Shown one piece after another: positions 1-64,000 of a DNA stretch of 64,000 nt; the first letter of the stretch is position 1, and the number at the start of each line of letters is the position of its first letter. The notes beneath the pieces were generated by a model. It was not told the origin of the DNA. It saw only the letters and a list, made by a program, of their open reading frames with translations, and did no database searches. The stretch is from a virus (lineage: Duplodnaviria; Heunggongvirae; Uroviricota; Caudoviricetes). The stretch lies in the IMG/VR virus record IMGVR_UViG_3300018481_000018, positions 67,759 through 131,758 of that record; one strand, 5' to 3'. The position numbers and the translations under genes are program-made.

Positions 1-111
1 GTTGACGTCCGCGTCGGAGATCGAGAAGAACACCAGCGACCCGAGGAACGCCTCCGGAGGAAGGTTCTTGATCGCGTCTGTGTATCCGCTCATGACTTGT
101 GTGTTGCCCAT
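1..111 (-). CDS. hypothetical protein, 5' part only (continues beyond left edge)
   Basis: ATG at 111..109 preceded by AAGGAGG on - strand; frame open to position 1. Confidence 0.45.
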   Translation of the reverse strand, partial: MGNTQVMSGYTDAIKNLPPEAFLGSLVFFSISDADVN

Positions 112-152
112 CAGTGGCCTCCTTGTGGCCTCTTTGAACGCGTGTCTGAACA

Positions 153-587
153 CTACTGCATCGGGATGACACCGAGGCTCTTGTAGACCTCGGCGAGTTC
201 TTCGTCAGTGGGCGGATCGTCGTGGAGCCGGAAGTTGTGCTCGCCGTAGTGGTTGTCGACGTACTGGCAGTACTCGAGTGCGTGGGTGCACGTGCTCGGG
301 TTGTCGCAGCGAAGGCAGATGCTTGCCGAGCAAGCACAATTTTCGCAGAACTGGGAGCCCGGCTCGCCTACGTACGCTTCGCACTGCGGGCACCGGGGGT
401 GGCAGGTGCACGTCTGGTCATACCAGTCGTTTCCACACTTCTGGCAGAACGCGCGGTGCCCACCACTGTGGCCGGGGACGTCGGTACAGATCGTTCCGGC
501 CATGAAGTCCTGTCCGCAGACCGGATTGCCCCACGAGTCGGTGTCCATGAGTCGCATCACAGCCCCCTGTCGATCACCGTCACCCAC
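153..587 (-). CDS. hypothetical Cys-rich protein (144 aa)
   Basis: ORF track; many CxxC pairs; tight spacing with neighbours. Confidence 0.6.
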   Translation of the reverse strand: MGDGDRQGAVMRLMDTDSWGNPVCGQDFMAGTICTDVPGHSGGHRAFCQKCGNDWYDQTCTCHPRCPQCEAYVGEPGSQFCENCACSASICLRCDNPSTCTHALEYCQYVDNHYGEHNFRLHDDPPTDEELAEVYKSLGVIPMQ

Positions 588-677
588 TCGACGAAGTAGC
601 CGAGCTTCTCGATGGCCTCGCGGATCTCATCCCCATCCACCAGGTCAGGATCGCTGGTGTGGATCTCGATGTCCATG

Positions 678-1481
678 TCACCCGCTCCAGTGCAGGTAGG
701 CATGGCCGTCCTGGGCGATCAGGTCCAGGAGCTCGTCGCAGAACTCGACAAGCACGTGCGCGGAGTCGATGTAGGACTCGTGCATCTTGAAGCGGTGGAT
801 GGCGTGCACGCACGGCGTTCCCATGAAGTCCACCCCGGGGATTAGGGCGACCACTTCGAGTGGGTCGCCCAGCCAGAAGTCGCCCTGGGCGGTGCCGAAG
901 GCGTCCCAGCCGGAGTTGTCGGCCTTCTCGGCGTGCTCCATCCGCATGGTGTGGAAGTAGCGCAGCGCCTGTTCCTGATTCATGGGCCCGTCGGTGTCCT
1001 GGGGCCGCAGTGAGATCGCACGCTGGGGATCGGCGCGGTAAACGTGCTCTCCACGCAGCTTCTCCAGGGCGGCTGCGCAGGTCACGGCGCGGTCGCGGCA
1101 CTCCTTAACCTTGGCCGGATCGTCGACCTTGATCAGGTAGTCATTCAGGTCGCCCAGCGGGGAGAAGATCCCGTAGTAGTCGAAGCTGTCGTTGTGCGTG
1201 ACCTCCGGGACGAAGCTGTTGAAGCCGCCGGCGTTGTAGCTCGAGCGCAGGTAGCGTCGGCTGTTGATGTTGTCGGGGTACTTCTGCGAAGGGGTGCTGG
1301 TCGGACCAGGGAGGGCTTCCCGCTCGGCCCACTCAGCCTTCTTCTCATCCTCGGTCCACTCGCCGTATGGCTTGCCGTAGGGGTTGTCGTTCCCTTCGTC
1401 GCTGTCTTCGTTCCAGCGAGCCGCGAAGGCGTCGTGCGCCTCCTGCTCGGCCCTGGTGTAGGTGTAGACGTCCAATCCCAT
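678..1481 (-). CDS. hypothetical protein (267 aa)
   Basis: ORF track; acidic protein-like composition; abuts next gene. Confidence 0.6.
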   Translation of the reverse strand: MGLDVYTYTRAEQEAHDAFAARWNEDSDEGNDNPYGKPYGEWTEDEKKAEWAEREALPGPTSTPSQKYPDNINSRRYLRSSYNAGGFNSFVPEVTHNDSFDYYGIFSPLGDLNDYLIKVDDPAKVKECRDRAVTCAAALEKLRGEHVYRADPQRAISLRPQDTDGPMNQEQALRYFHTMRMEHAEKADNSGWDAFGTAQGDFWLGDPLEVVALIPGVDFMGTPCVHAIHRFKMHESYIDSAHVLVEFCDELLDLIAQDGHAYLHWSG

Positions 1482-1482
1482 G

Positions 1483-1776
1483 TCACTTCTCCTTGGGGTG
1501 GTTGTGCCTGTGCGCGATCAGGCGCAGTTCCTCGTTGCTGTTCGTCCTGAGTTGGGTGAAGCAGGGCCAGCACGTGAAGGTGTACTGGGACTCCGGGATG
1601 GAGTTCTCCCACAGGATCTCCATTGTCCTGTCGTGCGATGTGGTGTTGGGGCCCCGCACCTTGTGCTGTCGATCAGTGCGGGCCACTCGGAAGCAGTGAG
1701 TGCACTGGTAGAGCCTTCGTCCATCGCTTTGAACGGCCGTCCGAAAGCTCAGGCTGGGGCAGAAGGTGGCGGTCAT
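1483..1776 (-). CDS. hypothetical Cys-containing small protein (97 aa)
   Basis: ORF track; 4-nt overlap (ATGA) with upstream gene. Confidence 0.5.
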   Translation of the reverse strand: MTATFCPSLSFRTAVQSDGRRLYQCTHCFRVARTDRQHKVRGPNTTSHDRTMEILWENSIPESQYTFTCWPCFTQLRTNSNEELRLIAHRHNHPKEK

Positions 1777-2471
1777 AGGGCGACCTCCACTTCATGCTCT
1801 TCGATGTAGAGGACCACGCCCTGGCGCTCGGTGAGCTCCTCGATCAGGTCTCCGCATCCCTGAGTGGTCGAGACATCGAACTTGCCCTCTGGGTCGAAGT
1901 TCTCCTGGAGCGTCTTGAACGCGTCCTCTTCGGTGCCATGGACGGTGGTGGCGATCTCGTCGGCGTCCGTGGTCAGGGTCCAGACTCGAACGCGAGCCTT
2001 GACCTCAGCCCCCAGGCTCTGGAGTGCCGCGCGCAGCTCCGCCTCGCTGACCGGCGGCACTTCGGGCTCCTCGTCGCCGTAGATGGTCTTGGCCTCGATC
2101 GTCTCGACCACGTTGTCGGTGACCTTGATCTTCCAGTTGTCGTCGGATTCCTCACCGTCGCAATAGATCTCCCCATTCACCTTGTGGTCGCAGGTGAAGT
2201 TCTTGAGTCGGGGGTCCTCGTTGATGTGCGCCTGGATGTATGCCTTGTCGGACAGCAGCCGAACGATGTAGGCCATCCACTCGGCGGAGTAGTAGAACTT
2301 CTCGCCGTCGTCCCACATGATCTCGGTGCCATCGTCGCTGGGGATCCACTGACACCACAGGCCCGGCTGATCCGGGTCGGAGCCGTTGTGGTTGAGCACC
2401 TCGTCGGGGCCGGCTCCCTGGCCGTACGCGCCCTCGCCTTTGACGAACAACGGCCCGCCAGTACGGTCCAT
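1773..2471 (-). CDS. hypothetical protein (232 aa)
   Basis: ORF track; acidic, protein-like; ATG start (first canonical start after HNH stop). Confidence 0.6.
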   Translation of the reverse strand: MDRTGGPLFVKGEGAYGQGAGPDEVLNHNGSDPDQPGLWCQWIPSDDGTEIMWDDGEKFYYSAEWMAYIVRLLSDKAYIQAHINEDPRLKNFTCDHKVNGEIYCDGEESDDNWKIKVTDNVVETIEAKTIYGDEEPEVPPVSEAELRAALQSLGAEVKARVRVWTLTTDADEIATTVHGTEEDAFKTLQENFDPEGKFDVSTTQGCGDLIEELTERQGVVLYIEEHEVEVAL

Positions 2472-2585
2472 CCGGCGGGTCTGGTTGAACTCCTTGAGGA
2501 AGGTGATCTCGTCGTCGTTCAGCGGTGGCTCGACGGTGACCGAGCCTGAGAAGTAGGTGGTGTAGCCAATAACTACTGCCCTCCT

Positions 2586-3062
2586 TTACTGTACGTGAGT
2601 CCACGACTTGCGGGTCACGATGTTCCGGATCTGCACGTTGCTTACTGAGTAGCGACGTGCGATTGACACGTACGTCTCGCCGCTTTGGGCGGCTTGTCGA
2701 ATCTCTCGTACCTGCTCGGCCGACACCTTGGCGTTGTTGCCCGGCCGACCACGCGAGCCGTGGTTGAACCGATCGCGCTTGAGGCTGTCTTGCATGTTGT
2801 CTGATCGCGTTCCGTCGATGATGTGGTCGGGGTTGCAGCAGGGTGGGTTGTCGCACGTGTGTCGGGCGACAACTGGCCAGCGCCCGTGAGCCAAGAAGAA
2901 GGTGACCCTGGTGGAGTTGACCTTGTTCTTGAAGCCGACGACGGTGATCGAACCGCGTCCCGTGTGGGGGTTGTGACTGTGCTCTGCCCGCCAGGGCCAG
3001 CACTCGTTTGGCCCTCGCACGTCTACCTTGGGCCAGAAGCGACTCGCCAGAGACTGAACCAT
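2586..3062 (-). CDS. HNH homing endonuclease
   Basis: Motif HTCDNPPCCNPDHI typical of phage HNH endonucleases; N-terminal CWPW; ORF track. Confidence 0.75.
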   Translation of the reverse strand: MVQSLASRFWPKVDVRGPNECWPWRAEHSHNPHTGRGSITVVGFKNKVNSTRVTFFLAHGRWPVVARHTCDNPPCCNPDHIIDGTRSDNMQDSLKRDRFNHGSRGRPGNNAKVSAEQVREIRQAAQSGETYVSIARRYSVSNVQIRNIVTRKSWTHVQ

Positions 3063-3080
3063 GTTTGTAGGGTACTTGGT

Positions 3081-3182
3081 TCAGACCTCGAATCCGATGG
3101 CTCGCAGTACCTCAGGGAAAGCGGAGTCGAGCCTGTTCTCCTTGGGCTGCACGAGCCCGATCAGCAGCAGGTCTGCGCCCAT
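3081..3182 (-). CDS. small ORF (33 aa), translationally coupled
   Basis: ATG 3182..3180 overlaps stop of upstream gene (ATGA); MGADLLLIGLVQPKENRLDSAFPEVLRAIGFEV. Confidence 0.3.
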   Translation of the reverse strand: MGADLLLIGLVQPKENRLDSAFPEVLRAIGFEV

Positions 3183-3946
3183 CAGCTGTTCTCCTTCTCC
3201 CAGAAGTTCTCTGCGTCTTCCGTCGTGGTGATGGCTGCCTTGATGTCGTCAGGCACCTCGAGGCTCTCGTCGCGGATCACCTCGTAGCCGTTCTCGACAC
3301 CGCGCTCGGTCTCGATGCGCTTGCGGAAGGCGGCACTGCGGGCGCTCTCGATGTTGTCGGCGTCCCATTCGGCCTTGACCTCGGCGTACGGCCTGCCGTA
3401 CAGCACCTCGGCCGCGAGCTCGTAGGGGTCATGGGCGACCTGGAAGTACTCGCCGTCCTCGATCCGGTAGTGGTCGAGGTTGGAGCCGAAGTCCTCGTCG
3501 GCGTACTTCACCTCGAACTCCTCGTCGGGGAACTTGGCGGAGAGTGCCTCAATGATCGGAATGGGGTGAGACCAGGCGGTCTGGAACGTCAGCCGGCACA
3601 GGTCGCCGGGCAGCGGCTCGATCTCGGTCGAGTAGGCGTTCCACTTGGTGCCCCAGTGCCCGATGTTCCAGGAGTACCAGCACACGACACCCGGCTCGTG
3701 CTGACTGTTGCAGCCGCCCTCCTCCTTGTTGGGCGGGCTCGGGACGATCAGCTCGAAGTCCACGAACCGCTTGGGCAGTTCCTCCTGGGGGTAGGGCCAC
3801 TCGTTGCCGGTGCGCTCCTTGTAGCGGACCTTGGTCTCGGCGTGCTGCTGGTCGTGCGCAGCGATCTCTGCGGCGGTGTGCTCGCGAGTAATCGCGTGGA
3901 TCACCTTCGGGTTCGCGATGATGATGTTGCTGACGTGATTCGGCAT
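3182..3946 (-). CDS. hypothetical protein, possibly DUF1281/Api92-like ferredoxin-fold family (254 aa)
   Basis: N-terminal MPNxxSN motif; strong SD CCAAGGAGGAA before ATG 3946. Confidence 0.6.
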   Translation of the reverse strand: MPNHVSNIIIANPKVIHAITREHTAAEIAAHDQQHAETKVRYKERTGNEWPYPQEELPKRFVDFELIVPSPPNKEEGGCNSQHEPGVVCWYSWNIGHWGTKWNAYSTEIEPLPGDLCRLTFQTAWSHPIPIIEALSAKFPDEEFEVKYADEDFGSNLDHYRIEDGEYFQVAHDPYELAAEVLYGRPYAEVKAEWDADNIESARSAAFRKRIETERGVENGYEVIRDESLEVPDDIKAAITTTEDAENFWEKENS

Positions 3947-3964
3947 GGTTCCTCCTTGGGAATC

Positions 3965-4050
3965 AGGTTTTGAACGTTCGTCGAAACTCCGAATCGACGG
4001 GACGATGGCACTGTCACGCTATGCGTAGGGAACGCCTCATGCGTGACGTG
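3965..4050 (-). repeat. intergenic repeat element A: GAAACTCCGAATCGACGGGACGATGG core plus TCATGCG/TGACGTG heptad-like tail
   Basis: 26-nt core nearly identical to 22511-22537; tail overlaps stop of gene 4037..4327. Confidence 0.65.
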
Positions 4051-4327
4051 CGCGAGCGGCCGCGATGTCTTCGTCCATGCCGGGCCAGTACCCGCGCACG
4101 ATCTCAGTCGGAGCGTGCCCCTCGCCGCCACCAACGCAGTTGCCTCGATGGCGACGCGGAAGGGAGCAGTCGTCCAGATGTAGGCCGTACTGCTCATTCT
4201 CGGGGCGCAGGGCCCCGGCGGGCATCAGGCAGCGCACGCACTGCGTCGTGTCTTCGTTGGGCCCCGCAGGGGGCTTGTGTGGCCCGTCGGGGCACTTGCT
4301 TGGGTCCTGGTAGTAGTCGCCGATCAT
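4037..4327 (-). CDS. hypothetical Cys-rich protein (96 aa)
   Basis: ORF track; 3' end (..ARARHA*) runs into the TCACGCG-type repeat element. Confidence 0.55.
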   Translation of the reverse strand: MIGDYYQDPSKCPDGPHKPPAGPNEDTTQCVRCLMPAGALRPENEQYGLHLDDCSLPRRHRGNCVGGGEGHAPTEIVRGYWPGMDEDIAAARARHA

Positions 4328-4530
4328 GAGCCCTCCATGTCCAGGGTCAACTGTCCCCCGTGTTCGAGGAACAGGTCCTCGTAGTGCTGTCGCGCGTCGT
4401 TGGCCCGGTCACGAGCCTTCCGAGCCTGAGCTTCAAGGCGCGAAGCGGCACGGTCGGCGTTCCGTGCTCGAGCGTAGGCGTGCATGAGCTCGTCCTGCGC
4501 TTCGGGTGGGAGCGGCTCAAGCTTGTTCAT
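4324..4530 (-). CDS. hypothetical basic small protein (68 aa; alt start 4569)
   Basis: ORF track 4324..4569; internal ATG 4530 with GGAAGAGG upstream reduces overlap with upstream gene. Confidence 0.45.
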   Translation of the reverse strand: MNKLEPLPPEAQDELMHAYARARNADRAASRLEAQARKARDRANDARQHYEDLFLEHGGQLTLDMEGS

Positions 4531-4879
4531 CCTCTTCCGCCTGATCTTTCGTCTGGGTCTCCAGGTCATCCAGGTCGACCAACTGGCCAGCCTTCACGTA
4601 GTGGCTCTCTCCGGTCAACATGTCGGTGACCGCGAAGGTGAAGGTGTCCAGGCCGACGTGCGCGATGTGACGCATCGTCGTCTCGACAGCCTCTTGGGGG
4701 GTGGCGGCGTCCTCCACCTGGAGGAGCAGCTGTACGGTCGCCGGCCCCGTGAGCAGTACGGTGGTCCCCAGGTCGTTGACCGCTTGCACGGTCGGAATCA
4801 GGTCGTCGATCGCCGCTCGCACGCGGTCGTCCGTGGTTTCGGCCGTGGTCTCTTCTGAACGGGTGTCAGAATCCGACAT
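4517..4879 (-). CDS. hypothetical protein (120 aa)
   Basis: ATG 4879..4877 (MSDSDTRSEE..) preceded by AAGGAGG; longer ORF-track N-terminus is out-of-frame-looking junk. Confidence 0.55.
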   Translation of the reverse strand: MSDSDTRSEETTAETTDDRVRAAIDDLIPTVQAVNDLGTTVLLTGPATVQLLLQVEDAATPQEAVETTMRHIAHVGLDTFTFAVTDMLTGESHYVKAGQLVDLDDLETQTKDQAEEDEQA

Positions 4880-5459
4880 CAGAGTCGTCCTCCTTCTTGG
4901 TCTGGCGCACCTTGGCGAGTGCGGCGTCGAGCCCCTCGTCCACGGCCGCTTCTCGTTGACTGGTCTCGGTGAACCCGTCCTCGCGCAGGTCGCGCAGCTC
5001 CTGGTCCATGGGCTCGACGTGACCACCGTAGTCCGGATCGTCGCTGTCGCCGCTGGTGTCGTCCGGGTCGATGATGCCTGCGTCACCCTTCTCGCCGGGT
5101 GCGATGATCTCGTAGCCGCGCGCCAGCAGGAACCGGATCACGGCGGCCACTCGGCGGTCTCGGTGCCGCAGGGTCACGGGCAGGGCCGGCTCGGCACTGC
5201 GGCGCTCGAAGGACTTAGTGAAGCGCTCGTCGCGCCACCGCTGCATGAACTCCGGCTCGACCGGCCCGCCCTTGCAGGTGCAAGCACTCGTTTGCTTGGA
5301 GCAGGCTCGGCACGTGGTCCAGGCGACGAAGGTGCCGTCGCCGATCTCGGTCATCATGTGCACCGAGCCATCGGGCCTGCTGTGCTGGACCGTGCGCGGC
5401 TCGTGCTGCTCGTCGACGTCCGGCTCGGTGCCGGTCACGGTCTCGTATGAGTTGGTCAC
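4866..5459 (-). CDS. hypothetical protein (197 aa)
   Basis: ORF track; CxxC..CxC cluster; ATGA overlap with upstream gene. Confidence 0.6.
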   Translation of the reverse strand: MTNSYETVTGTEPDVDEQHEPRTVQHSRPDGSVHMMTEIGDGTFVAWTTCRACSKQTSACTCKGGPVEPEFMQRWRDERFTKSFERRSAEPALPVTLRHRDRRVAAVIRFLLARGYEIIAPGEKGDAGIIDPDDTSGDSDDPDYGGHVEPMDQELRDLREDGFTETSQREAAVDEGLDAALAKVRQTKKEDDSDVGF

Positions 5460-5761
5460 TGACCTCTCGCTTTCTTGGTGATGCGGACAGCGTCTTCTGG
5501 CTCGACCAGCAGTGCGTTGGCCTCTTGGCCGTTGGGCTCCATGGTTGTCACGTCCTCGCGGTTCTCGAACTTGGCGAGGATCAGCTTCCGACCGTGAGAG
5601 TTCGCCAGCTCCTGAGCGACGTGCTCGAGGCTCTTCATGCGCTCCATGTCCGCGCCGATCAGGGGAAGCCAGCCGAGGTTCGGATCCAGGTAGGCGGCAA
5701 CCCCCTCTCCCTCGTCGTCGGTGGTGATCCAGGCGTACAGCCGGTCGATGCTGTGCGTCAC
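5456..5761 (-). CDS. hypothetical protein (101 aa)
   Basis: ORF track; ATGA overlaps both sides. Confidence 0.55.
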   Translation of the reverse strand: MTHSIDRLYAWITTDDEGEGVAAYLDPNLGWLPLIGADMERMKSLEHVAQELANSHGRKLILAKFENREDVTTMEPNGQEANALLVEPEDAVRITKKARGQ

Positions 5762-6282
5762 TGCTCCTCCTTGGGAATGAGGGCGGCCTTGAGCGCCTCC
5801 CCGATGGGGGCGAACGCCGCAGCCTGCTCGGGGGTGGGGCCCTCCGTGTTCATCTTGTCAAGCGCCTCTTGCCACTTCTCGCTCATGTCGACGGGATCGA
5901 CTGCGCCTCGGGCGAAGGCTTCAAGAACGCGGGGCCACTCGGCGATCCACTCGCCATTGGCCTCGACCATGTGCGCCGGCGGCGCGTCGGGGATGCGGAA
6001 GTAGTACGTCGCGTAGGTGCTGTCGAACTCGTCGTCGAAGTCGGCCAGGTACAGCTCGTGAGCGCGCAGCCTGTCAGTGACCTCCTGATAGTCGGGCCGG
6101 TTGCCGCCGCCGTTGCGGGTGTAGATGGCGTAGCGCAGGTCCTCGCCGTCACGCTCCACCCAGGCGTCCCGGAACCGACCGAACTCTCCGAGACTGTCGA
6201 GCTTGAGCATGGCGGCGCACAGAATGCCACGTCGGCCTTCATCTCCGTCGCCCATCACCAGGTTGTAGAGACCGCCGCTCAC
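5758..6282 (-). CDS. hypothetical protein (~174 aa)
   Basis: GTG 6282..6280 overlaps upstream stop (GTGA) and follows GAGGGTGG; alt ATG 6255. Confidence 0.55.
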   Translation of the reverse strand: MSGGLYNLVMGDGDEGRRGILCAAMLKLDSLGEFGRFRDAWVERDGEDLRYAIYTRNGGGNRPDYQEVTDRLRAHELYLADFDDEFDSTYATYYFRIPDAPPAHMVEANGEWIAEWPRVLEAFARGAVDPVDMSEKWQEALDKMNTEGPTPEQAAAFAPIGEALKAALIPKEEQ

Positions 6283-6548
6283 GAGTCCACCCTCACGATC
6301 GAGGTGATCTGCTCGTCGTAGGAGTGGCCCAGGTCGTGCGCCTCGGTCCGCCATGCATCCGTGGGCCCATCTTCCAGGAACTCCTGGACGTTGGCCTCGA
6401 GATCTTCGCCAAGGTCGTTCCGCAGGTCGTCGACAGTGGCGAACTCGGGCCCGCCGGCCGCGACGATCCAGGCCAGGAACTCCTGGTCGTCAACCTCGAT
6501 GGTCGAGGTGCGAAAGACGGTCTCTTCGTAGTTCAGCTTGACCTTCAT
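6279..6548 (-). CDS. hypothetical acidic protein (89 aa)
   Basis: ORF track; SD CCCAAGGAGGCAA before start. Confidence 0.6.
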   Translation of the reverse strand: MKVKLNYEETVFRTSTIEVDDQEFLAWIVAAGGPEFATVDDLRNDLGEDLEANVQEFLEDGPTDAWRTEAHDLGHSYDEQITSIVRVDS

Positions 6549-7048
6549 TCGGTTGCCTCCTTGGGCATGTAGTCATCAACGTCGTTGTACGCCTTGATGT
6601 CCTTGATCTTGGAGAGCCCGCCGTACCTCAGGTCGATGGGCTCCGGGTCTCGCTGCACCGCGCCGGGCGTGAGCATCTCCGTCTGGTAGGAGTTGCTGAT
6701 CAGTCGTCCCTCGGTGAACCCGATGCCGAGGCTGAACTGGAAGCACCACAGATGGAACTGGTTTGCCATGTCCACGATGCGTGACTCAGCCGGGTAGATC
6801 TCTACAGCTTCCCACTCGGGGCCGGCCAGTTGATTCTTGATCCGCTGGAAGTCGCGCCAGTCGCGTGCCGGCTCGCGGTCCTGTCGGCGCACGCTGAGGT
6901 GGATCATCGGTGGTACGTCAGGTTCCTTGGAGTGGTGGACACGCTTGTTCACGACGTACTGGTCGTTGGCCCACTGCTCCTCGGCTCCCAGGTCGATCGG
7001 CTTGCCGTAGCGATGCGGCACCGACCGTTCGAGCTCGTGCCAGGTCAT
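6545..7048 (-). CDS. hypothetical protein (167 aa)
   Basis: ATG 7048..7046 shares 1 nt with upstream stop (TGATG); ORF-track start 7093 would overlap upstream gene by 46 nt. Confidence 0.55.
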   Translation of the reverse strand: MTWHELERSVPHRYGKPIDLGAEEQWANDQYVVNKRVHHSKEPDVPPMIHLSVRRQDREPARDWRDFQRIKNQLAGPEWEAVEIYPAESRIVDMANQFHLWCFQFSLGIGFTEGRLISNSYQTEMLTPGAVQRDPEPIDLRYGGLSKIKDIKAYNDVDDYMPKEATE

Positions 7049-7266
7049 CAGTGGCTCGTGTGCCCAGGGTGGACGTCGGGGTCGTTCCGCCAATCAGGCG
7101 GTTGCCACGCGTTGACGTCGGCGACCTTGGGCTCGGTCGGCGTGTGGATCTGCACGGTGTTCGGCAGGATCTCGATGACTGCCTTCTGCTCGTCGGTCTG
7201 GACATCGAACTCGGCGGTGATGTCCTCGCCGCTGGGCTGATGGATGATCAGAGTCGCTCGGGTCAT
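7048..7266 (-). CDS. hypothetical protein (72 aa)
   Basis: ORF track; coupled to neighbours. Confidence 0.5.
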   Translation of the reverse strand: MTRATLIIHQPSGEDITAEFDVQTDEQKAVIEILPNTVQIHTPTEPKVADVNAWQPPDWRNDPDVHPGHTSH

Positions 7267-7730
7267 GATGCGGCCGCCTCTAGGATGGACCGGATGGCCC
7301 TTTCCTCCTTGGACTGGTCAATGGGGTGCGTCTTCTCCTGCTTGGAGAGCAGATTGCGCGCGAAGAGCGGACAGTCCTTGCGTTTCTGGCCCTGGTGGCC
7401 CTCGAACCTGAGGACCCACTCGCCCTCGACCCACTCGTAGACCGCGAAGTTGAGTGCGACCACGCCGCTGTAGCGGTCCGATCTGTACCTGGTGCCCCGC
7501 TCGGTGCGCGCCACCCACATCAGCGACTTGCGCGCGTCGGCCAGTGAGTAGTGATGGCGGAGTTTGCCCTCGCCTTTGCCGACGAGTTCGTAGTCGTAGA
7601 CCTCTTCACCTTGGGAGTTCGTGACTTTGCCGCGACTGGTGTAGTCAGCGTCCTCGAGCCACGACATCCAGGTCTGGATGGGAGGGAACATCGACGGATC
7701 GTTGGGGATCTTCTTGTTGGAGTAGGCCAT
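7263..7730 (-). CDS. hypothetical protein (155 aa)
   Basis: ORF track; protein-like composition. Confidence 0.6.
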   Translation of the reverse strand: MAYSNKKIPNDPSMFPPIQTWMSWLEDADYTSRGKVTNSQGEEVYDYELVGKGEGKLRHHYSLADARKSLMWVARTERGTRYRSDRYSGVVALNFAVYEWVEGEWVLRFEGHQGQKRKDCPLFARNLLSKQEKTHPIDQSKEERAIRSILEAAAS

Positions 7731-7993
7731 CAGCCGAACGACTCCACCGCGAGGCCCACCAAGTCGGGCCGGTCATCACACTCGAGCACCTCGACGAAGT
7801 ACCCGGCGTTTCCAGACGTCCGCCCAGTCCCGGTGTACTGCATCAGGTACTCCATGGCCCACTCCTCGTGGTCCAGGTCCTCGTTGGGGAAGCCGGCGAC
7901 CAGGCCGGCAGGCGAGGGCTCGTCCACGGTCTGAGTGACCTCGTAGGGGCTCTCGCCGTCGTAGACAGTGGTTGCCTTGATCTTGATCTTCAT
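7730..7993 (-). CDS. hypothetical protein (87 aa)
   Basis: ATG 7993..7991 (MKIKIKATTVYDG..) preceded by GAAGGAGCC; ORF-track N-terminal extension is Arg/Gly-rich junk. Confidence 0.55.
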   Translation of the reverse strand: MKIKIKATTVYDGESPYEVTQTVDEPSPAGLVAGFPNEDLDHEEWAMEYLMQYTGTGRTSGNAGYFVEVLECDDRPDLVGLAVESFG

Positions 7994-8601
7994 CCCAGGC
8001 TCCTTCGGAATGACTCGTCGGCGAGCTTCAGCATCGCCGCCTTCGTGGCTCGTTCGTCGGCAATCTTGCTGTGCAGGGCTTGGCGCTCGAGCTCGACGGC
8101 GGCATCCTTGTTGGCCAGCTCGTCGCCCGTCTCCAGGTCCAGGTTCACGTGCGTTCCGGCCGGCTCGGCCACCTGGCCCTGGTACTCCGGCAGGGGTGTG
8201 CCGAACGGCAGGCCCATGAGTCGTGTCATCGCGGCCTCGCAGGTGCGCAGGCCATAGACCGGTTCGGTGACCTCCACCTCGTCGCCCTCGTGGTGTCGCC
8301 ACTCGAGCATGTCGGGCAGGAACACGATCACGTCGCCGCAGTTCTTGCAGTCGTCCTCCATCGCGGTGTAACGCTCGTGCTCGAAGCGGGTGACCTCGCG
8401 GACCTCAGCCTGCTCGTGACACACCAGGCAGGGAGCGGAGTCGAGATCCTTGCTGCGTCCCTGCGCTTCGGCAGTGCCGCTGGTCTTGACGTCCATGTGC
8501 GCCCCGCAGTGTTCGGCGTGCCAGTAGCGTTCTACCTTCTCATCGGGGAGTGGGTTCGTGAGCTGGCCTTTCTGTTGGGCCAGGCGCTCGTCGTCGTTCA
8601 T
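7990..8601 (-). CDS. hypothetical protein with CxxC motifs (203 aa)
   Basis: ATG 8601..8599 overlaps upstream stop (ATGA); ORF track 7990..8643. Confidence 0.55.
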   Translation of the reverse strand: MNDDERLAQQKGQLTNPLPDEKVERYWHAEHCGAHMDVKTSGTAEAQGRSKDLDSAPCLVCHEQAEVREVTRFEHERYTAMEDDCKNCGDVIVFLPDMLEWRHHEGDEVEVTEPVYGLRTCEAAMTRLMGLPFGTPLPEYQGQVAEPAGTHVNLDLETGDELANKDAAVELERQALHSKIADERATKAAMLKLADESFRRSLG

Positions 8602-8813
8602 GATCCCTCGCAGTCGTTGCCGTGATGACCGCAGACGGGGCATTCGCCAGTGCCGACCTTCGGGTGTGGTCCGCTGTCTTGCTGCACCTCGAAGGTGTCC
8701 CAGTCCATGTCGGGGTCACGCAGGTCGTCGAGCGCGTATTCCTTGGCCTGCTCTTCGGTGTCGGCTGTCACCTGCACTGGGATGCGCACGGTCCAGATCT
8801 TTTCGCCATTCAT
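8598..8813 (-). CDS. hypothetical small protein with C-terminal CPVCGHHGNDC (71 aa)
   Basis: ATG 8813..8811 overlaps upstream stop; upstream ORF-track extension is junk. Confidence 0.5.
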   Translation of the reverse strand: MNGEKIWTVRIPVQVTADTEEQAKEYALDDLRDPDMDWDTFEVQQDSGPHPKVGTGECPVCGHHGNDCEGS

Positions 8814-9304
8814 AGATCCTCCTGCCAGGTGAGAGTGGTGGGTGGTGCGGCCATGAAGATGGGCTGACCTTCGTATTCGACCACCTGGGCGGTGTCGGTG
8901 ACGTAGAGCACGAATCGTTCGGGCCGGTTCGGGTCCACCGCGTCGAACAGCACACGCCCGTCGCTCAGGTTCGGCTTGGAGTAGCGGGCCGTGGGGGTTG
9001 CGATGTGCGGGCACACCTTCATGGCGTACTCCGCGCAGTCCGGGTGCATGGGCGGGTCCAGGAAGAGGTTCTGCTCAGCTGCCAGTGGGCCTCCGATGAA
9101 GGCGATCGGCTGGAACAACGTCGTCCCGCACAGTCCGCACAGATGGTCCTGAATGCAGCGCACGATCTTCTGGCCGTCGATGACGGTGAAGTCTGGACGA
9201 CCGTCCGAATCCATCAGCGTGACGAACGTGATCGGGAAGCCCCGCGCGTCGCGAGGGCGGTTGACGAGTTCAGCCGGCATCGGCACGCTCTGCCAGTCGA
9301 GCAT
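8810..9304 (-). CDS. hypothetical protein, Cys/His metal-binding-like (164 aa)
   Basis: ORF track; CGLCG..HPDC..CPH. Confidence 0.6.
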   Translation of the reverse strand: MLDWQSVPMPAELVNRPRDARGFPITFVTLMDSDGRPDFTVIDGQKIVRCIQDHLCGLCGTTLFQPIAFIGGPLAAEQNLFLDPPMHPDCAEYAMKVCPHIATPTARYSKPNLSDGRVLFDAVDPNRPERFVLYVTDTAQVVEYEGQPIFMAAPPTTLTWQEDL

Positions 9305-9585
9305 CAGAGGTCCTGGATGGTGACGTGGGTCTGGCCCGTGCAGGGTGTCCTGAAGTAGTCGCTGAAGCAGGACAGGCAGGTCCCGTCGTCGTTGCGGAGC
9401 TTGTCCCGGCGGGCAACCAGTTTCTCGATCGCGCCCTCGCCGAAGAAGTCCAGCGCCGCCACGTCGGCGTCCGAACTGCCGTCCGGGTGCAGGATCGTGT
9501 TGAGAGCGAAGATCCCGACGCTGAGCGCGTCCTCGTCGGAGAGATCCTCGTCCCAGGTGGTGGGGTCTTGGAAGTCGATGGTCAC
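9304..9585 (-). CDS. hypothetical acidic protein (93 aa)
   Basis: ORF track; 1-nt overlap with downstream gene. Confidence 0.55.
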   Translation of the reverse strand: MTIDFQDPTTWDEDLSDEDALSVGIFALNTILHPDGSSDADVAALDFFGEGAIEKLVARRDKLRNDDGTCLSCFSDYFRTPCTGQTHVTIQDL

Positions 9586-9594
9586 GGGCCCTCC

Positions 9595-9975
9595 TCAGGG
9601 CTCGGGAGTGACGGTCACGCGGATGCGCGCGCCACTCTGGGTGGTAATGATGAAGTAGTTGAGGTAGTCACCGTTGTTGTCGGTGTCCATGTCGACCTCG
9701 GCGATCTTCATGTTCAACGCCTCGGTGTTGCCGCTCCTGGCTTGGAGGGCCATGCCAACCATCTCGCCTTGCAGGAACGCGGCGTAGATGTTCGCGTCCG
9801 GATGGTGAGGCGATGGCGGAATCGGCTGGCCGGTGATGGAGGAGACTGCTTGGGCAATTTCCTCTACTCTCGGCGGCTTGCTCACGTCGTACGCACAGGC
9901 GCAGCGACTGCCGTCGTAGTGGACCACTTGGCAGCCGCGCTCGTGCAGATCGTGGCTACACGACGGGCACTTCAT
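9595..9975 (-). CDS. hypothetical protein with N-terminal CxxC..C..C (126 aa)
   Basis: ORF track. Confidence 0.55.
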   Translation of the reverse strand: MKCPSCSHDLHERGCQVVHYDGSRCACAYDVSKPPRVEEIAQAVSSITGQPIPPSPHHPDANIYAAFLQGEMVGMALQARSGNTEALNMKIAEVDMDTDNNGDYLNYFIITTQSGARIRVTVTPEP

Positions 9976-10372
9976 CTTCGCCCTTGTCCATGTCCGCCTG
10001 CTCGGCCCGCAGTTCGTCGATGACGTCGTAGGGCACGCTGTATCCCAGGTCGCGCAGCATAGCCACGGTGTCGGCCGCCTCGCCTGGACTGTCCAGGTTG
10101 AAGGTCTCGCCGGCGTACGGCAGTTCGATGCTCTCGCGTCGGTAGTTCGCGCCCTCGTGCTTCTCGTCCATCATGTGCAGGACCTCGAGGTGGCGATGGA
10201 CGAATCGGTGCGCCTGGTCTTCGTCTCTGGGTGGCCATGGCACCTCCTCGGGCAGGTCCACGAGCCAGATGGTTCGGTTGCCGGCGACGTGGATGGTCCA
10301 CTTGCCGGAGACGTTGGCGTAGACGTACAGGTCGCACTTGAAGTCGTCGGTGGACCAGCGGCTGTAGCTCAC
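9956..10372 (-). CDS. hypothetical protein (138 aa)
   Basis: ORF track. Confidence 0.55.
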   Translation of the reverse strand: MSYSRWSTDDFKCDLYVYANVSGKWTIHVAGNRTIWLVDLPEEVPWPPRDEDQAHRFVHRHLEVLHMMDEKHEGANYRRESIELPYAGETFNLDSPGEAADTVAMLRDLGYSVPYDVIDELRAEQADMDKGEDEVPVV

Positions 10373-10686
10373 TCTTCCTCCCGCTCCTTGATGTCGTTCA
10401 TGGCCTTGATGATTGCGGCTTGGCCCTCGTCGGTTTCGAGGTCCGCCTCGACGATGGCGTCGGCCACCAGCCGGAGCTTCTCGGGCACCCGCATCCCGGG
10501 CTGGATCAGCGCGATGATCGGCTTGTCGAGCATGATCATCGCGCCCAGCTCTAGGCAGAACTTGGCGTCGACCCAGAGGTCCTCGTCCTCAGGGATGACG
10601 GTGACCGCCACGAAACTCTCGGCCAGCTTGGGGACCAGCCCCTCCATCACGACCTTCTGGAACTCGTCGTCTTTGCTCATTGTCAC
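10369..10686 (-). CDS. hypothetical protein (105 aa)
   Basis: ORF track; first gene downstream of promoter-like motif at 10692-10733; SD CAGGAGTGA. Confidence 0.6.
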   Translation of the reverse strand: MTMSKDDEFQKVVMEGLVPKLAESFVAVTVIPEDEDLWVDAKFCLELGAMIMLDKPIIALIQPGMRVPEKLRLVADAIVEADLETDEGQAAIIKAMNDIKEREEE

Positions 10687-10691
10687 TCCTG

Positions 10692-10733
10692 AAAATCGGG
10701 TGGTGGGTGGTCGGTGACCAATGTTCGGATTGG
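10692..10733 (-). promoter_or_regulatory. conserved promoter-like motif (CAATCCGAACATT core plus CACCCACCACCC tract)
   Basis: Near-identical 40-mers at 17770, 24368, 28300; lies 5-45 nt upstream of gene start 10686. Confidence 0.55.
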
Positions 10734-10734
10734 G

Positions 10735-11241
10735 TCAGTCGTTGGTGATCTGATCGCCGTCTCGCCACGGCCGGACCGGCTCGATGGTGTGCTCGCGCAC
10801 CGCCGCCCAGATGATCTCGAGCGGGCCCAGGTGGGTCTCGTTGTGCAGGCCCAGGTATCGCCGCTCCAGCCCCGACCAGTCGTTGACGCTGACCATGCCG
10901 GCGCAGGTTGGGCAGCAGTTGTAGCCGCCACGGTTCTTGTAGATCTGGATCTCATCGGCCCCGGTCTTGGGGTTCCGCCAGGCCATGCCGAGGTCGAAGT
11001 CGCTGACCGGCAAGTAGCTACGCTCGGCCAGTGCGACCTGCTCGCCGCAGAAGTCGCAGACGCTCACGAGGAACTGGTCCTCGTACGGGATGGGCAGCAC
11101 CTCGTGGTCGATCTTCTTGAACTGTTCGGAGGGGTGGCCCCAGCGAGCGACGACGCTGCCGTTCTCCTTGAGCAACAGCCAGCTCAGGGTGATCCCGCAT
11201 CGGCCACAGATCATGGTGCCGACCTTGCCCTCCCTGTTCAT
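10735..11241 (-). CDS. hypothetical protein with CGRCG/CDFCG/CCPTC zinc-finger-like motifs (168 aa)
   Basis: ORF track. Confidence 0.6.
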   Translation of the reverse strand: MNREGKVGTMICGRCGITLSWLLLKENGSVVARWGHPSEQFKKIDHEVLPIPYEDQFLVSVCDFCGEQVALAERSYLPVSDFDLGMAWRNPKTGADEIQIYKNRGGYNCCPTCAGMVSVNDWSGLERRYLGLHNETHLGPLEIIWAAVREHTIEPVRPWRDGDQITND

Positions 11242-11342
11242 CAGAACGCCCCTCCCTTGAGTGCCAGTTCAGCCAGGACCCAGCCTGCGAGCGCCGCGAG
11301 GGGCAGGACGATCAGCCAGCCACGCAGGGACAGGCCCGTCAT
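11241..11342 (-). CDS. small membrane peptide (33 aa; alt start 11363)
   Basis: ATG 11342..11340 overlaps upstream stop (ATGA); hydrophobic LIVLPLAALAGWVLAELAL. Confidence 0.35.
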   Translation of the reverse strand: MTGLSLRGWLIVLPLAALAGWVLAELALKGGAF

Positions 11343-11823
11343 GTCTTTCGCTCGGTCAGCCATGACCCCAGGGCCTCCTCGTCGAACACCGTGATGGTGT
11401 CGGTGGATGGGTGGTAGGTGCCGATCGCCCTGACCAGCGTCGAGCCCACGAACACGCGGGCGCTGGTGGGGTAGGCGGTGACCATGCGGCCGGCGGCGTG
11501 CTGGACGCCCGCCTCCCACCGGCCCCGAGCGTCCCGGTTGGCGTACTGCGCAGCGCCGTACTTCCAGCCCTCGTAGTGGACGTCGACGCTGGTCTCTCCG
11601 GCAGGCCGACCAGCGCGGAGCCTGGGTCGATGCCCAGCCTTCCGGCGTCGGTGGGCACGTAGATCACCAGGCTCACGTCGTTGTACACGTAGCGGCCGCG
11701 CTCGTGGTACTGCGGAGCGGCTTGGCACTCCACACACTGGGGCCAGCCCCACTGCGTGTTGTGGGTGGTGTGCGTGGCGTCTCGCCAGCACGTCCACACG
11801 GATGTTGAGGTCGTCGTGGTCAT
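11339..11823 (-). CDS. hypothetical protein split over two frames (apparent -1 frameshift/indel near 11600-11625)
   Basis: N-terminal half is coding-like (high GC3) in the frame of ORF 11356..11823; C-terminal half is coding-like in the frame of ORF 11339..11797; switch at ..CTGCCGGAGAGACCAGC.. Confidence 0.45.
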
Positions 11824-12353
11824 GGCTTCTCCTCGGGGTCGATGCCGTGCTTCTCCAGGAGGGCGGTCAATCGCTCGACCTTCGCCTCGGCCTGCTTGCG
11901 CATGGCCAGCGGCGTGCGGTCCTCGGCGACGGAGATCGACAGCACGTACTGGCTGTCATCGGGCGCGTTGCCCGTCTTGACCTCCCACTCGACGTGGTTG
12001 ATCGCCTGGGGCTGGTGGGCCGAGAAGATCGCGTGAGCCACGCGCCCAAGGTCCAGGCACAGTTCCTCCGGCGGAGCGAATGCCAGCCAACCCTCGTCGC
12101 GGAAGCCGAGGAATTGCCCCTCGTACTCCGCGTCATCCTCGCTGCTCTTGGCCAGCCGCTTGAGGAACTCCGCGTCCAGGTCCTCGGCCGGGCCGTGCGG
12201 GATCCTCATGTGCAGGGCGTGGCGTGACGACGGTTCGATCACCGCGTCGGGCCAGGCCGCGCCGATCATCTGCATGAGCGCGCCGGCCACGTTGAGCGGT
12301 AGCGGCGACTCGATTCGGATGGGCATCCATTCCGACGTGTCCTGGTCGGTCAT
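11820..12353 (-). CDS. hypothetical protein (177 aa)
   Basis: ATG 12353..12351 (MTDQDTSEW..) overlaps upstream stop; ATGA overlap with downstream gene. Confidence 0.55.
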   Translation of the reverse strand: MTDQDTSEWMPIRIESPLPLNVAGALMQMIGAAWPDAVIEPSSRHALHMRIPHGPAEDLDAEFLKRLAKSSEDDAEYEGQFLGFRDEGWLAFAPPEELCLDLGRVAHAIFSAHQPQAINHVEWEVKTGNAPDDSQYVLSISVAEDRTPLAMRKQAEAKVERLTALLEKHGIDPEEKP

Positions 12354-12556
12354 TCCGCGACCTTCATGATGGAGGCGATGGCCTGCTCGACCTCGCGGGC
12401 TGTTACGCGTCGTTCGTCGATGCCGTCCAGGATGTTGGAGGGCAAGTCGTTGCAGCCGGTCGTTTCCCGGCAGGTCTCGCACCGGCCCCAGGACTGGAAC
12501 TCCTTGGGGAACTTCGGGTACCTGCTCTTGTCGGCGCACTCGTTGCAGTAGAACAT
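12350..12556 (-). CDS. hypothetical small Cys protein (68 aa)
   Basis: ORF track; CNEC..CETC..C. Confidence 0.5.
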   Translation of the reverse strand: MFYCNECADKSRYPKFPKEFQSWGRCETCRETTGCNDLPSNILDGIDERRVTAREVEQAIASIMKVAE

Positions 12557-12563
12557 CAGGCCA

Positions 12564-12902
12564 TCAGTCCTCCACGGGAGTCAGGCCGCGCTGCTTGGCC
12601 CACTGATCATCGAACAGGCACTCGTCGGCATCAGCCTGCCTGAGCGCCTGCTTGGGGTAGCCCCGGCCCTCCGGACGAGCGTCTTCGTAGTCCCCGCGCG
12701 CGGCTCGCCGCATCCGTTCGACCTGGGCCTCTGCGAACTTGCGTCGAGTCTTGGGGAACGTCCTGTAGTCCAGGTGCGCCTCGAGCACGGTGGCTTCGTA
12801 GGCGAGCAGGGCTCGCAAGGCGTAGATCTCGTCGACGGCCACGCTCAGGTCGGAGAACGTCACGCCTGGCCGCTCGCGCTTCTCCCAGCGCTGCTTGGCC
12901 AT
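12564..12902 (-). CDS. hypothetical protein (112 aa)
   Basis: ORF track. Confidence 0.55.
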   Translation of the reverse strand: MAKQRWEKRERPGVTFSDLSVAVDEIYALRALLAYEATVLEAHLDYRTFPKTRRKFAEAQVERMRRAARGDYEDARPEGRGYPKQALRQADADECLFDDQWAKQRGLTPVED

Positions 12903-13066
12903 CAGAGACCCTCCGGTCCAGTCAGTTCGAGTCGGTACGGCTCATCCGTGTCGTCGTCTACCAGGTCCAGGTAGGTGCGCCCGGTCCCTTTCGAGTCGTC
13001 GACGACCGAGAACCTGAACGGCACCCCGGTCTCTGCGATCTGGCGCAGCAGTTTCTCGAGGTCCAT
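12902..13066 (-). CDS. hypothetical small acidic protein (54 aa)
   Basis: ATG 13066..13064 (MDLEKLLRQ..) adjacent to upstream stop; ORF-track extension is junk. Confidence 0.4.
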   Translation of the reverse strand: MDLEKLLRQIAETGVPFRFSVVDDSKGTGRTYLDLVDDDTDEPYRLELTGPEGL

Positions 13067-13629
13067 CAGAGCGATCCGCTCATCAGGCGCTGGCCCAGGA
13101 CCTGCTCGGTCAGGGACATGGCGGTTGCTACCTCGTCGTGCTTGTCGCGGACGACCTCCCACGCCTTCTTGAGTTCCTCGAACTCGGTGTGAACGTCCTC
13201 GAAGGTGCGCTCGCCGGCCGTCTCGAGTAGGCGGCGGGCCTTCTTCGCCACGTCGTCGTAGTGCTGGAGTACAGCCTGCGCGTCGCCTTCATACGCCGGG
13301 TTGAGCCGAGCGTCGTGGAAGAGCCGGGTTAGGGCGTGCGGGTCTTGGCGTTGGCACGCCTCGTTCAGCACGTCGGAGTCGAGGCTGAACTTGAAGTCTT
13401 CCGTGACGGGTGAGTAGCCGCCGGTCTTCTTGGAGTACAGCTGGCGTTTGCCCAGCGCCTCGGCGTCATCGGCCCGAGGGAACTTCTGGATCTTCGCCTG
13501 ACCCTTGGTGCCGATGCCGCCCCATGCGGTGACGACGACGCCGTTCTCGGAGAGCAGGACGCAATAGAACTTGTTGTGACTGCCGATCCTGTTCTCCAGG
13601 TACCAGCCGGTGACGGGGATGTTGGTCAT
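13066..13629 (-). CDS. WGR domain-containing protein
   Basis: WYLENRIGSHNKFYCVLLSENGVVVTAWGGIGTKG matches WGR domain consensus (as in PARP N-terminal region). Confidence 0.65.
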   Translation of the reverse strand: MTNIPVTGWYLENRIGSHNKFYCVLLSENGVVVTAWGGIGTKGQAKIQKFPRADDAEALGKRQLYSKKTGGYSPVTEDFKFSLDSDVLNEACQRQDPHALTRLFHDARLNPAYEGDAQAVLQHYDDVAKKARRLLETAGERTFEDVHTEFEELKKAWEVVRDKHDEVATAMSLTEQVLGQRLMSGSL

Positions 13630-13955
13630 GATGCGGCCTCCTCGGGCCTAGACAGGATGGATTGTACGGCTTCAGCAACCTCTTCGTCGGTGGGCTCCAT
13701 GGGTACTAGAGCATCCTCGCGGATCCAGTGGCCGCTTCCGGACTTCCACATCTCATCGTTCAGGTGTGTGGTCACGATGACGTGAGGGTCCTTGTGGTCC
13801 ATGGTGTAGCCGTCGCTTGGGTCGCAGACGATGATCTCGGCGCACTCGGGCACGCCGTTCGAGGTCGGCATGTTCTGTTGCCGGCCGTCTCGGAACCAGT
13901 GTTTGCCCTTCAGTCTGGTGCGGTCACCGGGCTTGAAGTTGACGTACTGAGTCAT
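13626..13955 (-). CDS. hypothetical protein (109 aa)
   Basis: ATG 13955 (MTQYVNFKPGD..) preceded by CAGGAGGGCTG; upstream extension junk. Confidence 0.5.
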   Translation of the reverse strand: MTQYVNFKPGDRTRLKGKHWFRDGRQQNMPTSNGVPECAEIIVCDPSDGYTMDHKDPHVIVTTHLNDEMWKSGSGHWIREDALVPMEPTDEEVAEAVQSILSRPEEAAS

Positions 13956-14208
13956 CAGCCCTCCTGATGCTGGCGATTGCTTCGTTGATCTCGGCCTGCT
14001 TCTCGGCGAGGTGTTCGAGCGCCATGGGCAGCGTGCCACCTTCAGGCGAGTTGCCCTCCGCCAGGAACGCAGGATCGTTGGCAGCGTCGTAAGCCCGGCT
14101 CCACGCCCATGACAGACAGTGCCAGCCGCAAACGCACTCGCCGGCCCACTTGTAGGGCGTGCCGTTGAGGGTGCGCTGGAGTCGGATGGTGACGTGGTGA
14201 TCAGACAT
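13924..14208 (-). CDS. hypothetical protein (94 aa)
   Basis: ORF track. Confidence 0.5.
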   Translation of the reverse strand: MSDHHVTIRLQRTLNGTPYKWAGECVCGWHCLSWAWSRAYDAANDPAFLAEGNSPEGGTLPMALEHLAEKQAEINEAIASIRRADDSVRQLQAR

Positions 14209-14789
14209 CAGTTATCGAACCAGTAGACGATTCTGACGTGCGTCTGATTTCCATCGCACTTGGCGTAGGCGAGATCCTTCAGGCGCTCGAGTGCCTCCGC
14301 CCACTCCTTGTTGACATAGCCTGCGTGGGCTCGGTCGAACAGCGCCTTCCAGTCGACCTGCAAGAGCTCGTCCAGCGTCTGCCAGGAGGGCGTGTGGCCG
14401 TCCTCGCCCCAGGCTTCGTAGTCCTCGCGCACGTTGTCGCAGGCATCTTCAGGGAAGCCTCGTTCCTCCCAGATCTGGTGGTCGCGACCGCGCACGCCAG
14501 CCAGGGCGGAGAACAGCGCGTAGTCACGTCCTGTGTAGAACTTGTCCTCGTACTCGACGTCCCAGGTGGGCAGGCCGTCGTACTCGTCCCGGTAGTCCCC
14601 CACTCCTACCGTGTCGACGGCGGCGATTTTCTCCAGCAGCCACTTGCCAGCGCCGCTCTCGTCTTTGTGCGTCAGCTTCTCGGCGAACGTCCATTCGGGC
14701 GGGCCCTCGGGGACTACTTCGAGAGTAGGGTTCTTCAGCGTCTCTGAGGGGGCCAGGTACTCGACCCTCAGGTGGATGTCGCAGCCCAT
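14208..14789 (-). CDS. hypothetical protein (193 aa)
   Basis: ATG 14789..14787 (MGCDIHLRVEY..) preceded by CAGGAGGACAG; ORF-track N-terminal Arg-rich extension rejected. Confidence 0.6.
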   Translation of the reverse strand: MGCDIHLRVEYLAPSETLKNPTLEVVPEGPPEWTFAEKLTHKDESGAGKWLLEKIAAVDTVGVGDYRDEYDGLPTWDVEYEDKFYTGRDYALFSALAGVRGRDHQIWEERGFPEDACDNVREDYEAWGEDGHTPSWQTLDELLQVDWKALFDRAHAGYVNKEWAEALERLKDLAYAKCDGNQTHVRIVYWFDN

Positions 14790-14791
14790 GA

Positions 14792-15208
14792 TTACTGTCC
14801 TCCTGTGATGCTGGCGATGGCCTCGTCGATGGCCTTCTGTGAGACCGGGCGAGCCTTGCGGGGCTTCTCGGTGGCCTGCCACAGCGGGTGCTCGCTGCGC
14901 CAGTCGCCCTCCTGAACGTGAAACCTGAGCACCCAGCCCTCGCCGGCGTCGTCTACGACCCACTCGTAGACGAAGCCTTCGGCGAGGGGCCGCTCGTAGA
15001 TCTCGCGGCCGTTCAGTTTGGCGGATCGACCTTGCCTGCTGCCCAATTCGCGACCGGTGATGGCGTTCTTGCACTGACCGAGACTGTTGTGCAACTTGAA
15101 GGTGTCGGTGCGGCTGTAGATCCAGGTGGCCCAGCGAGGCTGCGGCGGGAACTTGGCGGGGTCGGGCTGGTTACTCGACCCCGCCAAGAGGGTGCCGGCT
15201 TGGCTCAT
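14792..15208 (-). CDS. hypothetical protein (138 aa)
   Basis: ATG 15208..15206 (MSQAGTLLAG..) overlaps upstream stop (ATGA). Confidence 0.55.
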   Translation of the reverse strand: MSQAGTLLAGSSNQPDPAKFPPQPRWATWIYSRTDTFKLHNSLGQCKNAITGRELGSRQGRSAKLNGREIYERPLAEGFVYEWVVDDAGEGWVLRFHVQEGDWRSEHPLWQATEKPRKARPVSQKAIDEAIASITGGQ

Positions 15209-15696
15209 CGCAGCGCGTCTCGGATGACGTCCGGCACCCCTCCGAGGGCAGGGAGCAGGTTCGGCTCGTCCCACGTGACATGGCCTTGCGCTCCACGCAC
15301 GAACGGCACGACGTAGCTCCAGGACTCGTCCATGGTGACACCCGTGATCTGCACGCACTCGGCCATGCTCTCGCCGGCATCGGCGCGGGCCTGGAGTTCC
15401 CCAGGCTGGAGGGACGGGCCGTTCTCGTACTCCTCCTTGTCGAACATCTTCACGTACGACTCGGCGGACACCAACACCCACTTGGGAGCGCCCAGCTTCT
15501 CCGTCGCCCTGTGCAGGATGTCGCGCAAGGTGGGCTGCATGCCACCCGGCAGCATGCCAGCCAGGGCGAAGATGGTCACCTCGCCCTTGGGGTCGCAGTA
15601 GGCGACCATCGGAATGGCCTGCTCGTTCTCCTCGACCAGGTGCCGGTAGAAGTCGAACGCCTGCTCGGGTGTCAGCATCTTGGTTTCCTCACTCAT
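15205..15696 (-). CDS. hypothetical protein (163 aa)
   Basis: ATG 15696..15694 (MSEETKMLTPEQ..) preceded by GAGGAGGGCG. Confidence 0.6.
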   Translation of the reverse strand: MSEETKMLTPEQAFDFYRHLVEENEQAIPMVAYCDPKGEVTIFALAGMLPGGMQPTLRDILHRATEKLGAPKWVLVSAESYVKMFDKEEYENGPSLQPGELQARADAGESMAECVQITGVTMDESWSYVVPFVRGAQGHVTWDEPNLLPALGGVPDVIRDALR

Positions 15697-15814
15697 CACG
15701 CCCTCCTCGGTGCTTGTGGTGCACGGCGTTGCGTCGGCTCTCGTAGACCGTGGCACTGATCCCAACCAGGACCAGTGCCACGATCGCGAGGAGGATGAGC
15801 AGCAGGATCTCCAT
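15689..15814 (-). CDS. small membrane peptide (41 aa)
   Basis: MEILLLILLAIVALVLVGISATVYE..; stop overlaps downstream start; very high GC3; below ORF-track size cutoff. Confidence 0.35.
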   Translation of the reverse strand: MEILLLILLAIVALVLVGISATVYESRRNAVHHKHRGGRDE

Positions 15815-15972
15815 CAGGCACCTGGGCAGTGGTAGACGGTCACGACCTGCGGACCGTGGTCAGGCTGCCATTCCCACGGGTGAGGTGGATGCGGCTCGGT
15901 CTTGGGCTCGAACTTCCGCCCGCCGTCGACCAGGGTGCCGCAGGGGCTCTCGCCCCCATCTTTCTTCTTCAT
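15814..15972 (-). CDS. small ORF (52 aa)
   Basis: ATG 15972 preceded by AGGAGAG; stop TGA shares a base with next start (TGATG); MKKKDGGESPCGTLVDGG.. Confidence 0.4.
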   Translation of the reverse strand: MKKKDGGESPCGTLVDGGRKFEPKTEPHPPHPWEWQPDHGPQVVTVYHCPGA

Positions 15973-15982
15973 GGATTCTCTC

Positions 15983-17743
15983 CTAGACCTTCTCGAAGAT
16001 CCGCTTGACCGATTCGGGCTTCAGGTCAGAGACGGGGATCACCACGTCGCTGATCTTGTTAAGCAGGCCCACCGGTCCGGTCTGGTAGGTCATGTCGTGA
16101 GCGCCTCCGATGTAGACCGAGTAGACCCGTACGCCGACGCGGTTGCGCTCGGCGTTGAACCTCTCGATCCACGTCTCGTCGAGGTGGGACTGGCCGTCGG
16201 TGATGAAGATGATGTCGGCCTTATCCTTCCCCGACTTGTCGAAGTCCTTGGTCGCCTTCTCCAGCGCCTCGGTGAGCACGCCGTCGAACTGCGTGCCCCC
16301 GTTGGCCTGAGTCCCGAGGAACGACATGACCTTCTCGAACGGCCCCTTGCCCTCGGGGAAGTCGAACCGCTCGCGGTCGTTGTTGTTGCCGAAGAACATC
16401 GCGTAGTAGTCACGATCCTCGTCGGCAGCGAACCGTTGCAGCGCCTCGGCCACGCCCATCGCCCACATGAAGGGCGAGCCCCCCATGGAGCCGGACTTGT
16501 CGATGGCGATCACGATGGGGCCCTTGCCGACCTCTTCGGTGCCGCGCATCTTGTAGACGAGCAGCTCCTTTTCCAGGTATCGGCGGTAGAACTCGTACGT
16601 CGTGTCCTTGTGCCCCAGGAGGGCGAACTGCGCCCGGAGCGTGCGACGAAGGTCGTCACCCGTCTCCACGTCGTACGCCTCGTGTGGCACGTCGTTGACC
16701 CTGGTGGCCTTGACGCCCAGTGCGAACCGCTTCATCTGTCCGATCACCTCGGACAGCGCCTTCATCTCCGGCGTGCGGAGTCGCTCGGCGAATGCCAGTC
16801 GTTCCTCGGGGTTCATGCTGTGCCACTCGCCGTCCTCCAGGCCGATGCCCTTGCGGAGGTTGTCGAGCTCGGATGCTTCGCGCTCGGCGGCGTCCAGCAT
16901 CTTGTTGGCCATGCGGTCGAGGTCGAGGTCGTCCAGCATGGCGTCGAACTCGGCCTCCCACTCCGCCTCGGCCTGGTTCATGGCGTCCTCGGAGTCGGGG
17001 TCGAACTCGTCGTCGCCCTCGCCAGTCAGATCCTCCTCAACCTCGGACCCATCGCCCTCGCCGGGGTCGAAGTCGTCGCCGGGAGATGCGCCGCCGGCAC
17101 CTTGGCTCCCACCCTCGCCCTGGCCTTCACCTGGGCTCGGCTGGCCCTCACCCTGGCCTTCACCGCCCTCGCCTTCGCCTTCACCTTGGCCTTCGCCTTG
17201 GCCCTTTCCGCCACCCTTCTTCTTCTTGCCGCCCGGCTGGGGCGGCGGGGGCGGCGGCGGGATGCGGCCGATGATCTCCCGGAGCGGCTCCGCCATGGCG
17301 TCGAGCGCCACGGTCGCCATCACCGGGTCGTTGACGGTGAACTCCTGGAGCTCCTTGAGCTTGGGGTTGTCCGCCACCTCCTCCAGGATCTTGCGCACCG
17401 GGTAGAGCTCGCGCTCGAGGTTGCGCTTGGCCTCCAGGCGAGGGTTCGCCTTGTAGAAGGACTGGAACAGACCCTCGACCAACTCCGGCGCGGGCTCGAA
17501 GCCTTCGCGGTGCCCGTTCTCACGGTGAGTGTCGCCGATCACCAGGTCTTCCACCAGGTCGTCAACGCTCTCGGTCTTGCGCGCCTCCTTCCACACTCGG
17601 TCGTCCCAGCGGTTGGTCTTGATGACCTTCCGGGACTTCTCCTTGGGCTGGGGCGGCGGGGTGAGGCCAGGACCCAGGAAGCCCTGGTTGCTGGCCATGC
17701 GGGACTTGAGCCTGTCGATGAAACTCACGGGCTGTGTGGTCAT
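15983..17743 (-). CDS. von Willebrand factor type A (vWA) domain protein with Gly/Glu low-complexity linker
   Basis: C-terminal IVIAIDKSGSM..GGTQF..IIFITDGQS: DxSxS metal-ion-dependent adhesion site plus conserved T/D; SD CAAGGAGGGGGA. Confidence 0.8.
   Translation of the reverse strand: MTTQPVSFIDRLKSRMASNQGFLGPGLTPPPQPKEKSRKVIKTNRWDDRVWKEARKTESVDDLVEDLVIGDTHRENGHREGFEPAPELVEGLFQSFYKANPRLEAKRNLERELYPVRKILEEVADNPKLKELQEFTVNDPVMATVALDAMAEPLREIIGRIPPPPPPPQPGGKKKKGGGKGQGEGQGEGEGEGGEGQGEGQPSPGEGQGEGGSQGAGGASPGDDFDPGEGDGSEVEEDLTGEGDDEFDPDSEDAMNQAEAEWEAEFDAMLDDLDLDRMANKMLDAAEREASELDNLRKGIGLEDGEWHSMNPEERLAFAERLRTPEMKALSEVIGQMKRFALGVKATRVNDVPHEAYDVETGDDLRRTLRAQFALLGHKDTTYEFYRRYLEKELLVYKMRGTEEVGKGPIVIAIDKSGSMGGSPFMWAMGVAEALQRFAADEDRDYYAMFFGNNNDRERFDFPEGKGPFEKVMSFLGTQANGGTQFDGVLTEALEKATKDFDKSGKDKADIIFITDGQSHLDETWIERFNAERNRVGVRVYSVYIGGAHDMTYQTGPVGLLNKISDVVIPVSDLKPESVKRIFEKV
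17100..17260 (-). repeat. GC-rich short tandem repeats encoding (GEGQ)n/Gly-Lys low-complexity tract inside the vWA gene
   Basis: ggccttcgccttcaccttggccttcgcc.. periodicity visible in sequence. Confidence 0.6.
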
Positions 17744-17769
17744 TCCCCCTCCTTGGGGTGGGTGTGAAG

Positions 17770-17810
17770 ATTTCGCGTGGGTGGTGCTGGGACTGAATGT
17801 TCGGATTGAG
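17770..17810 (-). promoter_or_regulatory. conserved promoter-like 40-mer (..CAATCCGAACATTCAGTCCCAGCACCACCCACGCGAAATC.. on - strand)
   Basis: Same element as 10692, 24368, 28300; immediately upstream of vWA gene start 17743. Confidence 0.55.
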
Positions 17811-17816
17811 CGCCCA

Positions 17817-18320
17817 TCACCCTCCCTCCCCGCAGTCGCAACCTTGGGGATCGTGTGGCTGTCCGGGCTGGCACCACGGGTAGCGATACCCCTGGAACTC
17901 GGCGGGCGGCTCCATGCCGAACGACCTGTAGAGATCGGCTATCTCCTGTGCGGTGACCTCGGCCGGGGGCCTGGTGCCCGATCCTGGGCAGAGTGCTCTC
18001 TGGAATGGGCCGATGTCGTGCGTCACGAACCGACCGCCGATGTCGGTGTCGGTGTAGTAGCCACACCGCTCGCACAGGTCGGTCGGCTCGCCCTTCAGGA
18101 CGGCCGCATCGTGGCTGGCCGCTTCCAGTCGTCTCTTGATCTCCTCAGCCGAGGCGGGCTTGAGGCGGAGGTACTCACACGCGCTCACCAGGTCACAGCC
18201 AGTGTCGTAGCAGTCCTGGCAGTAGTCGACGTCCGGGCGGCCGTCTCGACCCGAGTGCGTGAACGGAACCCGACTGATCGGCAGGCTCCGCTCACAGCAC
18301 TCGCAGTCTTTGTAAGGCAT
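17817..18320 (-). CDS. hypothetical Cys-rich protein (167 aa)
   Basis: ATG 18320 (MPYKDCECCERS..) adjacent to upstream stop; many CxxC. Confidence 0.55.
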   Translation of the reverse strand: MPYKDCECCERSLPISRVPFTHSGRDGRPDVDYCQDCYDTGCDLVSACEYLRLKPASAEEIKRRLEAASHDAAVLKGEPTDLCERCGYYTDTDIGGRFVTHDIGPFQRALCPGSGTRPPAEVTAQEIADLYRSFGMEPPAEFQGYRYPWCQPGQPHDPQGCDCGEGG

Positions 18321-18322
18321 GG

Positions 18323-19141
18323 TCAGGCCATCACGTGCTCGCCCTGGGTGGCAGGGCAGACCGCGTTCTCGGTCGAATCGTCGAGCACGACCCGGCCGTC
18401 GGCCAGTTGCTTGACGACCGAGACGCACGTGCTGCACATGCCGCGCTTGACCGGCGCGTTGCCAGCTTCGCGCTGGGCGTTGACGGCCTCATCCACGATC
18501 CGATCGCCCTGGGTGGCTCCGGGCTTGTAGCCCGCCTTGGTGGCCCCCTTGGGCTCCTGGTACATGAACAGGTAGCCGCCGCCGTTGTCCAGGACTCCGA
18601 CCCGACCGAGTCGCCCGGTCTTGAGCAGGAAGTCCAGCATGGCCAAGGCGGCCACGCTGTCGGCAGGGTCGACTTCGGCCAGCGCGTCCTCGAACGTTGC
18701 CGGTCCCGTGTTCATCAGTCCACCCAGCGCGCTGTTCACGGCGTTCTGGACGAGCGTCGAAATGTCGGGCTGCGGAGCGGCCGCCGCCGGCTGGGTGGTG
18801 AAGGCGGAGCCCGGAAGGGGCGCGATCCCCAGGTCGGAGCAGAGCCGCTCGTAGATGTCCGGCTTCTCGCCGATGTACTCGTTCAGGTACTCCTCGACCG
18901 TGCGGTCGGGGCCGACGTGCTGCTGGAACAGGTCGTAGTGCTCCGTGATGTGGTCGATCTGGGCGGCGGTGATGATTGCGCCCGGTCGCACGATGTCTTT
19001 CGTCATGGATTCCTCCTGGTGGTGTTCATGGCAAGTGGCGTACGGCCCGTATGGCCCCTGCGAGACGTGCGCGGCGGGGCGGGGAGGTTCGATCCCGTCC
19101 TCGATGCACCGCTCGCAGAGACCATCCAGGTATCCGTCCAT
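18323..19141 (-). CDS. hypothetical protein (272 aa; alt start 19006 with CCAGGAGGAA SD)
   Basis: ORF track; ATG 19141 shares a base with MoxR stop (TGATG). Confidence 0.6.
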   Translation of the reverse strand: MDGYLDGLCERCIEDGIEPPRPAAHVSQGPYGPYATCHEHHQEESMTKDIVRPGAIITAAQIDHITEHYDLFQQHVGPDRTVEEYLNEYIGEKPDIYERLCSDLGIAPLPGSAFTTQPAAAAPQPDISTLVQNAVNSALGGLMNTGPATFEDALAEVDPADSVAALAMLDFLLKTGRLGRVGVLDNGGGYLFMYQEPKGATKAGYKPGATQGDRIVDEAVNAQREAGNAPVKRGMCSTCVSVVKQLADGRVVLDDSTENAVCPATQGEHVMA

Positions 19142-20400
19142 CAGGCCGGCGAGTTGACGGCTGCGGCGTTGGCCAGGTTCTGCTGGGCCGTGGCGTCGAT
19201 GCCGAAGATGTCCTTGCCGATCTGGAGCTTGAACGAGTTCGCCTTGCCGATCACCTCGACCAGCCGAGTGGTCGCCGCACCAGCGGCCTGGGCCTTGGTG
19301 AGGTGCTCGTTGGCCTCAGCGAGCAGGCGGTCGATGTTCTTGACCTGCTCCACGCCGATCCGCTTCTTGCGGCTGTCGTCGACGTCGGGCTTGGACGCGG
19401 CGTTGATCTCGTCACGCACCTTGTCCAGGTCCTCGAGCAGGTCCAGTGCAGCCTTCTCGCCGGGGTTGGTGGCGGCCAGGATGACCGACCGGGCCTCGGG
19501 ACGCTGCTCCTGCACGGTCCACCACATGTTGGCGAGGACGTCCAGGTCGGCGACCTTCACCTCGTTGTGACCCCGGACCCAGGCGTTGGCCATGACGGCG
19601 GCCATGCCTTCGACCGAACGGCGGTCGCTGATGTTGATCTGGGCCTTGCCCTGGCGCAGCTCGTCGCGAATGTCGAAGAACATCGCCACCACCGGGTCGG
19701 ACACCGGCAGGGCCAGCGCCTCCTTGTGGGCCTGGTCGAGCTCGTCGAGCGTGACGATCGTCTTGCTCTGGCCGGGCACCATGGTGCTCACGCCGCGACC
19801 CACCAGGGCCATGCGAGCGATCGCGTCGCCCACCAGGTCGATCTGGTTCTGGCGGTCGGCCACGTAGTCGACGATGTGCCGGATGTGGATTCGGTCCCAC
19901 AGCGCGGCCTGGTCGGCATCGGCGTTCAGCTTGTTGGTGCCGGCGAACATCGAGCGCAGCTCGATCTCGTGCGGGATGCCGTTGTTGTGGAACACCCGCT
20001 CGTTCAGGATCGGCTGCATCGAGTGGAGCAGCGGACCGTTGGCGTTGAAGAACTCGTCGCAGAAGGCGTGAGTCGCCTCCGGCAGCATGCCGGTGGTGAC
20101 GCGGCGGGTCTTGCCGTCCTCGACCATGGCCTTGATGTCAGGCGGGCCGAAGACCTGCGAGGGGTCCGTGGTCTCGTCGAACGCGGACTCGAAGTACACC
20201 GAGCCCTCGATGTGGCTGCACATCCGACGGACGGCGTAGGACTTGCCGGTACCTGCCGGGCCGAGCATGAGCAGGTGCTCCTGAGCGACGGCGGCGACCC
20301 ACATGTCGTGGATCAGGGCCTCGCGCTCCTTGATGTCCTGGCTCATCTCGGCCACGATGTTGAGCACGCGGTCCTGAACGCTCGTGGTAGTGGTGGTCAT
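19141..20400 (-). CDS. MoxR-like AAA+ ATPase (AAA_5 type)
   Basis: Walker A LGPAGTGKS; MoxR-like spacing of later motifs; ATG 20400 preceded by GAGGAGGAGAC; ORF-track N-terminal Arg-rich 145 aa rejected. Confidence 0.8.
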   Translation of the reverse strand: MTTTTTSVQDRVLNIVAEMSQDIKEREALIHDMWVAAVAQEHLLMLGPAGTGKSYAVRRMCSHIEGSVYFESAFDETTDPSQVFGPPDIKAMVEDGKTRRVTTGMLPEATHAFCDEFFNANGPLLHSMQPILNERVFHNNGIPHEIELRSMFAGTNKLNADADQAALWDRIHIRHIVDYVADRQNQIDLVGDAIARMALVGRGVSTMVPGQSKTIVTLDELDQAHKEALALPVSDPVVAMFFDIRDELRQGKAQINISDRRSVEGMAAVMANAWVRGHNEVKVADLDVLANMWWTVQEQRPEARSVILAATNPGEKAALDLLEDLDKVRDEINAASKPDVDDSRKKRIGVEQVKNIDRLLAEANEHLTKAQAAGAATTRLVEVIGKANSFKLQIGKDIFGIDATAQQNLANAAAVNSPA

Positions 20401-20425
20401 GCGAGTCTCCTCCTCGGAGATTGGG

Positions 20426-20446
20426 TTCTGGACGTTCGTCTGAACT
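20426..20446. promoter_or_regulatory. imperfect palindrome GTTCTGGACG-TT-CGTCTGAAC (operator-like family member)
   Basis: ~26 nt upstream of MoxR start; related to sites at 35145, 44976, 46649, 47119. Confidence 0.4.
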
Positions 20447-20465
20447 GGCAGTTCGTTGGTAGCGG

Positions 20466-21701
20466 TCACTCTTGCCGCATGTGCTTGCGCTCGCGGATCG
20501 TTGCCCGAGCCCGTTTCTGCTGGCTTCGCTGTGCAGCCTCTCGGGCGTAGGCGATGAGGGTATCTTCCTCGCCGGTCAGGGACGCAACGGTTCGCGCCTC
20601 GTCCCACTTCTCGGCGATCTCGCCGTGATTCACCTGGGCGTGACAGTTGACCACGAACGTGCCGGTGGGTAGGTGCATGGTCAGGCTGTGCTGGTAGTCG
20701 AACCCGCTTTGAGTTTCGCCGTCGTGGACACTCTCGATGCTGACGGTGACCCCAGAGGCGTCGCCGCTGAGCAGCGCCTTCTGGAAGTCGTTCTCGGTCT
20801 TGTCGTCGATCACCATGCCGATGCCTCGCAGGCATGTTTGGAGCTCCCTGTAGAGGCGAAGGGCCTCGGTCAGGGTGGGCGTGCCGTCGAGGTAGTCGGT
20901 GAGGTCGGTGGTGAAGCCGCTGTGCATGTTCGTCTCGTACAGCTCCAGGTCCATCCAGGTCGGGTTCTCCGGGTCGCGGAGGTCGGGCACTTGAATGGTC
21001 TCGAAGTCGTCGATGTTGCGCACCTGGTTCAGTAGTCCTTCGACCAGCGCTCGCTCGGAGGTGTACTGGTTACGACCCAGCCAAGCAGCCCAGGTTGCCG
21101 GGTCGTCCCGGACGAACTCGCGTGCCGTGGCTGCCGCCTGGGTGTTCGGTGATACCGAGTTGATCAAGGTGTCGAAGGTGTGGTTCTGCACCCTGTAGGC
21201 AGCTGGGTGCAGCGCCTCCCACGCCCTGATCCCCACCGGCGCGGTGCGAGGAAGCATGACTGCGGTCTCGATCTTGTGCGCGCTGGATCCATTGGGATGG
21301 ACCCGGCCAGCGCTGACTACGACCAGCGCTTCGATCGGCAGCGTGGGATGTTTGAAGCGCCACCACACATTCGTCTTCGTGTGGAAGTTTTGGTCGAGGA
21401 CGTACAGCTCGGCGCGCGTCTCGGCCGGCTTGAAGCCCGCCTCGTCCTCGACCCTCTCCTCGTAGTCGTGCAGGGGCATCCAGATCGACGCCGCGTTCTT
21501 CTCGGCGTATGCCTGGACGGTGCGCATCACGAGTTCGTCCATGTCCTTGGTGAACGCGCTCAGGTCGGTGCCCGCGACGCGAACCTTCCGACCCGAGCCG
21601 GACTGCTCGAGCGCGGGTTCGGCCACGATCGTTCCGTCGGTGAGCAGCCACTGGCGCGACTGCTCAAAGTTGGTTCGTGGGTGCCAGGCTGTCTGCCCCA
21701 T
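20466..21701 (-). CDS. hypothetical protein (411 aa)
   Basis: ORF track; SD CGAGGAGGCTCAGC before ATG 21701. Confidence 0.6.
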   Translation of the reverse strand: MGQTAWHPRTNFEQSRQWLLTDGTIVAEPALEQSGSGRKVRVAGTDLSAFTKDMDELVMRTVQAYAEKNAASIWMPLHDYEERVEDEAGFKPAETRAELYVLDQNFHTKTNVWWRFKHPTLPIEALVVVSAGRVHPNGSSAHKIETAVMLPRTAPVGIRAWEALHPAAYRVQNHTFDTLINSVSPNTQAAATAREFVRDDPATWAAWLGRNQYTSERALVEGLLNQVRNIDDFETIQVPDLRDPENPTWMDLELYETNMHSGFTTDLTDYLDGTPTLTEALRLYRELQTCLRGIGMVIDDKTENDFQKALLSGDASGVTVSIESVHDGETQSGFDYQHSLTMHLPTGTFVVNCHAQVNHGEIAEKWDEARTVASLTGEEDTLIAYAREAAQRSQQKRARATIRERKHMRQE

Positions 21702-22491
21702 GCTGAGCCTCCTCGGGCCTCTTGAGTCGGGTGGTCTTGGCGGGTTGTTCGGCTTGGATCAGTGCGAGCAGGCGGTCGATCGCCTGAGTGGTACCCAGAG
21801 GCTTACTGCCTGCCTTCACGATAGGGATGCGTTCTGACATCCCCCACGGCTCGGCGGAGCCGGCAGTGCGGGCCTGGTTCTCGTACCTCAAGTAGCGTCG
21901 TTCGATCAGTTTCTCGTAGCGCACCCAGTCCTCCAGGATCGTCTCATCGACCACGCGTTCGGAGCGACCGGGCCAGCCCTGGTCGAGGGCGGGCTGGATG
22001 GTCCAGCTGCCGGCGCGCGCCTTGAGTTCGACCCAGCGGTTGGTCTGGGAGTAGGTGCGGCACCCGAGCAGGTCCTCGCTGACGTAGTGGCGGCGATCGT
22101 TCCAGTCCTGCAATCCCCGGTAGCCGATGTACTCCATCGGCTTGTCGGCTATGAGCCACTGGTAGCGGCCGTGCAGGTGGCTCCACTGAAGGAAGGGCAC
22201 GTACTCGGTGATCCTGCTGCGGCGGGTGTAGCCCCACATGGTGTTGAACATGAAGCGCCCGCCCCGAGTCAAGGTGAAGTGGGTACTGAGCCCTCGGTCC
22301 CCCCACTGTTGACCAAGGCCGATGCAGTCATCCGGTGAAGGCGAGGAGTCCTGGTGCTGCCACTCCACGCCCCAGGCGAAGCGCCCGAAGGCGCAGACCT
22401 CGTTGCCCCAGGCATTCAGGACGGCTTCCCACTGGCGGAACAGGGCGATTGCTGGTTGCGCGTCGGGTTGCTCGAACAGAGCATCGTTCAT
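21664..22491 (-). CDS. hypothetical protein (275 aa)
   Basis: ORF track; SD GAAGGAGAAACC before ATG 22491; first gene downstream of repeat element B. Confidence 0.6.
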   Translation of the reverse strand: MNDALFEQPDAQPAIALFRQWEAVLNAWGNEVCAFGRFAWGVEWQHQDSSPSPDDCIGLGQQWGDRGLSTHFTLTRGGRFMFNTMWGYTRRSRITEYVPFLQWSHLHGRYQWLIADKPMEYIGYRGLQDWNDRRHYVSEDLLGCRTYSQTNRWVELKARAGSWTIQPALDQGWPGRSERVVDETILEDWVRYEKLIERRYLRYENQARTAGSAEPWGMSERIPIVKAGSKPLGTTQAIDRLLALIQAEQPAKTTRLKRPEEAQHGADSLAPTNQL

Positions 22492-22504
22492 GGTTTCTCC
22501 TTCG

Positions 22505-22600
22505 ATCCATGGAAACTCCGAATCGACGGGACGATGGAGTTGTCACGCCACGCGAATACCGCCTCACGCATCACGCGTCACGCGGCGTGTGTGCGCCTGG
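22505..22600 (-). repeat. intergenic repeat element B: GGAAACTCCGAATCGACGGGACGATGG core plus 3 tandem TCACGCR heptads
   Basis: Homologous copies at 3965-4050 and 37185-37275; heptads overlap stop codon of gene 22571..22921. Confidence 0.7.
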
Positions 22601-22921
22601 CTTCCACGATGGGTGATAGCCGTTGCGGGCCACGTTGGCGGCCGCGCTCAGGCCCTCCTTGATGCCGGTGAGGATGTTGTGGCTGGCCTGGCTCACGCCT
22701 TCTGGGTCGTAGTCGTTCCATCCTCGGCCCTGGTCGTCGCGCTCGCCCTCGATGTCCTTGGCGATCTGCTCGCGTTGCCTGGCGAGCATGTCCTCGGCGA
22801 ATGCGAGCAGGTCCAGTTCAGCCTCCAGTCCTTCAGTGTCGGCGTAGCGGGTCGCGTCCAGGGTCTTGGCGACTCTCGCCATCACCCAGGGGTCCTTGTG
22901 CAAGTCGCTCGTCATCCCCAC
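22571..22921 (-). CDS. hypothetical protein (116 aa) ending ..TPRDA*
   Basis: ORF track; last codons encoded by the heptad repeat. Confidence 0.5.
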   Translation of the reverse strand: MGMTSDLHKDPWVMARVAKTLDATRYADTEGLEAELDLLAFAEDMLARQREQIAKDIEGERDDQGRGWNDYDPEGVSQASHNILTGIKEGLSAAANVARNGYHPSWKPGAHTPRDA

Positions 22922-23322
22922 CCCTTGTCACCGTTGGGCCACAAGAACTCAGGCACCTCGTGGATGACCGTGCCATTCTGGATTCGGTAGCGCGAGAAGT
23001 CGGAGGACTCCTCGCCGTCCAGGTAGAGCGCGCCGATCATGGTCGCGCCCTGCTTCTTCGCGACATCGGCCAAGGTGCCAACTGTCTCGTCCAGGGTGTA
23101 CGCCTTGAACGGCTCCTCGAGGCGGCACTCAACCTCGGTCCAGGAGTTGCCCGAGATCACCGCGATCTGCCCGTTGACCAGGCCCACGGTGTCCGGCGTG
23201 CCGCCCGACTTGCAGATCAACTCGCTTTCACCGTCCTCGTGCATGTCCAGCTGCTCGATCACGCTGTCGGGTAGGGATGGCTCGATCTTGTAGCCCCCTA
23301 TGACGTAAGTCTCGTAGCCCAT
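22912..23322 (-). CDS. hypothetical protein (136 aa)
   Basis: ATG 23322 (MGYETYVIGGYK..) preceded by AAGGAGCACTT; ORF-track extension junk. Confidence 0.55.
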   Translation of the reverse strand: MGYETYVIGGYKIEPSLPDSVIEQLDMHEDGESELICKSGGTPDTVGLVNGQIAVISGNSWTEVECRLEEPFKAYTLDETVGTLADVAKKQGATMIGALYLDGEESSDFSRYRIQNGTVIHEVPEFLWPNGDKGWG

Positions 23323-23705
23323 AAGTGCTCCTTGTGTCCTGGGTGGACCTGGGCTCCGCAGCGGCCGTGACAGGTGTCGCAGACGTACTCGGGCCAGTTG
23401 GCAGTCATCGTTCCCCCGCATCGTTGAGCGGTCAGATCGCGTTGTTCGATGTCGTTGCAGCAGGGAAGCTTCACGCTGATCGCCTCCCAAGGCTCGTGTT
23501 GGCCGTATGTGGAACGCTCGATCTCGTGGGACCAGCAAGTCCACCAATCGCGAGGTCGGCCGTCGGGTGGAGTGTCGACCGGAATCCAGGTCGTGCCGCT
23601 GGTTGCGCCGGTGTGCTTGAGCATCAGCTGGCAGTGGATGCACGGCGAGTTGCGGTAAGGCCCCTTCGGGTAGTGGTTCGGTCGGAGTTGGGTTTGGTCA
23701 CGCAT
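23298..23705 (-). CDS. hypothetical Cys/His-rich protein (135 aa)
   Basis: ORF track. Confidence 0.55.
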   Translation of the reverse strand: MRDQTQLRPNHYPKGPYRNSPCIHCQLMLKHTGATSGTTWIPVDTPPDGRPRDWWTCWSHEIERSTYGQHEPWEAISVKLPCCNDIEQRDLTAQRCGGTMTANWPEYVCDTCHGRCGAQVHPGHKEHLWATRLTS

Positions 23706-24354
23706 CGCCCTTGATCGCCTTCCTCATCCGATCGTGGAACTCGTCCCAGATCGCCTTGTTGACCTCTCGGTCGGGCACGCCTTCGATGGCGTCGAGCTGC
23801 GCCCGTCGCCACGAGTTGACCGCTTCGATCCGCTTGTCCTTCTCATGCTGCTCGAGCGTCTTGGGGGCCCAGCGCTTGGACTCGTTCTCGATCTGGGCGA
23901 TCCGGTTCTGCTCGATCAGCTCAGCATGGATGGCCTCATCGAAGGGCCGCATGAGGTCGAACAGGGCCTGGTTCATGGGCGAGTAGGGCCAGTCCTCTTG
24001 ATCGCGGTCGACCAGCGATCCGTCGTCGAGGTGGTACCACCGACCCTTGCTGCTCTCGGGCTCGTCAGTCCGCCATTCCACCCGGCGGTCGTGCGCGTGG
24101 CACAGGGAGTCCAGGTTCTCCACCATCGGGATTTCGGGCGGAACGTCCACGTCGAGGTCCTCGACGGCGTGAGCGGTGCCGTAGGGCGCGCCAGTCTCGT
24201 AGTGGAACTCCTCGAACAGGTACAGGTGGCCGAACTTCTCGCGGATGCCGATGAAGCCCCGGCTCTCGGCCCGCCACGCGCCGACGACGAGGTTCCGGGA
24301 TCTGATGCGGTAGACGCGTCGATCCACAAGCTCGGGCATGGGGATGGATTCCAT
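23698..24354 (-). CDS. hypothetical protein (218 aa)
   Basis: ORF track; first gene after promoter-like motif at 24368-24408; SD TGAGGAGCC. Confidence 0.6.
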   Translation of the reverse strand: MESIPMPELVDRRVYRIRSRNLVVGAWRAESRGFIGIREKFGHLYLFEEFHYETGAPYGTAHAVEDLDVDVPPEIPMVENLDSLCHAHDRRVEWRTDEPESSKGRWYHLDDGSLVDRDQEDWPYSPMNQALFDLMRPFDEAIHAELIEQNRIAQIENESKRWAPKTLEQHEKDKRIEAVNSWRRAQLDAIEGVPDREVNKAIWDEFHDRMRKAIKGDA

Positions 24355-24367
24355 GAGGCTCCTCAGG

Positions 24368-24408
24368 ATTTCGCGTGGGTGGTGTTGAGGTCCAATGTTC
24401 GGATTGAG
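24368..24408 (-). promoter_or_regulatory. conserved promoter-like 40-mer (CAATCCGAACATTGGACCTCAACACCACCCACGCGAAATC on - strand)
   Basis: Third copy of the long motif; 14 nt upstream of ATG 24354. Confidence 0.55.
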
Positions 24409-24420
24409 GCTAGTCGAAGC

Positions 24421-24858
24421 TCACGCCTCACCTTGGCCGTCCTCTAGGAACTCGTCGGTCGGCTTGTCGCCCGTGAAGTCCGGGTCGATCCCGAACAGGT
24501 CGCTCGCCTTGGGGCGTGAGCGCTCGAGCATCGCGCCCATGACGAAGCCGTCGAAGTACGCCTGCACCGACTTGACGTAGGACTCGTGCGACGCGGGATC
24601 GCCCATCACCCGTATCCAGTCAGCGCCGGTCTCGATGTTGTGCAACGCCATGCCGGCCTGCATGGCGCAGTAGGCGATGGAGTCGAAGTCGCCGAGTGCT
24701 TCGTAGGCGGCTCGCCAGGAGGTCATGGCCTGGTTGATCGACGTGGCTTCCGTCTGGTCAGCCTTGAGCTTCAGGATGATCTCCGACAGCTTCCAGAAGT
24801 CGGGATGCTCCGGACGCTTGATGCCGGTCGGTGCGGTCAGGATGTCGTTGATGTCCAT
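24421..24858 (-). CDS. hypothetical protein (145 aa)
   Basis: ORF track. Confidence 0.55.
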   Translation of the reverse strand: MDINDILTAPTGIKRPEHPDFWKLSEIILKLKADQTEATSINQAMTSWRAAYEALGDFDSIAYCAMQAGMALHNIETGADWIRVMGDPASHESYVKSVQAYFDGFVMGAMLERSRPKASDLFGIDPDFTGDKPTDEFLEDGQGEA

Positions 24859-25262
24859 CAGGTTCCTCCCAGGATGGATTGAATGGCGGCCCGTTCTTCC
24901 TCAGGGTCAACTGGCGGCGGCTTGAGTGGAATCTCGCCGTCCTCCCAGAGGGTGGTGAGGAACTTCATCAGGTCGTACGCCTCCTCCCCTTCGGGAACGG
25001 GGCCGTTCGCGCGCTCCCATTCGGCGATCATGGCTGGGTCGGCTTTCGGAATGTCGAAGGCGCTGGCCCAGGGGACCTCGAAGCAGGTGGTGAACCATTC
25101 CTGCTGGATGTAGACGTCGGGATGATTGCCGATCGCGTCCGCCAGGCCCTTGTTCCACTCTTCGGCAGACGCCTGGGACTTGAAGGCTCCTGTCCAGAGC
25201 GGCTCGGCGGCCTCGACCATCGAGCCACCGCCACTGTGAAGTGCCACGACCCACATACTCAT
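24858..25262 (-). CDS. hypothetical protein (134 aa)
   Basis: ORF track. Confidence 0.55.
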   Translation of the reverse strand: MSMWVVALHSGGGSMVEAAEPLWTGAFKSQASAEEWNKGLADAIGNHPDVYIQQEWFTTCFEVPWASAFDIPKADPAMIAEWERANGPVPEGEEAYDLMKFLTTLWEDGEIPLKPPPVDPEEERAAIQSILGGT

Positions 25263-25480
25263 GGCATGACCTCCCTCAGGACGACACGCTTGCCCTTGAT
25301 GCAGATGCGCTCGCTTTCGAGCTCACCCACTTCACCATCCTTGAGTGCGCAGGCGGTGTTGAAGTCGTCGTGCTGATTCAGGCGCTCGTCCAAACGCTCT
25401 GGGAGCGGCCAGATCGCCCAGGTAACGAACCCGACCAGGCTCAGGTAGACGGCTCCGGCCTTCCAGTTTCGCTCCATCAC
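25259..25480 (-). CDS. hypothetical membrane-associated small protein (73 aa)
   Basis: ORF track; ATGA overlap. Confidence 0.5.
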   Translation of the reverse strand: MMERNWKAGAVYLSLVGFVTWAIWPLPERLDERLNQHDDFNTACALKDGEVGELESERICIKGKRVVLREVMP

Positions 25481-25767
25481 CGCGCCTCCTTGATGCTTTG
25501 GATCGCGGCTTCGATCTCATCGGGCTCGGGAGCCTCGAAGATGACCTCATATCGCTCTACCGGCAACTGCCAGGTGTGAGAGGAGGTCGCGTCGTCGAGG
25601 TGAATCCAGAGGTGCCCGTCGTTGGTGTGCTTGGGCTCGAAAGTCGGCCACTCCTCCTTGACGCGCGGGTCGGCCTCAGGATCGATGAGCGTGCCCACCT
25701 TCCCAATGAAGGAGTCCGAGCTTCCGTCGTCGATCACTATCACGCGGTCGCCGATCTTGACTGCCAT
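25477..25767 (-). CDS. hypothetical protein (96 aa)
   Basis: ORF track. Confidence 0.55.
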   Translation of the reverse strand: MAVKIGDRVIVIDDGSSDSFIGKVGTLIDPEADPRVKEEWPTFEPKHTNDGHLWIHLDDATSSHTWQLPVERYEVIFEAPEPDEIEAAIQSIKEAR

Positions 25768-25771
25768 GTCG

Positions 25772-26098
25772 TTACACCTCGTTGAGGATGTCGATGCGGG
25801 GGAGGTCGCACTCCTCCGCGAACTCGTCGAGGACCTCGGTGAGCGTCATGTTGTGCTGGCTTGGCAGCGTGAGGATGTGGTCGATGTTGTTCTGAACGTG
25901 CGTCCGAACCTCCTGGAGGAACTGCTCCATCCTGAACTTCTTGAGGTAGCCGGCGTCGGCCGGCAAGGTCGTCACTTCGTCGATCACCAGGTCGTCCGGC
26001 GTCTCGGTGATGTGAACCTGGAACATGACGCCCTCGAACGCACGTTCCTCACTCGTGGCGACATAGCCGTCGACTTGCAGTACATGCTTGGTGTTCAC
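25772..26098 (-). CDS. hypothetical protein (108 aa), coupled to ligase gene
   Basis: GTG 26098..26096 overlaps ligase stop (GTGA), preceded by GGAGG; ORF-track start 26149 would overlap ligase by 55 nt. Confidence 0.5.
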   Translation of the reverse strand: MNTKHVLQVDGYVATSEERAFEGVMFQVHITETPDDLVIDEVTTLPADAGYLKKFRMEQFLQEVRTHVQNNIDHILTLPSQHNMTLTEVLDEFAEECDLPRIDILNEV

Positions 26099-26904
26099 AG
26101 CGCCTCCAGGACCTTCTTGTTCACGTGCCGGAGTTGGCCGGTGGTGCATTCGTGCATCGCCTTGTCGTCCCGCTTGCGCAGGATGGTGGGCTGGTAGAGC
26201 CGCCCGCCGGCACCGGTGTAGAGGTAACGCACCTCGAGCACGTCACCCATGGCGATAGTCCCGCCCTTCTCCTTGCCAATCAGACTGGCGCGGCCCACTG
26301 AGACCACATCCCCGTCCTCGACCAGCCCCAGGTCCACGGAGTCCTTGCCGTCGGTTCGGACGCCCGTCACGATGCAGTCGGCGGTCGAGACGAACTTGAG
26401 CTTGAGCCACTCCTCGGTGCGGCCACCGGATCTGTAGGGCGAGTTCGCCTTCTTGAGCATGAGTCCCTCGAAGCCATCTTGCAGAGCGCGGCTGGCGAGT
26501 TTGATCTTCTCGTCGAGCGTCTTCGCCTGAGGTACCAACTTGAAGTCGTTGGGCACCGAGCCCAGGAAGGTCTCCAAGCCTGCGCGCCGCTGGAAGAGCG
26601 GCTTGTCGGCCCACAGCAGTGTGGGCGTCAGGGGCATGTCGAACACCCAGAAGACGTCTCCCACGAGCTCGCCGTCCAGCGCCCACTCCCCTGCCGGGAA
26701 GCGGAAGTCGATCACGCTGCGCGGCAACTTCTTGGAGTAGATCGAGCCGTTGCGGGTGATGGCGTTGCCGGGCATGTCCATGCCGGGCGACATCAGCAGG
26801 ATGCGGTTGCCGTCCAACTTCTGCTCCATGACCCAGGAGTCGTCCTTGATGAATGCTTCGAGCGAGGTCACCTCGGCCGACTTGGCCAGTTGGGGGTACA
26901 ACAT
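26095..26904 (-). CDS. ATP-dependent DNA ligase (minimal, ~269 aa)
   Basis: Adenylation motif I EQKLDGNR; further nucleotidyltransferase motifs (FDxP, EGLMLK, KLK); ATG 26904..26902 overlaps upstream stop; ORF-track N-terminal 118 aa extension is junk. Confidence 0.8.
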   Translation of the reverse strand: MLYPQLAKSAEVTSLEAFIKDDSWVMEQKLDGNRILLMSPGMDMPGNAITRNGSIYSKKLPRSVIDFRFPAGEWALDGELVGDVFWVFDMPLTPTLLWADKPLFQRRAGLETFLGSVPNDFKLVPQAKTLDEKIKLASRALQDGFEGLMLKKANSPYRSGGRTEEWLKLKFVSTADCIVTGVRTDGKDSVDLGLVEDGDVVSVGRASLIGKEKGGTIAMGDVLEVRYLYTGAGGRLYQPTILRKRDDKAMHECTTGQLRHVNKKVLEAL

Positions 26905-27122
26905 CACTTCACCTCCAAGGTGATGATCGGGTCGAACTCGAAGAATCCGACGATGAGGCCGAATCCGTAGATGAGGAAGAAGAAGACGGCCACCGTGAAC
27001 ACGCCAGCGAACAACGCAGGCAGCCAGCCGGGGCCGATCTCGCCCATCCCTGTCACCAGGACCATCCACCAACAGCCAGCTGCGATGAACGGGGCCAGGA
27101 TGAACAGCAGCGACAGCATCAC
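26904..27122 (-). CDS. small integral membrane protein (72 aa, 2-3 TM)
   Basis: ORF track; highly hydrophobic; ATGA overlaps both sides. Confidence 0.5.
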   Translation of the reverse strand: MMLSLLFILAPFIAAGCWWMVLVTGMGEIGPGWLPALFAGVFTVAVFFFLIYGFGLIVGFFEFDPIITLEVK

Positions 27123-27355
27123 TTGCTCCTGACGGGAAACTTCTCGATGTGCCAGAAGTCGCTGTAGTCACTCCGCTGGAGGTTCGCGCTCGCCCAGGAG
27201 GAGCCATCCTCCTGGAGGTACCAGCGCTTGACTTCTGGGCGTGACGCTTTGGCGACATCCGCGTCGACGAATACCTGCTCCACCTCGCTCCCCTCGTAGG
27301 GGAAGACGTGGGTGAGGACGAACACCTCCTCGACGGCTAGCTTCGGCCTAGGCAT
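27119..27355 (-). CDS. hypothetical protein (78 aa)
   Basis: ORF track; coupled between Ku and membrane protein. Confidence 0.5.
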   Translation of the reverse strand: MPRPKLAVEEVFVLTHVFPYEGSEVEQVFVDADVAKASRPEVKRWYLQEDGSSWASANLQRSDYSDFWHIEKFPVRSK

Positions 27356-28203
27356 CAGACGGCCTCACGCTCCGCCTTGGCGGCCTCCACGGACGCCGAG
27401 AGCATGGCCAGGAGGTCCGGTGCGGCAGCGGGGGCCGCAGCGACCACGCGCTCGCCCTCGGCGGGCTTGCCGAAGTCGCCGGCACTGGCCTTCTCGTCGG
27501 CGAACGTCTGGATCAGGGCGGTTCGCTCGTCGGTGAAGTCCAGTGGCTGGTCCTCCCACACGGTCTTGATGAGCGTGCCCATCATGGCGACCTCGGCGTC
27601 GACGACCTCGGTCTCCGGGAACTCGCGCTGCTCACGAACAGCGTCGGTGTGGTGCACGAGCCACAGTCGCCCGTCGGGCATCAGGACGCAGGGCTTCGGC
27701 TTGCCTCGCGTGGTGAGCTCGCAGACCGCCATCGCGTTCTGCTCGCGCATCGCCTTGAACAGCGTCGCCATGAGCTTGGTTGCCACCGGGTCCGGCTTGC
27801 CCTTGGCCTTGCCTGAGTCGCCCTTGCGCGGCTCGGTGTAGAGCAGGCCGGAGGGGACGAAGTGACCCTGGTGGAAGTTGTGCTGCGGCTCGAACTCCCG
27901 GACGACCAGGGTGTCGGGCTGGAGCGTGAACAGTTGCTCGATCTCGTGGTCCTCCACGTAGACCGGGCCGTACTCGGTGTCGATCTTCTTGATGACCTCT
28001 GCGCCGGGTTCGAGCAGCTCGCCCGTTTCCTTGTTGGTCAGGCCGCGACCCACGGGAGCCTCGCCGTCGTCGGTGACGACGAACTGCTTGCGCGTGATGC
28101 CGTGGTCGGACACGGTGCCGGTGTAGAGGGTGATCGGGATGTTGACGAGGTTGAACGAGAGGTTGACCTTGTTCAGCGAGCGACCGCTGGGCTGTGCCTT
28201 CAT
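27355..28203 (-). CDS. ku: Ku-like DNA end-binding protein (non-homologous end-joining)
   Basis: N-terminus LSFNLVNIPITLYTGT matches bacterial Ku core (cf. ISFGLVNIPVKLY); 282 aa; C-terminal Ala/Lys tail. Confidence 0.8.
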   Translation of the reverse strand: MKAQPSGRSLNKVNLSFNLVNIPITLYTGTVSDHGITRKQFVVTDDGEAPVGRGLTNKETGELLEPGAEVIKKIDTEYGPVYVEDHEIEQLFTLQPDTLVVREFEPQHNFHQGHFVPSGLLYTEPRKGDSGKAKGKPDPVATKLMATLFKAMREQNAMAVCELTTRGKPKPCVLMPDGRLWLVHHTDAVREQREFPETEVVDAEVAMMGTLIKTVWEDQPLDFTDERTALIQTFADEKASAGDFGKPAEGERVVAAAPAAAPDLLAMLSASVEAAKAEREAV

Positions 28204-28236
28204 GGTGGCCTCCTGGGGCCTAGGTTTGGACGAGTG

Positions 28237-28635
28237 TCAGTTTCTGCTGGCGAACCAGTTGTCGACACGCGCCGCAAGAGCGTATCGCGCATCGTCGAGC
28301 CGTTGGAGCAGATTTCGTCGTGGGCGTTCCGGGACTGAACGTTCGGAATGCTCCAGAGCGCAGAGCGCCGGGTAGAGGTCGGGCATGTCTCGCACGCACG
28401 TCAGGACCTCGATCACGAGGTCTCGGTCATGCGGGATCTTGTCGTCGTCCGTCGCGCCCGCTCCGACGCTTCGACCGTGGAAGAAGCCCCGGACGTAGCC
28501 CATGACGGCCGCATCCTTGACGAGCTGTTGCTCGTGCTCGGTCATGGCCTCCCACATCTTGCCGGCGGCGGTCAGGCGTTCGTTGTCGCGGGCTGCGAGG
28601 TACGCCTCGAAGCCCTCAGGCAGGCTGGTGGTCAT
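28237..28635 (-). CDS. hypothetical protein (132 aa); 3' end contains promoter-like 40-mer
   Basis: ATG 28635 overlaps upstream stop; C-terminal codons coincide with motif copy at 28300-28341. Confidence 0.5.
   Translation of the reverse strand: MTTSLPEGFEAYLAARDNERLTAAGKMWEAMTEHEQQLVKDAAVMGYVRGFFHGRSVGAGATDDDKIPHDRDLVIEVLTCVRDMPDLYPALCALEHSERSVPERPRRNLLQRLDDARYALAARVDNWFASRN
28300..28341 (-). promoter_or_regulatory. promoter-like 40-mer embedded in coding 3' end, 95-135 nt upstream of Ku start
   Basis: CATTCCGAACGTTCAGTCCCGGAACGCCCACGACGAAATC (- strand) matches 30/40 positions of the 17770 copy. Confidence 0.5.
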
Positions 28636-29114
28636 TCCTGCACCTGCTCCGAGAAGGAGGCGAAGATGGACTCCACGACCCCCTCGACGCTGCCCGGAGT
28701 GGCCAGGAGCGCGTTCCAGGCGATGTAGGACTGGCTCTCGGGCTCCTCGTTGGTGCCAGCGATATGCCTGGGCACGAGCGGGTACTCGTGGTGCCCCACG
28801 GACTCGACTGCCATGGTGGTGACGAAGCGATCTCCCTCGAAGAACACCAGCACGTCGCCCATCGACAGCGAGCGGTTCTTGCGCTGGCGGTAGGCGGTCA
28901 CCTGAGGCGCGTAGACGCCCAGGTCGGCCCTGATCGCTGTCAGGTGGTTGGCGCCGTCGACGTTGCACAGCGTCCACACCAGGTCGGCGGCCTGCTCCGG
29001 GTTATCGGCCACGATCTCGAAGTCGTGAGCGTGGAACAACTCGGAACCCTCAGAGTGGTAGCTGGCGAACATGCCCGGCCCCACAGCGTGCAGCACCTTG
29101 ACGGTGAGGTTCAT
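28632..29114 (-). CDS. hypothetical protein (160 aa)
   Basis: ATG 29114 (MNLTVKVLHAV..); ORF-track N-terminal extension junk. Confidence 0.5.
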   Translation of the reverse strand: MNLTVKVLHAVGPGMFASYHSEGSELFHAHDFEIVADNPEQAADLVWTLCNVDGANHLTAIRADLGVYAPQVTAYRQRKNRSLSMGDVLVFFEGDRFVTTMAVESVGHHEYPLVPRHIAGTNEEPESQSYIAWNALLATPGSVEGVVESIFASFSEQVQE

Positions 29115-29395
29115 GACTCGTCCTTCCAATGAGTGTGCCGCCACGGGTTGTCCGCTCGCGCGGCCTCCTTGGCGGGTGTGGACCCTTCGTCCCAGGATGA
29201 GTACGTGACGTTCCGAGTGCGAACGAAGAACCGCTCGACCTCGGACATGTCCATGTTGTGCTCGTGCTCGTTCATCTCGTGGTAGTACAGGGCGGCCTTG
29301 GTCAGGGCGCTGTCGGCGCTGACACAACTTGCCACGAACTTCACCTCGCCGCCTTGGGTCGTGGTGAAGACGCCGTGCTGGACGGTGGTGATCAC
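29111..29395 (-). CDS. hypothetical protein (94 aa)
   Basis: GTG 29395..29393 overlaps upstream stop (GTGA). Confidence 0.45.
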   Translation of the reverse strand: MITTVQHGVFTTTQGGEVKFVASCVSADSALTKAALYYHEMNEHEHNMDMSEVERFFVRTRNVTYSSWDEGSTPAKEAARADNPWRHTHWKDES

Positions 29396-29601
29396 TCGAT
29401 CGCCTTGAGCAGCTCCGCCCAGCGGGAGTTGGTGGCTCTGTACTGACTGGCGGCTGGGAACTCCCCACTCCCCAGGAACGCCCACAGGTAGCTAAGCGAG
29501 TCCATCGCGCCGTATAGGTACTCGGGATCGAGCGTGTCGACGTCCGCGTCCTTGATCTTGTCTCGCAACTGGAGCAGTTGCTCCTGAGTGATCTGGGCCA
29601 T
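29392..29601 (-). CDS. hypothetical protein (69 aa)
   Basis: ORF track. Confidence 0.5.
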   Translation of the reverse strand: MAQITQEQLLQLRDKIKDADVDTLDPEYLYGAMDSLSYLWAFLGSGEFPAASQYRATNSRWAELLKAIE

Positions 29602-29604
29602 GTC

Positions 29605-30084
29605 CTATCCCTTCACTGGGACGACCTTGAGGCCGGCCTCGGTGGTGACGACTTTCTCCTTGAGCTTCTTGGCGCGCTTGCGCCAGTTGTCGTCGCGCCG
29701 CAGGTCGTCCAGAATGATGCCGATCCACACCACGTCGACCAGGATGTCGACGCTGTTCTGTAGGCCGGGCCCACCGAACACGGTGAGCGCAAGGTCTGCG
29801 ATGAACACCAGCAACATGGGCACGCGGGCCACGTTCAGCAGGCGCGTGGACCGCACGACCAGGTTCACCCAGAAGCTGGCGGTTAGCGTGATCTTCTCCG
29901 CACTCTTCTTGGACAGGCGTTTGAAATACCACTGAGGCGCGTGCGGCCACGCGAAGATGAACGAGTCATCCTCGAACTTGATCGTTGGCATGAAGATCCG
30001 CGCAATGATCCGGACCGCCCAGGTGAGGGTGAACCAGATGATGAGGAGGTTCAGGGCGATCTCTATGGCGATCATCGTTTCCAC
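29605..30084 (-). CDS. integral membrane protein (159 aa)
   Basis: ORF track; several hydrophobic helices. Confidence 0.55.
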   Translation of the reverse strand: METMIAIEIALNLLIIWFTLTWAVRIIARIFMPTIKFEDDSFIFAWPHAPQWYFKRLSKKSAEKITLTASFWVNLVVRSTRLLNVARVPMLLVFIADLALTVFGGPGLQNSVDILVDVVWIGIILDDLRRDDNWRKRAKKLKEKVVTTEAGLKVVPVKG

Positions 30085-30617
30085 ACTCCAAACAGGGAGT
30101 CGGGCTTCCCGTCGCTGAACTTACCTCCGTAGAAGGTTCGTTCCTCGACCTGGAAGCCATGACGTTGCAGGTCGCCGGCGTGAACCTCGGCTACGTGTGT
30201 GGGGTCCATGCCCAGCACGTCCATGGTCATGGGGTTGGGCGTCGAGACGACGATACCGACGGTGGCCGCCGACTGCATTCGCTTGACCAGGAGCTCCCAG
30301 TTGTTCAGGTGCTCCAGGAGCTCGAGCGCGACGAACCAGTGAGCCTCGCGGGGCGGGGTCCAGTCGTTCAGATCGGTGCCGTCGATGCCGCCGTCCACGG
30401 GGATGTAGCGACCGCGCCAGCCGAACTCACCGCGCAGGCAGTAGTCGAACTCGGTCATGCCAGCCCCGACGTCGAACACCGTCATGGCATCGGTCAGGCC
30501 GATGGCGTGCATGACCCTGATGGAGTGGCGATACCGGATGGCACGCCACTGGTACTTCCCGGTTCGGTCGTCTGCGTACTGATCGCAGTTGGCGATCGTG
30601 GGAGTCCAGTCGGTCAC
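30072..30617 (-). CDS. putative small SAM-dependent methyltransferase (181 aa)
   Basis: VFDVGAGMTEF (motif I-like), acidic residue after next strand (IPVDG), FVALELLEHL; GTG 30617 overlaps upstream stop, SD GAGGGAGGAC. Confidence 0.45.
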   Translation of the reverse strand: MTDWTPTIANCDQYADDRTGKYQWRAIRYRHSIRVMHAIGLTDAMTVFDVGAGMTEFDYCLRGEFGWRGRYIPVDGGIDGTDLNDWTPPREAHWFVALELLEHLNNWELLVKRMQSAATVGIVVSTPNPMTMDVLGMDPTHVAEVHAGDLQRHGFQVEERTFYGGKFSDGKPDSLFGVWKR

Positions 30618-30799
30618 AAGTCCTCCCTCGGGGTCCTGGGGGCGGGAGTGACGCCCTCTTTGGCGCACTCTTCGGCGTGGTACTTGCGGTACTCCTCGGG
30701 ATGGGCCCGCCGCAAGCGCTTGAGCGCTCGCTGGCGGGCCCTGCTAGCGGCACGAATCTGCTGCCGCTGGCGTTCCCGAGCCTCGGGGGTGCGAGGCAT
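30614..30799 (-). CDS. small Arg/Lys-rich protein (61 aa), possible nucleic-acid binder
   Basis: ATG 30799 overlaps upstream stop; MPRTPEARERQRQQIRAASRARQRALKRLRRAHPEEY.. Confidence 0.45.
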   Translation of the reverse strand: MPRTPEARERQRQQIRAASRARQRALKRLRRAHPEEYRKYHAEECAKEGVTPAPRTPREDL

Positions 30800-31380
30800 T
30801 ACTGGTCCTGCGGCTCCGGGGCCGGGGGCTCTGGCCTGACGTCCACCACGGCGGTAGCCAAGCGGCAGTAGTCCAGTTCCCAGGTCTCCACGGCCTCGCG
30901 GTCGAAGTCCTGGTTCTCCCTCACCGCCGCCAGTGCCTCGTACTGTCGACGGCACTTGAAGACCACTACGTCGCCAGGAAGCAACGCGGTGGCCTTGGTG
31001 TCACTGACCTTGAGGATGGACACGCTGCCCTCGCGGGCCAGCTCGGTGCTCGGCGAGGAGCTCTGCACCAGGATGCGGACGAAGCCCTTCCCCCCGGTCA
31101 CCTCGCCGAAGTACGAACCGCTGAACGATCCGTAGCCGCCGAACACAGTGCCGCCCGAAGAGCCTTGGGCGGGTGCGATCTGGCGAGTGACCGAGTTGAC
31201 CTCGGCCACGATCTCGCCCTCGATCGTGTACACCTCATCGTCCACGGCGACCTTGGAGCCGACCTTGTAGGACTGGCTGGAGTCGGACTCGACCTCCGGC
31301 TCCTCGTTGGCGGCCGAGCAGCCACTCAGCAGCGCTCCGGCCAGAATCGGCACAACCAGCATCCTCCTCATGACAGGCAC
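30799..31380 (-). CDS. putative lipoprotein (193 aa)
   Basis: Signal peptide plus lipobox LLSGC; ORF track. Confidence 0.55.
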   Translation of the reverse strand: MPVMRRMLVVPILAGALLSGCSAANEEPEVESDSSQSYKVGSKVAVDDEVYTIEGEIVAEVNSVTRQIAPAQGSSGGTVFGGYGSFSGSYFGEVTGGKGFVRILVQSSSPSTELAREGSVSILKVSDTKATALLPGDVVVFKCRRQYEALAAVRENQDFDREAVETWELDYCRLATAVVDVRPEPPAPEPQDQ

Positions 31381-31547
31381 CTTTCGATGTCGCGTTGTTC
31401 TTGGGCAGAGCCGGACTCGCCCGTGGAGTAGCAGTCGCCTTCACTTGTGAGCACCGTGAACACTGCCCACAGCACGAACACAACGACTGCGCCCAGCACC
31501 AGGATCAGGCAGCCGTTCGCCGCACCGGCTTCGTTCCGATGCTTCAC
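31368..31547 (-). CDS. small membrane protein (59 aa)
   Basis: GTG 31547 overlaps upstream stop (GTGA); TM segment LILVLGAVVVFVLWAVFTVL. Confidence 0.4.
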   Translation of the reverse strand: MKHRNEAGAANGCLILVLGAVVVFVLWAVFTVLTSEGDCYSTGESGSAQEQRDIERCLS

Positions 31548-32449
31548 TGGGGCGACCCGCCGTACAGGAACTGGTCGCGGTACGGGTTGCCGCACGACGG
31601 GGTGGTGACACACAGGTAGCGGAGGTATTCCTCGACTCCGCCGAACCCGTTGATCTCCTCCCGCTTCGCACGCGCCTCGGCCGCAGCCAGCGCCTCCTGC
31701 GCCTTGGCGGTTGCCACGTCGGCCTGCGCCTTCGCCTCAGCTGCGCGAGCCTGCGCGATTCCCGCCTGCTCGTCGGCGATGGCCTGGACGAGGTTGCCGT
31801 CCACCGGCTCCGGCTTCTGGATCAGGACCGTGAAGTCACGGAAGAAGTCACCACCTGCCTGCTCGTTCACCAAGCCCTCGATCGACTCGCGGACCTCGGT
31901 CTGCATCTCCAGGCGCACCGCGTCGTCGTTCCACACGTCGCGCCATTCGTACTCGGAGGCGACCCGGACCAGTGTGTTGTCCAGCGGTTTGCCGATGATG
32001 TCGTTGAGCATGTCCACCCAGCCGCTCGGGTAGTCGGCCGAAGTGGTCTCTCCGTCGTCGGTCACGTCGGCCTGGATCGCCGCGTCGTAGCGGGCCGCGA
32101 CCTCTTCGTGCATCTCTCGGAGCACCGTGCAGTCGGTGTCGAGGCGGAACGTCAGGCGGACCGGCACGTACAGCTCGGCGGAGTCGGACGACACCACCTT
32201 GAACCTGCCGCGCTCGGCGTTGCCCGACTCGGACGCTTCGTAGCTGATCTGGCGGGTCGGGTAGTAGTAGTAGCGGTCGCCGGGTGAGAAGTCCCTAGAG
32301 GACGGCTCGATGCAGTCCTTGAACTTCTTCGCCTGGGTGGCTCCGCCGGAGTAGTGGACGCCCTTCAGGTCGGCGGGCGCTGATGTGGTCGAGCACCCGG
32401 TCAACAGCAGCGCCAGGGCTGCCACGGTTCCTCCGATGATCTTCTTCAC
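31544..32449 (-). CDS. putative lipoprotein (301 aa)
   Basis: MKKIIGGTVAALALLLTGCS signal/lipobox; Ala/Glu-rich coiled-coil C-terminus. Confidence 0.6.
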   Translation of the reverse strand: MKKIIGGTVAALALLLTGCSTTSAPADLKGVHYSGGATQAKKFKDCIEPSSRDFSPGDRYYYYPTRQISYEASESGNAERGRFKVVSSDSAELYVPVRLTFRLDTDCTVLREMHEEVAARYDAAIQADVTDDGETTSADYPSGWVDMLNDIIGKPLDNTLVRVASEYEWRDVWNDDAVRLEMQTEVRESIEGLVNEQAGGDFFRDFTVLIQKPEPVDGNLVQAIADEQAGIAQARAAEAKAQADVATAKAQEALAAAEARAKREEINGFGGVEEYLRYLCVTTPSCGNPYRDQFLYGGSPQ

Positions 32450-32700
32450 AGTTCGTTACCCCTCTTGCGGTAGGTCGCGTTGGCTTCGTCCAGCGCGATG
32501 CGTGCGAATGAATCTCCGAGCGCGATGTGCTCGGGGGCTTGCATCTGGATGTTCTGCCGCATCGCCAGGAGGCGGCCGTACTCCTCCCGCTCTCCGCGAG
32601 TCAGGCTGTCCCTGCGGGGACCGATCGTGTTGTAGACCAATACGCCGATCCCTGCCAGCGCCAGCACTCCGAGAATGCTGGCAAGGACGATGAGTCCCAT
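32446..32700 (-). CDS. membrane protein (84 aa)
   Basis: ATG 32700 (MGLIVLASILGVLALAGIGVLV..) shares a base with upstream stop. Confidence 0.5.
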   Translation of the reverse strand: MGLIVLASILGVLALAGIGVLVYNTIGPRRDSLTRGEREEYGRLLAMRQNIQMQAPEHIALGDSFARIALDEANATYRKRGNEL

Positions 32701-32978
32701 TACGAGTCCTCCTTGGGGGTCACGCGGTTCATGAGGAGCACGGTCATCTCGTGGATTTCGGTGTCTCCGTCGGGCCAGGCGTTGAGCCAGTCGGCCGCCT
32801 CCTGAGGGGTGTCGAACGGCCCGTGGTAGGTCACCGACTCCCGCTGCGTCTCCTCGTCCTCGACGTCGATTTCGCGACCCTCGGAGTCGGTGTTGTACTC
32901 GATCATGGCGAACCAGCACTCGCCGAAGCCGGCGGAAGTGATGATGTTGCCGTCGTCGTCACGGGGCAGGTCGGTCAT
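32700..32978 (-). CDS. hypothetical acidic protein (92 aa)
   Basis: ORF track. Confidence 0.55.
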   Translation of the reverse strand: MTDLPRDDDGNIITSAGFGECWFAMIEYNTDSEGREIDVEDEETQRESVTYHGPFDTPQEAADWLNAWPDGDTEIHEMTVLLMNRVTPKEDS

Positions 32979-33310
32979 GCGCTACTCCTCTGGTAGATCA
33001 CGTTGTCGCCTCCGCGCGTCTGCGGGTGGCGAACGTAGCCCTTCGCTCTTAGACGGATGTCCAGAACGTCGATCACGGCATCCTCGACCACGTGGCCGAG
33101 TTCGTAGCGCACGTCCTGAGAGCACGCCTCACATATGCCCGCGACGACGACATCGCCACCGAATCGTCTGGTACCGACGGTGTGGATCAGCAGCTTGTCG
33201 TGCTGGCAGGTGTTTGCCGCCTTCTTCTTGCGCCAACGGCCCACGTACTTGCAGATCACGGCCCCAACGAGGCAGCCGATGGCGAATGCGATCAGGACGA
33301 GAACGCTCAT
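32975..33310 (-). CDS. membrane-anchored protein (111 aa)
   Basis: N-terminal TM MSVLVLIAFAIGCLVGAVI; ATGA overlap. Confidence 0.5.
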   Translation of the reverse strand: MSVLVLIAFAIGCLVGAVICKYVGRWRKKKAANTCQHDKLLIHTVGTRRFGGDVVVAGICEACSQDVRYELGHVVEDAVIDVLDIRLRAKGYVRHPQTRGGDNVIYQRSSA

Positions 33311-33699
33311 CGGTCATCCTTCCGGTTGTTGAGGTAGTCCGCCACGACGTTGCGCGCGTCCTCGGCGTCCCACATGCCCTGGTCGATCATGGTGACGACC
33401 TGGTGGAGCATGTCCAGGTCGGGCCTGCCGTGACCCGCCTCGAAGGGCTGCGTCACCTCGACGCGTCGCGCCTTGGCCAACTCAGCATTGGCCTCGCGCG
33501 TCTCGGCCTCCACCTCGTCGGCGATGTCGAGCACGAACATCATGGAGGACAGGAGCGCCTGCTTGAACTGCGACTTCTGGAAGCCCTCCAGGTCGTCCCA
33601 GGGCGTCTCAACGAGGCCGGCCTGCACGTTGGCCTCGTGAGTCCGGCTCGCCATGCGCTCCATGATCTCGGTCAGATTGTGCTCGCTGCGGTTGGTCAT
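33307..33699 (-). CDS. hypothetical protein (130 aa)
   Basis: ATG 33699 (MTNRSEHNLTEIM..) overlaps upstream stop. Confidence 0.5.
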   Translation of the reverse strand: MTNRSEHNLTEIMERMASRTHEANVQAGLVETPWDDLEGFQKSQFKQALLSSMMFVLDIADEVEAETREANAELAKARRVEVTQPFEAGHGRPDLDMLHQVVTMIDQGMWDAEDARNVVADYLNNRKDDR

Positions 33700-34082
33700 T
33701 CGGGCACCTCCACGCTGTTGCCGGGGAACACGCAGAGCCCGTGGTCGGACCTGTCCAGCAGGTCCGCCGGCACCCAGCCGCCTCCCCGCTCGACGCAGTT
33801 GGCCTCGCGGCCCGCCTCGCTGGTCTTGTAGTCCTCGGGCGTTTGTGGGTCGTCGTCGATCCAAATGGCCCAGATGCCGGCGGTCAGGACCAGCGCCACG
33901 GCGAAGGCGATGCCGGTCGAGATCCAGGCCATGGTGCGCTGGGCCTTCCGGTTCTCCTTGGCGACCTTGATGTCCCGGTTGGCCTCGATCTGCACGAGCT
34001 CGCGCTGTTGCTCAGCCTCGAACCGAAGTCGGTCCATCGTTTCGATGTGCGTCTCGGGGATGGTGAAGTCCTCGGTCATCAC
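33696..34082 (-). CDS. membrane protein (128 aa)
   Basis: TM MAWISTGIAFAVALVLTAGIWAIWI; ORF track. Confidence 0.5.
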   Translation of the reverse strand: MMTEDFTIPETHIETMDRLRFEAEQQRELVQIEANRDIKVAKENRKAQRTMAWISTGIAFAVALVLTAGIWAIWIDDDPQTPEDYKTSEAGREANCVERGGGWVPADLLDRSDHGLCVFPGNSVEVPE

Positions 34083-34723
34083 TCCACCTCACGCATGGTC
34101 TCGACGTTGTAGACCTTGTAGTTCGGGCTGTCGAGGTCCTGGCGCACCCTGCCCCAGGTCGAGTGGGCCGCGCCTATGAACCACTCGCCGTCGTGCTTGG
34201 AATGGGTCCTGACGGGGCGGTCGTACACCGTCTCGACGGTCAGGTAGGTGCCGTCCGCAAAGTAGTCCTTGCGACGGTTCTCGACCTCGGAGCGAACCGT
34301 ACGCGCTCGCTCGAGCTCGGCCTCGGCTCGCTCGACGGCTCGGTTGGCTACCTCCAGCTCGCGCTCGTCCTGGGTCATGGGCTTGACCTTGGCGACCTCA
34401 CGCTGCTTGGACCTGGATGCCCTGTAGATGTCCTCCTGCGAGATGCCGAGCGCCACTCTGCCGACCTCGACCTTCAGGGCGCTTGCCCGCTCGGACAGGC
34501 TGGGGTGTTGGGTCGCTCCCCGCTTGAACCTTTCCAGTCTCTTGACCAGCTCGATGGCGTCGCGCCTCTTGCCGTACTCGTCGTGGCTCCTGCCGTACTC
34601 GGCCTGGAGCGTGCGCCACTCCTCCTCGATGGCCAGGAGGTTCAGGTTGAGGTTGTTGTGCTTGCGCTCCTCGCAGCAGGTTCCCAGCGGGTGGCATCCG
34701 CACGCGCTGTGGCAGATGGGCAT
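34079..34723 (-). CDS. hypothetical coiled-coil protein with N-terminal Cys cluster (214 aa)
   Basis: ORF track; MPICHSACGCHPLGTCCEE. Confidence 0.55.
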   Translation of the reverse strand: MPICHSACGCHPLGTCCEERKHNNLNLNLLAIEEEWRTLQAEYGRSHDEYGKRRDAIELVKRLERFKRGATQHPSLSERASALKVEVGRVALGISQEDIYRASRSKQREVAKVKPMTQDERELEVANRAVERAEAELERARTVRSEVENRRKDYFADGTYLTVETVYDRPVRTHSKHDGEWFIGAAHSTWGRVRQDLDSPNYKVYNVETMREVE

Positions 34724-34724
34724 G

Positions 34725-35114
34725 TCAGTTCTCCTCGTGGTAGGGAACGAAGGCGGGCGTCTTGACGGTCCTGGTCACGGTGGCACCGTCCAGAGCCTCG
34801 CAGTACCAGCGGTAGGCGGCTGCGAACTGCTGGGTGAACCCGGTCTCGTCGGTCACGTCCCAGAACGCACCGCCTTCGACCTTGACGACTGAGGTGATGA
34901 CCCGCTTGCCGCCGCGAGCCTGACCCTTGACGAAGGGCCGCACCGTCATGCCCTTCTCCAGGTGCTTGGTCTTGATCACCCCGTCATGGATGGACTGGAC
35001 CTCCGTGGGCACCAGGCCCGGTCGGACGACCTTGGCCTTGCCGTCGGAGTCGACCTGGGCGACCTGGCGCTGCTTGGCCAGGTTGGCGAGGAGTGTGGGG
35101 TTCGGCGTGGACAT
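34725..35114 (-). CDS. hypothetical protein (129 aa)
   Basis: ATG 35114 (MSTPNPTLLANL..) preceded by CAGGAGGCTATG; ORF-track 124-aa N-terminal extension junk. Confidence 0.5.
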   Translation of the reverse strand: MSTPNPTLLANLAKQRQVAQVDSDGKAKVVRPGLVPTEVQSIHDGVIKTKHLEKGMTVRPFVKGQARGGKRVITSVVKVEGGAFWDVTDETGFTQQFAAAYRWYCEALDGATVTRTVKTPAFVPYHEEN

Positions 35115-35144
35115 GACATAGCCTCCTGGGGCTTCGGTTGGGAT

Positions 35145-35160
35145 TCTGACGGGCGTCAGA
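35145..35160. promoter_or_regulatory. palindrome TCTGACG-GG-CGTCAGA (operator-like family)
   Basis: 30 nt upstream of gene start 35114; family members at 20426, 44976, 46649, 47119. Confidence 0.45.
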
Positions 35161-35224
35161 ACCTCGTCCCCCGCCTGGCCTCGGAACCAGGGCGGGCCGC
35201 TTTGACGGCGCTCGGGGGCAGCGG

Positions 35225-36148
35225 CTAGTTCCCGCTGAGGCGGCGACGCATGCCTGCGCCGCCGATCAATGCCAGACCACCGACCACCAGCCAGGCCCAC
35301 AGGCTGTTGTCGTTGCTGGTCGGGGTGCTGCTCAGGCCAGCGTCGACCGCTGTGGGAACCTCCGGCATGGCCGGCGTCTCGGGCTGGTCGGGCTGGCTCG
35401 GCTGCTCCGGCACCTCGTGGATCACGGGCGGGCTCACCGGGGGCTGGCAGTCCGGGTTGTAGATCGGTCGCCCAATCGTCGGACACTCGACCGGAGGCTC
35501 GTCACACTGGCCCGGCTCGACCGGCGTCTCGGTGACCGTGACCGCGTTCCACGGCTCGCCCAGGACCCACTCGCTGGTGCCCTCGTCCCAGACGTACGGG
35601 GTGGTGGTCACCGTGTGGATGGTCACCTGCACCTTGTCGTCGCAGTCGAGCGAGGTCTCCGAGGTCTCCTGGACCAGCGGCTCGGGCTGCTCAGGCTGGT
35701 CGGGCGGACACTCCACGGCCGGGTGGTCGAAGGCGAAGCGGTATTCGGTCAGGTAGTCGTAGACCTTCACCCGCTCCAAGTAGAACCAGTCGCCTTTGCC
35801 GGAGCCGCCGTGACTGCGGAAGTACGGGCCTTCGACGCCGACGTTGTGGGGGTCGCCCTTCACGTTGGGCTGCCAGCGCGGGTCGGGGAACGGCGGCGGC
35901 TGAGTGTTGGACTCCCACGGGCCGTTCCAGGAGTACCGCTGCCAGCCCTCCTCGACGAGCACCTCAGTGGTGCGCTTGTCGACCTGGTACCAGCCGGGTC
36001 CGGGCGACTCGGCGACCCATCCGGTCGTCTCGGTCCAGGCGTCCTTGGGGGCGCAATCGTCGGTCGCAGTGGCTGGTGCGATGGTGATGGAGAAGAGACC
36101 CAGGCTCACGGCCAGGAGGGTCAGGATGGTGATGAGCAGGCGCTTCAT
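35225..36148 (-). CDS. secreted Pro-rich surface protein with N-terminal signal peptide and C-terminal TM anchor plus RRR tail (307 aa)
   Basis: MKRLLITILTLLAVSLGLFS..; C-terminal LWAWLVVGGLALIGGAGMRRRLSGN; SD GAAAGGAGCG. Confidence 0.6.
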   Translation of the reverse strand: MKRLLITILTLLAVSLGLFSITIAPATATDDCAPKDAWTETTGWVAESPGPGWYQVDKRTTEVLVEEGWQRYSWNGPWESNTQPPPFPDPRWQPNVKGDPHNVGVEGPYFRSHGGSGKGDWFYLERVKVYDYLTEYRFAFDHPAVECPPDQPEQPEPLVQETSETSLDCDDKVQVTIHTVTTTPYVWDEGTSEWVLGEPWNAVTVTETPVEPGQCDEPPVECPTIGRPIYNPDCQPPVSPPVIHEVPEQPSQPDQPETPAMPEVPTAVDAGLSSTPTSNDNSLWAWLVVGGLALIGGAGMRRRLSGN

Positions 36149-36198
36149 GAAGCGCTCCTTTCGAGAGGGTGGTGCAGTTGGGGGTAGAGCGGGGGGCA

Positions 36199-36231
36199 GC
36201 CGGGAGCCTACGTCAGTTGCAGGCTCCCGGC
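36199..36231. terminator. perfect 11-bp stem hairpin GCCGGGAGCCT/AGGCTCCCGGC
   Basis: Seen directly; between convergent ends of gene 36239.. and promoter region of 36148 gene; no U-tract. Confidence 0.5.
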
Positions 36232-36238
36232 GTGATGC

Positions 36239-36679
36239 TCAGTAGCGACGTGTCGTGCTGCCGAGCAGGCGGTGGTAGTCGGCGGTGGAGACCGGGACCT
36301 TGACCTCGGCGCTCATCTCCAGGAGTTCGATTGCGGTGGAGAGTTCCTGGGTGTCGCGTTCCAGGTTCTGCTTGATCTGTTCGAGGTAGTACTTGGCGTG
36401 CTCGACCTCGTAGCGGTGTCCCTCCTTCTTGGGCTTCTCCGGCACGCTCTTGGTGCTGCTGGCGAGGTTGCCGGCTGCGGTGGTCCGGATCTCACCGGCC
36501 TTGAGCATCTTGGCGACCTTGGCGAACCACTTCGCGGTCGCGGCGGCGTGGTCGTACTTCGAGTCGGCCAGCGCTTGGTACTTGTCGATCTCGACCTGGT
36601 AGTTGGCGGTGATCTCGTCGATCTTCGCCTGGAGCTTGGCGATCAGGTCGGCACGGTTGATCTTGATGTGGGCTTCCAC
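36239..36679 (-). CDS. hypothetical coiled-coil protein (146 aa)
   Basis: GTG 36679 preceded by AAGGAGGCGTGAC; ORF-track 36239..37141 N-terminal 154 aa (Pro/Ser/Arg) is wrong-frame junk. Confidence 0.5.
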   Translation of the reverse strand: MEAHIKINRADLIAKLQAKIDEITANYQVEIDKYQALADSKYDHAAATAKWFAKVAKMLKAGEIRTTAAGNLASSTKSVPEKPKKEGHRYEVEHAKYYLEQIKQNLERDTQELSTAIELLEMSAEVKVPVSTADYHRLLGSTTRRY

Positions 36680-36680
36680 G

Positions 36681-37109
36681 TCACGCCTCCTTGGTGAGGT
36701 TCTGCTGGGCGACGTCACCGCTCTCGGTCTTGAACACGACGACGGCGGCGACCCGGCCCTTGCCCGAGCTGGCCACGATCTCGGGCTTGCCGGTCTTGTG
36801 GACCCGGACGATGGCCTCGGCAAGTGCGGGCCCACCGTAGACGCGGCCCTTGGTGTGCTTGTAGCCCTGCTTCTCGACCAGCGCGTCGGCGGGGTTCTTG
36901 GCCTCGACAGCCTCGGCAGCGAGCGCCTCGGCAGCCTCCTCCTCAGAGAAGCCGGCGGCGAGCAGCGTGGCGGTGGCGTCGAGCTCGGGTTCGGGCTGCG
37001 TGTTCTTGCGGATGCGGTCGAAGGCGACCTTGGCCTTGGCCTGGGTACCCAGAACGGCGACGAGCGCCTGGAACTGCGGGTCGTTCTTGGTGGCGGCGTT
37101 GATGCCCAT
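36681..37109 (-). CDS. hypothetical protein (142 aa)
   Basis: ATG 37109 (MGINAATKNDPQF..) preceded by CACAGGAGGCCACC. Confidence 0.55.
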   Translation of the reverse strand: MGINAATKNDPQFQALVAVLGTQAKAKVAFDRIRKNTQPEPELDATATLLAAGFSEEEAAEALAAEAVEAKNPADALVEKQGYKHTKGRVYGGPALAEAIVRVHKTGKPEIVASSGKGRVAAVVVFKTESGDVAQQNLTKEA

Positions 37110-37184
37110 GATGGTGGCCTCCTGTGGCCTCGTGTGGACACGCTGCACGGGATCGTGCGGCGTGGGGGATTCTTCTTCGGTTCC

Positions 37185-37275
37185 TCGGACTACTCCGAAA
37201 TGTTGGGACGAAAGAGTTGTCACGCTACGTGTAGAACGCCTCACGCGTCACGCATCATGCGTCACGCGGTGTGCG
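37185..37275 (-). repeat. intergenic repeat element C: CTCCGAAATGTTGGGACGAAAGAGTTGTCACGC core plus 4 tandem TCACGCG/TCATGCG heptads
   Basis: Homologous to 3965-4050 and 22505-22600; heptads overlap stop of gene 37255..37623. Confidence 0.7.
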
Positions 37276-37623
37276 ACCCAGGATCGAGGCGATGGCTTCC
37301 TGCTCGGCCGCCTCAGCCTTGAGCAACTGGGCAGCGGCCAGTTTGTCGTGGTGAGCCATGACGTACTCGACCGCATCCTTGGCCTCCTTCAGTCCGATGC
37401 CGGCTCGCTGACGCACCTCCTTGATGGCGTTGATCTTCTTCTCGGGGATGTAGACGAGGATGTCCTCCTCGCCCATGATCCATTCGGCCACACCCACCAC
37501 ATCGACACCCTCCAGGGCGATGGCGAGCGTGCGTCCGCCGATGTCGATCATCTCGATGGCGGCGGCGATCGCCATGGAGGGTTGACGCTTGGACAGCGCC
37601 CTGATCCTCTCCTCGAAGTTCAC
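37255..37623 (-). CDS. ribosomal protein L7/L12 (bL12) C-terminal-domain-like protein
   Basis: KINAIKEVRQRAGIGLKEAKDAVE closely parallels bL12 CTD [24 protein letters not shown]; ends ..TPRDA* inside heptad repeat. Confidence 0.6.
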   Translation of the reverse strand: MNFEERIRALSKRQPSMAIAAAIEMIDIGGRTLAIALEGVDVVGVAEWIMGEEDILVYIPEKKINAIKEVRQRAGIGLKEAKDAVEYVMAHHDKLAAAQLLKAEAAEQEAIASILGRTPRDA

Positions 37624-39029
37624 GCTTCACTCACTCCCTTCACCATGTCCTCGCCGGTGACCAGCATGGCGAGGTGCTCGATCAGCGCCTCGGCGGCCTC
37701 AGCTGCGCTGGCGTACTTGAGCGTGGGCCGCAGCGGCTGGCGTACCGCAGGCTCGTCAGGAAGGTAGAACAACTCGAAGTCGCTCGCCATCACTGCGTGC
37801 GGACGACCACCTGGGCCCCGCATCGACCAGCCGATCATGTGCTGGTCGAACGAGTCGATCACCGAGATGATGAAACCCGGCAGCCAGTCGAACTCGTTGC
37901 GGACGTACTGACGAGCGGCGTCGCCTCGGGCCTTGCGAGCCCGGTCCATTGTCCACTCCTTGCCGTCCCGGTTGCGACCGGTCGTGGCGTTGACCACGGC
38001 CTGCCACAACCACTCACCCTCACCGTCAGGAGCCGAGCGGAACACGTCCTCGGCGTGCTTGCGCCACTTGAACGCGCCGTCGGCCCTGGTGTTGTCGAGC
38101 AGCAACTCGGCCAGCACGTCGAGTCCACGCTCTGCGATAGCAGCGTTGATCGCCGTGGCCAGCAGGGCGGGGTCGATACCACCAGGACGCTGGAACCTCG
38201 CGCCCTGGAACGCTGGCGCTCGGTCGGCCTTGAACCGGCTCATCATCGGGTCGTCGCCGACGCCGTTGATGTTGGCCATGATCGTGGCTACCAGGTCGAT
38301 GTTCTGCCACTTCAGGTTGTGCGAGCGGAAGTACACGTCGATCATCGTGTCCATCACTCGGTTGTTGGTGACCTGCATCAGCCACTTGCGAGCCTTGCTG
38401 ATCTGCTTGCGCTCAGCTCGCTCGTCATCGGTCAGCTGGTCACCGGGCACGTCACCCGTGCGCTTGGTCTCGCCACCGATCTGCTCGGCGGCCACCTCCA
38501 GCACGTCCAGGTCCTGATCGGACTTGGCGAGCATCAGCGCCATGGACTCGAGCACGTTGGCACCCACGTCGTCGGCGACGTCTCCGAGGTACCGGCCAGC
38601 CCAGCGTCGCTTGCTCTCAGCGATTCGGACGACCGTCGGAAACATGTGGGCCATGACTGCCCACGCCTGCTTCATGCGTGCTTCGTCGGGCTGACTCGGC
38701 GAGTTGACGATCTCGTCGAAGGCCAGCTTGCGCGCAGCTCGGGCACGAGCCGTCGCCTTGCGCTTCAGGCTCTTGTCGGCCTTGGCTGCCGCCAGTCCCT
38801 CGAACCTCGCCTCTTCCAAGGCGAGGCCCATGTTGTCACCCAGGCCGTCGACCTGGACCATGTTGCGAGCGGGATGCTTGTCGGACCCCTTGCGCAAGCC
38901 GGCGTCGGCCATGCTTGCGAGGTCGTGGTTGGCGAACGGGTTGTCCTCGGGACGATCCACCTTGGCTCGCTTGTGCTCCTCGAGCGCAGCGGTCAGGCGT
39001 TCGACCAGGGATCGGTCAGTCGTCTTCAT
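37620..39029 (-). CDS. hypothetical protein (469 aa)
   Basis: ORF track; SD CCCAAGGAGGCC before ATG 39029. Confidence 0.65.
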   Translation of the reverse strand: MKTTDRSLVERLTAALEEHKRAKVDRPEDNPFANHDLASMADAGLRKGSDKHPARNMVQVDGLGDNMGLALEEARFEGLAAAKADKSLKRKATARARAARKLAFDEIVNSPSQPDEARMKQAWAVMAHMFPTVVRIAESKRRWAGRYLGDVADDVGANVLESMALMLAKSDQDLDVLEVAAEQIGGETKRTGDVPGDQLTDDERAERKQISKARKWLMQVTNNRVMDTMIDVYFRSHNLKWQNIDLVATIMANINGVGDDPMMSRFKADRAPAFQGARFQRPGGIDPALLATAINAAIAERGLDVLAELLLDNTRADGAFKWRKHAEDVFRSAPDGEGEWLWQAVVNATTGRNRDGKEWTMDRARKARGDAARQYVRNEFDWLPGFIISVIDSFDQHMIGWSMRGPGGRPHAVMASDFELFYLPDEPAVRQPLRPTLKYASAAEAAEALIEHLAMLVTGEDMVKGVSEA

Positions 39030-39050
39030 GCGGCCTCCTTGGGCCTGTGT

Positions 39051-39401
39051 TCAGTGGTTCAGGTAGTCGATGTACGAGTCGTCGAGTGAGTGCTCACCGG
39101 AGCCTGAGTAGTAGTAGCCGTCGTCCGGGTCGGGCGGTGCCTCACCGTAGGCCTGGGCCATGGCGAGCGTGTCACGCTCGATGTCCTCGTCGGTCTCGTC
39201 GGGGCAGTACCCATCCTGCATGTAGTGCTTGGTCGAGCCGCACCGACACGCGCGACCCTGGAGCTCGGCGAGCCGGTCCAGGCAGGCGGTGCAGTTGACG
39301 TTGGTCGAGCAGTCCCGGACCAGGTTGTCCTTGTCCGGAGTTGCGCCACACAGCGTGGCCTGCACGTCGTTGGTCTTGAGGTCGAACAGGTGGCGCGTCA
39401 T
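39051..39401 (-). CDS. hypothetical Cys-rich acidic protein (116 aa)
   Basis: ATG 39401 (MTRHLFDLKTND..); codons upstream to the ORF-track GTG 39467 have low GC3. Confidence 0.5.
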   Translation of the reverse strand: MTRHLFDLKTNDVQATLCGATPDKDNLVRDCSTNVNCTACLDRLAELQGRACRCGSTKHYMQDGYCPDETDEDIERDTLAMAQAYGEAPPDPDDGYYYSGSGEHSLDDSYIDYLNH

Positions 39402-39489
39402 GGCCGACGCTCGCGGGTGTACTCCGGCAGGCCCAGGAACTCGCCGGTTGGCGTCATGAACCACCACCAGAATGCTTTCAATGCGCGCT

Positions 39490-39660
39490 TCATGAGGAGA
39501 TCCTTCCTTCGGGGTCGCACCCCACGTAGATCTTGTCGCCGATCCAGCCAGCGACGTAGCCCTCGGGCAGGTCGAAGGTGGGCCGGAAGTTGGCTGGGTC
39601 GAACGGGACGTCGTAGCGGTTGCACAGGTCGTGCAATGCCTTCTGTTGGGCCTCGGTCAT
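39490..39660 (-). CDS. hypothetical small protein (56 aa)
   Basis: ATG 39660 overlaps upstream stop (ATGA); ORF-track 123-aa N-terminal extension junk. Confidence 0.4.
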   Translation of the reverse strand: MTEAQQKALHDLCNRYDVPFDPANFRPTFDLPEGYVAGWIGDKIYVGCDPEGRISS

Positions 39661-39899
39661 GGTCGCTCCTTGTGGTGGATGGCGTTGTGCTCCCTGCGTA
39701 GCTCGAAGCACACCACGCAGGGGTTGAACACCTGGCTGATGGGCGTGGGCCCGGATCTGATGACCTTGGGGACGCCGCAGAAGGCGGTCACCGTGTCGCC
39801 GATCCCCACGTCTGGCAAGCACGTGGCGCACGCGCCGTGTACTGGTGCGTGCGCCGACGTGGTGGATTGCTCTACGCGCTCCTCGGTTGCTGTCGTCAC
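39657..39899 (-). CDS. hypothetical Cys-rich protein (80 aa)
   Basis: ORF track; ATGA overlaps both sides. Confidence 0.45.
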   Translation of the reverse strand: MTTATEERVEQSTTSAHAPVHGACATCLPDVGIGDTVTAFCGVPKVIRSGPTPISQVFNPCVVCFELRREHNAIHHKERP

Positions 39900-40339
39900 T
39901 TCTGCGACTCCTTCCAGGCGAGGAACTCGGCGAGATCCTCCTCCTTGACGTCGTGCTGGGCCAGGGTGTTGGCCAGCCTGATCTTGTCCTGGACGTAGCC
40001 GCCACCGGGCTGCCGGCGCTTGTACTCACTCGCCAGGAACTCGTTGATGCGGCGGCCGAGCAGGGAGTTGCGGTCCTTGTCGCCTCGGATGCCCTTGTAC
40101 TGCTCGAACAGGTGGTTGTACGGAGCCTTGCGGCTCTTGGGGCTCAGGTCCTGGAAGTGCTCGACCATCTCTGGGGTGAACACGATCTCGGACACCGGCA
40201 TCTTGTGCGGGTCGACGCCCTCAGGTGCCCACGGCACGATGCTGGGCTGCCTGGTGACCGGACGGACCAGTGCGGGTGCGTCCGGGTTCAGGCCGGCGGC
40301 CAGCAGGGTCTCGCGGCGCTGGGCTTCGGTCTTGGGCAT
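39896..40339 (-). CDS. hypothetical protein (147 aa)
   Basis: ORF track; SD CACAAGGAGGCAA. Confidence 0.55.
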   Translation of the reverse strand: MPKTEAQRRETLLAAGLNPDAPALVRPVTRQPSIVPWAPEGVDPHKMPVSEIVFTPEMVEHFQDLSPKSRKAPYNHLFEQYKGIRGDKDRNSLLGRRINEFLASEYKRRQPGGGYVQDKIRLANTLAQHDVKEEDLAEFLAWKESQK

Positions 40340-40379
40340 GGTTGTTGCCTCCTTGTGCTGGTTTGAACGGGTGTCTGGA

Positions 40380-40736
40380 TCAGTTGCCGGTGACGAGCAT
40401 GAGCAAGAGCGCGCCCATCATCAGCGAGCCGAACAGGATCGCTCCGAGGTCGAAGTCGTTGCTGTCGGTCACCTTGCGTCGCAGGCCGTTGTGGATCACG
40501 GATGCCGTGTCGATGAGCAGGTAGACCGCCAGCGTGACGTACTGCCAGGAGAGGTGATCCGCGCCGGTGACCAGCAGCGCCATCTGCGCCACGTTCCAGA
40601 GCGTCATCACCACGATCGTGACGGGCCCGCGCCTGAAGGGACGGGTGGTGAGCCAGATGCCGATGAACAGATCCAAGACCAGCCAGACGAACAGCACCTG
40701 GTGCTGCCAGGACATGTCGGTGTAGAGCTCGTACAT
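40380..40736 (-). CDS. integral membrane protein (118 aa)
   Basis: ATG 40736 (MYELYTDMSWQHQVLFVWLVL..) preceded by CCCAAGGAGGCCACC. Confidence 0.5.
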   Translation of the reverse strand: MYELYTDMSWQHQVLFVWLVLDLFIGIWLTTRPFRRGPVTIVVMTLWNVAQMALLVTGADHLSWQYVTLAVYLLIDTASVIHNGLRRKVTDSNDFDLGAILFGSLMMGALLLMLVTGN

Positions 40737-40770
40737 AGGTGGCCTCCTTGGGCCTCGGTGTTGCGGGTGG

Positions 40771-40986
40771 TCAGCGCCGGTCGTCCTGAGTAGGAGCCAG
40801 TCGGTCGGTCTCGTCGTGAATGACGACACCTGGGGTCTCGCGGAGCGCGTCGCCGTGCTCCTTGGCGTGGTGGGCGCAGAACCGAAGTTCTCCACCCGTG
40901 GGCAAGGTGGCGAGCAGGTACGCCTGCGCTCCACAGCGGTCACAGCGGTCGATGGCGGTCAGGGACTGTGCGGCCTGGACGGTCAT
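40771..40986 (-). CDS. hypothetical protein with CDRCG..C..HH (71 aa)
   Basis: ATG 40986 preceded by AGAGGAGGAGTC. Confidence 0.5.
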   Translation of the reverse strand: MTVQAAQSLTAIDRCDRCGAQAYLLATLPTGGELRFCAHHAKEHGDALRETPGVVIHDETDRLAPTQDDRR

Positions 40987-41026
40987 GACTCCTCCTCTGT
41001 TGAGTTGTTCATCGGTTACTGCTGGG

Positions 41027-41638
41027 TCAGGTTGTGCTGACGGGGTGCAGGGCGGCGACGTTGGGGTCGTCGTCACACGTCTTGCAGATCGGCCGACCGG
41101 GGTTGTCGTCGTTGATGTGACCACCCTCAGCGCACTCATCGGGGTTGTCCCAGGTGATCGCTCGCACGCTCACGTCGGAGTCGCCGATGATCCGGTTGAG
41201 TAGGTCCTCGCCGTACCCCGTGGCCTGCGCGACAGCTTCACTGGCGGCCGTCTTGCAGATCTCCTCGATACTGGCCGAGTGGTGCTCGTTCAGGTCCACG
41301 GTGAAGGTGACCAGTTGGATGCCGAAGAAGGAGACGAAGGAACCGGTCACGTGGTACGCGGTGATGGCACCGGACTCGACGGCAGCGCCTAGCACGGCGT
41401 CCATGAACTCCTTGCCGTGGGTGTCGCCGAACACCTGGTACTCAGCGACCAGGCGCAGCGGCACGGTGTCGGTGGTGGTCTCGGTCATGGTGGTCCTCGT
41501 TTCCTGTGCGTTGAGTTGTGCGTTGAGTGCGGCCTGGCAGGTGGGGCAGTACCACCGTCCATGGATCGTCGGCGCGGTGGTGCCACCCTCCTCCCAAACC
41601 AGCGGGGTGAAGTGGATGCTGCATGCGTCAGGCTTCAT
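41027..41638 (-). CDS. hypothetical protein (203 aa; alt start 41488)
   Basis: ORF track; ATGA overlap with upstream gene supports 41638. Confidence 0.5.
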   Translation of the reverse strand: MKPDACSIHFTPLVWEEGGTTAPTIHGRWYCPTCQAALNAQLNAQETRTTMTETTTDTVPLRLVAEYQVFGDTHGKEFMDAVLGAAVESGAITAYHVTGSFVSFFGIQLVTFTVDLNEHHSASIEEICKTAASEAVAQATGYGEDLLNRIIGDSDVSVRAITWDNPDECAEGGHINDDNPGRPICKTCDDDPNVAALHPVSTT

Positions 41639-41907
41639 GACAACCTCGCTGCGAGACTTCTGAGCAGGCGCTCGATGGGCTCACGCTGCTGGTTGTTGTC
41701 GAGGGTGATCCGGTACTCGACCTTGGTCATCACCCGCTTGGTGAACCAGCCGCGTTGGCCGATCACCTTCTCGTTGAGCGCGGTGACGGAGACTGCACTG
41801 TCGGGGCATCCCTCCTGCACTCGATCGGCCATGTAGCGCAGCGACCGCATGAATCCGTCGACCTCATCGGCGTAGCCCCACACGCGGCCGGTGATCACCC
41901 CGGTCAC
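41635..41907 (-). CDS. hypothetical protein (90 aa)
   Basis: ORF track. Confidence 0.5.
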   Translation of the reverse strand: MTGVITGRVWGYADEVDGFMRSLRYMADRVQEGCPDSAVSVTALNEKVIGQRGWFTKRVMTKVEYRITLDNNQQREPIERLLRSLAARLS

Positions 41908-42947
41908 ACCACACCGACCCTGACCAGGTGCTCGAGCGCCTCGTCGTAGGTCTTGCCGGTCACCTTGGCGAACGCTTCGACCTTGGCAACCTTGGCCTTG
42001 GCGTCAGGCTCGACCACAGCCACCAGGCGCTCCTGCTCGGGGGCGTCCTTGAACAGCCGCTTGTGGAGCTTGCGCACCTCGGCGTAGGTGACGTCGGGAC
42101 TGAGCAGCGTCTCGCCCAGCGAGTGCAGCACCTTGTTGTACGGGCTGCGCTCGTCGCGTGACACGGCCTCGTCCAGGTTGACCTCGGTGAAGTCCAGGGC
42201 GGGCACCTTCTTGCCGTTGACGGCGAACCCTCCCATCCACTTCTTGTGCAGGCTCTGCTCGGCGCGGTCAGCCTTCAACTGCGCCTTGTCGCGGGCCTCA
42301 CGCTCGGCCTTCTCGCGGATAGCCTGCTCCCTGCGCTCGGCCAGCGCAAGAGCCTCCTCGGCCTCCATCAGGTCACGCGCCTTGCCGGCCGCCTCGGCCA
42401 ACTCGGCGTTGGTGAAGTTGCTCAGGTTGAGCACGGGCTCCTCCTTCCACTCGGGCTTCTCGACACGGGCGTCGTGAATCACGATGCCCTGCTTGCCGTT
42501 GGTGCGTACCAGGGCACACGCCTGGCACACGGCGGTCCTAGGCATGGCGGTCAGGATCGCCAGATCCACGCCCTCGGGTGCGATCTCCACCATGAGCGGG
42601 CTCTGGCAGTCCGCGCAGTTGGTCTCGATCCAGCCCTCGCTGCGCAGGTCGATCTCCACGCCGTTGATCACGGTCACGGGCATGTCGGCCAGGCTCGGTT
42701 CGGGCTCGGCCCTGACTCCGGTGTGGGTCTGCTCGGAGTGGCTGCACGCGCACAGCTTGAAGCCGTCCTGGACTGTGCCGGAGGGCAGGAAGCCTTCGCA
42801 CTCAGCCTTGCAGCGCACTGCGCCACACGCCTTGCCGAGAATGGCCTTGGGCTGGGGTGTCACGTCGACACCAGCCTTCAGGTTGGTCTTCACGCGCTCG
42901 AGCGCCTCGATCTGCTCAGGTGAGAGCAGGTTGTTGATGTCGGTCAT
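41904..42947 (-). CDS. hypothetical protein, Cys-rich N-half plus Ala/Glu/Arg coiled-coil (347 aa)
   Basis: ATG 42947 (MTDINNLLSPEQ..) preceded by GGAAGGATAGACGC and overlapping upstream stop. Confidence 0.6.
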   Translation of the reverse strand: MTDINNLLSPEQIEALERVKTNLKAGVDVTPQPKAILGKACGAVRCKAECEGFLPSGTVQDGFKLCACSHSEQTHTGVRAEPEPSLADMPVTVINGVEIDLRSEGWIETNCADCQSPLMVEIAPEGVDLAILTAMPRTAVCQACALVRTNGKQGIVIHDARVEKPEWKEEPVLNLSNFTNAELAEAAGKARDLMEAEEALALAERREQAIREKAEREARDKAQLKADRAEQSLHKKWMGGFAVNGKKVPALDFTEVNLDEAVSRDERSPYNKVLHSLGETLLSPDVTYAEVRKLHKRLFKDAPEQERLVAVVEPDAKAKVAKVEAFAKVTGKTYDEALEHLVRVGVV

Positions 42948-43138
42948 GCGTCTATCCTTCCGTGGTTCTCGACCCCGTGCTCGGAGTCGATCTTGTGGTG
43001 CTCGCGCACGATGGCGCGCTTGAGCAGGGGCCAGATCAGCCCCAGGAACAGCAGGTCGACGAGGATCATGAAGGTCACCTCGGCGGCCATGTGGGCAGGG
43101 TCGGCGACGATGTGCCACCACGCGGCCAGGAAGTCCAT
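42944..43138 (-). CDS. small membrane protein (64 aa)
   Basis: ORF track; TM FMILVDLLFLGLIWPLL. Confidence 0.45.
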   Translation of the reverse strand: MDFLAAWWHIVADPAHMAAEVTFMILVDLLFLGLIWPLLKRAIVREHHKIDSEHGVENHGRIDA

Positions 43139-43260
43139 CAGGGCAGCGCCTTCCCGATCACGTAGACCAGGAGGACCATCCCTCCCACGTAGGCCAGGGC
43201 GGCCACGGCGTAGAGCGTGGCCCCGGTCTTGGACAGCTGGCGCGCTCTGTGCTTGCTCAT
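43138..43260 (-). CDS. small membrane peptide (40 aa)
   Basis: ATG 43260 preceded by GGAGGCATCGG and overlapping upstream stop (ATGA); MSKHRARQLSKTGATLYAVAALAYVGGMVLLVYVIGKALP. Confidence 0.35.
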   Translation of the reverse strand: MSKHRARQLSKTGATLYAVAALAYVGGMVLLVYVIGKALP

Positions 43261-43442
43261 CCGATGCCTCCGAACTTCTCGTAGGGGCTGGGCTCGGCCG
43301 GCTCGGCGACGGCCGGCGGCTTGGCGCGCAGCGTGAAGGGTGGGCGCTCCACCTTGGCTCGGCGGTCGGCTCGCACCTGAGCGATCAGGCGGCGTTGGGT
43401 CCTGGCAGCCTTGACTGCCTTGGCGCGTTCGGTGGGTGTCAT
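43257..43442 (-). CDS. small basic protein (61 aa)
   Basis: ATG 43442 (MTPTERAKAVKAAR..) shares a base with upstream stop. Confidence 0.45.
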   Translation of the reverse strand: MTPTERAKAVKAARTQRRLIAQVRADRRAKVERPPFTLRAKPPAVAEPAEPSPYEKFGGIG

Positions 43443-44413
43443 CACATGCTCCTCGATGTGAAGGGGTTGGGGCCTGGGCGGTTGCTCAGGCTGGTGGTAG
43501 GCCGGTTGCCCGGTCGTGGTGTTGGGCGTGGTGCCCGTTTCGGCACGGGCAGGAAGGGGTTGCGGCCGGGCCTCGGGCCCATGCCTGCATCCGGTACGGG
43601 GATGGGCTCGGGACGTGGAGCCTTGGCGCGCTGGCCCTCCTGCAAGAGCAGCATCCGCAGCGTGTTGCCGGGTGCGCGGTCCTCGCGCTCGCCGTACTTG
43701 GCCACGATCCACTCGCGGCCGAGCATCACAGCCTCAGCCACGGGCCTGGCCACCCAGGACTGGTGGGTCTTGACGTACTCGCCCGCCAGGCGCAGCACCT
43801 CGACGACGTGCTTGGACTCGACGCACAGGTCCTCAGCCAGTTGCCACACCCGGACGTAGTTGCCCTCGCGCAGCGGCTCGGGGCGCACCGGGTTCGGGCC
43901 CTCGATCACCCACGCGTCACCCAGGGCGTCGAAGAACTCGCTGGTGGGCGTGGCGAGCCAGTGGCGGTCGAACTCGTCCTCGGGCCAGTCCTCCTGTTCG
44001 GGCTCCTCGTACTGCTCGCAGTCCAGCCGGAAGGGAGAGCAGTCGTGGTGGTCGGAGCAGGAGTACTCGGGCTCGCCGTTGAGCAACTCGCGCTCCCAGT
44101 CGGCCAGCGGCTCCCACTCGGGCTCGCTCTGGACCGGCTCGGACCAGCCCAGGAGTTCGCGCTCCCAGTCAGCCAGGGGCTCTTCGTAGCGCTCGTCGGG
44201 CTCGGGCTGACGCTTCCACCAGTCGATCTGCCCGGCGGCGCTCAGGCCGTCGCCCACCATGCGCTCGGGCTCGGGCTCGGCGAGGCTCTCGACGATGGCC
44301 TGGCGCTTGGTCAGGCCATCGGGCTTGCGCCCGCACCAGTAGCACCCCTGGCAGCCGTCGCTGCGGCCGGCACGGTGTGTGCCCTTGATGCGAGGGTGAT
44401 CGGTGTTGCTCAT
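43442..44413 (-). CDS. hypothetical protein with internal duplicated PLADWERELL segment (323 aa)
   Basis: ATG 44413 (MSNTDHPRIKG..) preceded by GAAGGGAGATGCACA. Confidence 0.6.
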   Translation of the reverse strand: MSNTDHPRIKGTHRAGRSDGCQGCYWCGRKPDGLTKRQAIVESLAEPEPERMVGDGLSAAGQIDWWKRQPEPDERYEEPLADWERELLGWSEPVQSEPEWEPLADWERELLNGEPEYSCSDHHDCSPFRLDCEQYEEPEQEDWPEDEFDRHWLATPTSEFFDALGDAWVIEGPNPVRPEPLREGNYVRVWQLAEDLCVESKHVVEVLRLAGEYVKTHQSWVARPVAEAVMLGREWIVAKYGEREDRAPGNTLRMLLLQEGQRAKAPRPEPIPVPDAGMGPRPGRNPFLPVPKRAPRPTPRPGNRPTTSLSNRPGPNPFTSRSM

Positions 44414-44548
44414 TGTGCATCTCCCTTCGGAGTGTCTGCTCGGGCTGAGCAGGCCGAGCCAACGCACAAGCGCCCGCACCCGGACAGGTGAGGGTTTGCC
44501 TCACCCACCCAGGGGTCACGCTTGTGCGCTGGACAGCCCGCTAGCGGG

Positions 44549-44944
44549 CTAGGAGAGGACCAGGACGTGGTGGACGTGCGCCCACGCCACCTGGGCCTCG
44601 TGGTACTTGGAGCCGTAGACCGGGCTCTCGAGCCTGCCGGTGTGCGGCTGGACGACGATGCCCTCCTCGGTCGGGAAGTGGCCGGTGCGCGCCTGGATGG
44701 AGCCGCGCGTCAGTCGCTGGTCGATCGTGGGCAGCGCCTTGGCCTCGACCAGGACTGTGGCCTCGTCCCCGATGAACACGGCGAAGTCACCCGTCTCGTC
44801 GTAGTAGTCCGGCACCCGGAACACCGTGATGTCGGGCTGGATGGCGCTGGCTGGCTTCCTGCGCGGCTTGCGCACTCGGGCCGGCGCGTCAGGGTCGACG
44901 ACGGCGAGCAGGTTCTCGGTCATCTGGCTCTGGGTGGTGGTCAT
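44549..44944 (-). CDS. hypothetical protein (131 aa)
   Basis: ORF track; SD CCCCAAGGAGGCAGCC. Confidence 0.6.
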   Translation of the reverse strand: MTTTQSQMTENLLAVVDPDAPARVRKPRRKPASAIQPDITVFRVPDYYDETGDFAVFIGDEATVLVEAKALPTIDQRLTRGSIQARTGHFPTEEGIVVQPHTGRLESPVYGSKYHEAQVAWAHVHHVLVLS

Positions 44945-44975
44945 GGCTGCCTCCTTGGGGCATCGGTGTTGCGTG

Positions 44976-44999
44976 TGACTTCGGACGGGCGTCTGAAGT
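44976..44999. promoter_or_regulatory. imperfect palindrome GACTTCGGACG-GG-CGTCTGAAGTC (operator-like)
   Basis: 32 nt upstream of ATG 44944; one mismatch between arms. Confidence 0.5.
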
Positions 45000-45129
45000 C
45001 AGTTGTGCGGGTTGCGCTTGTCGTGCACCGCGATCGCCACGATGGCGAGTGCGGCCACGACCAGCAGGAACAGGCCGGTGGGCGAGAGCACGAGTGCCGC
45101 GATGGCCTCGCGTGCGGTCGGCTCGTCCA
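44998..45129 (-). CDS. small membrane peptide (43 aa)
   Basis: ATG 45129 adjacent to upstream stop; MDEPTAREAIAALVLSPTGLFLLVVAALAIVAIAVHDKRNPHN; high GC3. Confidence 0.35.
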
Positions 45130-45429
45130 TCAGGCACCGAAGTCGTCGAAGCTCAGGGCCGCGTAGGTCCTGCGCAGTCGGACGTGGAGCATCCGCATGG
45201 TCAGGCTCTGGGGCCTGCGCTGCGGGTTGCGGGCCAGGATGCGCTTGACCACGGCCTGACTCACGGGCCTACCGCCCGCGTCCTCGCTGTGGAAGATCAC
45301 CTGAGCCCGGATCGGGTCAGGGTGGGTGAGCAGCAGCCGCGCCTCCTCGTCGAGCATGGGCGTGTCGCCCCAACTGCGCCGGTCGAAGTTGGGGCTGATC
45401 GGGTCCAGGCTGTCGTCGTACTCGCTCAT
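45130..45429 (-). CDS. hypothetical protein (99 aa)
   Basis: ATG 45429 (MSEYDDSLDPI..) adjacent to upstream stop. Confidence 0.5.
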   Translation of the reverse strand: MSEYDDSLDPISPNFDRRSWGDTPMLDEEARLLLTHPDPIRAQVIFHSEDAGGRPVSQAVVKRILARNPQRRPQSLTMRMLHVRLRRTYAALSFDDFGA

Positions 45430-45430
45430 G

Positions 45431-45781
45431 TCAGTAGCCCATCTGCTCGGCGTAGTGGTCACGCTGGCTGCGCGCCTCGGTGTCGCACTCGTCGCGGCAG
45501 AACGTCGCCTCGACTGCGCGGTTGCCCTCGTCGGTCACCTCGTGCCAGGACAGGCGCGAGGTGTCGTCGTCGGCGAAGTAGGTCACGTTCAGCGTGGCCC
45601 CGGCGAGCGGCACGAAGGACACCACCGAGGCGAGCACGCGGTTCTTGAAGGCGTGCTCGCTGTGCTGGTCCTCGGGCGAGACCTGCTCGCCTCCGGGCTC
45701 CTGCGCCATGACCCAGGACCTGTCCAGCGGCCCGTCGCAGTCGATCGAGCGGCTCTCCAGGTGTGCGTGCAGTGCGCTCAT
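45431..45781 (-). CDS. hypothetical protein (116 aa)
   Basis: ATG 45781 (MSALHAHLESRS..) preceded by GAAAGGAGGTGCGCG. Confidence 0.55.
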   Translation of the reverse strand: MSALHAHLESRSIDCDGPLDRSWVMAQEPGGEQVSPEDQHSEHAFKNRVLASVVSFVPLAGATLNVTYFADDDTSRLSWHEVTDEGNRAVEATFCRDECDTEARSQRDHYAEQMGY

Positions 45782-45823
45782 CGCGCACCTCCTTTCGTCA
45801 GGGTTGACGGTCAACCCAAGGCC

Positions 45824-45852
45824 GGGGGCCAGCGCCCGAAACGCTGGCCCCC
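45824..45852 (-). terminator. 11-bp perfect stem hairpin GGGGGCCAGCG(cccgaaa)CGCTGGCCCCC
   Basis: 32 nt downstream of stop of gene 45886..46503; adjacent palindrome GGGTTGACGGTCAACCC at 45801-45817. Confidence 0.5.
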
Positions 45853-45885
45853 ACCCTGCTGCGACCGTCAGGCCGTCAGGGTTGC

Positions 45886-46503
45886 TCAGACCTGCGCGGC
45901 CACGGCCGCGTCGATCTCGTGGCGGTCGAACTTGCCGGTCTCGGCGAGCGACTCGCGCAGCGCCCACTCCGAGCGCGGCGTGATCCGGCCCATCGCGTCA
46001 CGCGGGCCGTCGGCCGGGCGCACCTTGGCCGGCGCGTTGGCGTCAACCTTGGCGACCTGGCGGGTGCCCTTGCGACCCTTGGCCTTCGAGCCCTTCTTGG
46101 CGCTCGACTTCTTGGCCTTGGCGGCCGACTTGGTGCCCACGCTGGGCGTGCCGAACTCGCCGGTCAGGACCTTGGTCTTGCGGCCCTCGCCGATGGCCCA
46201 CGGGCCCGTGAGCTCCTGCTCGCCCGCCACGACCGCCTCGGCGATCGCGTTGACCGACAGGCCCTGCGCCCACTTGTGGGTGCGCTTGAACGCGGCCTGG
46301 TTCTTGCGGGTCAGGTACCGGACCTCGCCCTTGGGCGCGGCCTTGGTGCCCTTGGCCTTGGTGCTGGCCTTCGAGCCCGCCTTGGAGCCCTTCTTGGCCG
46401 TGTTGGGCACGTTGCCCTCCAGGGCCGACAGCAGCGCGGTGATCTGCTCGCCGAGGGTCTCGACGGACTGCTCGAGCACGCTGATGCGGGTGTTGTTCGT
46501 CAT
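45886..46503 (-). CDS. lysine/alanine-rich histone H1-like DNA-binding protein (205 aa)
   Basis: Repeated AKKGSKA/KAKG tracts; ORF track. Confidence 0.55.
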   Translation of the reverse strand: MTNNTRISVLEQSVETLGEQITALLSALEGNVPNTAKKGSKAGSKASTKAKGTKAAPKGEVRYLTRKNQAAFKRTHKWAQGLSVNAIAEAVVAGEQELTGPWAIGEGRKTKVLTGEFGTPSVGTKSAAKAKKSSAKKGSKAKGRKGTRQVAKVDANAPAKVRPADGPRDAMGRITPRSEWALRESLAETGKFDRHEIDAAVAAQV

Positions 46504-46648
46504 GACATGACCTCCTGGGTCGGTTGCGTGCCTGGACTTCCCAGGTCACGCGCCTGCGGCATCGCATGACCGCCGTCGAATCGGCGGCCCGCTGTGCGCC
46601 CACAGGCTGGATGTGCGTCTATGTGCAGACGACACGCCCACCGAGCCG

Positions 46649-46670
46649 CTTCAAACGGGCGTCTGAAGCG
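46649..46670. promoter_or_regulatory. imperfect palindrome CTTCAAACG-GG-CGTCTGAAG (operator-like)
   Basis: Intergenic 46504-46685; family consensus. Confidence 0.45.
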
Positions 46671-46685
46671 GTCGGAAGGGGTGTG

Positions 46686-47066
46686 TCAGGCGGGGGTGCC
46701 CTGGATGTAGCACCCGTAGTTGCTGTTGTGCGCCACGACCCTGCGGCCGTGCTCGTTGGCGTAGACCTTGCAACCGAAGGCGCACTCGCTCATGGCGACC
46801 TCGCCCCAGGTGCCCTCGGGCAGGGGCTCGGTCACGCCGATCTCCACAGGGCGGCCCTCCATGAGCGCCTGCTCGGTGGGGGACATCTGGCGCTCCAGCA
46901 CGTGGCTCAGGCGCACGGTGGTGTCCACGCCGTCCTCCAGGGCCGCCTGAGCGGGGGTCCGGGAGAAGCGGTGCTTGCGCGTCTGGGGCACGTGCACCTT
47001 GGCCGGCGCGATCGGGGTCACCTCGGCGAGCAGGTGCTTGGGCAGGGTGGTGGTGGTGTCCTGCAT
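46686..47066 (-). CDS. hypothetical protein (126 aa)
   Basis: ORF track; SD GCCCAAGGAGGCAACCCC. Confidence 0.6.
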   Translation of the reverse strand: MQDTTTTLPKHLLAEVTPIAPAKVHVPQTRKHRFSRTPAQAALEDGVDTTVRLSHVLERQMSPTEQALMEGRPVEIGVTEPLPEGTWGEVAMSECAFGCKVYANEHGRRVVAHNSNYGCYIQGTPA

Positions 47067-47118
47067 GGGGTTGCCTCCTTGGGCATCTGCACATAGGGGC
47101 TTTCCCTAGGTGCGGTTC

Positions 47119-47132
47119 TGGACGGGCGTCCA
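47119..47132. promoter_or_regulatory. perfect palindrome TGGACG-GG-CGTCCA (operator-like)
   Basis: 53 nt upstream of ATG 47066. Confidence 0.5.
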
Positions 47133-47136
47133 TAGC

Positions 47137-47156
47137 GCGCCCTCCTGGGAGGGCGG
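47137..47156 (-). terminator. GC hairpin GCGCCCTCC..GGAGGGCG downstream of gene 47170..47397
   Basis: Inverted repeat seen in sequence. Confidence 0.35.
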
Positions 47157-47169
47157 CTAAAGCAGCCGG

Positions 47170-47397
47170 TCAGAGGGTGGGGCTCAGGTAGACGCCCTGG
47201 TGGTCGCAGTAGGGCGAGCACCAGGGCACCGTGGGGAGCGTGCCGTAGATCGCCATGCGCACAGTGGAGTGGGTGCGCTTGGAGTCCTGGCGCTGGTTGC
47301 GCCGGGTGCCCTCATGCGCCTCTGCGCACAGGGTGTTGAAGGTGGCCCCGATGTCGGGGTCATGGGTGCGGTAGACCGTCACCATGCGACGTTTCAT
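47170..47397 (-). CDS. hypothetical protein (75 aa)
   Basis: ORF track; SD CTGAGGAGGCGCG. Confidence 0.5.
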   Translation of the reverse strand: MKRRMVTVYRTHDPDIGATFNTLCAEAHEGTRRNQRQDSKRTHSTVRMAIYGTLPTVPWCSPYCDHQGVYLSPTL

Positions 47398-47666
47398 GCG
47401 CGCCTCCTCAGGCGTAGTGGGTTCTGGTGCTCGAGCGCGTCCTGCACGCGCTCGCTTAGCTCGACACGCTGGGTGGTGCGGTCACGGTCGAACCGGGCGA
47501 TAGCGGACATCTCGCCACGGGCCTTGCTGTGGGCGTAGTGCTTGCGCATCCGGTGCGTCACGCCCACCCGGTAGTCAGGCGCACCGTGGTTGAACCGGGG
47601 CCGTGCTGCCACCAGGGCGATCAGGTCACGCCCCTGCTGGGTGCGGGCCTCGTACTGGGCGCTCAT
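47394..47666 (-). CDS. hypothetical basic protein (90 aa)
   Basis: ATG 47666 overlaps upstream stop (ATGA). Confidence 0.5.
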   Translation of the reverse strand: MSAQYEARTQQGRDLIALVAARPRFNHGAPDYRVGVTHRMRKHYAHSKARGEMSAIARFDRDRTTQRVELSERVQDALEHQNPLRLRRRA

Positions 47667-47920
47667 GCGAACACCGGGTGAGTGCCGTCGATCACGGACA
47701 CGGGCACAACGGCGGTCACGAAGTAGCAACCCCGAGGCGCAGGGGCCGAGCACACGATCGCTCCCCCCAGGCCCAGGATCACGCGCCTGAAGTTAGCCAG
47801 GTGCTCAGCAGCAACCGTCTCTGTGGGCAGGGCGTGCATGACCACAGGTGCACTCGTGGTGTAGGGCACGGTCAGTGTGGTGGTGGGAGTAGGGGCGTGT
47901 GTGTGCTTGCGTCGGAACAT
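47663..47920 (-). CDS. hypothetical protein (85 aa)
   Basis: ORF track; SD ACAGGAGGACTGACCC. Confidence 0.5.
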   Translation of the reverse strand: MFRRKHTHAPTPTTTLTVPYTTSAPVVMHALPTETVAAEHLANFRRVILGLGGAIVCSAPAPRGCYFVTAVVPVSVIDGTHPVFA

Positions 47921-48051
47921 GGGTCAGTCCTCCTGTGTGTGGGTCAGCGTTGCGCAGCGGATTGCGGCGCAGATTGGAGCGCTGTTATGCACATATGGGC
48001 GGGGTCGTGACGTGTCCAAGGAGGGACATGTACACATAGCGTCCGATATGC

Positions 48052-48104
48052 GTGCCTGGGAGGGGAGTCGAACCCCTCTGAGCGGCCTTGAACCGCGCCA
48101 GGCA
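48052..48104 (-). other. tRNA-like fragment lacking D-arm (acceptor stem, anticodon-like stem-loop, T-arm GGGGTTCGACTCCCC); possible attP core or tRNA remnant
   Basis: Manual fold on - strand: GCCTGGC|GC|GGTTCAAGGCCGC|TCAG|AGGGGTTCGACTCCCCT|CCCAGGC; 6/7 acceptor pairs. Confidence 0.4.
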
Positions 48105-48123
48105 CCCCTTGCAGGGGTGTGCG

Positions 48124-48453
48124 TCAGAGGCCGAGGGCCTTGAGCGCCTGCTCAGGGGTCTTGCCGGCGTCGCGCAGGACCTGCGCCTCGGTCCAGCGGT
48201 CCATGAGCGCCTTGCAGGTGCCCGCCTTGCGCCCGTGGGCGGCCTTGCGGGTGATCTTCGAGTTCCACGCCTTGCGCTGGGCGCGCGTCAGCGCCTGTGC
48301 GGGCTTGGCGTCAGCCTTGGGGGCCTTCGCCTTGCGCGTGGTCTTGGCGGGCGCGTCCACCTCCAGGTGCGCGAGCAGCCTGTCGATGTTGGTGCTCAGC
48401 GCCTCGACCGAGGTCTCCAGGCGTGCGATCCGGTGTGCGTGCGTTGCGGCCAT
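48124..48453 (-). CDS. small basic Lys/Ala-rich protein (109 aa), possible DNA-binding/regulatory
   Basis: ORF track; SD ACAAGGAGCC. Confidence 0.55.
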   Translation of the reverse strand: MAATHAHRIARLETSVEALSTNIDRLLAHLEVDAPAKTTRKAKAPKADAKPAQALTRAQRKAWNSKITRKAAHGRKAGTCKALMDRWTEAQVLRDAGKTPEQALKALGL

Positions 48454-48640
48454 GATGGCTCCTTGTGTGTGTCGAGCCTCCTTGTGAGCCTCGATTCACC
48501 CTTGATCGAGCGACCCTCTAATCGGCTCTGCGTCGCATCCATGTTTCTGACGATGCCCCCCCCGTTCTGGCAAGTCTTTTCCACGCTCAGCGAGAAGGGG
48601 TACGCCACGTACCCAGACACAGCTCGGGTTGGCTGAGCTC

Positions 48641-48656
48641 CCTTGTTCGGATTGGG
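48641..48656 (-). promoter_or_regulatory. promoter-like motif copy (CCCAATCCGAACAAGG on - strand)
   Basis: Matches CAATCCGAACA core; start of 520-bp non-coding region. Confidence 0.4.
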
Positions 48657-49158
48657 CAGGCGCACAGCAGGCACTCCCAGAGACCACTGCACACAGCAGA
48701 GATACAGACGCGCGTCGATATTCGGGCCCCAGGTGTCTCCCCAGCTCAGCGCGGTGGACTGGCCGGTTTACCCGTCACGCGTAGATCAGGTAGATCCGCA
48801 GGGCTCACCGCTCTTCCCCAGGACCACGAGGGTCGGTCAGTAGCAGGAGACGGGCCCTCGAGCTCACAGCCGGCACCAGACAGCCCAGGACCGTCAGATG
48901 GGCACCCGGGCGCACAGCATGGGTCACGGTTCGCCCAGGACGAGCTCCGACGAGCTCCTGGATTACGCGCGAATTACCGCGCGGGCCGAATTTTCGTCGA
49001 TCGCCTGCGGCGATGGATTCCTGCTGGGCCTGTGAGCTGGGCCTGTACCGCGCGTGTGATGTGCGTGAACCAGAGAGCACCGCCTGCGTAGTATTTTCAG
49101 ACAGGCGTTCAAAGTGGCGTTGTGTGCATGGGAATGTGGTTGACCGTTCGGACGAGTG

Positions 49159-49521
49159 TCAGGAAGAGGCGCTTTCTTCCTCGGCGCGCCTACGGAGCCA
49201 GTCGGAGACGTACTGGGCGTTGGCCATCCGCTCCTGGACTCGGTCCGGTCTCCTGGGAGCGTCAGCCCACTGGCCGGTCTGCCAGGCGTCGGCAGCTTCG
49301 CGCAGGGCAGTGGCCTTGATCTGCTGGATGGCGCTGGCTCGGTAGACCGGGACCCGGGGCCGGTGGGACAGGCTGGCGTGGCTACGCAGGCTCGCTTCGG
49401 CGTCCTCGCGGGTCTTGTTGCCCTGGCTGTGCGTCCAGCCACACCGGTCGATGGCGCAGACGGCCTCCCACTCGCTCCATCGGGCCTGTTGCACGTAGCC
49501 GATCTGCTCGTCATCAGTCAT
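49159..49521 (-). CDS. hypothetical protein (120 aa)
   Basis: ORF track; very high GC3. Confidence 0.55.
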   Translation of the reverse strand: MTDDEQIGYVQQARWSEWEAVCAIDRCGWTHSQGNKTREDAEASLRSHASLSHRPRVPVYRASAIQQIKATALREAADAWQTGQWADAPRRPDRVQERMANAQYVSDWLRRRAEEESASS

Positions 49522-49819
49522 GGGACTGGCTCTCCTGCTGTCGGACCACTTCGGCGCAACTCGGGCAGAAGGTGAGCACTACATCGAGGTCATGACCCTG
49601 GTCGTCGTCGGCCTTCTCGTCCGGGAAGCACGAGCCGTAGCAGGCCAGCCACCCGAACTTCTTGACCCCGACGCGCGACCACCGCCGCGTGACCGTGACC
49701 GCCGCGCCGCAGCCCATGAGGGACGGCACCCCGTCACAGCGGTACTCCCAACCGCCACCCACCTTCTCGGCCAGACCGTCGAAGCCAGTCCATCCGTTCC
49801 TTCGCGCCAACGTGGTCAT
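49514..49819 (-). CDS. hypothetical Cys-containing protein (~101 aa)
   Basis: ATG 49819 (MTTLARRNGWTGF..) overlaps upstream stop; ORF track 49514..49894. Confidence 0.45.
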   Translation of the reverse strand: MTTLARRNGWTGFDGLAEKVGGGWEYRCDGVPSLMGCGAAVTVTRRWSRVGVKKFGWLACYGSCFPDEKADDDQGHDLDVVLTFCPSCAEVVRQQESQSHD

Positions 49820-50016
49820 GGTGCGGCGGGGATAAACTTGTACTCCACCTCCGAGGCCCAGGTCGTCTTTTGCAGGTGCTGGTACCTGTCCCACGCAGTG
49901 TCGCGAAACTTGATGACCTCCTCGTGGCGCACGATCTCGCCGTTGTCGTACGACGTGTACGAGACGAGGTAGTTCAGGGCCGGGTCCTCGTAGCCCGAGG
50001 TTGGCTCGTGCCTCAT
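49816..50016 (-). CDS. hypothetical protein (66 aa)
   Basis: ORF track; ATGA coupling. Confidence 0.45.
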   Translation of the reverse strand: MRHEPTSGYEDPALNYLVSYTSYDNGEIVRHEEVIKFRDTAWDRYQHLQKTTWASEVEYKFIPAAP

Positions 50017-50219
50017 GCGTCCTCCTGGACTCGTAGGTTCTCGGGCATCACGTGATCCTCGCGGGGGCTGGCCAGGTCGTTGAAAGCCTCGTCGATGCGC
50101 GCCGTCTCGGCTGGGAAGTCGCGCGCGAGCTCGTGTCCCAGCCGGGTTCCATCACAGTGCGCCAGGTTGCAGCTGTGCGTCACCATCGCGCACCGCGTTT
50201 GCGGGCGATCGCGATACAC
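50013..50219 (-). CDS. hypothetical protein (68 aa)
   Basis: ORF track. Confidence 0.4.
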   Translation of the reverse strand: MYRDRPQTRCAMVTHSCNLAHCDGTRLGHELARDFPAETARIDEAFNDLASPREDHVMPENLRVQEDA

Positions 50220-50398
50220 CGTGGGCAGTCGACCTGGGCCCAGTCATCGGTCCAGGTGCCAGCCTTGGGTCCGCACACCGTGTCGGTGTCGCGGTTTCTC
50301 GGCCGGCCGGGTTTCGGCTTGGCGTAGTAGACGCCGTGCACGGTCTCGGTGGTGATTCTGGGTTTGGTCTCAGTCTTGGTCGACATGCCCGGCATCAT
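50180..50398 (-). CDS. hypothetical basic protein (~72 aa)
   Basis: ATG candidates 50398/50395/50386 right after promoter-like motif; ORF-track start 50416 is TTG inside the motif. Confidence 0.4.
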   Translation of the reverse strand: MMPGMSTKTETKPRITTETVHGVYYAKPKPGRPRNRDTDTVCGPKAGTWTDDWAQVDCPRCIAIARKRGARW

Positions 50399-50402
50399 AC
50401 CT

Positions 50403-50419
50403 GGCAATCCGAACAAAGG
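50403..50419 (+). promoter_or_regulatory. promoter-like motif GGCAATCCGAACAAAGG at divergent switch region
   Basis: CAATCCGAACA core; last - strand gene starts at 50398, first + strand gene at 50430. Confidence 0.5.
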
Positions 50420-50429
50420 GCGCTAGTCT

Positions 50430-50675
50430 GTGCTCGTGAACTCTCCTTGGAACAAGGCCAGTGGCGATCAACGACTCGTAGCGCTGACCCAGGCATCATG
50501 GCTCATGTCGGCGGCGGGGATCGGGTTGGCAATCGGCTGGCTGGTGGAGAACACCGATGCGGGGCCTGATGACATCGGCCTGTACCTGGTACTCACGTTC
50601 TTCTTGATCTCGGCCGGGTTGCGGATCCATGCCTCTCGCTACAGGCATCACCACCGTAAGGACTCTGGGCTGTGA
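50430..50675 (+). CDS. small membrane protein (start uncertain: GTG 50430/50436 or ATG 50505)
   Basis: ORF track; TM LVLTFFLISAGL; GC3 rises after 50505. Confidence 0.4.
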   Translation: MLVNSPWNKASGDQRLVALTQASWLMSAAGIGLAIGWLVENTDAGPDDIGLYLVLTFFLISAGLRIHASRYRHHHRKDSGL

Positions 50676-50857
50676 CGGAGTTCCAGTGCCCGTACGCCGA
50701 GAAGGGTCAGAGCCGGTGCCATCCGGCGATCTGCGACTGCTTCATCGAAACTCATCCCGATGACCCGTTCGGTCTGCATCCTGAGGACTTCCTGGTCAAC
50801 GGACACCGCTATGACCTGGAGGGCCACATGGCCGATTGTCCTGGATGTCTCCCATGA
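50672..50857 (+). CDS. hypothetical Cys/His-rich small protein (61 aa)
   Basis: ORF track; ATGA overlap. Confidence 0.5.
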   Translation: MTEFQCPYAEKGQSRCHPAICDCFIETHPDDPFGLHPEDFLVNGHRYDLEGHMADCPGCLP

Positions 50858-51126
50858 GCGTCACCTTGACTGACAGTGAGGTCGCCCTGACGTGTCAGGA
50901 CGGTCGATGCAACGTGCCGCACTTTCATGCCAGTGCGATTCACGCGATCAAGGCGGACGCGATGGCCAGGGTGCTCGAGCGCGAGGCCGAGTCGCTGATC
51001 CAGGAGACCTGCTCGGGCAACTACAACCCGAACGCGTGCGAGACCTGCCGAGTAGTGGAGGGCTTGCGCGCTACGGCGGCTTACATCCGGGCCGACTATC
51101 TGAAGAATCACTTCAACGAGTCCTGA
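50854..51126 (+). CDS. hypothetical protein (90 aa)
   Basis: ATG 50854 overlaps upstream stop (ATGA). Confidence 0.5.
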   Translation: MSVTLTDSEVALTCQDGRCNVPHFHASAIHAIKADAMARVLEREAESLIQETCSGNYNPNACETCRVVEGLRATAAYIRADYLKNHFNES

Positions 51127-51139
51127 GGAGGACCATCTG

Positions 51140-51289
51140 ATGGAGACCTACGCGTTCTGCGAGTACGGCGACTGTCGCGTGCTGCTGTTCCAGATCGAGG
51201 ACCCCGCCGGCGATACGGCCGTGAACGGCAACTGCCCCAGCTGTGGCCGCTTCGGTCGGACCAAGGACAAGGCCAGTGCCGGAGACTGA
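51140..51289 (+). CDS. zinc-ribbon small protein (49 aa)
   Basis: ATG 51140 preceded by TGAGGAGGACC; CxxC..CPSC; below ORF-track size cutoff. Confidence 0.5.
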   Translation: METYAFCEYGDCRVLLFQIEDPAGDTAVNGNCPSCGRFGRTKDKASAGD

Positions 51290-51671
51290 GCCCTACCAGG
51301 GCACGCAGCGTTGGTTCGGGCAGGCGTTCGACTCGCCGATGTACGAGGGCATGCCCGAGGTTCCCACTCCGGTCGGCAAGGACTGCGGCTTCTGCGATGA
51401 GCCGATCCTCGAGGGCGAGCCCGGCCTGACGATGCCGGGCCTCGTGAAGCAAGGTGCGGACTGGGAGCCGATTCAGATGGCCATCCATACCGAGTGCCAG
51501 ATCCGCTCGGTCCTCGGTGGTCCCTCACACCTGGACGGCACCTGCTCGTGCCACTCGGACTGCGGCCCAGTCGAGAACGTCGTCGCTGGCAAGACTGACC
51601 GCGAGGAAGCGCGCGAGGTCATTGCTCGCGTGTGGGGCCCCGATTGGCAGACCTCTGCTGTACGGCCCTAG
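51276..51671 (+). CDS. hypothetical Cys-rich protein (131 aa)
   Basis: GTG 51276 preceded by AAGGACAAGG; GC3 rises from there; ORF track 51243..51671. Confidence 0.5.
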   Translation: MPETEPYQGTQRWFGQAFDSPMYEGMPEVPTPVGKDCGFCDEPILEGEPGLTMPGLVKQGADWEPIQMAIHTECQIRSVLGGPSHLDGTCSCHSDCGPVENVVAGKTDREEAREVIARVWGPDWQTSAVRP

Positions 51672-51674
51672 CGG

Positions 51675-51839
51675 TCAGGCGTTGTCGACGCCCTTCAGCT
51701 CGTCGATGAGCTCTTCAAGCCGCTGGTCGTAGGCGCGCTCACGTGCCGAGTCGACCTGCGCCCAGCTGATCAGCATGCCCAGGATCGCGCCCACCAGGAA
51801 GGCGATGAGCAGCGGCACCGCCTTGTCGAAGAGCTTCAT
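51675..51839 (-). CDS. small membrane protein (54 aa)
   Basis: ATG 51839 (MKLFDKAVPLLIAFLVGAILGMLISW..); near-saturated GC3. Confidence 0.45.
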   Translation of the reverse strand: MKLFDKAVPLLIAFLVGAILGMLISWAQVDSARERAYDQRLEELIDELKGVDNA

Positions 51840-51854
51840 GTGTTCATCGTAGGG

Positions 51855-51868
51855 CAATCCGAACAAAG
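51855..51868 (+). promoter_or_regulatory. promoter-like motif CAATCCGAACAAAG upstream of tRNA cluster
   Basis: Same core as other copies; ~95 nt before first tRNA. Confidence 0.5.
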
Positions 51869-51962
51869 ATCGTGTACCCTCGCCGCATGAGATTCGGAAG
51901 GCACTGGCGCAACTCCGCCTGATCGTCGGCTACGTGCGGCCGGCGATCAGCCATGGCCCGTA

Positions 51963-52034
51963 GCTCAGCGGAAAGAGCACCCGCCTCCTAAGCGGTTGGC
52001 GCAGGTTCGAGTCCTGCCGGGCCAGCACGAGTGG
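51963..52034 (+). tRNA. tRNA-Arg (anticodon CCT)
   Basis: Manual cloverleaf: acceptor TGGCCCG/CGGGCCA, D-stem GCTC/GAGC, anticodon loop CTCCTAA, T-arm GCAGG-TTCGAGT-CCTGC. Confidence 0.75.
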
Positions 52035-52039
52035 GCATA

Positions 52040-52113
52040 GCTCAAGTTGGCAGAGCATCGGTCTCCAAAACCGAAGGTTGCAGGTTCGAGCCCTGCTGCC
52101 CATGCGATCCGGA
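52040..52113 (+). tRNA. tRNA-Trp (anticodon CCA)
   Basis: Manual cloverleaf: anticodon stem TCGGT/ACCGA perfect, loop CTCCAAA, T-arm GCAGG-TTCGAGC-CCTGC. Confidence 0.75.
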
Positions 52114-52168
52114 CTACGACCTCGGCCGAGATGAGGCACGAGCATCAATGATCCGGACTGGTCCCGTA

Positions 52169-52241
52169 GCTCAAGTGGCAGAGCGCCCGGCCCGAAGCTG
52201 GGAGGCTGGAGGTTCGAGTCCTCCCGGGAACGCAGGATGGG
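52169..52241 (+). tRNA. tRNA, isotype uncertain (anticodon loop CCCGAAG reads CGA with C33; short variable arm)
   Basis: Acceptor GGTCCCG/CGGGAAC (one G.A mismatch), D-arm GCTC-AAGTGGCA-GAGC, T-arm GGAGG-TTCGAGT-CCTCC. Confidence 0.55.
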
Positions 52242-52599
52242 CATGTGTTTGCATAAAGGCGCATAAGTGCACTAAGTTAGCCTACTTAGCGCCTAAGTCG
52301 CCCCATAGCCGCTCGTTCGGGGGCGAATTGGACATATAACACCCGTCTGTACAGGCAATTCGGGACCGGTTCTCGAATCCTGGCAAATCAGATGGACAAG
52401 TCTTTCGATTTTGCAGACAAGGCGACACAGTAGGTGGTATGGCTGCCGGTCACCCCTACCCGCACAGCCGTGTCAGGAACATGGCTGAGCTCTATACGCG
52501 CGCCTACTGGCGCTACTACGTCGTGGCGGTGACGTGGGCAGGAGTCAGTTGCGCGTGCTTCCAACTCCTGCCCGCACCGTTCTCGCCTAGGTAGTCGCC

Positions 52600-53214
52600 C
52601 TACTCGTAGATCTCCAGGGCGGCGTGGCCGAACAGGCAGCCGCCTCCAGCCTTCGCGGCTCCCCATCCTCCGCCGCCGGCGAGCGCTCCAATCACGGCGA
52701 GGCCGCCGCAGCGGAACATCAGCTTGTTCGTCTCCAGGAGCGTGTTGTTCACGGCCTTCTGGCCCGCGCCGCAGGTCGACTGGTTCACGCTGATCGGGTT
52801 CCAGATGATGCACGAGTTGAACTTCAGGTTCTCGCGCCACCAGTCGATCGGGCCTGCCTGGGCCTTCCAGGTGCCAGCTGCCTGCATGGCTGCCTGCTTC
52901 TTGGCGAGACGCTTGCGGATGTGCTTGGGCAGTCTCTTGCCCTTGGCGTTGCCGAGCTTGCCCTTGTCGAACTGGCGGGTCCTCTTCTTGGCCCACTCGT
53001 TCTGACAGTCCGTCTCGCAGACCGGGTACTTCAGACTGGCTCCCGCTACAGGACCCTCGGTCGCATTGGTGGCTGGTGCCCCTTCGGCCGTCTTCGCGTC
53101 GTAGACGAGCATCCCAATGAGTAGGACCAGGACTACCGGGGCGACTGTCAGCCACCACTTCTTCGTTCCGATCGCGTTCTTCAGGTGGCTCTCTCTCTGT
53201 TCGGTGTCGTTCAT
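52600..53214 (-). CDS. membrane-anchored Cys-containing protein (204 aa)
   Basis: ATG 53214 preceded by GAAGGAGTGTC; TM WWLTVAPVVLVLLIGMLVY; Gly-rich C-terminus. Confidence 0.55.
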   Translation of the reverse strand: MNDTEQRESHLKNAIGTKKWWLTVAPVVLVLLIGMLVYDAKTAEGAPATNATEGPVAGASLKYPVCETDCQNEWAKKRTRQFDKGKLGNAKGKRLPKHIRKRLAKKQAAMQAAGTWKAQAGPIDWWRENLKFNSCIIWNPISVNQSTCGAGQKAVNNTLLETNKLMFRCGGLAVIGALAGGGGWGAAKAGGGCLFGHAALEIYE

Positions 53215-53264
53215 GACACTCCTTCGTGACATGCGTCCGGGGGAGACGCTTCCGAGTCCGAACT

Positions 53265-53293
53265 GAATGTTCGGATTCCCAATGTTCGGTTAC
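53265..53293 (-). promoter_or_regulatory. two tandem promoter-like motif copies (GAATGTTCGGATTCCCAATGTTCGGTTAC)
   Basis: Seen in sequence; 50-80 nt upstream of - strand gene start 53214. Confidence 0.5.
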
Positions 53294-53439
53294 AGCAGCG
53301 CAAAGGTCAATGCTCGTCGTGTACCTTCTGTGGCGGTCGGGCCTCGCGTCCCTCCGATGGGAGGGGAAGTGACCTCACTGGATCGAGAGCCGGTGAGCGA
53401 TCGGGGAAGAGCGCGGGGCCTGACCGTTTGTCTCGGCGC

Positions 53440-53452
53440 GTCGAAACCGACG
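53440..53452 (+). promoter_or_regulatory. motif variant GTCGAAACCGACG (cf. GTCGAAACCGAACATT at 61905)
   Basis: ~30 nt upstream of ATG 53482. Confidence 0.3.
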
Positions 53453-53481
53453 GCCGTCCATTCAGGGTGATACTGGCGGCC

Positions 53482-53757
53482 ATGATGATGGAGACGCTGC
53501 GCCTGATGGAGAAGCAGTACGACGTCGTGCTCGGGCCATGTCCAGGCTGCCAGCTCTGGCAGCTCGACTACACATACACCGCCGCCCAGACCTACACCTC
53601 GATCCGAATCAGTGAGATGTTCGAGTTCGGGTCCTCGGATCCCGTGACCTTCCCGGACATCGACATCTCCGGCTTCCACGAGGCCGTGGAGAGCGCTCTC
53701 CAGGAGCATCTCGAGGAGTGCCCGCACCTCCAGCGCGCGCTGTTCGACTTCGGCTGA
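53482..53757 (+). CDS. hypothetical protein with CPGC (91 aa; ORF-track start 53428)
   Basis: ATG triplet at 53482-53490; GC3 rises there. Confidence 0.45.
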   Translation: MMMETLRLMEKQYDVVLGPCPGCQLWQLDYTYTAAQTYTSIRISEMFEFGSSDPVTFPDIDISGFHEAVESALQEHLEECPHLQRALFDFG

Positions 53758-53896
53758 TTTTTCCGAACAAACGCGGCGAAGTTCCTGGTGAACGTCGTGG
53801 CCGTCATCTAATGTGCATAGCAGCCGGCGTGGCGGAGGACCCCGTTGCTCTCCACGCCGGTCACCATGCCGCTACCAACAGGCCCTGGGAGGCCGA

Positions 53897-54154
53897 GTGA
53901 CTTCCAGTCCGTGTGAACTTCACGAGCTGACGAACTGCTCGACGTGCACTGGCGTCGACAAGCGTCACGAGGAGACCTTGCGAGAAGTGCCCTGGGATCG
54001 AGGCTCCCTGCCCAGGATCAGGGGTGGGCCGACTATCTGGGCGCAGTACGCCGGCAACTGCCTCAGCTGCGGCCGTCGCTGGGAGCCGGGGGCCCCGATT
54101 CATCGTTCCGAGGAGTACGACGGTTGGATCGGCGTGGAGTGCTGCGCATCATGA
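53897..54154 (+). CDS. zinc-ribbon-like small protein (85 aa)
   Basis: GTG 53897 preceded by GGGAGG; CxxC..CxxC..CC; upstream ORF-track codons have low GC3. Confidence 0.45.
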   Translation: MTSSPCELHELTNCSTCTGVDKRHEETLREVPWDRGSLPRIRGGPTIWAQYAGNCLSCGRRWEPGAPIHRSEEYDGWIGVECCAS

Positions 54155-54840
54155 GTGGCTCGAAAGCTGGGCCGCCTCCCGGGTTACCTATGAACATGCG
54201 TCTGGATCCGATCGTCGCCGAGCAGGGCCCCTGGATCTGGTGGGTGGTCACCGACTATGGCCTGCGAACGGCCTGGACAGGAGAACCGATGAAGTGTCCT
54301 GTGTGCGGAGGTGGTCGCGAGGCGATGCCGACCTGTGATGAGTGCCGGGGGACTGGCTTCGTGAACCACGTGCCGTTTGCCGATCGGCCTTGGGACGAGA
54401 TCGTTCCGCATCTGTGGCTCGGCGGTCACGACTGTCAGCCGAACGGGGCCGCTGGATGCCCGGACGGCAACGTGTTCATCCACGAGAAGGATGGCTTCGA
54501 CTTGGTGGTGAGTCTTCACTATCGGTTCGGCAACTCGCCTCCGATGTTCACCGAGCACCACACCTATCGACTGGCCGATTCGGATCTGGATCCCGAGCAT
54601 CACACCCATCTCGACGAGATGGCCGAGGTCGTGGAGAAGTCGGTACGCAACGGCCGCAAGACTCTTGTGCGATGCCAGGCCGGCCTGAACCGCTCGGCCC
54701 TGATCGCGGGGTTAGCCATGCTGCGGCTGGGCTACTCGGCCGATGATGCGATTCGGGCGATGCGCCAGAAGCGCTCGCCCTACGTTCTGTGCAACGAGTC
54801 GTTCGTTGCCTACCTCAAGGACAAGGAGAAGGAGAACTGA
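54151..54840 (+). CDS. dual-specificity protein phosphatase with N-terminal CxxC zinc ribbon
   Basis: CX5R active-site loop VRCQAGLNRSALIAG (HCxxGxxRS-type); ATG 54151 overlaps upstream stop (ATGA). Confidence 0.7.
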   Translation: MSGSKAGPPPGLPMNMRLDPIVAEQGPWIWWVVTDYGLRTAWTGEPMKCPVCGGGREAMPTCDECRGTGFVNHVPFADRPWDEIVPHLWLGGHDCQPNGAAGCPDGNVFIHEKDGFDLVVSLHYRFGNSPPMFTEHHTYRLADSDLDPEHHTHLDEMAEVVEKSVRNGRKTLVRCQAGLNRSALIAGLAMLRLGYSADDAIRAMRQKRSPYVLCNESFVAYLKDKEKEN

Positions 54841-55523
54841 TGGTCAAGATGGCTCTGGTGTCGCGGTCCACTTTGGATGGGCCCACCGATGAAGAGATCA
54901 TGCACGTGCTCGGCCTGACGGCCACCTCGACCGGGCAGCTGTGCGATCGCCTGCGCAACCTGTTCACAGGTCGCGACATTCACTCGGGCGAGAAGTTGCT
55001 CACCGAGATGCAGCAGCGGGTCCGCCAGGTGAACGTAGCCAACGGGTGGTTCGACGAGGATCGGTCCTTGGGCGACGGGATCGCCCTGATTCACTCGGAG
55101 ATCTCGGAAATGTTCGAGGCGTACCGCGACCACGGGTTCCGCGACGCGACCCTCGATCACCTTGGCTCGGGGAAGCTGGAAGATCGAGGCAAGTTGCCCA
55201 AGCCTGAAGGCTTCGGGTCCGAGGCTGCCGATGTGCTGGTGCGGATCCTGGATGAGTCCGACCGTCAGGGTTGGACCCTGGATTGGCCCACGCTCCAGGA
55301 GGTTTCGGACTGGGACTACGACGACTTCGACAACCAGGCGACCGTGGGCGCGCACATTGCGAGCATGCATCAGCTGACCGCTCGGGTCGAGATCAACAAG
55401 CTGCTGAGCTACCTCGTGACGTGGTGCCGGCGACTCGATGACATCCACCTCCAGGAGGAGTTCGAGCGGAAGCTGGCCTACAACGCCACGCGCGGCCACA
55501 AGCACGGCGGGAAGCTCCTGTGA
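54840..55523 (+). CDS. MazG-like nucleoside triphosphate pyrophosphohydrolase
   Basis: ALIHSEISEMFEAYR and EAADVLVRILD helices match MazG EExxE/D metal-binding pattern; TGATG overlap. Confidence 0.7.
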   Translation: MVKMALVSRSTLDGPTDEEIMHVLGLTATSTGQLCDRLRNLFTGRDIHSGEKLLTEMQQRVRQVNVANGWFDEDRSLGDGIALIHSEISEMFEAYRDHGFRDATLDHLGSGKLEDRGKLPKPEGFGSEAADVLVRILDESDRQGWTLDWPTLQEVSDWDYDDFDNQATVGAHIASMHQLTARVEINKLLSYLVTWCRRLDDIHLQEEFERKLAYNATRGHKHGGKLL

Positions 55524-55858
55524 ACGGGGCAGAGCGCATCGCTGCCGAGCGTCGTCGGCAGGTCGAGGGGGAGGGGTATGACCCCGAGCATGATGCCGAG
55601 CACCGAAGCGGCGCTTTGGCGTACGCGGCTGCCTGCTATGCCGCACCGGAGACGATCTATCACCTGACTGTTGACGAGCATGTCGATCCCGATGGCGTGC
55701 CCGTCGGGAAGATGGTGTGGCATGAGCCGTGGCCGACGCAGTGGAAGCGTCGCGCGCAGAACACCACCACGCGCGTCGATCGCCTCGACGACCTGACCAA
55801 GGCCGGCGCACTGATTGCGGCCGAGATCGACCGGCTGCTTGCCCAGGAGGAGCTGTGA
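55520..55858 (+). CDS. hypothetical protein (112 aa)
   Basis: GTG 55520 overlaps upstream stop (GTGA); ORF track. Confidence 0.55.
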   Translation: MNGAERIAAERRRQVEGEGYDPEHDAEHRSGALAYAAACYAAPETIYHLTVDEHVDPDGVPVGKMVWHEPWPTQWKRRAQNTTTRVDRLDDLTKAGALIAAEIDRLLAQEEL

Positions 55859-56037
55859 GGCAGGTCTGCAACGAGGACTACTGGAAGGGCATGGAGCAGG
55901 TGCTCGCTCGCAACGGCGATCCAGAGAACCCCGGCGAGCCATGCGGGAGAATCTTCGACGACTTCGATCACTCGACCATCTGCCCTCACGAGTACTTCCC
56001 GCCTGGCCCGGTCATCCGTTCTGATGGGGCGACCTGA
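55855..56037 (+). CDS. hypothetical small protein (60 aa)
   Basis: GTG 55855 overlapping upstream stop, preceded by CAGGAGGAG. Confidence 0.45.
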   Translation: MRQVCNEDYWKGMEQVLARNGDPENPGEPCGRIFDDFDHSTICPHEYFPPGPVIRSDGAT

Positions 56038-56672
56038 TGCGCGCGACGTTCCGCCCTCTCCGCATGGAGACCTGGGACGGCGAGCCGACGCCGGATTGGG
56101 AGCGTCGCTCTCGGAACACGTTCTCAGCCTCCTGGCTGGACACGTTGGACCTGCTGGGTCGCGAGCTCGAGCACCTCGGCGCGGAGCGGTTCGTGATCGA
56201 AGCTGACTTCGCGGAATCAGACATCCGTCTGGATGGGATGCCACGTTCCGGCGCGAAGGCTCCGAAGTTTCCCGGCATCCGAGTGGCGTTCGACTCCAAG
56301 CACGGCCCTCTGGTCTACCAGGCCGACAACTGCCTCTACTGGCAGCACAACGTCCGGTCGATCGCCCTAGGTCTTCAGGCGTTGCGCGCGGTTGACCGAT
56401 ACGGCATCACTCACAGGGCCGAGCAGTACACCGGCTTCAAGGCCCTGCCGAGCGGGGGTAGCAACGGCGGGATCACCGCCGAAGAGGCCAAGGCGCTGCT
56501 GGTCAACCGAAGTGGCATGCGCGAGTGGCCTACCAACCCGGATGCTGTTCGCAAGCTGGTGCGCCTGGCTCGGGCCCGGGCGCATCCTGACGTCTTCGAT
56601 GGTGACCACGCTCCTTGGAACGAGGTCGAAGGTGCGATCACGCACCTGAGGAAGGAGAGGGTGATCGCATGA
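56037..56672 (+). CDS. hypothetical protein with C-terminal J-domain-like segment
   Basis: ..LVRLARARAHPDVFDGDHAPWNEVEGAITHL contains HPD tripeptide in J-domain-like helical context; TGATG coupling. Confidence 0.5.
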   Translation: MRATFRPLRMETWDGEPTPDWERRSRNTFSASWLDTLDLLGRELEHLGAERFVIEADFAESDIRLDGMPRSGAKAPKFPGIRVAFDSKHGPLVYQADNCLYWQHNVRSIALGLQALRAVDRYGITHRAEQYTGFKALPSGGSNGGITAEEAKALLVNRSGMREWPTNPDAVRKLVRLARARAHPDVFDGDHAPWNEVEGAITHLRKERVIA

Positions 56673-56818
56673 TCTGTCGTCTACGAGTGGCGCTCTTCGG
56701 TTTCCAGAAGGGGCATGACTGGAAGCCGATTACGGGAACGACGACGCACTTCAAGGGGAAGCTGTCTTCGGCCCAGTACTGCCAACGGTGCGGCGAGAAC
56801 GGATGGAGGATCTTGTGA
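56669..56818 (+). CDS. small zinc-ribbon-like protein (49 aa)
   Basis: ATG 56669 overlaps upstream stop (ATGA); MICRLRVALFGFQKGHDW..CQRCGENGW. Confidence 0.4.
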   Translation: MICRLRVALFGFQKGHDWKPITGTTTHFKGKLSSAQYCQRCGENGWRIL

Positions 56819-57348
56819 GGGTCGACCAGCAGATACGCAGGAAGGGTTGGTGCGGCTTGATGAGTGAGCATCGAGGCGCTTGCTACCGCCCTGTGCATGA
56901 TGACGATCTGCACGTCACCGAAGCCGGTGATGAGTGGCATGCGGAGCTGACCGACATGGAGCGGCGCGTTCCCATCGAGCCCACGCGCACCCGGCCGGGC
57001 GACCAGGTGCTGCCTGATGGCGATGAGACCCTCTCCTCCGATCAGGAGTTCTTGATCGAGGCGGTTCAGCGGCGGCGAGAGCTGGGGGTTGAGCGGTATG
57101 GCCAAGAGCATCGCCCGTTCAACGGCCGCGACACTCTCCAGGACCTGTTCGAAGAGCAACTGGACTTCATGGTCTACCTGACCTCTCTCAAGCGGATGTC
57201 GGAGGCGTCCAGGGAAGAGGTGGTGCTGGTCATCGCCACCGAGCTCGGCAAGAACGGGTTCCAGGAGATCGTCAGCACGGCGATGGCCGACCAGATCTAC
57301 GTCCGGCTTCAGAGTTGGCTTGCCGCCAAGATGATGGAGGGGCAGTGA
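56815..57348 (+). CDS. hypothetical protein, possibly all-alpha NTP-pyrophosphatase-like (177 aa)
   Basis: GTG 56815 overlapping upstream stop, preceded by GGAGGAT; ELGVERYGQ..DLFEEQLDFMVYL. Confidence 0.45.
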   Translation: MRVDQQIRRKGWCGLMSEHRGACYRPVHDDDLHVTEAGDEWHAELTDMERRVPIEPTRTRPGDQVLPDGDETLSSDQEFLIEAVQRRRELGVERYGQEHRPFNGRDTLQDLFEEQLDFMVYLTSLKRMSEASREEVVLVIATELGKNGFQEIVSTAMADQIYVRLQSWLAAKMMEGQ

Positions 57349-57947
57349 CCGAGAAGGAGACTGCTCGCGTTGCGATGGAGTGGCCTGTCGACCTCAAGGA
57401 TCAGGTGCGCGAGAAGGTGGGTCCGCGTGGCCTGACTGACTTCACCATCGATGCGGTGCGAGCCAAGCTCGCCACTCATACCGCACACCAGGCCGCCGTC
57501 GAGGAGCTCGAAGAGGTCAAGTTCCTCGCACAGCAGCTGGCTGACGCGATCGCCCTGGGCGGTGACTACGAGGACACGGCAGAGACGCTTCGGCTGTTTG
57601 ACCTGCCGTCGTGGATCGAGACCACTGGCTGGTCCGATGAGCTTGTGGCCATCGTGCGGGACGAGGATGACTACCGACCTGCGCACCCTCCAGACAGGGG
57701 CCCGATTCGTCCCGTCGAGGATCATGAACTGCCGGCCGTGGGTGACCCGGGCACTGTCCGATCCGCGCCTCCTGTGGCCCCCAAGGGAGATCTTCTCGAA
57801 CGAGTGCGTAACAAAGCACGGGAGAAGGGAGTTGATCTCAGTGGAGTTGACCTCAGGCCGGCAACGGAGATCGAGGCTCCCCCGGCTACGAATGCCTGTC
57901 CAAACTGCGGCAGCGAGCTTGTTGCCGGCGAATGCTGGGAGTGCTGA
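57345..57947 (+). CDS. hypothetical protein with C-terminal CPNCG..C..C (200 aa)
   Basis: GTG 57345 overlaps upstream stop (GTGA). Confidence 0.5.
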   Translation: MTEKETARVAMEWPVDLKDQVREKVGPRGLTDFTIDAVRAKLATHTAHQAAVEELEEVKFLAQQLADAIALGGDYEDTAETLRLFDLPSWIETTGWSDELVAIVRDEDDYRPAHPPDRGPIRPVEDHELPAVGDPGTVRSAPPVAPKGDLLERVRNKAREKGVDLSGVDLRPATEIEAPPATNACPNCGSELVAGECWEC

Positions 57948-57951
57948 ACAT

Positions 57952-58683
57952 ATGCCTAGAACCGAGAAGGTCATCGTCGCCAACTTCTATGGAGGCGGCA
58001 ACAAGCAAGGGGATCGGCTGCGACGTTGGCTCTCCTTCATCGGGTTCCATGTTGTCTTGATCTCCGAGCTCGGCCATCTGATCGACGAGCTCGAGAAGAT
58101 CGGCAAGGTCTACTACAACCGCAAGGAGTCCAGGCCCTACGACGTGGGGATTCTCGTCTCCAGTTCTGTGATGAACCGGTCTGCGCGAGCGATCTCCTGG
58201 ATGGGCGGGAAGTTGACGCCCTTCGTCCGGCGCAAGGGTCCGGCCAAGCGTCTGTGGCGCGACCGCTGGTTCGTGCGCGTGCGGATCTGGGGTCGGGTCT
58301 ACTACTCGATCCACGCCAATGCAGCGATCACGGGCCCGAAGGGGAACTGGGTCCACAACAAGGGTGCCGCCGTCTGGAAGGAGGCCCTCCGCGAGCTCCA
58401 GGGGATGATCCGCGAGGACATCAAGAAGGGGCTGCGGGTCCGAGTTGGCGGTGACTTCAACATGATCGAGAGCGATGCGGAGAACGCGCCCAATGACTTC
58501 TTCGAAGAGCTCGGCATGAGGCATGTGCACGATCGAGTCATGTGGTTCGGGTGGAACCCCGACACTGACAGGCTCGTGGAGCACAGGGTCCTCGGCATTG
58601 CTCCAGGAGCCGATGCTCACAACGTTCTGGTCGTCAAGCTTCGGCGCATTCGACGCAAGCGGAACCGCAAGAATCGCCGCTGA
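57952..58683 (+). CDS. endonuclease/exonuclease/phosphatase (EEP) superfamily-like protein (243 aa)
   Basis: VGGDFN motif and HANAAITGP; ATG 57952; ORF-track upstream part junk. Confidence 0.55.
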   Translation: MPRTEKVIVANFYGGGNKQGDRLRRWLSFIGFHVVLISELGHLIDELEKIGKVYYNRKESRPYDVGILVSSSVMNRSARAISWMGGKLTPFVRRKGPAKRLWRDRWFVRVRIWGRVYYSIHANAAITGPKGNWVHNKGAAVWKEALRELQGMIREDIKKGLRVRVGGDFNMIESDAENAPNDFFEELGMRHVHDRVMWFGWNPDTDRLVEHRVLGIAPGADAHNVLVVKLRRIRRKRNRKNRR

Positions 58684-58695
58684 TCCAGTTGCCTC

Positions 58696-58709
58696 AATCC
58701 GAACATTCG
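58696..58709 (+). promoter_or_regulatory. promoter-like motif CAATCCGAACATTC
   Basis: Exact core; followed ~220 nt later by intrinsic terminator. Confidence 0.5.
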
Positions 58710-58962
58710 GGCATCATTGGTCCTGGCGCAGGATGGCTAGAAACGGGAACCGGTGGTGTGAACACTGGCCCCCTCGGAGTCCATGACCGCATGCAAGAGC
58801 CGTTGCTTTGGGAGTGCACCCCGGGTCTCGGTGGCTACAGACGGGTGGGGCTTCGGCCCGGATGAGGACCGTGTGCACCGCGAGCGGAATGCTGCTGATC
58901 TGAAACCAGGTTTCTGCGCCACCGTGAAAGCCCCGATTCGTTACCGCATCGGGGCTTTTTCG
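58710..58962 (+). ncRNA. candidate small non-coding RNA (promoter-to-terminator unit, ~230 nt)
   Basis: Bounded by motif at 58696 and hairpin+U-tract at 58927-58962; no ORF with RBS inside. Confidence 0.35.
58927..58962 (+). terminator. rho-independent terminator AAAGCCCCGAT(tcgttaccgc)ATCGGGGCTTTTTCG
   Basis: 11-bp stem plus T5 tract; only canonical U-tract terminator in window. Confidence 0.75.
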
Positions 58963-59048
58963 TGCGCTAGGGTTGGTCTCGGTCGGGTTGGGCGTCACGG
59001 CCCCCTCGCAGCCAGTCCCGTTGAGTACTACTCCAGGAGGTTGCGATC

Positions 59049-59471
59049 ATGTCTGTCCGCGCGAAGTTCTTTGTTACCAGGCTGGTGAACCCCGAGGGTG
59101 CCACGGCCGCCGAAGTCGGTCTGACGCCCGTGTGTCGGGGTGTCGAGAACGCCCTGTGGTCTCAGGCCACTCCGTCCGGCTCGATCACGATGCATGTCAA
59201 GAACAACCCGGCCTTCGAGCAGTTCGAGCAAGGTGCCGAGTACGAGGTGACCTTCCGCAAGGTTGAGAAGCCCATGCCTGGTGACGGTCACCAGGTCAAG
59301 CCGGTCACCAACATGCACGGGTGGGACGTGTGCGAGATCTGTGGTGCTCACCTCGGTGCCAGTCACGCGCTGGTCGAGAGGGAGACCTGGCGAGCGGGGT
59401 ACGGCCCCGACAGTGAGGCGTACAAGAAGGCCCTGGTCATGCACGAGGAGACGTACGCCAAGGCTGAGTGA
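59049..59471 (+). CDS. hypothetical protein (140 aa)
   Basis: ORF track; SD CCAGGAGGTTGCGATC. Confidence 0.6.
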   Translation: MSVRAKFFVTRLVNPEGATAAEVGLTPVCRGVENALWSQATPSGSITMHVKNNPAFEQFEQGAEYEVTFRKVEKPMPGDGHQVKPVTNMHGWDVCEICGAHLGASHALVERETWRAGYGPDSEAYKKALVMHEETYAKAE

Positions 59472-59692
59472 GGTGTGGGGCCGGGCCCGGCTATCGCACT
59501 ACCCGCAAGCGGGCGGCTGTGCGCCGGTTCGCTCGAGGAAGAGTCCCGGCCCCCTTAACACCAGACACCTGTTGCTGGAAGGCACCAGTCGTGAAGAATC
59601 AGCACGCGCCGATCTTCACTTGTGTCCCCCGACGGTTGTCGGGTTGCGCCACAGGCTACTACGACACGACGGAGAATGAGGGTTTCAGACGC

Positions 59693-60523
59693 ATGTCTGG
59701 AATCTTGTGGCACCATTCCTTCATGGAGCAAGTGAAGCTCGAGCCTGAAGTGCTCGACAACGCGTGGGCCGACTACAAGCTCAAGGGCGATCTCTCAGCT
59801 CGCAACGACCTTGCTCTCCACTACGTATCGCTGGTACGCGTGGTCGCGTTCAAGATCGCTGCGCAGCTGCCGAAGATGGTCGACCGCGAGGACCTGATGT
59901 CGTACGGGCTCTTCGGGCTCCTCGACGCGATCGAGAAGTATGACTTCGACAAGCAGGTGAAGTTCGAGACCTACGCGGTCACCAGGATCCGAGGAAGCAT
60001 CTTCGACGAGATCCGGGGCCTGGACTGGGTGCCCCGAACCGTCAGGGCCAAGGCCAGGGACATCGAGCGAGCGGAAACCGAGCTTCATGCCAAGCTCGGC
60101 CGGCCGGCAGCGGATGCGGAGGTGGCGGCGCACCTGGGCGTGACGCTGATCGACCTCTGGCAGACCCAAGCCCTGGCAGATAACGGCGTCGTCAACAGCT
60201 ACTACGACGACATCGGGGAGGGTGGAGCCGATGGCAAGACGGTGAGCGAGCGGTTCGCCTACACGAAGGCGGCCTACGATCCGACAGCCAATCCCGAGGA
60301 TCTCTACGCATCGCAGGAGGTTTGCGAGCTCTTGGCCGAAGCGGTCGACATGCTCCCTCAGCGATCAAAGACCATCCTCGTCCTCTACTACCTCTACGAG
60401 ATGACCCTGGCCGAGATCGGCGACATCCTCGGGGTCACGGAAAGCCGCGTGTGTCAGCTACAGAGCAAGCTCCTTCAGACACTTCACGTGTCCCTCGCGG
60501 AGGGACTCGTGGCGGCAGCTTGA
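59693..60523 (+). CDS. sigma-70 family RNA polymerase sigma factor (FliA/WhiG-like)
   Basis: Region 2 YGLFGLLDAIEKYD..FETYAVTRIRGSIFDEIR; region 4 HTH LTLAEIGDILGVTESRVCQLQSKLL; ATG 59693 after GGAGAATGAGGG; ORF-track upstream 75 aa rejected. Confidence 0.75.
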   Translation: MSGILWHHSFMEQVKLEPEVLDNAWADYKLKGDLSARNDLALHYVSLVRVVAFKIAAQLPKMVDREDLMSYGLFGLLDAIEKYDFDKQVKFETYAVTRIRGSIFDEIRGLDWVPRTVRAKARDIERAETELHAKLGRPAADAEVAAHLGVTLIDLWQTQALADNGVVNSYYDDIGEGGADGKTVSERFAYTKAAYDPTANPEDLYASQEVCELLAEAVDMLPQRSKTILVLYYLYEMTLAEIGDILGVTESRVCQLQSKLLQTLHVSLAEGLVAAA

Positions 60524-60625
60524 GCTGCCCGCGCTGCACCACCCAGGACGCCTGCTCCTGGTACTGCCCGGTCCACGATCAGCACCACGTCGTGCCCAGC
60601 CTTGTTCAGGCTTGTCTCGAGCGCG

Positions 60626-60877
60626 CTACTGCGCCGCCTGCTTGATCGACTCGATGGCTTCGTCGATCTCGGCCTGGGAGACTCGCTTCTCAAGTCCGGG
60701 CATCGCGCCCCGGATCCTGTCGTAGTCGCCCTCCAGGACGGACTTCGAGAGCAGGGCTTTCTGGAACTCGCTCATCTTGATGCCCACGTCATCGAGAGCG
60801 GCCTGCATTGATTCGGCGTAGACGTCGAGGAACATAGCTTGCCGGCCGTGGTTGGGCTCGTTCCACCCGTCAGGCAT
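60626..60877 (-). CDS. hypothetical protein (83 aa)
   Basis: ORF track; high GC3. Confidence 0.5.
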   Translation of the reverse strand: MPDGWNEPNHGRQAMFLDVYAESMQAALDDVGIKMSEFQKALLSKSVLEGDYDRIRGAMPGLEKRVSQAEIDEAIESIKQAAQ

Positions 60878-61259
60878 GGCTGCGCCACAGGCAATCGTTG
60901 CAGGTGATCCCGTGGTCCCTCAGGGTCGCGGTGTGGCCAGGGTTGCCGTCGCGATGCCGGTCCCATTGATCAGGCGCGGAGAGTTTCTCGACCTTCTTAC
61001 GAGGCATGGCCTCGCGGATCGACTTCAGGGCCTGACTGATCTCTTCCTCGGTGGGGGGCTCGGGCCCGGGTTCGGACCCTAGCGTCCAGGGGATGTGAGC
61101 CGTGGTCGTCGTGGGCGCGATGGTCGTGTAGGTGAGGCTGTCGGTGTTGTTGGTGATCATGATCTGGGAGTTGTCGAGCGGGATCCACTGCGTGCCGTCC
61201 CAAACTCTCACCTGGCCGTTGTTAGCCAGCTGCATGTCGCCCGCGCTCTGCATCGTCAT
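60870..61259 (-). CDS. hypothetical protein (129 aa)
   Basis: ORF track. Confidence 0.55.
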   Translation of the reverse strand: MTMQSAGDMQLANNGQVRVWDGTQWIPLDNSQIMITNNTDSLTYTTIAPTTTTAHIPWTLGSEPGPEPPTEEEISQALKSIREAMPRKKVEKLSAPDQWDRHRDGNPGHTATLRDHGITCNDCLWRSHA

Positions 61260-61879
61260 GCCATCGCCCTCCTGATGGACTCCACCGCTGCCGCCTCTTC
61301 ATCGGCCGGCACGGGCGGTGGTTGCGCCGTGCCCAGCGAGTTCTCGACCACCTGGAAGCCGACGGACTCGAGACTCTGGTCGATCTCGATCACGTGGTCT
61401 CTCCACTCGGCCGTTCTTGCCGGCCGCGTCTCGGTCCAGCCATTGACCTCTTCGGGGGGGATGGTGATCGCGAGCGGCTTGAAGCGCTGGACGAGCAGGC
61501 GCGTCAGTACGTTCATCCAGTCCCTGAACGTCCCAGTGCTGGCTGTATGCGCCGTCAACGTCTCGTCAGTCACCGCGTAGATGGCGGCCTCCATGAAGTC
61601 TTGGTTCGTTCTTCGGCTCCGGATCTCGATTCGGAACTCGTCTCGTTGGAAGTCGCGCGTGACCGCGAACTCTGTCCTGACGCCGAAGGGGGCCAACTGT
61701 CCACGAACCAGGCTGTCCAGGCCCTGGCCCAAACGCTGGGCCACTTGTTCCTCGAGTGCGATCTCATTGGCCCTGGCGCTGACGATGCGGCCAGGTTCCC
61801 GCTCGGCCGCCATGCGAGCCTCGGCTCTCTTCAGGACTTCTGCAAGGCGGGATCCGTGAGAAGTGAGCTTGGCCGTCAT
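61256..61879 (-). CDS. hypothetical protein (~207 aa; ORF-track start 61918)
   Basis: ATG 61879 (MTAKLTSHG..); 61918 start lies inside the + oriented promoter motif. Confidence 0.5.
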   Translation of the reverse strand: MTAKLTSHGSRLAEVLKRAEARMAAEREPGRIVSARANEIALEEQVAQRLGQGLDSLVRGQLAPFGVRTEFAVTRDFQRDEFRIEIRSRRTNQDFMEAAIYAVTDETLTAHTASTGTFRDWMNVLTRLLVQRFKPLAITIPPEEVNGWTETRPARTAEWRDHVIEIDQSLESVGFQVVENSLGTAQPPPVPADEEAAAVESIRRAMA

Positions 61880-61904
61880 GGGCCAAGAGTAGTCCCGTGG
61901 CGTG

Positions 61905-61920
61905 TCGAAACCGAACATTG
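61905..61920 (+). promoter_or_regulatory. promoter-like motif GTCGAAACCGAACATTGAG
   Basis: CCGAACATT core 14 nt upstream of ATG 61934; divergent region. Confidence 0.45.
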
Positions 61921-61933
61921 AGATGCGATTGGC

Positions 61934-62227
61934 ATGATGTCGGTCGTGACAGCCAAGCCAGCCCGTCCGGATCGTTACGTCGTCGACCGAATGGGTACGT
62001 CAGACCCTGCGACGTCGGAGTACTTCGTCCTCGACATCGTGAACGACTGGCAGGCGCGTGAGGCGGTCGCCAGGTTGGGCAACATGTACAGGCAGCACGG
62101 CAAGGCGCAGTTGGCCGAAGAGTGCTTCGCTGCGCTCAAGGCGACCAACGATGCGCACGGCAAGATCATGGAGGCCCGGAACCCCCAAAGGAAGAAGGGC
62201 AGCAAGAAGGAAGTCGTGCACCCATAG
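61934..62227 (+). CDS. hypothetical protein (97 aa)
   Basis: ORF track. Confidence 0.5.
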   Translation: MMSVVTAKPARPDRYVVDRMGTSDPATSEYFVLDIVNDWQAREAVARLGNMYRQHGKAQLAEECFAALKATNDAHGKIMEARNPQRKKGSKKEVVHP

Positions 62228-62269
62228 GTGCCGATGACCGACCATGCGCGCGCGAGAGGAGGTGACAAC

Positions 62270-62563
62270 ATGAGCGATGACAAGAAGCAGGAAGAGGCCC
62301 CGTTCATCGACCCCAACAGCGGGGCGAGCATGCAGCCCGGTGCCTTCGTCTCAGGCCCAGCTCTGGCCGCCGAGGTGCCGGCGGCCGAAGAGCCGACCGA
62401 GCCGGATGCCGAGCCGGACGAGGACGAGGGTGAGTACTCCGAGCTCCTGAGCGGGACGGTGGGCGACGTCCAGGACTACCTGGAGGAGAACCCGGACGAG
62501 AGGGACGCTGTGGTCGCGGCCGAGAAGGCCGGCCAGAACCGCAAGGGGATCGTCGAGAGCTGA
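62270..62563 (+). CDS. hypothetical acidic protein (97 aa)
   Basis: ATG 62270 preceded by GAGAGGAGGTGACAAC; ORF track 62228..62563. Confidence 0.55.
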   Translation: MSDDKKQEEAPFIDPNSGASMQPGAFVSGPALAAEVPAAEEPTEPDAEPDEDEGEYSELLSGTVGDVQDYLEENPDERDAVVAAEKAGQNRKGIVES

Positions 62564-62574
62564 TTCTCCACAGA

Positions 62575-62627
62575 GTTAGGCCCCCTCTGTCGCCGGGCTG
62601 CAAGCGGGTGACGTGAGGGGGCCTAAC
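62575..62627. terminator. 13-bp perfect inverted repeat GTTAGGCCCCCTC..GAGGGGGCCTAAC (27-nt spacer) between convergent genes
   Basis: Seen in sequence; followed by direct repeats TGCTCGTTGC x2. Confidence 0.45.
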
Positions 62628-62728
62628 TGCGGCTGCTCGTTGCTCTCATGCGATGTTGCTCCTGCTCGTTGCGGTAAAAAGAACATCCGTCTGAAACAGG
62701 ATACCGAACATCTGTGTGCATGGAAAAG

Positions 62729-62956
62729 TCAGGCCAGTCTGGAGTCGAGCGTGAAGGTCGTGACAGTCGTCTCCCAGCGGCCACCCTCCCAGGCCACCTC
62801 GAGTTCCAGGTCGCCTTCGGGTAGGACGTAGTAGAAGTACCAGCACGGCTGGTCGTCGAGCTCTTCGATCTCGACGGGCCGCAGGTGTCCCAGGCCCTTG
62901 TGGTCCATGAACTGCTGCGCCACGCGCGCTTGGGGCGTGGTCGTGTCGATGTTCAA
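62729..62956 (-). CDS. hypothetical protein (75 aa)
   Basis: TTG 62956 overlapping upstream stop (TTGA), preceded by GAGGGGAAG. Confidence 0.45.
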   Translation of the reverse strand: MNIDTTTPQARVAQQFMDHKGLGHLRPVEIEELDDQPCWYFYYVLPEGDLELEVAWEGGRWETTVTTFTLDSRLA

Positions 62957-63291
62957 GACTTCCCCTCGCAGACATGGTTGGTGAGCAGTCCGCTGAGACT
63001 GTCCACTGTGGCTTCGGCGATGCGGAGCTTGTGGTTGAGCAACACCTTCTCGTCGATCGACTTAAACAGCTCCGCGTAGATCCCGCACATGCTTGGCACC
63101 AGGGCGGTCAGCATGCCTTCGTAGAGAACCGGGTCGAAGACGTAGTTATGGGTCTCCCAGAAGACCACCAGGGTCCGGATGTGCTTGAGCACGGCCTGTT
63201 CGAGGTTCTGGTCGTTCCTGCCCATCAGGTACTTGGCAGCCTCGGCCGGCAAGTGTGAGGCCACCTCCTCTAGCGGGGTGTCGGGCATCAT
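62953..63291 (-). CDS. hypothetical protein (112 aa)
   Basis: ATG 63291 overlaps upstream stop (ATGA); ORF track 62953..63321. Confidence 0.5.
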   Translation of the reverse strand: MMPDTPLEEVASHLPAEAAKYLMGRNDQNLEQAVLKHIRTLVVFWETHNYVFDPVLYEGMLTALVPSMCGIYAELFKSIDEKVLLNHKLRIAEATVDSLSGLLTNHVCEGKS

Positions 63292-63923
63292 CTGGCACCC
63301 CCAGGAAGCGCCTTCCACCATGCCTTGAGCATGATCCCCATCGCCTGCGCCGAGCCGTAGATGGTGATCGCCTCATCCAGGTATTCCGCCATCGCGATCC
63401 CTCCAAACGAGGTGGCTGCGTGAGCCTCTGGGTCACCATGCCTGGGCACGGTCATGAATCCGTTCGTCGGCAGCTTCTCTCCGCGCCGGAGTCGTCTGCC
63501 GCCCTCTAGTTTGCCGTGCGTCGGCTTCAATGACACGGACTTCTCGATCTTGTACTGGTACATCTGGACCTTGAGCCAGCTGTAGTCGTTGTCGTCCAGG
63601 ATCTCCAACGCGGCCTTGATCGCGGACTGAAGGTTCACCTGGGGCTCGAGCTTCTTCAGCTGATTCGTCGCCAACTCGAGCTTGTTCTCGGCCACGATGA
63701 GGTCGGCCCTGACGTCATCGAAGCGCGCCATCAGCTGGCACATCGGGCACTTCACCTGATCGTCCGCAGCGATGTAGTAGTCGATGGCGTGGGTCTCGCA
63801 GCGGTGTTTCTTGCCGTAGTCGGAGTCCTGGCTCAGGAGCTCGGTCTGGACTGGCGTGGCGCGGACGCGGGTGGCCCCACGCTTGTTGACCAAGCGCGCC
63901 TGTGGCGGTTGGTACTTCGCCAC
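63288..63923 (-). CDS. hypothetical protein with CxxC and coiled coil (211 aa)
   Basis: GTG 63923 immediately after upstream TGA; ORF track. Confidence 0.55.
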   Translation of the reverse strand: MAKYQPPQARLVNKRGATRVRATPVQTELLSQDSDYGKKHRCETHAIDYYIAADDQVKCPMCQLMARFDDVRADLIVAENKLELATNQLKKLEPQVNLQSAIKAALEILDDNDYSWLKVQMYQYKIEKSVSLKPTHGKLEGGRRLRRGEKLPTNGFMTVPRHGDPEAHAATSFGGIAMAEYLDEAITIYGSAQAMGIMLKAWWKALPGGAR

Positions 63924-64000
63924 TCAGTGCCCTTCCATCAGGTCGTTGTAGTTGAACTTCGTGCCGAGCGCGTCTTTGATGCTGATGCGCTCGGTGGTGT
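63924..64000 (-). CDS. hypothetical protein, 3' end only (..TTERISIKDALGTKFNYNDLMEGH*)
   Basis: Open frame from right edge to TGA at 63926..63924. Confidence 0.4.
   Translation of the reverse strand, partial: TTERISIKDALGTKFNYNDLMEGH

Follow-up and report, generated by a model that had tools for sequence, protein, structure and literature searches.

The window analysed here is a stretch of 64,000 nucleotides, and its viral nature is deduced from PHROG hits and from the listing of two relatives as viral genomes in IMG/VR. All seven minus-strand open reading frames (ORFs) that had been claimed for positions 15689-21701 exist at those coordinates. They are listed here from the 5' end of the block, together with two intergenic motifs and the start of a more distant gene:

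20466..21701, minus strand: g411, a 411-aa orphan protein, the conserved upstream neighbour of MoxR in the clade
20425..20439, minus strand: class B intergenic motif ACGAACGTCCAGAAC, preceding the ribosome-binding site of MoxR on its upstream side; one arm of a formerly described palindrome
19141..20400, minus strand: MoxR-type AAA+ ATPase, 419 aa, with Pfam, NCBIfam, PDB and PHROG matches
18323..19141, minus strand: g272, a 272-aa protein whose N-terminal half varies and whose C-terminal domain is conserved
17817..18320, minus strand: g167, a Cys-rich 167-aa protein with zinc-ribbon-like CxCC...CxxC and CxxC...C motifs
17766..17810, minus strand: class A intergenic motif CTCAATCCGAACATT-N-CACCACCCACGCGAAATC, immediately preceding the vWA gene; the formerly described 40-mer
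15983..17743, minus strand: ViaA-like vWA protein, 586 aa, with Pfam, NCBIfam and PHROG matches
15814..15972, minus strand: m52, a 52-aa ORF of doubtful status
15689..15814, minus strand: m41, a 41-aa single-pass membrane micro-protein, based on the ORF and a homologue in L017
1..111, minus strand: first 37 codons (N-terminus) of a gene of the DUF6744 family, which starts at 111 and continues past the left window edge

The ATPase matches the Pfam models bpMoxR (5.4e-40), AAA_5 (4e-17) and AAA_lid_8 (2e-11), phrog_19600 (1.6e-66), and the NCBIfam RavA model (2.3e-36, at 126 vs 681 bits below the cut-off). Escherichia coli RavA is its only solved relative, and the whole AAA+ module aligns with it (residues 10-297, E 9e-30), which bears out the MoxR-type ATPase with Walker A GPAGTGKS of the original prediction. 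Across 24 homologues, there is no variation at Walker A K53, Walker B D115/E116, N156, or R260/R261. By homology, this 419-aa MoxR AAA+ ATPase, nearest to RavA, is competent for catalysis, and a hexameric ring is its expected form. The alignment stops at residue 297; the RavA LARA and C-terminal domains are not matched, and a family-specific helical region occupies the place of the LARA domain. The models for CoxD/E, NorQ/D, CbbQ/O, and chelatases in Pfam and NCBIfam gave P-loop-only matches at most, and the chelatase-type reading (CoxD/E, NorQ/D) was not upheld, as RavA and ViaA were the only NCBIfam models matched.

The 586-aa protein is composed of a conserved N-terminal domain (approximately residues 1-170), an acidic, disordered, Gly/Glu/Gln-rich linker, and a C-terminal vWA domain. 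It matches Pfam VWA (1e-5) and VWA_2 (1.5e-5), phrog_24053 (9e-47), and the NCBIfam ViaA model (4.4e-25, below the equivalog cut-off at 89 vs 500 bits); the ViaA match covers the pre-vWA and vWA region and leaves the N-terminal domain unmatched. The metal-ion-dependent adhesion site (MIDAS; DKSGS, GGT, TDG) is intact and is kept in the clade, in ORF063 of Bacillus phage 0305phi8-36 and in the Moorella phage, and by homology the protein is the ViaA-like cofactor of the ATPase. The E. coli mechanism, a hexameric ATPase acting with a MIDAS cofactor, would be expected for the phage pair as well. The phage pair differs from RavA-ViaA in scores far under the equivalog cut-offs, in showing neither a LARA nor a triple-helix domain, and in its setting: RavA-ViaA forms a chromosomal housekeeping or stress operon, whereas the phage pair belongs to a mobile-element gene set. 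Domain searches thus agree with the AAA_5 and VWA assignments and the adhesion site originally predicted; the linker, the Cys-rich nature of g167, the transmembrane micro-ORF (the 41-aa ORF, with a hydrophobic N-terminus), and the separation of the MoxR and vWA genes by other genes were described correctly too.

In a comparison with approximately 15 related loci (L-numbered) from an uncultured viral clade of approximately 120-150 kb, g411, MoxR, and vWA are constant, with no g411 upstream of MoxR in L014. g411 stays directly upstream of MoxR even where neighbouring genes differ and MoxR identity is as low as 49%; in one and the same genome pair, g411 is 49% identical vs 82% for MoxR, and g411 evolves much faster than MoxR. 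Its C-terminus is a long basic helix, and no recognisable fold or family relatives were found for it. The C-terminal domain of g272 (approximately 130 aa) closes with an invariant C-x2-C...C...H zinc motif, with E196, P197, G199, Y205, R214, C236, C239, C262, and H269 among the invariant residues of g272. All 40 homologues of g272 are clade members, and the domain is confined to one sub-clade (L005, L007, L009, L012, L013, L016, and L017), where it remains between the MoxR and vWA genes while the N-terminus is exchanged. In the AF2 model of g272 (pLDDT 75), the C-terminal domain takes the form of a helix-helix-hairpin plus zinc ribbon. The JGI gene call for g272 is shorter (227 aa).

g167 has no family matches in Pfam or PHROG and a homologue only in L017 (61% identical); its N-terminal Cys motif recurs elsewhere only in L005, fused to a g272-like protein. 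The L017 homologue of m41 (44 aa, same position) has a matching hydrophobic N-terminus and is 76% identical over the C-terminal 25 residues, and none was found in more distant relatives. No relative has a homologue of m52, and L017 has an unrelated 68-aa ORF in its place. The 'conserved six-gene block' of the original prediction therefore stands in part: g411-MoxR-vWA recurs in related uncultured viral contigs across the clade and the g272 C-terminal domain in some of them, whereas g167 and m41 are kept only in L017, and m52 is conserved nowhere. Nor are the two intervening genes a fixed pair, since g272 N-termini are swappable and g167 is almost exclusive to this phage. The gap between MoxR and vWA, a hot-spot for insertions, holds 1 to approximately 9 genes in the clade, and the two genes are adjacent only in more distant homologues, i.e., on plasmids and, unlike here, in Moorella phage MTATph1 and Aphanizomenon CL131. 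The neighbourhood of the pair is made up of small genes of non-structural type, among them those for Ku, ATP-dependent ligase, WGR, and a methylase, and no structural genes were seen within the window.

The operator and promoter that the block was thought to own are both copies of motifs used genome-wide. The 'operator-like palindrome' (20426-20446) proved to be a weak, bulged inverted repeat, unranked by the repeat search, in which only one arm is conserved. This arm, the class B motif, is kept upstream of MoxR in L008, L012, L013, L015, and L016, and similar copies precede other genes, e.g., at window position 3981 and before the vWA gene of L005. The 'promoter-like 40-mer' (17770-17810) is real and conserved, being found upstream of the vWA gene in L012, L013, L016, and L017 as well, but it is a generic motif for which no sigma-70 consensus was found. 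Its first box, AATCCGAACATT, has 8 matches in the window vs 0.76 expected, all co-oriented with genes, and its second box is common to the copy at 24367-24408. Both classes are genome-wide intergenic motifs and not private operators.

The phrog_19600 and phrog_24053 pair is also present in Bacillus phage 0305phi8-36, Moorella phage MTATph1, and plasmids of Streptomyces, Nocardia, and Rubrobacter; going by these matches, the identity of the pair and its membership of a lineage of phages and plasmids are, taken jointly, close to certain. RavA/ViaA-like pairs are already annotated in a few large phages. Among cultured phages, 0305phi8-36 matches both proteins best (MoxR-like ORF066, 32-36% identity by alignment; vWA ORF063, 25% over nearly full length), and its two proteins fall into the same PHROG families. 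There, too, two small ORFs separate the genes and the surrounding region is non-structural, so that, with the variable gap in the clade, the split is not distinctive. This phage differs in its low-GC Firmicute host, 219-kb genome, and unrelated intervening ORFs, the phage studied here being high-GC, and it contains no g411 or g272 homologues. Its authors annotated ORF063 as 'metalloprotein chaperonin subunit' and the pair as a metalloprotein chaperonin. A mutant whose deletion spans orf063-066 remains viable but shows a growth defect (PMC3357382), which may be due to co-deleted tRNA genes; in view of this viability, the module is probably accessory, raising fitness and not essential.

On plasmids, the pair forms contiguous MoxR-vWA-DUF6744 operons (Streptomyces sp. 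NBC_01310, NBC_00239, and NBC_01244; Nocardia farcinica, pNF1-type; N. cyriacigeorgica; Rubrobacter tropicus), and the annotations of the three genes go no further than 'AAA family ATPase', 'hypothetical', and 'DUF6744 family protein'. The plasmid ATPase resembles that of the phage at 31% identity over residues 11-407, including the family-specific C-terminal region, and the plasmid vWA protein matches in both the N-terminal and MIDAS domains. The Streptomyces plasmid pair is homologous over both full lengths, its vWA protein aligning with the 586-aa protein at both ends, and matches both PHROG families. These operons differ from the phage module in lacking g411 and g272 homologues and in belonging to plasmids rather than viruses.

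In 0305phi8-36, MTATph1, and the plasmids, the association of the pair with DUF6744 is strict. The ATPase lies 1.7-3 kb upstream of DUF6744, on the same strand, in 10 of 10 DUF6744 plasmid records, and two divergent DUF6744 queries against 50,697 phage records found only 0305phi8-36 (ORF046, 8.5 kb from the pair) and MTATph1. In the window, the DUF6744 gene shares the strand of the vWA gene and follows it approximately 16 kb further downstream; its start is 70% identical to residues 1-37 of the L014 protein (tblastn), and its N-terminal sequence MGNTQVMSGYTDAIKNLPPEAFLGSLVFFSISDADVN agrees with the family consensus FLGxLxxFSIxDxDV. The same arrangement exists in the relative IMGVR_UViG_3300018481_000002 (L009 and L019), so that DUF6744 is found in this window, in L014, and in the L009/L019 contig. 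DUF6744 is a probable third partner of the pair, although its co-occurrence in this clade, 8-19 kb away, may stem partly from conserved genome order. It showed no recognisable fold or family relatives, and the literature search found no paper that mentions it. The occurrence of the pair on actinobacterial plasmids and with DUF6744 indicates a role that is probably general to mobile elements, not the phage-specific one that had been suggested.

We propose that the block forms the core of a RavA/ViaA-type remodelling machine carried by mobile elements. The clade has added the fast-evolving orphan g411 directly upstream, and one sub-clade has the zinc-binding, adaptor-like g272, with exchangeable N-terminal modules, between both genes. 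The vWA protein and its partners would recruit the ATPase to a target, the MIDAS site clamping an acidic residue on a client or adaptor, and the ATPase would spend ATP on remodelling or taking apart a specific protein complex shortly after the element enters a cell. Such remodelling would most likely serve counter-defence or exclusion in element-host or element-element conflict. The chances of this reading as a whole are evenly balanced, and the conflict role taken alone is put forward tentatively. It is suggested by the origin of the best Pfam model, bpMoxR, in MoxR-vWA conflict systems (PMC7159879), by the divergence of g411, by the varying N-termini of g272, and by the insertion hot-spot. 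The ternary conflict systems (with VMAP, iSTAND, FtsH, or beta-propeller components; Kaur et al. 2020, PMC7159879), which are enriched in Actinobacteria, share with the phage module a three-part logic of MoxR, vWA, and a rapidly diverging third protein. They differ in that they are host-chromosomal and not encoded by an invader, and that the FtsH and beta-propeller systems have a GxxxTAKS variant vs the canonical GPAGTGKS here; none of their four components was found in the phage module, and its vWA protein is without a fused effector domain. None of the module components showed a client, an effector, or a nuclease/protease/TIR-type domain, and a PADLOC search returned nothing beyond a P-loop match. 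As g411 and DUF6744 are without fold or family relatives, the roles given to them are guesses. In coliphage Bas54, a MoxR ATPase gene is needed to overcome a predicted defence system (bioRxiv 10.1101/2025.11.20.689424); the Bas54 protein is absent from the tblastn matches of this ATPase, which makes it a precedent from a different MoxR lineage.

Among the alternatives, it is unlikely that no functional block exists beyond the pair, with g411, g272, g167, and the micro-ORFs as passengers of an inherited gene order. The variable gap content, the lack of g411 upstream in L014, and the poor conservation of g167 and m52 would fit this, as would the genome-wide motif preceding each of MoxR and vWA, which suggests separate regulation. 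Against it stand the persistence of g411 upstream of MoxR among changing neighbours and the retention of the g272 C-terminal domain between both genes.

A RavA/ViaA-like physiology or metal-cofactor insertion, in which the pair would act on a metallo- or respiratory enzyme of the host or phage to mature or modulate it, is improbable, and less likely than a conflict role. The models named for it are E. coli Nuo and Frd, CoxD/E, NorQ/D, or an RNR. It draws on RavA and ViaA as the sole curated models matched, on their targets, namely respiratory complexes and the inner membrane (PMC3893208, PMC10585395, PMC9489729), on the 0305phi8-36 annotation, and on small membrane proteins encoded after the vWA gene in this window as well as in L012, L013, and L017. 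The low bit scores, the unmatched RavA domains, and the P-loop-only chelatase matches argue against it, and no candidate metalloenzyme consistently adjoins the pair.

Equally improbable is a DNA-end or replication accessory to the Ku/ligase/WGR end-joining kit or the replisome, an idea in which the vWA protein provides the protein-interaction domain that eukaryotic Ku has built in. Most relatives have Ku upstream and a WGR protein and ATP-dependent ligase nearby, pairs in other phages adjoin RecQ/RecJ, DNA polymerase III beta, or an RNR and Holliday-junction resolvase, and the modelled g272 domain and the basic helix of g411 would be compatible with it. However, DNA-metabolism genes dominate the non-structural regions of large phages, which makes proximity weak evidence; many unrelated small genes separate the pair from Ku, ligase, and WGR, whose order varies, the plasmid operons lack such neighbours, and domain searches detected no DNA-binding family.

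Other virus-encoded MoxR-vWA chaperone/co-chaperone pairs, namely those of Acidianus two-tailed virus (ATV) and group 2.2 jumbo phages, are associated with virions or linked to their assembly, and the vWA protein of the jumbo phages has a metallopeptidase domain that the vWA protein here does not. A virion or tail assembly chaperone that folds or assembles structural proteins, as reported to be required for ATV tail assembly and proposed for group 2.2 jumbo phages (PMC7824862; PMC7159879), is very unlikely here, and less likely than a conflict role, because plasmids of Nocardia, Streptomyces, and Rubrobacter, which produce no virions, carry the pair as an operon, the genes sit among non-structural ones, the 0305phi8-36 mutant without both genes gives infective particles, and the similarity to RavA far exceeds that to the ATV ATPase, a weak tblastn match confined to the P-loop core (26% identity, residues 44-248, E 8e-10).

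The block lies on the - strand, and all of the ORFs of the original prediction are present, namely:

20466-21701 (-), 411-aa protein (g411), 5' of the MoxR gene
19141-20400 (-), 419-aa MoxR ATPase
18323-19141 (-), 272-aa protein (g272)
17817-18320 (-), Cys-rich 167-aa protein (g167)
15983-17743 (-), 586-aa vWA protein
15814-15972 (-), 52-aa ORF
15689-15814 (-), 41-aa membrane ORF

The 419-aa protein is, as judged from its sequence, a MoxR AAA+ ATPase. It carries the Walker A motif GPAGTGKS and matches the Pfam families bpMoxR (5.4e-40, 137 bits, cut-off 27), AAA_5 (4e-17, 63 bits, cut-off 22) and AAA_lid_8 (1.8e-11, 44 bits, cut-off 22.8). A check for missing MoxR-specific features thus found them present, i.e., both the AAA+ core and the characteristic lid of the family, and the original assignment to the MoxR type holds. 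RavA (PRK13531) is the sole NCBIfam model that matches the ATPase (2.3e-36), with 125.9 bits against an equivalog cut-off of 681 bits and with model positions 5-287 of 498 covered. Likewise, RavA chains are the only solved relatives in the PDB (E 9e-30), with an unbroken alignment over residues 10-297, where it stops, of the 419 residues. The C-terminal triple-helical and LARA domains, by which RavA binds LdcI, were not found in the ATPase, which has no Pfam match past residue 306; its C-terminal region is common to the phage and plasmid homologues. Among 24 homologues with 53-82% identity, residues G47, G50, K53, D115/E116, N156, R170/R174 and R260/R261 are invariant (24/24), and P48, G49, T51 and S54 are conserved in at least 90%. 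Since Walker A, Walker B (D115/E116), N156 and several arginines are kept in this way, the ATPase looks active.

The 586-aa protein matches Pfam VWA and VWA_2, and no other domain was found in it. Its match to the NCBIfam model ViaA (PRK10997; 4.4e-25) is confined to residues 319-516 and stays below the equivalog cut-off (88.8 versus 500 bits). The metal-ion-dependent adhesion site (MIDAS) is complete, with IDKSGSM, GGTQF and FITDG providing DxSxS and the downstream Thr and Asp metal ligands. N-terminal to the vWA part lies another conserved domain, and the two are joined by an acidic linker rich in Gly, Glu and Gln; the DxSxS site and the (GEGQ)n linker of the original prediction are both present. 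The MIDAS is kept in all clade members examined, in ORF063 of Bacillus phage 0305phi8-36 and in CDS0114 of the Moorella phage, and is degenerate in Aphanizomenon phage CL131. In two related contigs (L013, 11929-13859; L016, 13929-15637), gene calling fragmented vWA or set a long opposite-strand ORF across its N-terminal half, and tblastn found the reading frame split up, which probably reflects frameshifts or misassembly and not a true loss of the gene.

Identical copies of the ATPase are encoded by an ENA metagenome contig and a 144,413-bp JGI contig. The 251 homologues of the ATPase are nearly all metagenomic and many lie on contigs of 120-149 kb, two of which are viral genomes in the IMG/VR listing. 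A search of 185,579 species genomes gave one short (3.5-kb) MAG contig only, hence there is no sign of prophage or chromosomal copies there, and at the DNA level the 6-kb block had no megablast match among 50,697 phage records. In IMG/VR, a single-protein pattern scan had no matches and an alignment-based scan was needed to find relatives. The window has a G+C content of 62-69% and long same-strand runs of small genes, with no capsid or terminase gene within it. An actinobacterial host is plausible on two grounds, a fitting G+C content and the binning of one homologue as Nonomuraea.

In tblastn, Bacillus phage 0305phi8-36 (ORF066 and ORF063) and Moorella phage MTATph1 are the cultured phages that match both proteins best, with CL131 also among the best for the ATPase. 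In 0305phi8-36, the MoxR and vWA genes are likewise split by two small ORFs, whereas in MTATph1 and CL131 they are adjacent, unlike in the window. The ATPase belongs to phrog_19600 (1.6e-66, residues 5-376) and the vWA protein to phrog_24053 (9e-47). The same two profiles are matched by a pair on a plasmid of Streptomyces sp. NBC_01310, where the ATPase shows 31% identity across residues 11-407, and the vWA gene follows directly, its product matching the window protein at the N-terminal and MIDAS domains. Several ravA-viaA-like genes at about 30% identity (MG065691 and MG065686, i.e., Campylobacter phages A11a/A18a, OR845595, OR850905, AGRM01000003 and AFYI01000003) were set aside; besides the records named Campylobacter phage, these are short Salmonella and Escherichia 'phage' fragments and Salmonella whole-genome-shotgun contigs in the phage collection, which look like enterobacterial chromosomal sequence, and the genes are probably not of phage origin.

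A third gene accompanies the pair. In the NBC_01310 plasmid, the gene after the pair encodes DUF6744 (PF20529; 4.9e-30), and in 10/10 plasmid records with a DUF6744 match the ATPase gene lies upstream of it, at 1.7-3 kb and in the same orientation. In the Moorella phage, DUF6744 lies 0.7 kb upstream of MoxR (5.6e-61), and in 0305phi8-36 it is ORF046, 8.5 kb from ORF063; with two divergent DUF6744 queries, these two genomes were the only ones matched among the 50,697 phage records. The window itself starts inside a DUF6744 gene (111-1, - strand), of which 37 codons lie within it, 70% identical to the DUF6744 N-terminus of the related contig L014. The gene is complete in L014, where it lies 8.5 kb from MoxR, and in two further relatives, L019 and L020; in an IMG/VR relative it shares the strand of MoxR and follows it at a distance of about 16 kb. 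The contiguous MoxR-vWA-DUF6744 operon of the plasmid type is absent here, DUF6744 being about 16 kb downstream of vWA in the window and 8-19 kb away in relatives. DUF6744 gave no PDB, PADLOC or informative PHROG match, and the literature search found no paper mentioning the family. The possibility that g411 is a diverged DUF6744 was rejected (hhalign probability 0.5%). Taken over the plasmids and phages compared, the MoxR/vWA lineage is tied strictly to DUF6744.

The conservation of the block was assessed in 12 related loci (L005, L007-L010, L012-L017, and L004, which has the same sequence as the window). With L014 as the exception, a g411 homologue adjoins MoxR on its 5' side in loci whose MoxR identity is as low as 49%. 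At 82% MoxR identity g411 retains 49%, and at 64-66% it retains 34%; by these values g411 is evolving much faster than its neighbour. Upstream genes of 0305phi8-36, MTATph1 and CL131 did not match the g411 profile. The structure model of g411 is mixed alpha/beta and multi-domain, and is not a propeller. The vWA gene is always downstream of MoxR in these loci, with variable content in between:

Content of the MoxR-vWA gap in the compared loci
L010: one small ORF
L008 and L015: one gene, for a protein with a partial L12-like helix
L012 and L013: one gene, for a g272-type protein
Window, L017, L005, L007 and L014: two genes
L016: about nine small genes

From this comparison, the gap behaves as an insertion hot-spot. 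In L016 (MoxR 84% identical), the g272-like gene is separated from vWA by about eight small inserted ORFs of 49-109 aa (12009-14261), and the motif upstream of the vWA gene is retained despite the insertion. The 137-146-aa gap protein of L008 (11236-11649) and L015 (11310-11750), both distant relatives, is unrelated to g272; a link to ribosomal L7/L12 was rejected, as the C-terminal-domain match (E 1e-8 and 2e-5) spans 27-29 residues of a 67-residue model. In the g272 family, conservation is confined to the C-terminal ~130 residues, where a YxEPxG...GYxPGxTxGxR loop is exposed and a C-x2-C...C...H zinc motif is invariant; in their N-terminal halves, even the proteins of closely related loci are dissimilar. 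For g167 and the 41-aa membrane ORF, conservation extends no further than L017, the closest relative, and the 52-aa ORF is kept in none of the relatives compared. None of the products of g411, g272, g167 and the micro-ORFs has a family match in Pfam, PHROGs, NCBIfam or PADLOC. Because the remaining genes vary, the six-gene block originally described as conserved shrinks to a three-gene core, g411-MoxR-vWA, plus a fourth domain (the C-terminal part of g272) in one sub-clade.

MoxR-vWA pairs in phages are already known, and the window pair is a further member of the 0305phi8-36-type lineage. Comparison places it in a mobile-element lineage tied to DUF6744, with clade-specific additions. The strict DUF6744 association on plasmids and phages, the partners g411 and g272 in a large uncultured clade, and the plastic MoxR-vWA gap all appear to be undescribed so far. 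The 0305phi8-36 pair was annotated in 2007 as a MoxR-type 'metalloprotein chaperonin' from linkage alone (PMC2147016), and pairs in large phages have carried this label by annotation since; the present comparison narrows the possible roles. In one abundant clade of uncultured ~140-kb elements, the lineage has gained orphan partners.

By homology, the MoxR ATPase has a ViaA-like MIDAS cofactor and should be hexameric, as RavA is; the vWA protein and the partners may direct it to a protein complex, which it would then remodel using ATP. With modest confidence, a role in element-host conflict is favoured, as the locus has conflict-like features (fast-evolving g411, exchangeable g272 N-termini and an insertion hot-spot), signs of an accessory status, a MoxR model of conflict-system origin and a phage precedent. 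An accessory function is pointed to by the 0305phi8-36 mutant lacking both genes, two tRNA genes and six unknown ORFs, which is viable with a growth defect (PMC3357382). The best-fitting model, bpMoxR, was defined from MoxR-vWA conflict systems (PMC7159879). The precedent is a MoxR ATPase gene of coliphage Bas54, needed to overcome a predicted defence system in a recent screen (bioRxiv 10.1101/2025.11.20.689424); it is not a close relative, since it is absent from the tblastn matches of the window ATPase. The ternary systems of Kaur et al. 2020 have VMAP, iSTAND, FtsH or a beta-propeller as third component, whereas g411, g272 and g167 have no Pfam match. Those systems also carry an effector domain (peptidase, nuclease, cyclase, etc.) on the vWA protein or third component; none was found here, and PADLOC gave no match beyond a P-loop one. 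Should the module turn out to serve counter-defence, it would mirror, on the side of the invader, the MoxR-vWA conflict systems known from multicellular bacteria.

Of the rivals to a conflict role, an accessory role at DNA ends or in replication is suggested by the Ku, ligase and WGR neighbours, which are encoded on the strand of the block:

27355-28203 (-), Ku
26095-27258 (-), ATP-dependent DNA ligase domain protein
13066-13629 (-), WGR-domain protein

This end-joining-like set is kept in most relatives in varying order, and the window Ku protein had no tblastn match among deposited phage records. Another rival is that the extra genes beside the pair reflect mere gene-order inheritance. A third is a RavA-like action on respiratory or metallo-enzymes. 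NCBIfam gave only RavA and ViaA for the pair, with no match to chelatase, CoxD-CoxE, NorQ-NorD or CbbQ-CbbO models, and the Pfam Mg_chelatase match of the ATPase is limited to the P-loop (residues 21-62). No gene for a target metalloenzyme was found adjoining MoxR or vWA, and a reading of the pair as one of the chelatase, CoxD/E or NorQ/D type has no support. A virion assembly chaperone of the ATV type, to which sequence similarity is weak, is unlikely, as are functions restricted to lytic phages, because the lineage is common to phages and actinobacterial plasmids and forms an operon on the latter. The viable 0305phi8-36 deletion likewise argues against a part in virion assembly. The plasmid operons also speak against the phage-specific role initially proposed. 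Cultivable carriers of the module are Bacillus phage 0305phi8-36, Nocardia farcinica pNF1 and the Streptomyces NBC plasmids.

Both intergenic elements that had been ascribed to the block recur elsewhere. The promoter-like 40-mer preceding vWA is an instance of a bipartite motif of the form AATCCGAACATT-N(about 20)-CGCGAAATC. The motif (C)AATCCGAACATT has 8 matches in the window versus 0.76 expected; each copy shares the orientation of the gene that it precedes, and CGCGAAATC(T) often follows after ~20 nt:

10720-10734, 17796-17810, 24394-24408, 28338-28346 and 53266-53295 (tandem) (-), (C)AATCCGAACATT copies
58693-58707, 61911 and 62704 (+), (C)AATCCGAACATT copies

The bipartite motif is kept 5' of the vWA gene in L012, L013, L016 and L017, and also stands in intergenic positions 5' of unrelated genes in every related contig examined. 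The 'operator-like palindrome' is an inverted repeat that is weak and bulged and that a repeat search left unranked; only one arm, ACGAACGTCCAGAAC, is conserved, and this recurs 5' of MoxR in five relatives and 5' of other genes. A second motif, ACG(A/C)ACGT(C/T)CA(A/G)AAC, which at MoxR is this conserved arm, precedes the ribosome-binding sites of a number of genes by 15-30 nt, MoxR among them:

20425-20439, 3967-3981 and 47115-47129 (-), copies in the window
12845 in L005 and 21158 in L008, copies in related contigs

In the window (112-160) and in L014, the DUF6744 gene also has a similar sequence in front of it. A promoter and terminator scan found no sigma-70 promoter in 13-25 kb, and neither motif fits the sigma-70 consensus. 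The 40-mer thus stands as a real, conserved motif, without a sigma-70 fit and without being private to the block, and the palindrome as a private operator was dropped. On this comparative evidence, both motifs are genuine signals used genome-wide, and they suggest that MoxR and vWA may be expressed from separate signals. The AATCCGAACATT motif may be a phage promoter or activator site, and the window codes for its own sigma-70 family protein, among other features of the + strand:

51954-52233 (+), three-tRNA cluster (Arg-CCT, Trp-CCA, Ser-CGA)
53944-54840 (+), dual-specificity phosphatase domain protein
54789-55523 (+), MazG-like pyrophosphatase
59468-60523 (+), sigma-70 family protein with regions 2, 3 and 4

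The AATCCGAACATT motif changes strand where transcription does, near 53 kb; the flip itself lies near 53.3 kb, where the motif stands in tandem.

Follow-up and report, generated by a model that had tools for sequence, protein, structure and literature searches.

Dispersed palindromes have been described in actinophages without ever having been explained. One example is the 17-bp dyad repeat of the Cluster O mycobacteriophages (Corndog and its relatives), 5'-TGTTCGGNNNCCGAACA, which has a 7-3-7 geometry with invariant arms and occurs in 34 copies in ~70 kb (PMC4351075). In Corndog 14 of these copies lie in intergenic gaps, 10 at the 5' ends of genes and 10 within genes; the repeat is densest along a long leftward run of non-structural genes and is unlinked to predicted SigA promoters (PMC4351075). 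A dimeric protein is its presumed binder, and the authors judged a transcriptional role unlikely; recombination between copies gave rise to indels (PMC4351075). The stoperators of Cluster A phages, which are the sites of the L5/Bxb1 immunity repressors, are asymmetric, orientation-dependent 13-bp sequences present in about 20–35 copies, roughly one per 2 kb (PMC9283540, PMC6550527). They demonstrably block elongating RNA polymerase and are bound by a monomeric two-domain repressor (PMC9283540, PMC6550527).

Here we describe an independent and deeply conserved example from an uncultured family of ~140-kb phages. The analysed stretch of 64,000 nucleotides (the window) had been read before from the sequence alone. 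This sequence-only reading proposed five imperfect palindromic operators upstream of five − strand operons. All five sites exist, 1–4 nt from where they had been placed, and their distances to the − strand start codons (26, 29, 35, 146 and 50 nt) are as described. The proposed GG spacer is present at the + strand centre of four sites, while that of site 20427 is TT. The count of five was far too low: scanning the whole window with a position weight matrix returned 29 matches of at least 14 bits, our threshold for counting a site, compared to 0.4 expected. The 24 additional sites include all 15 intragenic copies; the other 14 of the 29 are not wholly within a gene. A consensus search allowing up to two mismatches gave 12 matches compared to 0.39 in shuffled sequences. 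Of two sites reported as weaker relatives, that near 62690 is indeed weak, but the one near 49085 is a strong site. The five noted sites are part of a family of ~29 palindromes that occur within and between genes, as follows (the sites carry no strand; the strand given is that of the gene).

133–150: TTTGAACGCGTGTCTGAA, intergenic, 21 nt upstream of − strand ATG 111; 21.9 bits
1728–1745: within gene 1483–1776 (−), 31 nt past its start; 23.2 bits
3969–3986: intergenic, 22 nt upstream of ATG 3946; 20.9 bits
4854–4871: 8 nt past the start of gene 4517–4879 (−); 17.7 bits
9192–9209: within gene 8810–9304 (−), orthologous copy in L118; 22.8 bits
12314–12331: within gene 11820–12353 (−), 22 nt past its start; 15.2 bits
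14231–14248: 3' end of gene 14208–14789 (−), 22 nt upstream of ATG 14208, orthologous copy in L115; 18.6 bits
18745–18762: within gene 18323–19141 (−); 21.6 bits
20427–20444: TCTGGACGTTCGTCTGAA, 26 nt upstream of the MoxR ATG (20400, −); 21.7 bits
25377–25394: within gene 25259–25477 (−), orthologous copies in L115 and L116; 18.4 bits
25891–25908: within gene 25772–26098 (−); 20.3 bits
26355–26372: within the ATP-dependent ligase gene, orthologous copy in L115; 16.9 bits
28225–28242: 21 nt upstream of the Ku gene ATG (28203); 16.1 bits
29908–29925: within gene 29605–30075 (−); 15.6 bits
33048–33065: within gene 32975–33310 (−), 69 nt upstream of the following start; 14.7 bits
35144–35161: TTCTGACGGGCGTCAGAA, perfect 8+2+8 palindrome, 29 nt upstream of ATG 35114 (−), GC-rich hairpin before the site; 20.8 bits
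38624–38641: within the 469-aa gene 37620–39029 (−); 22.3 bits
40362–40379: fills a 40-nt gap, 22 nt upstream of ATG 40339; 19.4 bits
44980–44997: TTCGGACGGGCGTCTGAA, best-scoring of all, 35 nt upstream of ATG 44944 (−), arms lengthened by tgac/gtca; 24.4 bits
46650–46667: TTCAAACGGGCGTCTGAA, 146 nt upstream of a Lys/Ala-rich 205-aa gene (−), palindrome extended by ccgc/gcgg; 22.4 bits
47117–47134: TCTGGACGGGCGTCCATA, 50 nt upstream of ATG 47066 (−), GC-rich hairpin before the site; 21.0 bits
48703–48720: in a 705-nt non-coding gap, 249 nt upstream of ATG 48453; 17.9 bits
49096–49113: in the same 705-nt gap; 21.7 bits
49147–49164: overlaps the stop of gene 49159–49521 (−); 18.9 bits
51472–51489: within gene 51276–51671 (+); 18.0 bits
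54189–54206: upstream of a phosphatase gene (+); 15.9 bits
56216–56233: within gene 56037–56672 (+); 16.2 bits
57887–57904: 3' end of gene 57375–57947 (+), 47 nt upstream of the following start, orthologous copies in L399, L400 and L401; 17.1 bits
59684–59701: 21 nt upstream of the probable start (59723) of a WhiG/FliA-type sigma gene; 19.6 bits
62678–62695: weak, one good half-site, below the 14-bit count; 10.4 bits

The palindrome is an 18-bp dyad (T-T/C-C/T-n-G-A-C-G-nn-C-G-T-C-n-G/A-A-A, 18.6 bits; in short TTYnGACGnnCGTCnRAA) with 8-2-8 geometry. Matrix positions 4/15 and 9/10 are unconstrained, and position 5 of the half-site is either G (0.86) or A (0.13). The matrix is symmetric, strand asymmetry is not significant, and the flanks beside the sites contain neither conserved positions nor an oriented element. 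The sites are spaced fairly evenly, about one per 2–3 kb, through coding and non-coding DNA and through early, replication and structural regions; further copies lie in the structural region that adjoins the window.

By analogy, this palindrome is a kind of element that has already been seen in other actinobacterial phages. The closest analogue is the Cluster O repeat. In both phage groups, tens of copies per genome, far above chance, are found in intergenic gaps, at gene 5' ends and in gene interiors, and both groups encode Ku. The likeness extends to a concentration in a long leftward run of non-structural genes, to the lack of a link with predicted SigA promoters and to a presumed dimeric binder. 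The two elements differ in geometry (7-3-7 versus 8-2-8) and in constraint, as the arms are invariant in Cluster O whereas the half-sites described here are degenerate. A search of the phage database returned no nucleotide or MoxR match, and the genome family is unrelated to Cluster O. The sequence CCGAACA is shared with the Cluster O repeat only by a separate, oriented motif (motif B). A further parallel is the c repressor of phage phiC31, which binds multiple conserved inverted repeats (CIRs) of ~17 bp that are intergenic and associated with promoters or terminators. By description rather than by sequence, the CIRs resemble the palindromes in that inverted repeats scattered through an actinophage are read by one phage repressor; also by description, they are far fewer per kb.

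The palindrome is conserved across a clade of uncultured phage-like contigs of ~134–150 kb. The window and 11 related loci, whose MoxR identity reaches down to ~50%, contain 75 sites in 220 kb; unrelated loci, 915 kb in all, gave two matches of at least 15 bits. Sites are kept at orthologous positions where the flanks have diverged. The MoxR-upstream copy is retained in at least five related genomes, including L115 (in degenerate form), L116, L120 and L122, and the copy 21 nt upstream of the sigma gene has the same geometry in the window, L400 and L402. In L117, motif B, which is oriented and promoter-like, stands where other genomes carry the MoxR-upstream palindrome.

Placement relative to genes is biased. 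Eleven sites in the window lie 21–50 nt upstream of a start codon, six of them at exactly 21–22 nt. Across the clade, 24 of the 75 sites end 14–61 nt ahead of a start codon, and distances of 21–30 nt are the commonest; 26 sites are intergenic, six fall in the first 40 nt past a start, and all others are intragenic. Intergenic DNA is enriched 5–6-fold in sites. The sequence-only reading had named a similar density in coding sequence as evidence against itself, but the coding density is lower by this factor. Even so, the coding copies (50 observed compared to 0.7 in codon shuffles) are under selection, and their ~70-fold excess over this null goes beyond what a classical promoter-operator regulon would describe. 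The five-operon regulon proposed earlier thus gives way to ~29 copies in the window, about half of them intragenic, and more in the adjacent structural region. Such a share of intragenic sites is unusual in a simple operator regulon.

The constant spacing to start codons could also point to initiation. The sites may be phage-specific internal promoters, or parts of such promoters, that depend on an activator or an alternative holoenzyme; transcription would begin a short way downstream of the site and produce ~15–20-nt leaders with only a Shine-Dalgarno sequence. We consider this reading unlikely, although several observations speak for it: the tight 21–22-nt spacing, the replacement of the palindrome by motif B in L117, the phage's own WhiG/FliA-type sigma factor, and the GC-rich hairpins that precede sites 35144 and 47117, after which the downstream gene would need re-initiation. 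On the other hand, the motif is fully symmetric and lacks an oriented flanking element, many copies sit mid-gene, hundreds of nucleotides from a start, and six lie just past a start codon. It matches neither sigma-70 nor sigma-28 architecture, the latter being TAAA-N15-GCCGATAA. A search for sigma-70-type promoters (−35/−10 with 16–18-nt spacing) found no promoter-like site in 34000–52000, and no such hexamers or conserved flanks accompany the palindromes. A scan for intrinsic terminators gave matches at shuffle level only, none of them beside a site.

The symmetry of the motif raises the question of whether it acts as DNA or RNA. Among the 75 sites, Watson–Crick pairing over the nine pair positions amounts to only 58%, and pairs 3-16 and 4-15 are complementary in just 22. 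On the sense strand G·U pairs (72) are not in excess over A·C (95). Folding z-scores average −0.3 to −0.5, and stable hairpins are absent from most copies, many of which have minimum free energies of −0.5 to −3 kcal/mol. Since the half-sites degenerate independently and not in a compensatory manner, the motif points to a dimeric, sequence-specific protein that would bind double-stranded DNA rather than to an RNA structure. The idea that the palindromes are hairpins in polycistronic mRNA, serving as processing sites, 5' stabilisers or translational operators, consequently appears highly improbable. It would fit the proximity of sites to ribosome-binding sites and the few strong hairpins, such as 44980 and 46650 (−12 kcal/mol, z about −4), whose stems are lengthened by the complementary but non-conserved flanks listed above. 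However, it is the primary sequence that is conserved and not the pairing. The 58% pairing, the weak folding, the terminator scan and an Rfam search that matched no family likewise speak against an intrinsic terminator or structured RNA element.

Since most sites lie inside transcribed DNA and not upstream of recognisable promoters, block or modulation that depends on occupancy is the most likely mode of action. We give about an even chance to the reading that the palindromes are dispersed operator or roadblock elements, predicted to be bound by a homodimer that modulates transcription in the phage. The binder, probably encoded by the ~144-kb tailed phage itself, would recognise the 18-bp dyad, with each monomer reading one half-site TTYnGAC(G); the half-site centres are about 11 bp apart and would thus present themselves on one helix face. 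Copies recur about once per 2 kb along extended arrays of co-directional genes. They favour the minimal gap from a stop codon to the next ribosome-binding site, where they end 21–22 nt before the ATG, and are also found within genes. An occupied site may then block or modulate transcription through or into the downstream gene, and targets would include the WhiG-like sigma gene, the MoxR–vWA block, Ku and terminase. This roadblock model does not require the very constant 21–22-nt spacing, which might instead stem from a promoter whose short leader has a set length, or simply mark the 5' edge of the ribosome-binding region.

Such elements would be the symmetric counterpart of stoperators and dispersed operators. 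Like stoperators, which lie mostly in short gaps near start and stop codons, the palindromes are dispersed in many copies through long operons, near gene boundaries. Unlike the asymmetric 13-bp stoperators with their single orientation, they are symmetric over 18 bp, which implies a dimer instead of a monomeric repressor. Stoperators are bound by an immunity repressor, whereas none has been identified for the window phage. Alternatively, the bound protein might serve a purpose other than transcription, such as genome compaction or organisation, replication or recombination, or the marking of module boundaries as recombination hot spots. The high and fairly even site density in coding and non-coding DNA of all regions would suit such a role, as would the indel-forming recombination between Cluster O repeats and the doubts of those authors about transcription (PMC4351075). 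The 5–6-fold intergenic enrichment, the precise placement relative to start codons and the conserved copy before the sigma gene make this alternative distinctly unlikely.

Which protein could bind these sites as predicted operators? The earlier proposal of a dimeric helix-turn-helix (HTH) regulator is supported as to the dimeric target, as judged from symmetry, independent half-site degeneration and orthologous conservation. The expectation that this regulator is encoded in the window found no support: none of the 114 window proteins matched an HTH family in Pfam, PHROGs or NCBIfam. Of the two candidates suggested before, 30614–30799 has no HTH family in these databases, and 48124–48453 is a coiled-coil plus Lys/Ala-rich protein without a family match. 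The only recognisable candidate is a 91-aa winged-helix gene next to RusA, 1.6 kb outside the window. Its best Pfam match is LexA_DNA_bind, with 24.9 bits for the L400 orthologue and 20.6 bits for the copy in this genome (cut-off 23.7); GntR and IclR score close behind, and a PDB profile search gave weak matches (E ≥ 0.1). The gene is syntenic with RusA in five genomes, and the protein has an invariant helix, ATMHS(W/Y)L, and no S24 autopeptidase domain. We infer that this LexA-DBD-like protein is the putative binder of the palindrome.

The site itself is consistent with this assignment. The LexA (SOS/Cheo) box of actinobacteria and Gram-positives is TCGAAC-N4-GTTCGA, with an invariant GAAC core. 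The palindrome (TCGgAC-N4-GTcCGA) likewise has a 16-bp core with a 4-nt spacer and agrees at five of six positions per half-site, and its sole recognisable candidate binder may carry a LexA-type winged-helix domain, as judged from a weak match. In contrast to the LexA box, the GAAC of the GAAC-N4-GTTC core is replaced by GGAC, AGAC or TGAC; neither the number of copies nor their spread into genes resembles an SOS regulon, and the candidate lacks S24. A host regulator, for example a LexA of altered specificity or a NarL/DosR-type dimer, could bind the sites instead. The single base per half-site that separates the motif from the LexA box, the GAC-N4-GTC core that it shares with the DosR box, and the lack of a recognisable HTH in the window would agree with this notion. 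Nevertheless, we regard a host binder as very unlikely: the window contains no canonical LexA box with up to one mismatch, 86% of half-sites have G at position 5, relatives down to ~50% MoxR identity, which we assume infect different hosts, carry the motif in unchanged form, and a conserved phage-encoded winged-helix candidate exists.

A bolder and improbable version of the operator reading would combine these elements. A stand-alone LexA-DBD protein without autopeptidase, acting at ~60 or more symmetric sites over the ~144-kb genome, with an operator one base off the host SOS box, may form a genome-wide stoperator system built on a dimer; in a large uncultured actinophage lineage, this system would control the WhiG-like sigma factor and set the timing of early and late expression. 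If true, this would be the first functional explanation for Cluster O-type palindromes. The question is made testable by the 21–22-nt placement, the conserved copy at the sigma gene, and the single conserved winged-helix candidate that fits a LexA-box-like site. Should binding and roadblocking be true, the site–protein pair would also give high-GC hosts a transcriptional switch that is both compact and orthogonal. As a minor observation, site 3969–3986 directly follows a further motif, motif C (GTGACA-N17-ATTCGGAG).

All five operator-like sites proposed in the sequence-only reading exist, displaced by 1–4 nt from the coordinates given there. Each lies upstream of a minus-strand start codon, within the 25–150 nt that had been estimated:

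Reported sites (window position; plus-strand reading; distance to the minus-strand start codon)
20427; TCTGGACGTTCGTCTGAA; 26 nt
35144; TTCTGACGGGCGTCAGAA; 29 nt
44980; TTCGGACGGGCGTCTGAA; 35 nt
46650; TTCAAACGGGCGTCTGAA; 146 nt
47117; TCTGGACGGGCGTCCATA; 50 nt

Two further copies had been described as weaker relatives. The one at 49085 is in fact a strong site (49096–49113), and only that at 62690 is weak (position-matrix score 10.4 bits). The sequence TTCNGACGNNCGTCNGAA with at most two mismatches occurs 12 times in the window versus 0.39 times in dinucleotide shuffles. A matrix symmetrised from the five sites finds 20 matches of at least 15 bits, where 0.05 are expected. Refined on the window together with its relatives, the motif became T-T/c-C/T-n-G-A-C-G-n-n-C-G-T-C-n-G/A-A/g-A, with an information content of 18.6 bits; this refinement is partly circular, and the unrefined seed matrix already gave 48 sites. 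The window holds 29 copies of at least 14 bits versus 0.4 expected. Fourteen of them are not fully within a gene, in non-coding DNA amounting to ~15–18%, and 15 are intragenic.

The DNA that carries these sites has a G+C content of 64%, with nearly all genes on the minus strand from 1 to ~50.2 kb and mixed strands beyond. Recognised genes encode MoxR, vWA, Ku, an ATP-dependent ligase, a WGR protein, an SPFH protein, a phosphatase, a MazG-like pyrophosphatase and a sigma factor:

2586–3062 (−), HNH endonuclease ORF (HNH_3, E 3e-5) with a C-terminal HTH-like tail, located where the gene array has a gap; another HNH is found at 2763–3122 of L398, the sequence flanking the window on its right
15983–20400, block of MoxR (RavA-like), a 272-aa gene and vWA (ViaA-like), conserved across the clade
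26095–28203, set of Ku, ATP-dependent (NHEJ-type) ligase and WGR-domain genes, conserved across the clade
51954–52233 (+), three tRNA genes (Arg-CCT, Trp-CCA, Ser-CGA)
59723–60523 (+), WhiG/FliA-family sigma factor (NCBIfam WhiG model, E 2e-76)

MoxR homologues mark an uncultured clade with longest contigs of ~133–148 kb (144,413 bp for the window's own); about 15 relatives, at 133–150 kb, are near-complete. One relative is an IMG/VR viral genome with a primase-helicase. Beyond the right edge of the window, 9.3 kb of flanking DNA include RusA and a weak match to a terminase large subunit. Against phage and plasmid collections, a nucleotide search with the window gave no match and tblastn with MoxR gave distant matches only; an IMG/VR scan with the MoxR protein found nothing. 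A MoxR-profile scan of 185,579 representative GTDB genomes met the clade only as one 3.6-kb misbinned fragment, and therefore provides neither an integrated copy nor an inference on the host. From its genes, the features of the clade and this absence from representative genomes, we conclude that the source is a large tailed phage. Genes for a tyrosine integrase, an excisionase-like protein (HTH_17) and a DNA-binding protein of the Lsr2 type lie at 4716–6445 of the more distant relative L399; parts of the clade may therefore be temperate. The host is presumably a high-G+C actinobacterium, judging from composition, the WhiG-type sigma factor and P0112, a clade member (~55% identity in MoxR) listed by NCBI as 'MAG: Nonomuraea sp.'. 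The sigma type might hint at an actinomycete that sporulates or is motile.

The motif is present in every related locus examined, with 75 sites in 220 kb. Unrelated loci obtained through that search, 915 kb in all, contain just two matches that reach 15 bits. Coding copies number 50, versus 0.7 in codon-order shuffles, and are thus no by-product of codon usage. IMG/VR scans with the palindrome and with a second repeat (motif B, below) gave single chance matches, except for the relative L001. The site upstream of MoxR is kept in the window and in the related loci L115 (degenerate), L116, L120 and L122. Flanks diverge around orthologous copies that persist, and orthology extends to several intragenic copies. 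At the sigma-factor start, the site ends 21 nt upstream in the window and in relatives L400 and L402. Sigma orthologues occur in L399–L402, preceded in some by an HTH_17/MerR-like gene. The conserved start of this gene is the downstream MEQVKLEP; an ATG at 59693, centred in the site 59684–59701, was dropped because it is absent from the L400 orthologue. A hairpin 58 nt upstream of the sigma-proximal site (cccgac-ggtt-gtcggg, 59626–59643) corresponds in the alignment to a complete palindrome of L400, TTCCGACGGTCGTCGGAA, and is probably a decayed second copy.

A role at the RNA level would predict arms that stay complementary. Over nine arm positions of the 75 sites, only 58% are Watson–Crick pairs, and on the sense strand G·U combinations (72) do not exceed A·C (95). 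Pairs 3–16 and 4–15 are complementary in 22 of the sites. Shuffled sequences have similar folding energies (mean z −0.3 to −0.5), and many copies fold at −0.5 to −3 kcal/mol. The arms thus drift separately round the consensus, a pattern expected where a protein contacts two half-sites on duplex DNA but not where a stem is under selection. Strong hairpins occur at few copies (44980, 46650 and 35144), two of them with extended complementary flanks, and an RNA or cruciform contribution is possible at these three. For the sites in general we give an RNA-level role very little chance. Known structured RNAs were rejected because the Rfam matches in the window are tRNAs only, and intrinsic terminators because terminator-like hairpins occur at shuffle level.

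The sites show a bias in their placement relative to genes. Twenty-four of the 75 end 14–61 nt before a start codon, and a further six lie 8–37 nt after one. Within the window, 11 sites are 21–50 nt upstream of a start, and six stand at exactly 21–22 nt (133, 3969, 14231, 28225, 40362 and 59684). Several gaps consist of little beyond a stop codon, the palindrome, a Shine-Dalgarno sequence and the ATG. We interpret this arrangement as a site that abuts, without entering, the ~20 nt occupied by the ribosome upstream of the start. To the right of the window, ~4–6 kb past its edge, a terminase-like 540-aa gene (L398 3468–5090, minus strand in the locus; PHROG 5909, weak terminase large-subunit match, E 7.5e-5) has the perfect palindrome ATCAGACGCCCGTCTGAT 13 nt before its ATG, with no Shine-Dalgarno sequence visible there. 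Transcribed positions include the gaps separating cistrons, the close vicinity of start codons on either side, gene interiors, and points ahead of the terminase (13 nt) and sigma (21 nt) starts.

As most copies lie in transcribed DNA, we favour a mechanism in which a putative dimer occupying the sites would block or modulate transcription, a reading to which we give an even chance. A non-transcriptional role, architectural or recombinational, seems to us quite improbable. The sites could alternatively be promoter or activator elements. The fixed spacing, the GC-rich hairpins that precede two sites and the replacement of the palindrome by an oriented motif B upstream of MoxR in the related locus L117 are consistent with this idea, which we nevertheless consider unlikely. 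Nothing is conserved in the ±40 nt flanks of the sites. Sigma-70 promoters were rejected as an explanation, as none was found between 34 and 52 kb.

Two other repeats accompany the palindrome. Motif B, (C)AATCCGAACA(T/A)(T/A), is followed in three copies, ~20 nt on, by CACCCAC-GCGAAAT / CCGATTTT. Its good copies are all intergenic and oriented to downstream genes, the tRNA cluster among them; it is therefore probably a promoter element of the phage. In L117 and L119 a palindromic site follows ~26 nt downstream of it. Motif C, GCGTGACA-N17-ATT(T)CGGAGT, has three copies; directly after the one at ~3990–4030 comes the site 3969–3986, which would lie at ~+1 if motif C were a promoter.

Motif B, minus strand: 10722, 17798, 24396, 48644, 53268, 53283
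Motif B, plus strand: 50409, 51859, 53763, 58699, 61911, 62704
Motif C, gaps 3947–4516, 22492–22570, 37110–37254

Which protein may bind the palindrome? No helix-turn-helix family was found in 114 window proteins and ten further small ORFs (Pfam, PHROGs, NCBIfam), and the small proteins 48124–48453 and 30614–30799, put forward earlier as regulators, match no family. The one recognisable candidate is a 91-aa winged-helix protein that adjoins RusA ~1.6 kb past the right edge of the window (L398 7433–7708). Its best Pfam family is LexA_DNA_bind (20.6 bits; cut-off 23.7), with GntR and IclR close behind, and its L400 orthologue exceeds the cut-off (24.9 bits). A PDB profile search gave weak winged-helix matches only, LexA included. 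Orthologues with 42–85% identity adjoin RusA in L399, L400, L401 and L402, all with ATMHS(W/Y)L invariant where the recognition helix is expected. The actinobacterial LexA box is TCGAAC-N4-GTTCGA. Read from position 2, the palindrome (TCGgAC-N4-GTcCGA) differs from it by one base per half-site; the canonical box is absent from the window and was rejected as the identity of the palindrome. From domain type, sequence resemblance and co-occurrence we infer that the 91-aa protein binds the sites. A host regulator in its place appears very unlikely. A ribbon-helix-helix fold for 57375–57947, suggested by its N-terminal pattern, was not supported by Pfam (no match), by an AlphaFold model (mean pLDDT 70, low-confidence N-terminus without a strand) or by Foldseek against the PDB (no match).

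Of the features described so far, the nearest is a 17-bp palindrome, TGTTCGGNNNCCGAACA, found in Cluster O mycobacteriophages. It has 34 copies (14 between genes, 10 close to 5′ ends and 10 within genes), most of which belong to the leftward array of non-structural genes (PMC4351075). The motif B core CCGAACA equals one arm of that repeat. Cluster A stoperators (PMC9283540, PMC6550527) resemble the present sites in density and in placement at operon-internal gene boundaries, and their block of elongation is proven; unlike our palindrome, they lack symmetry and are the target of a monomer. Our motif lacks the sequence-defining features of Cluster O repeat, stoperator and LexA box, but shares their architecture.

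The peptide hLLAxxxPxAPAxV(R/H)xP occurs near the N-terminus (residues ~10–30) of three small proteins that are otherwise unrelated, and may be a shared signal for targeting or interaction; each of their genes is directly downstream of a strong palindromic site. A homologue search with the 126-aa protein 46686–47066 yielded only two relatives, too few for an analysis of gene context.

Peptide carriers: 39896–40339, 44549–44944, 46686–47066; weaker, 34725–35114
TATGTGCA(GA) / TGCACATA and CCATGCACACA elements: 46504–46685, 47067–47169, 47667–48123, 49120, 62700

The gene earlier called histone-like (45886–46503) and the shorter 48124–48453 encode paralogue-like proteins in which Lys/Ala-rich basic tracts come after an N-terminal coiled coil, with no family match for either; GC3 is very high in both genes, and their leaders are long and structured. 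The TATGTGCA(GA) / TGCACATA and CCATGCACACA repeats lie in long non-coding regions heading the leftward gene array, where the gaps 47667–48123 and 48454–49158 are unusually long for this genome.
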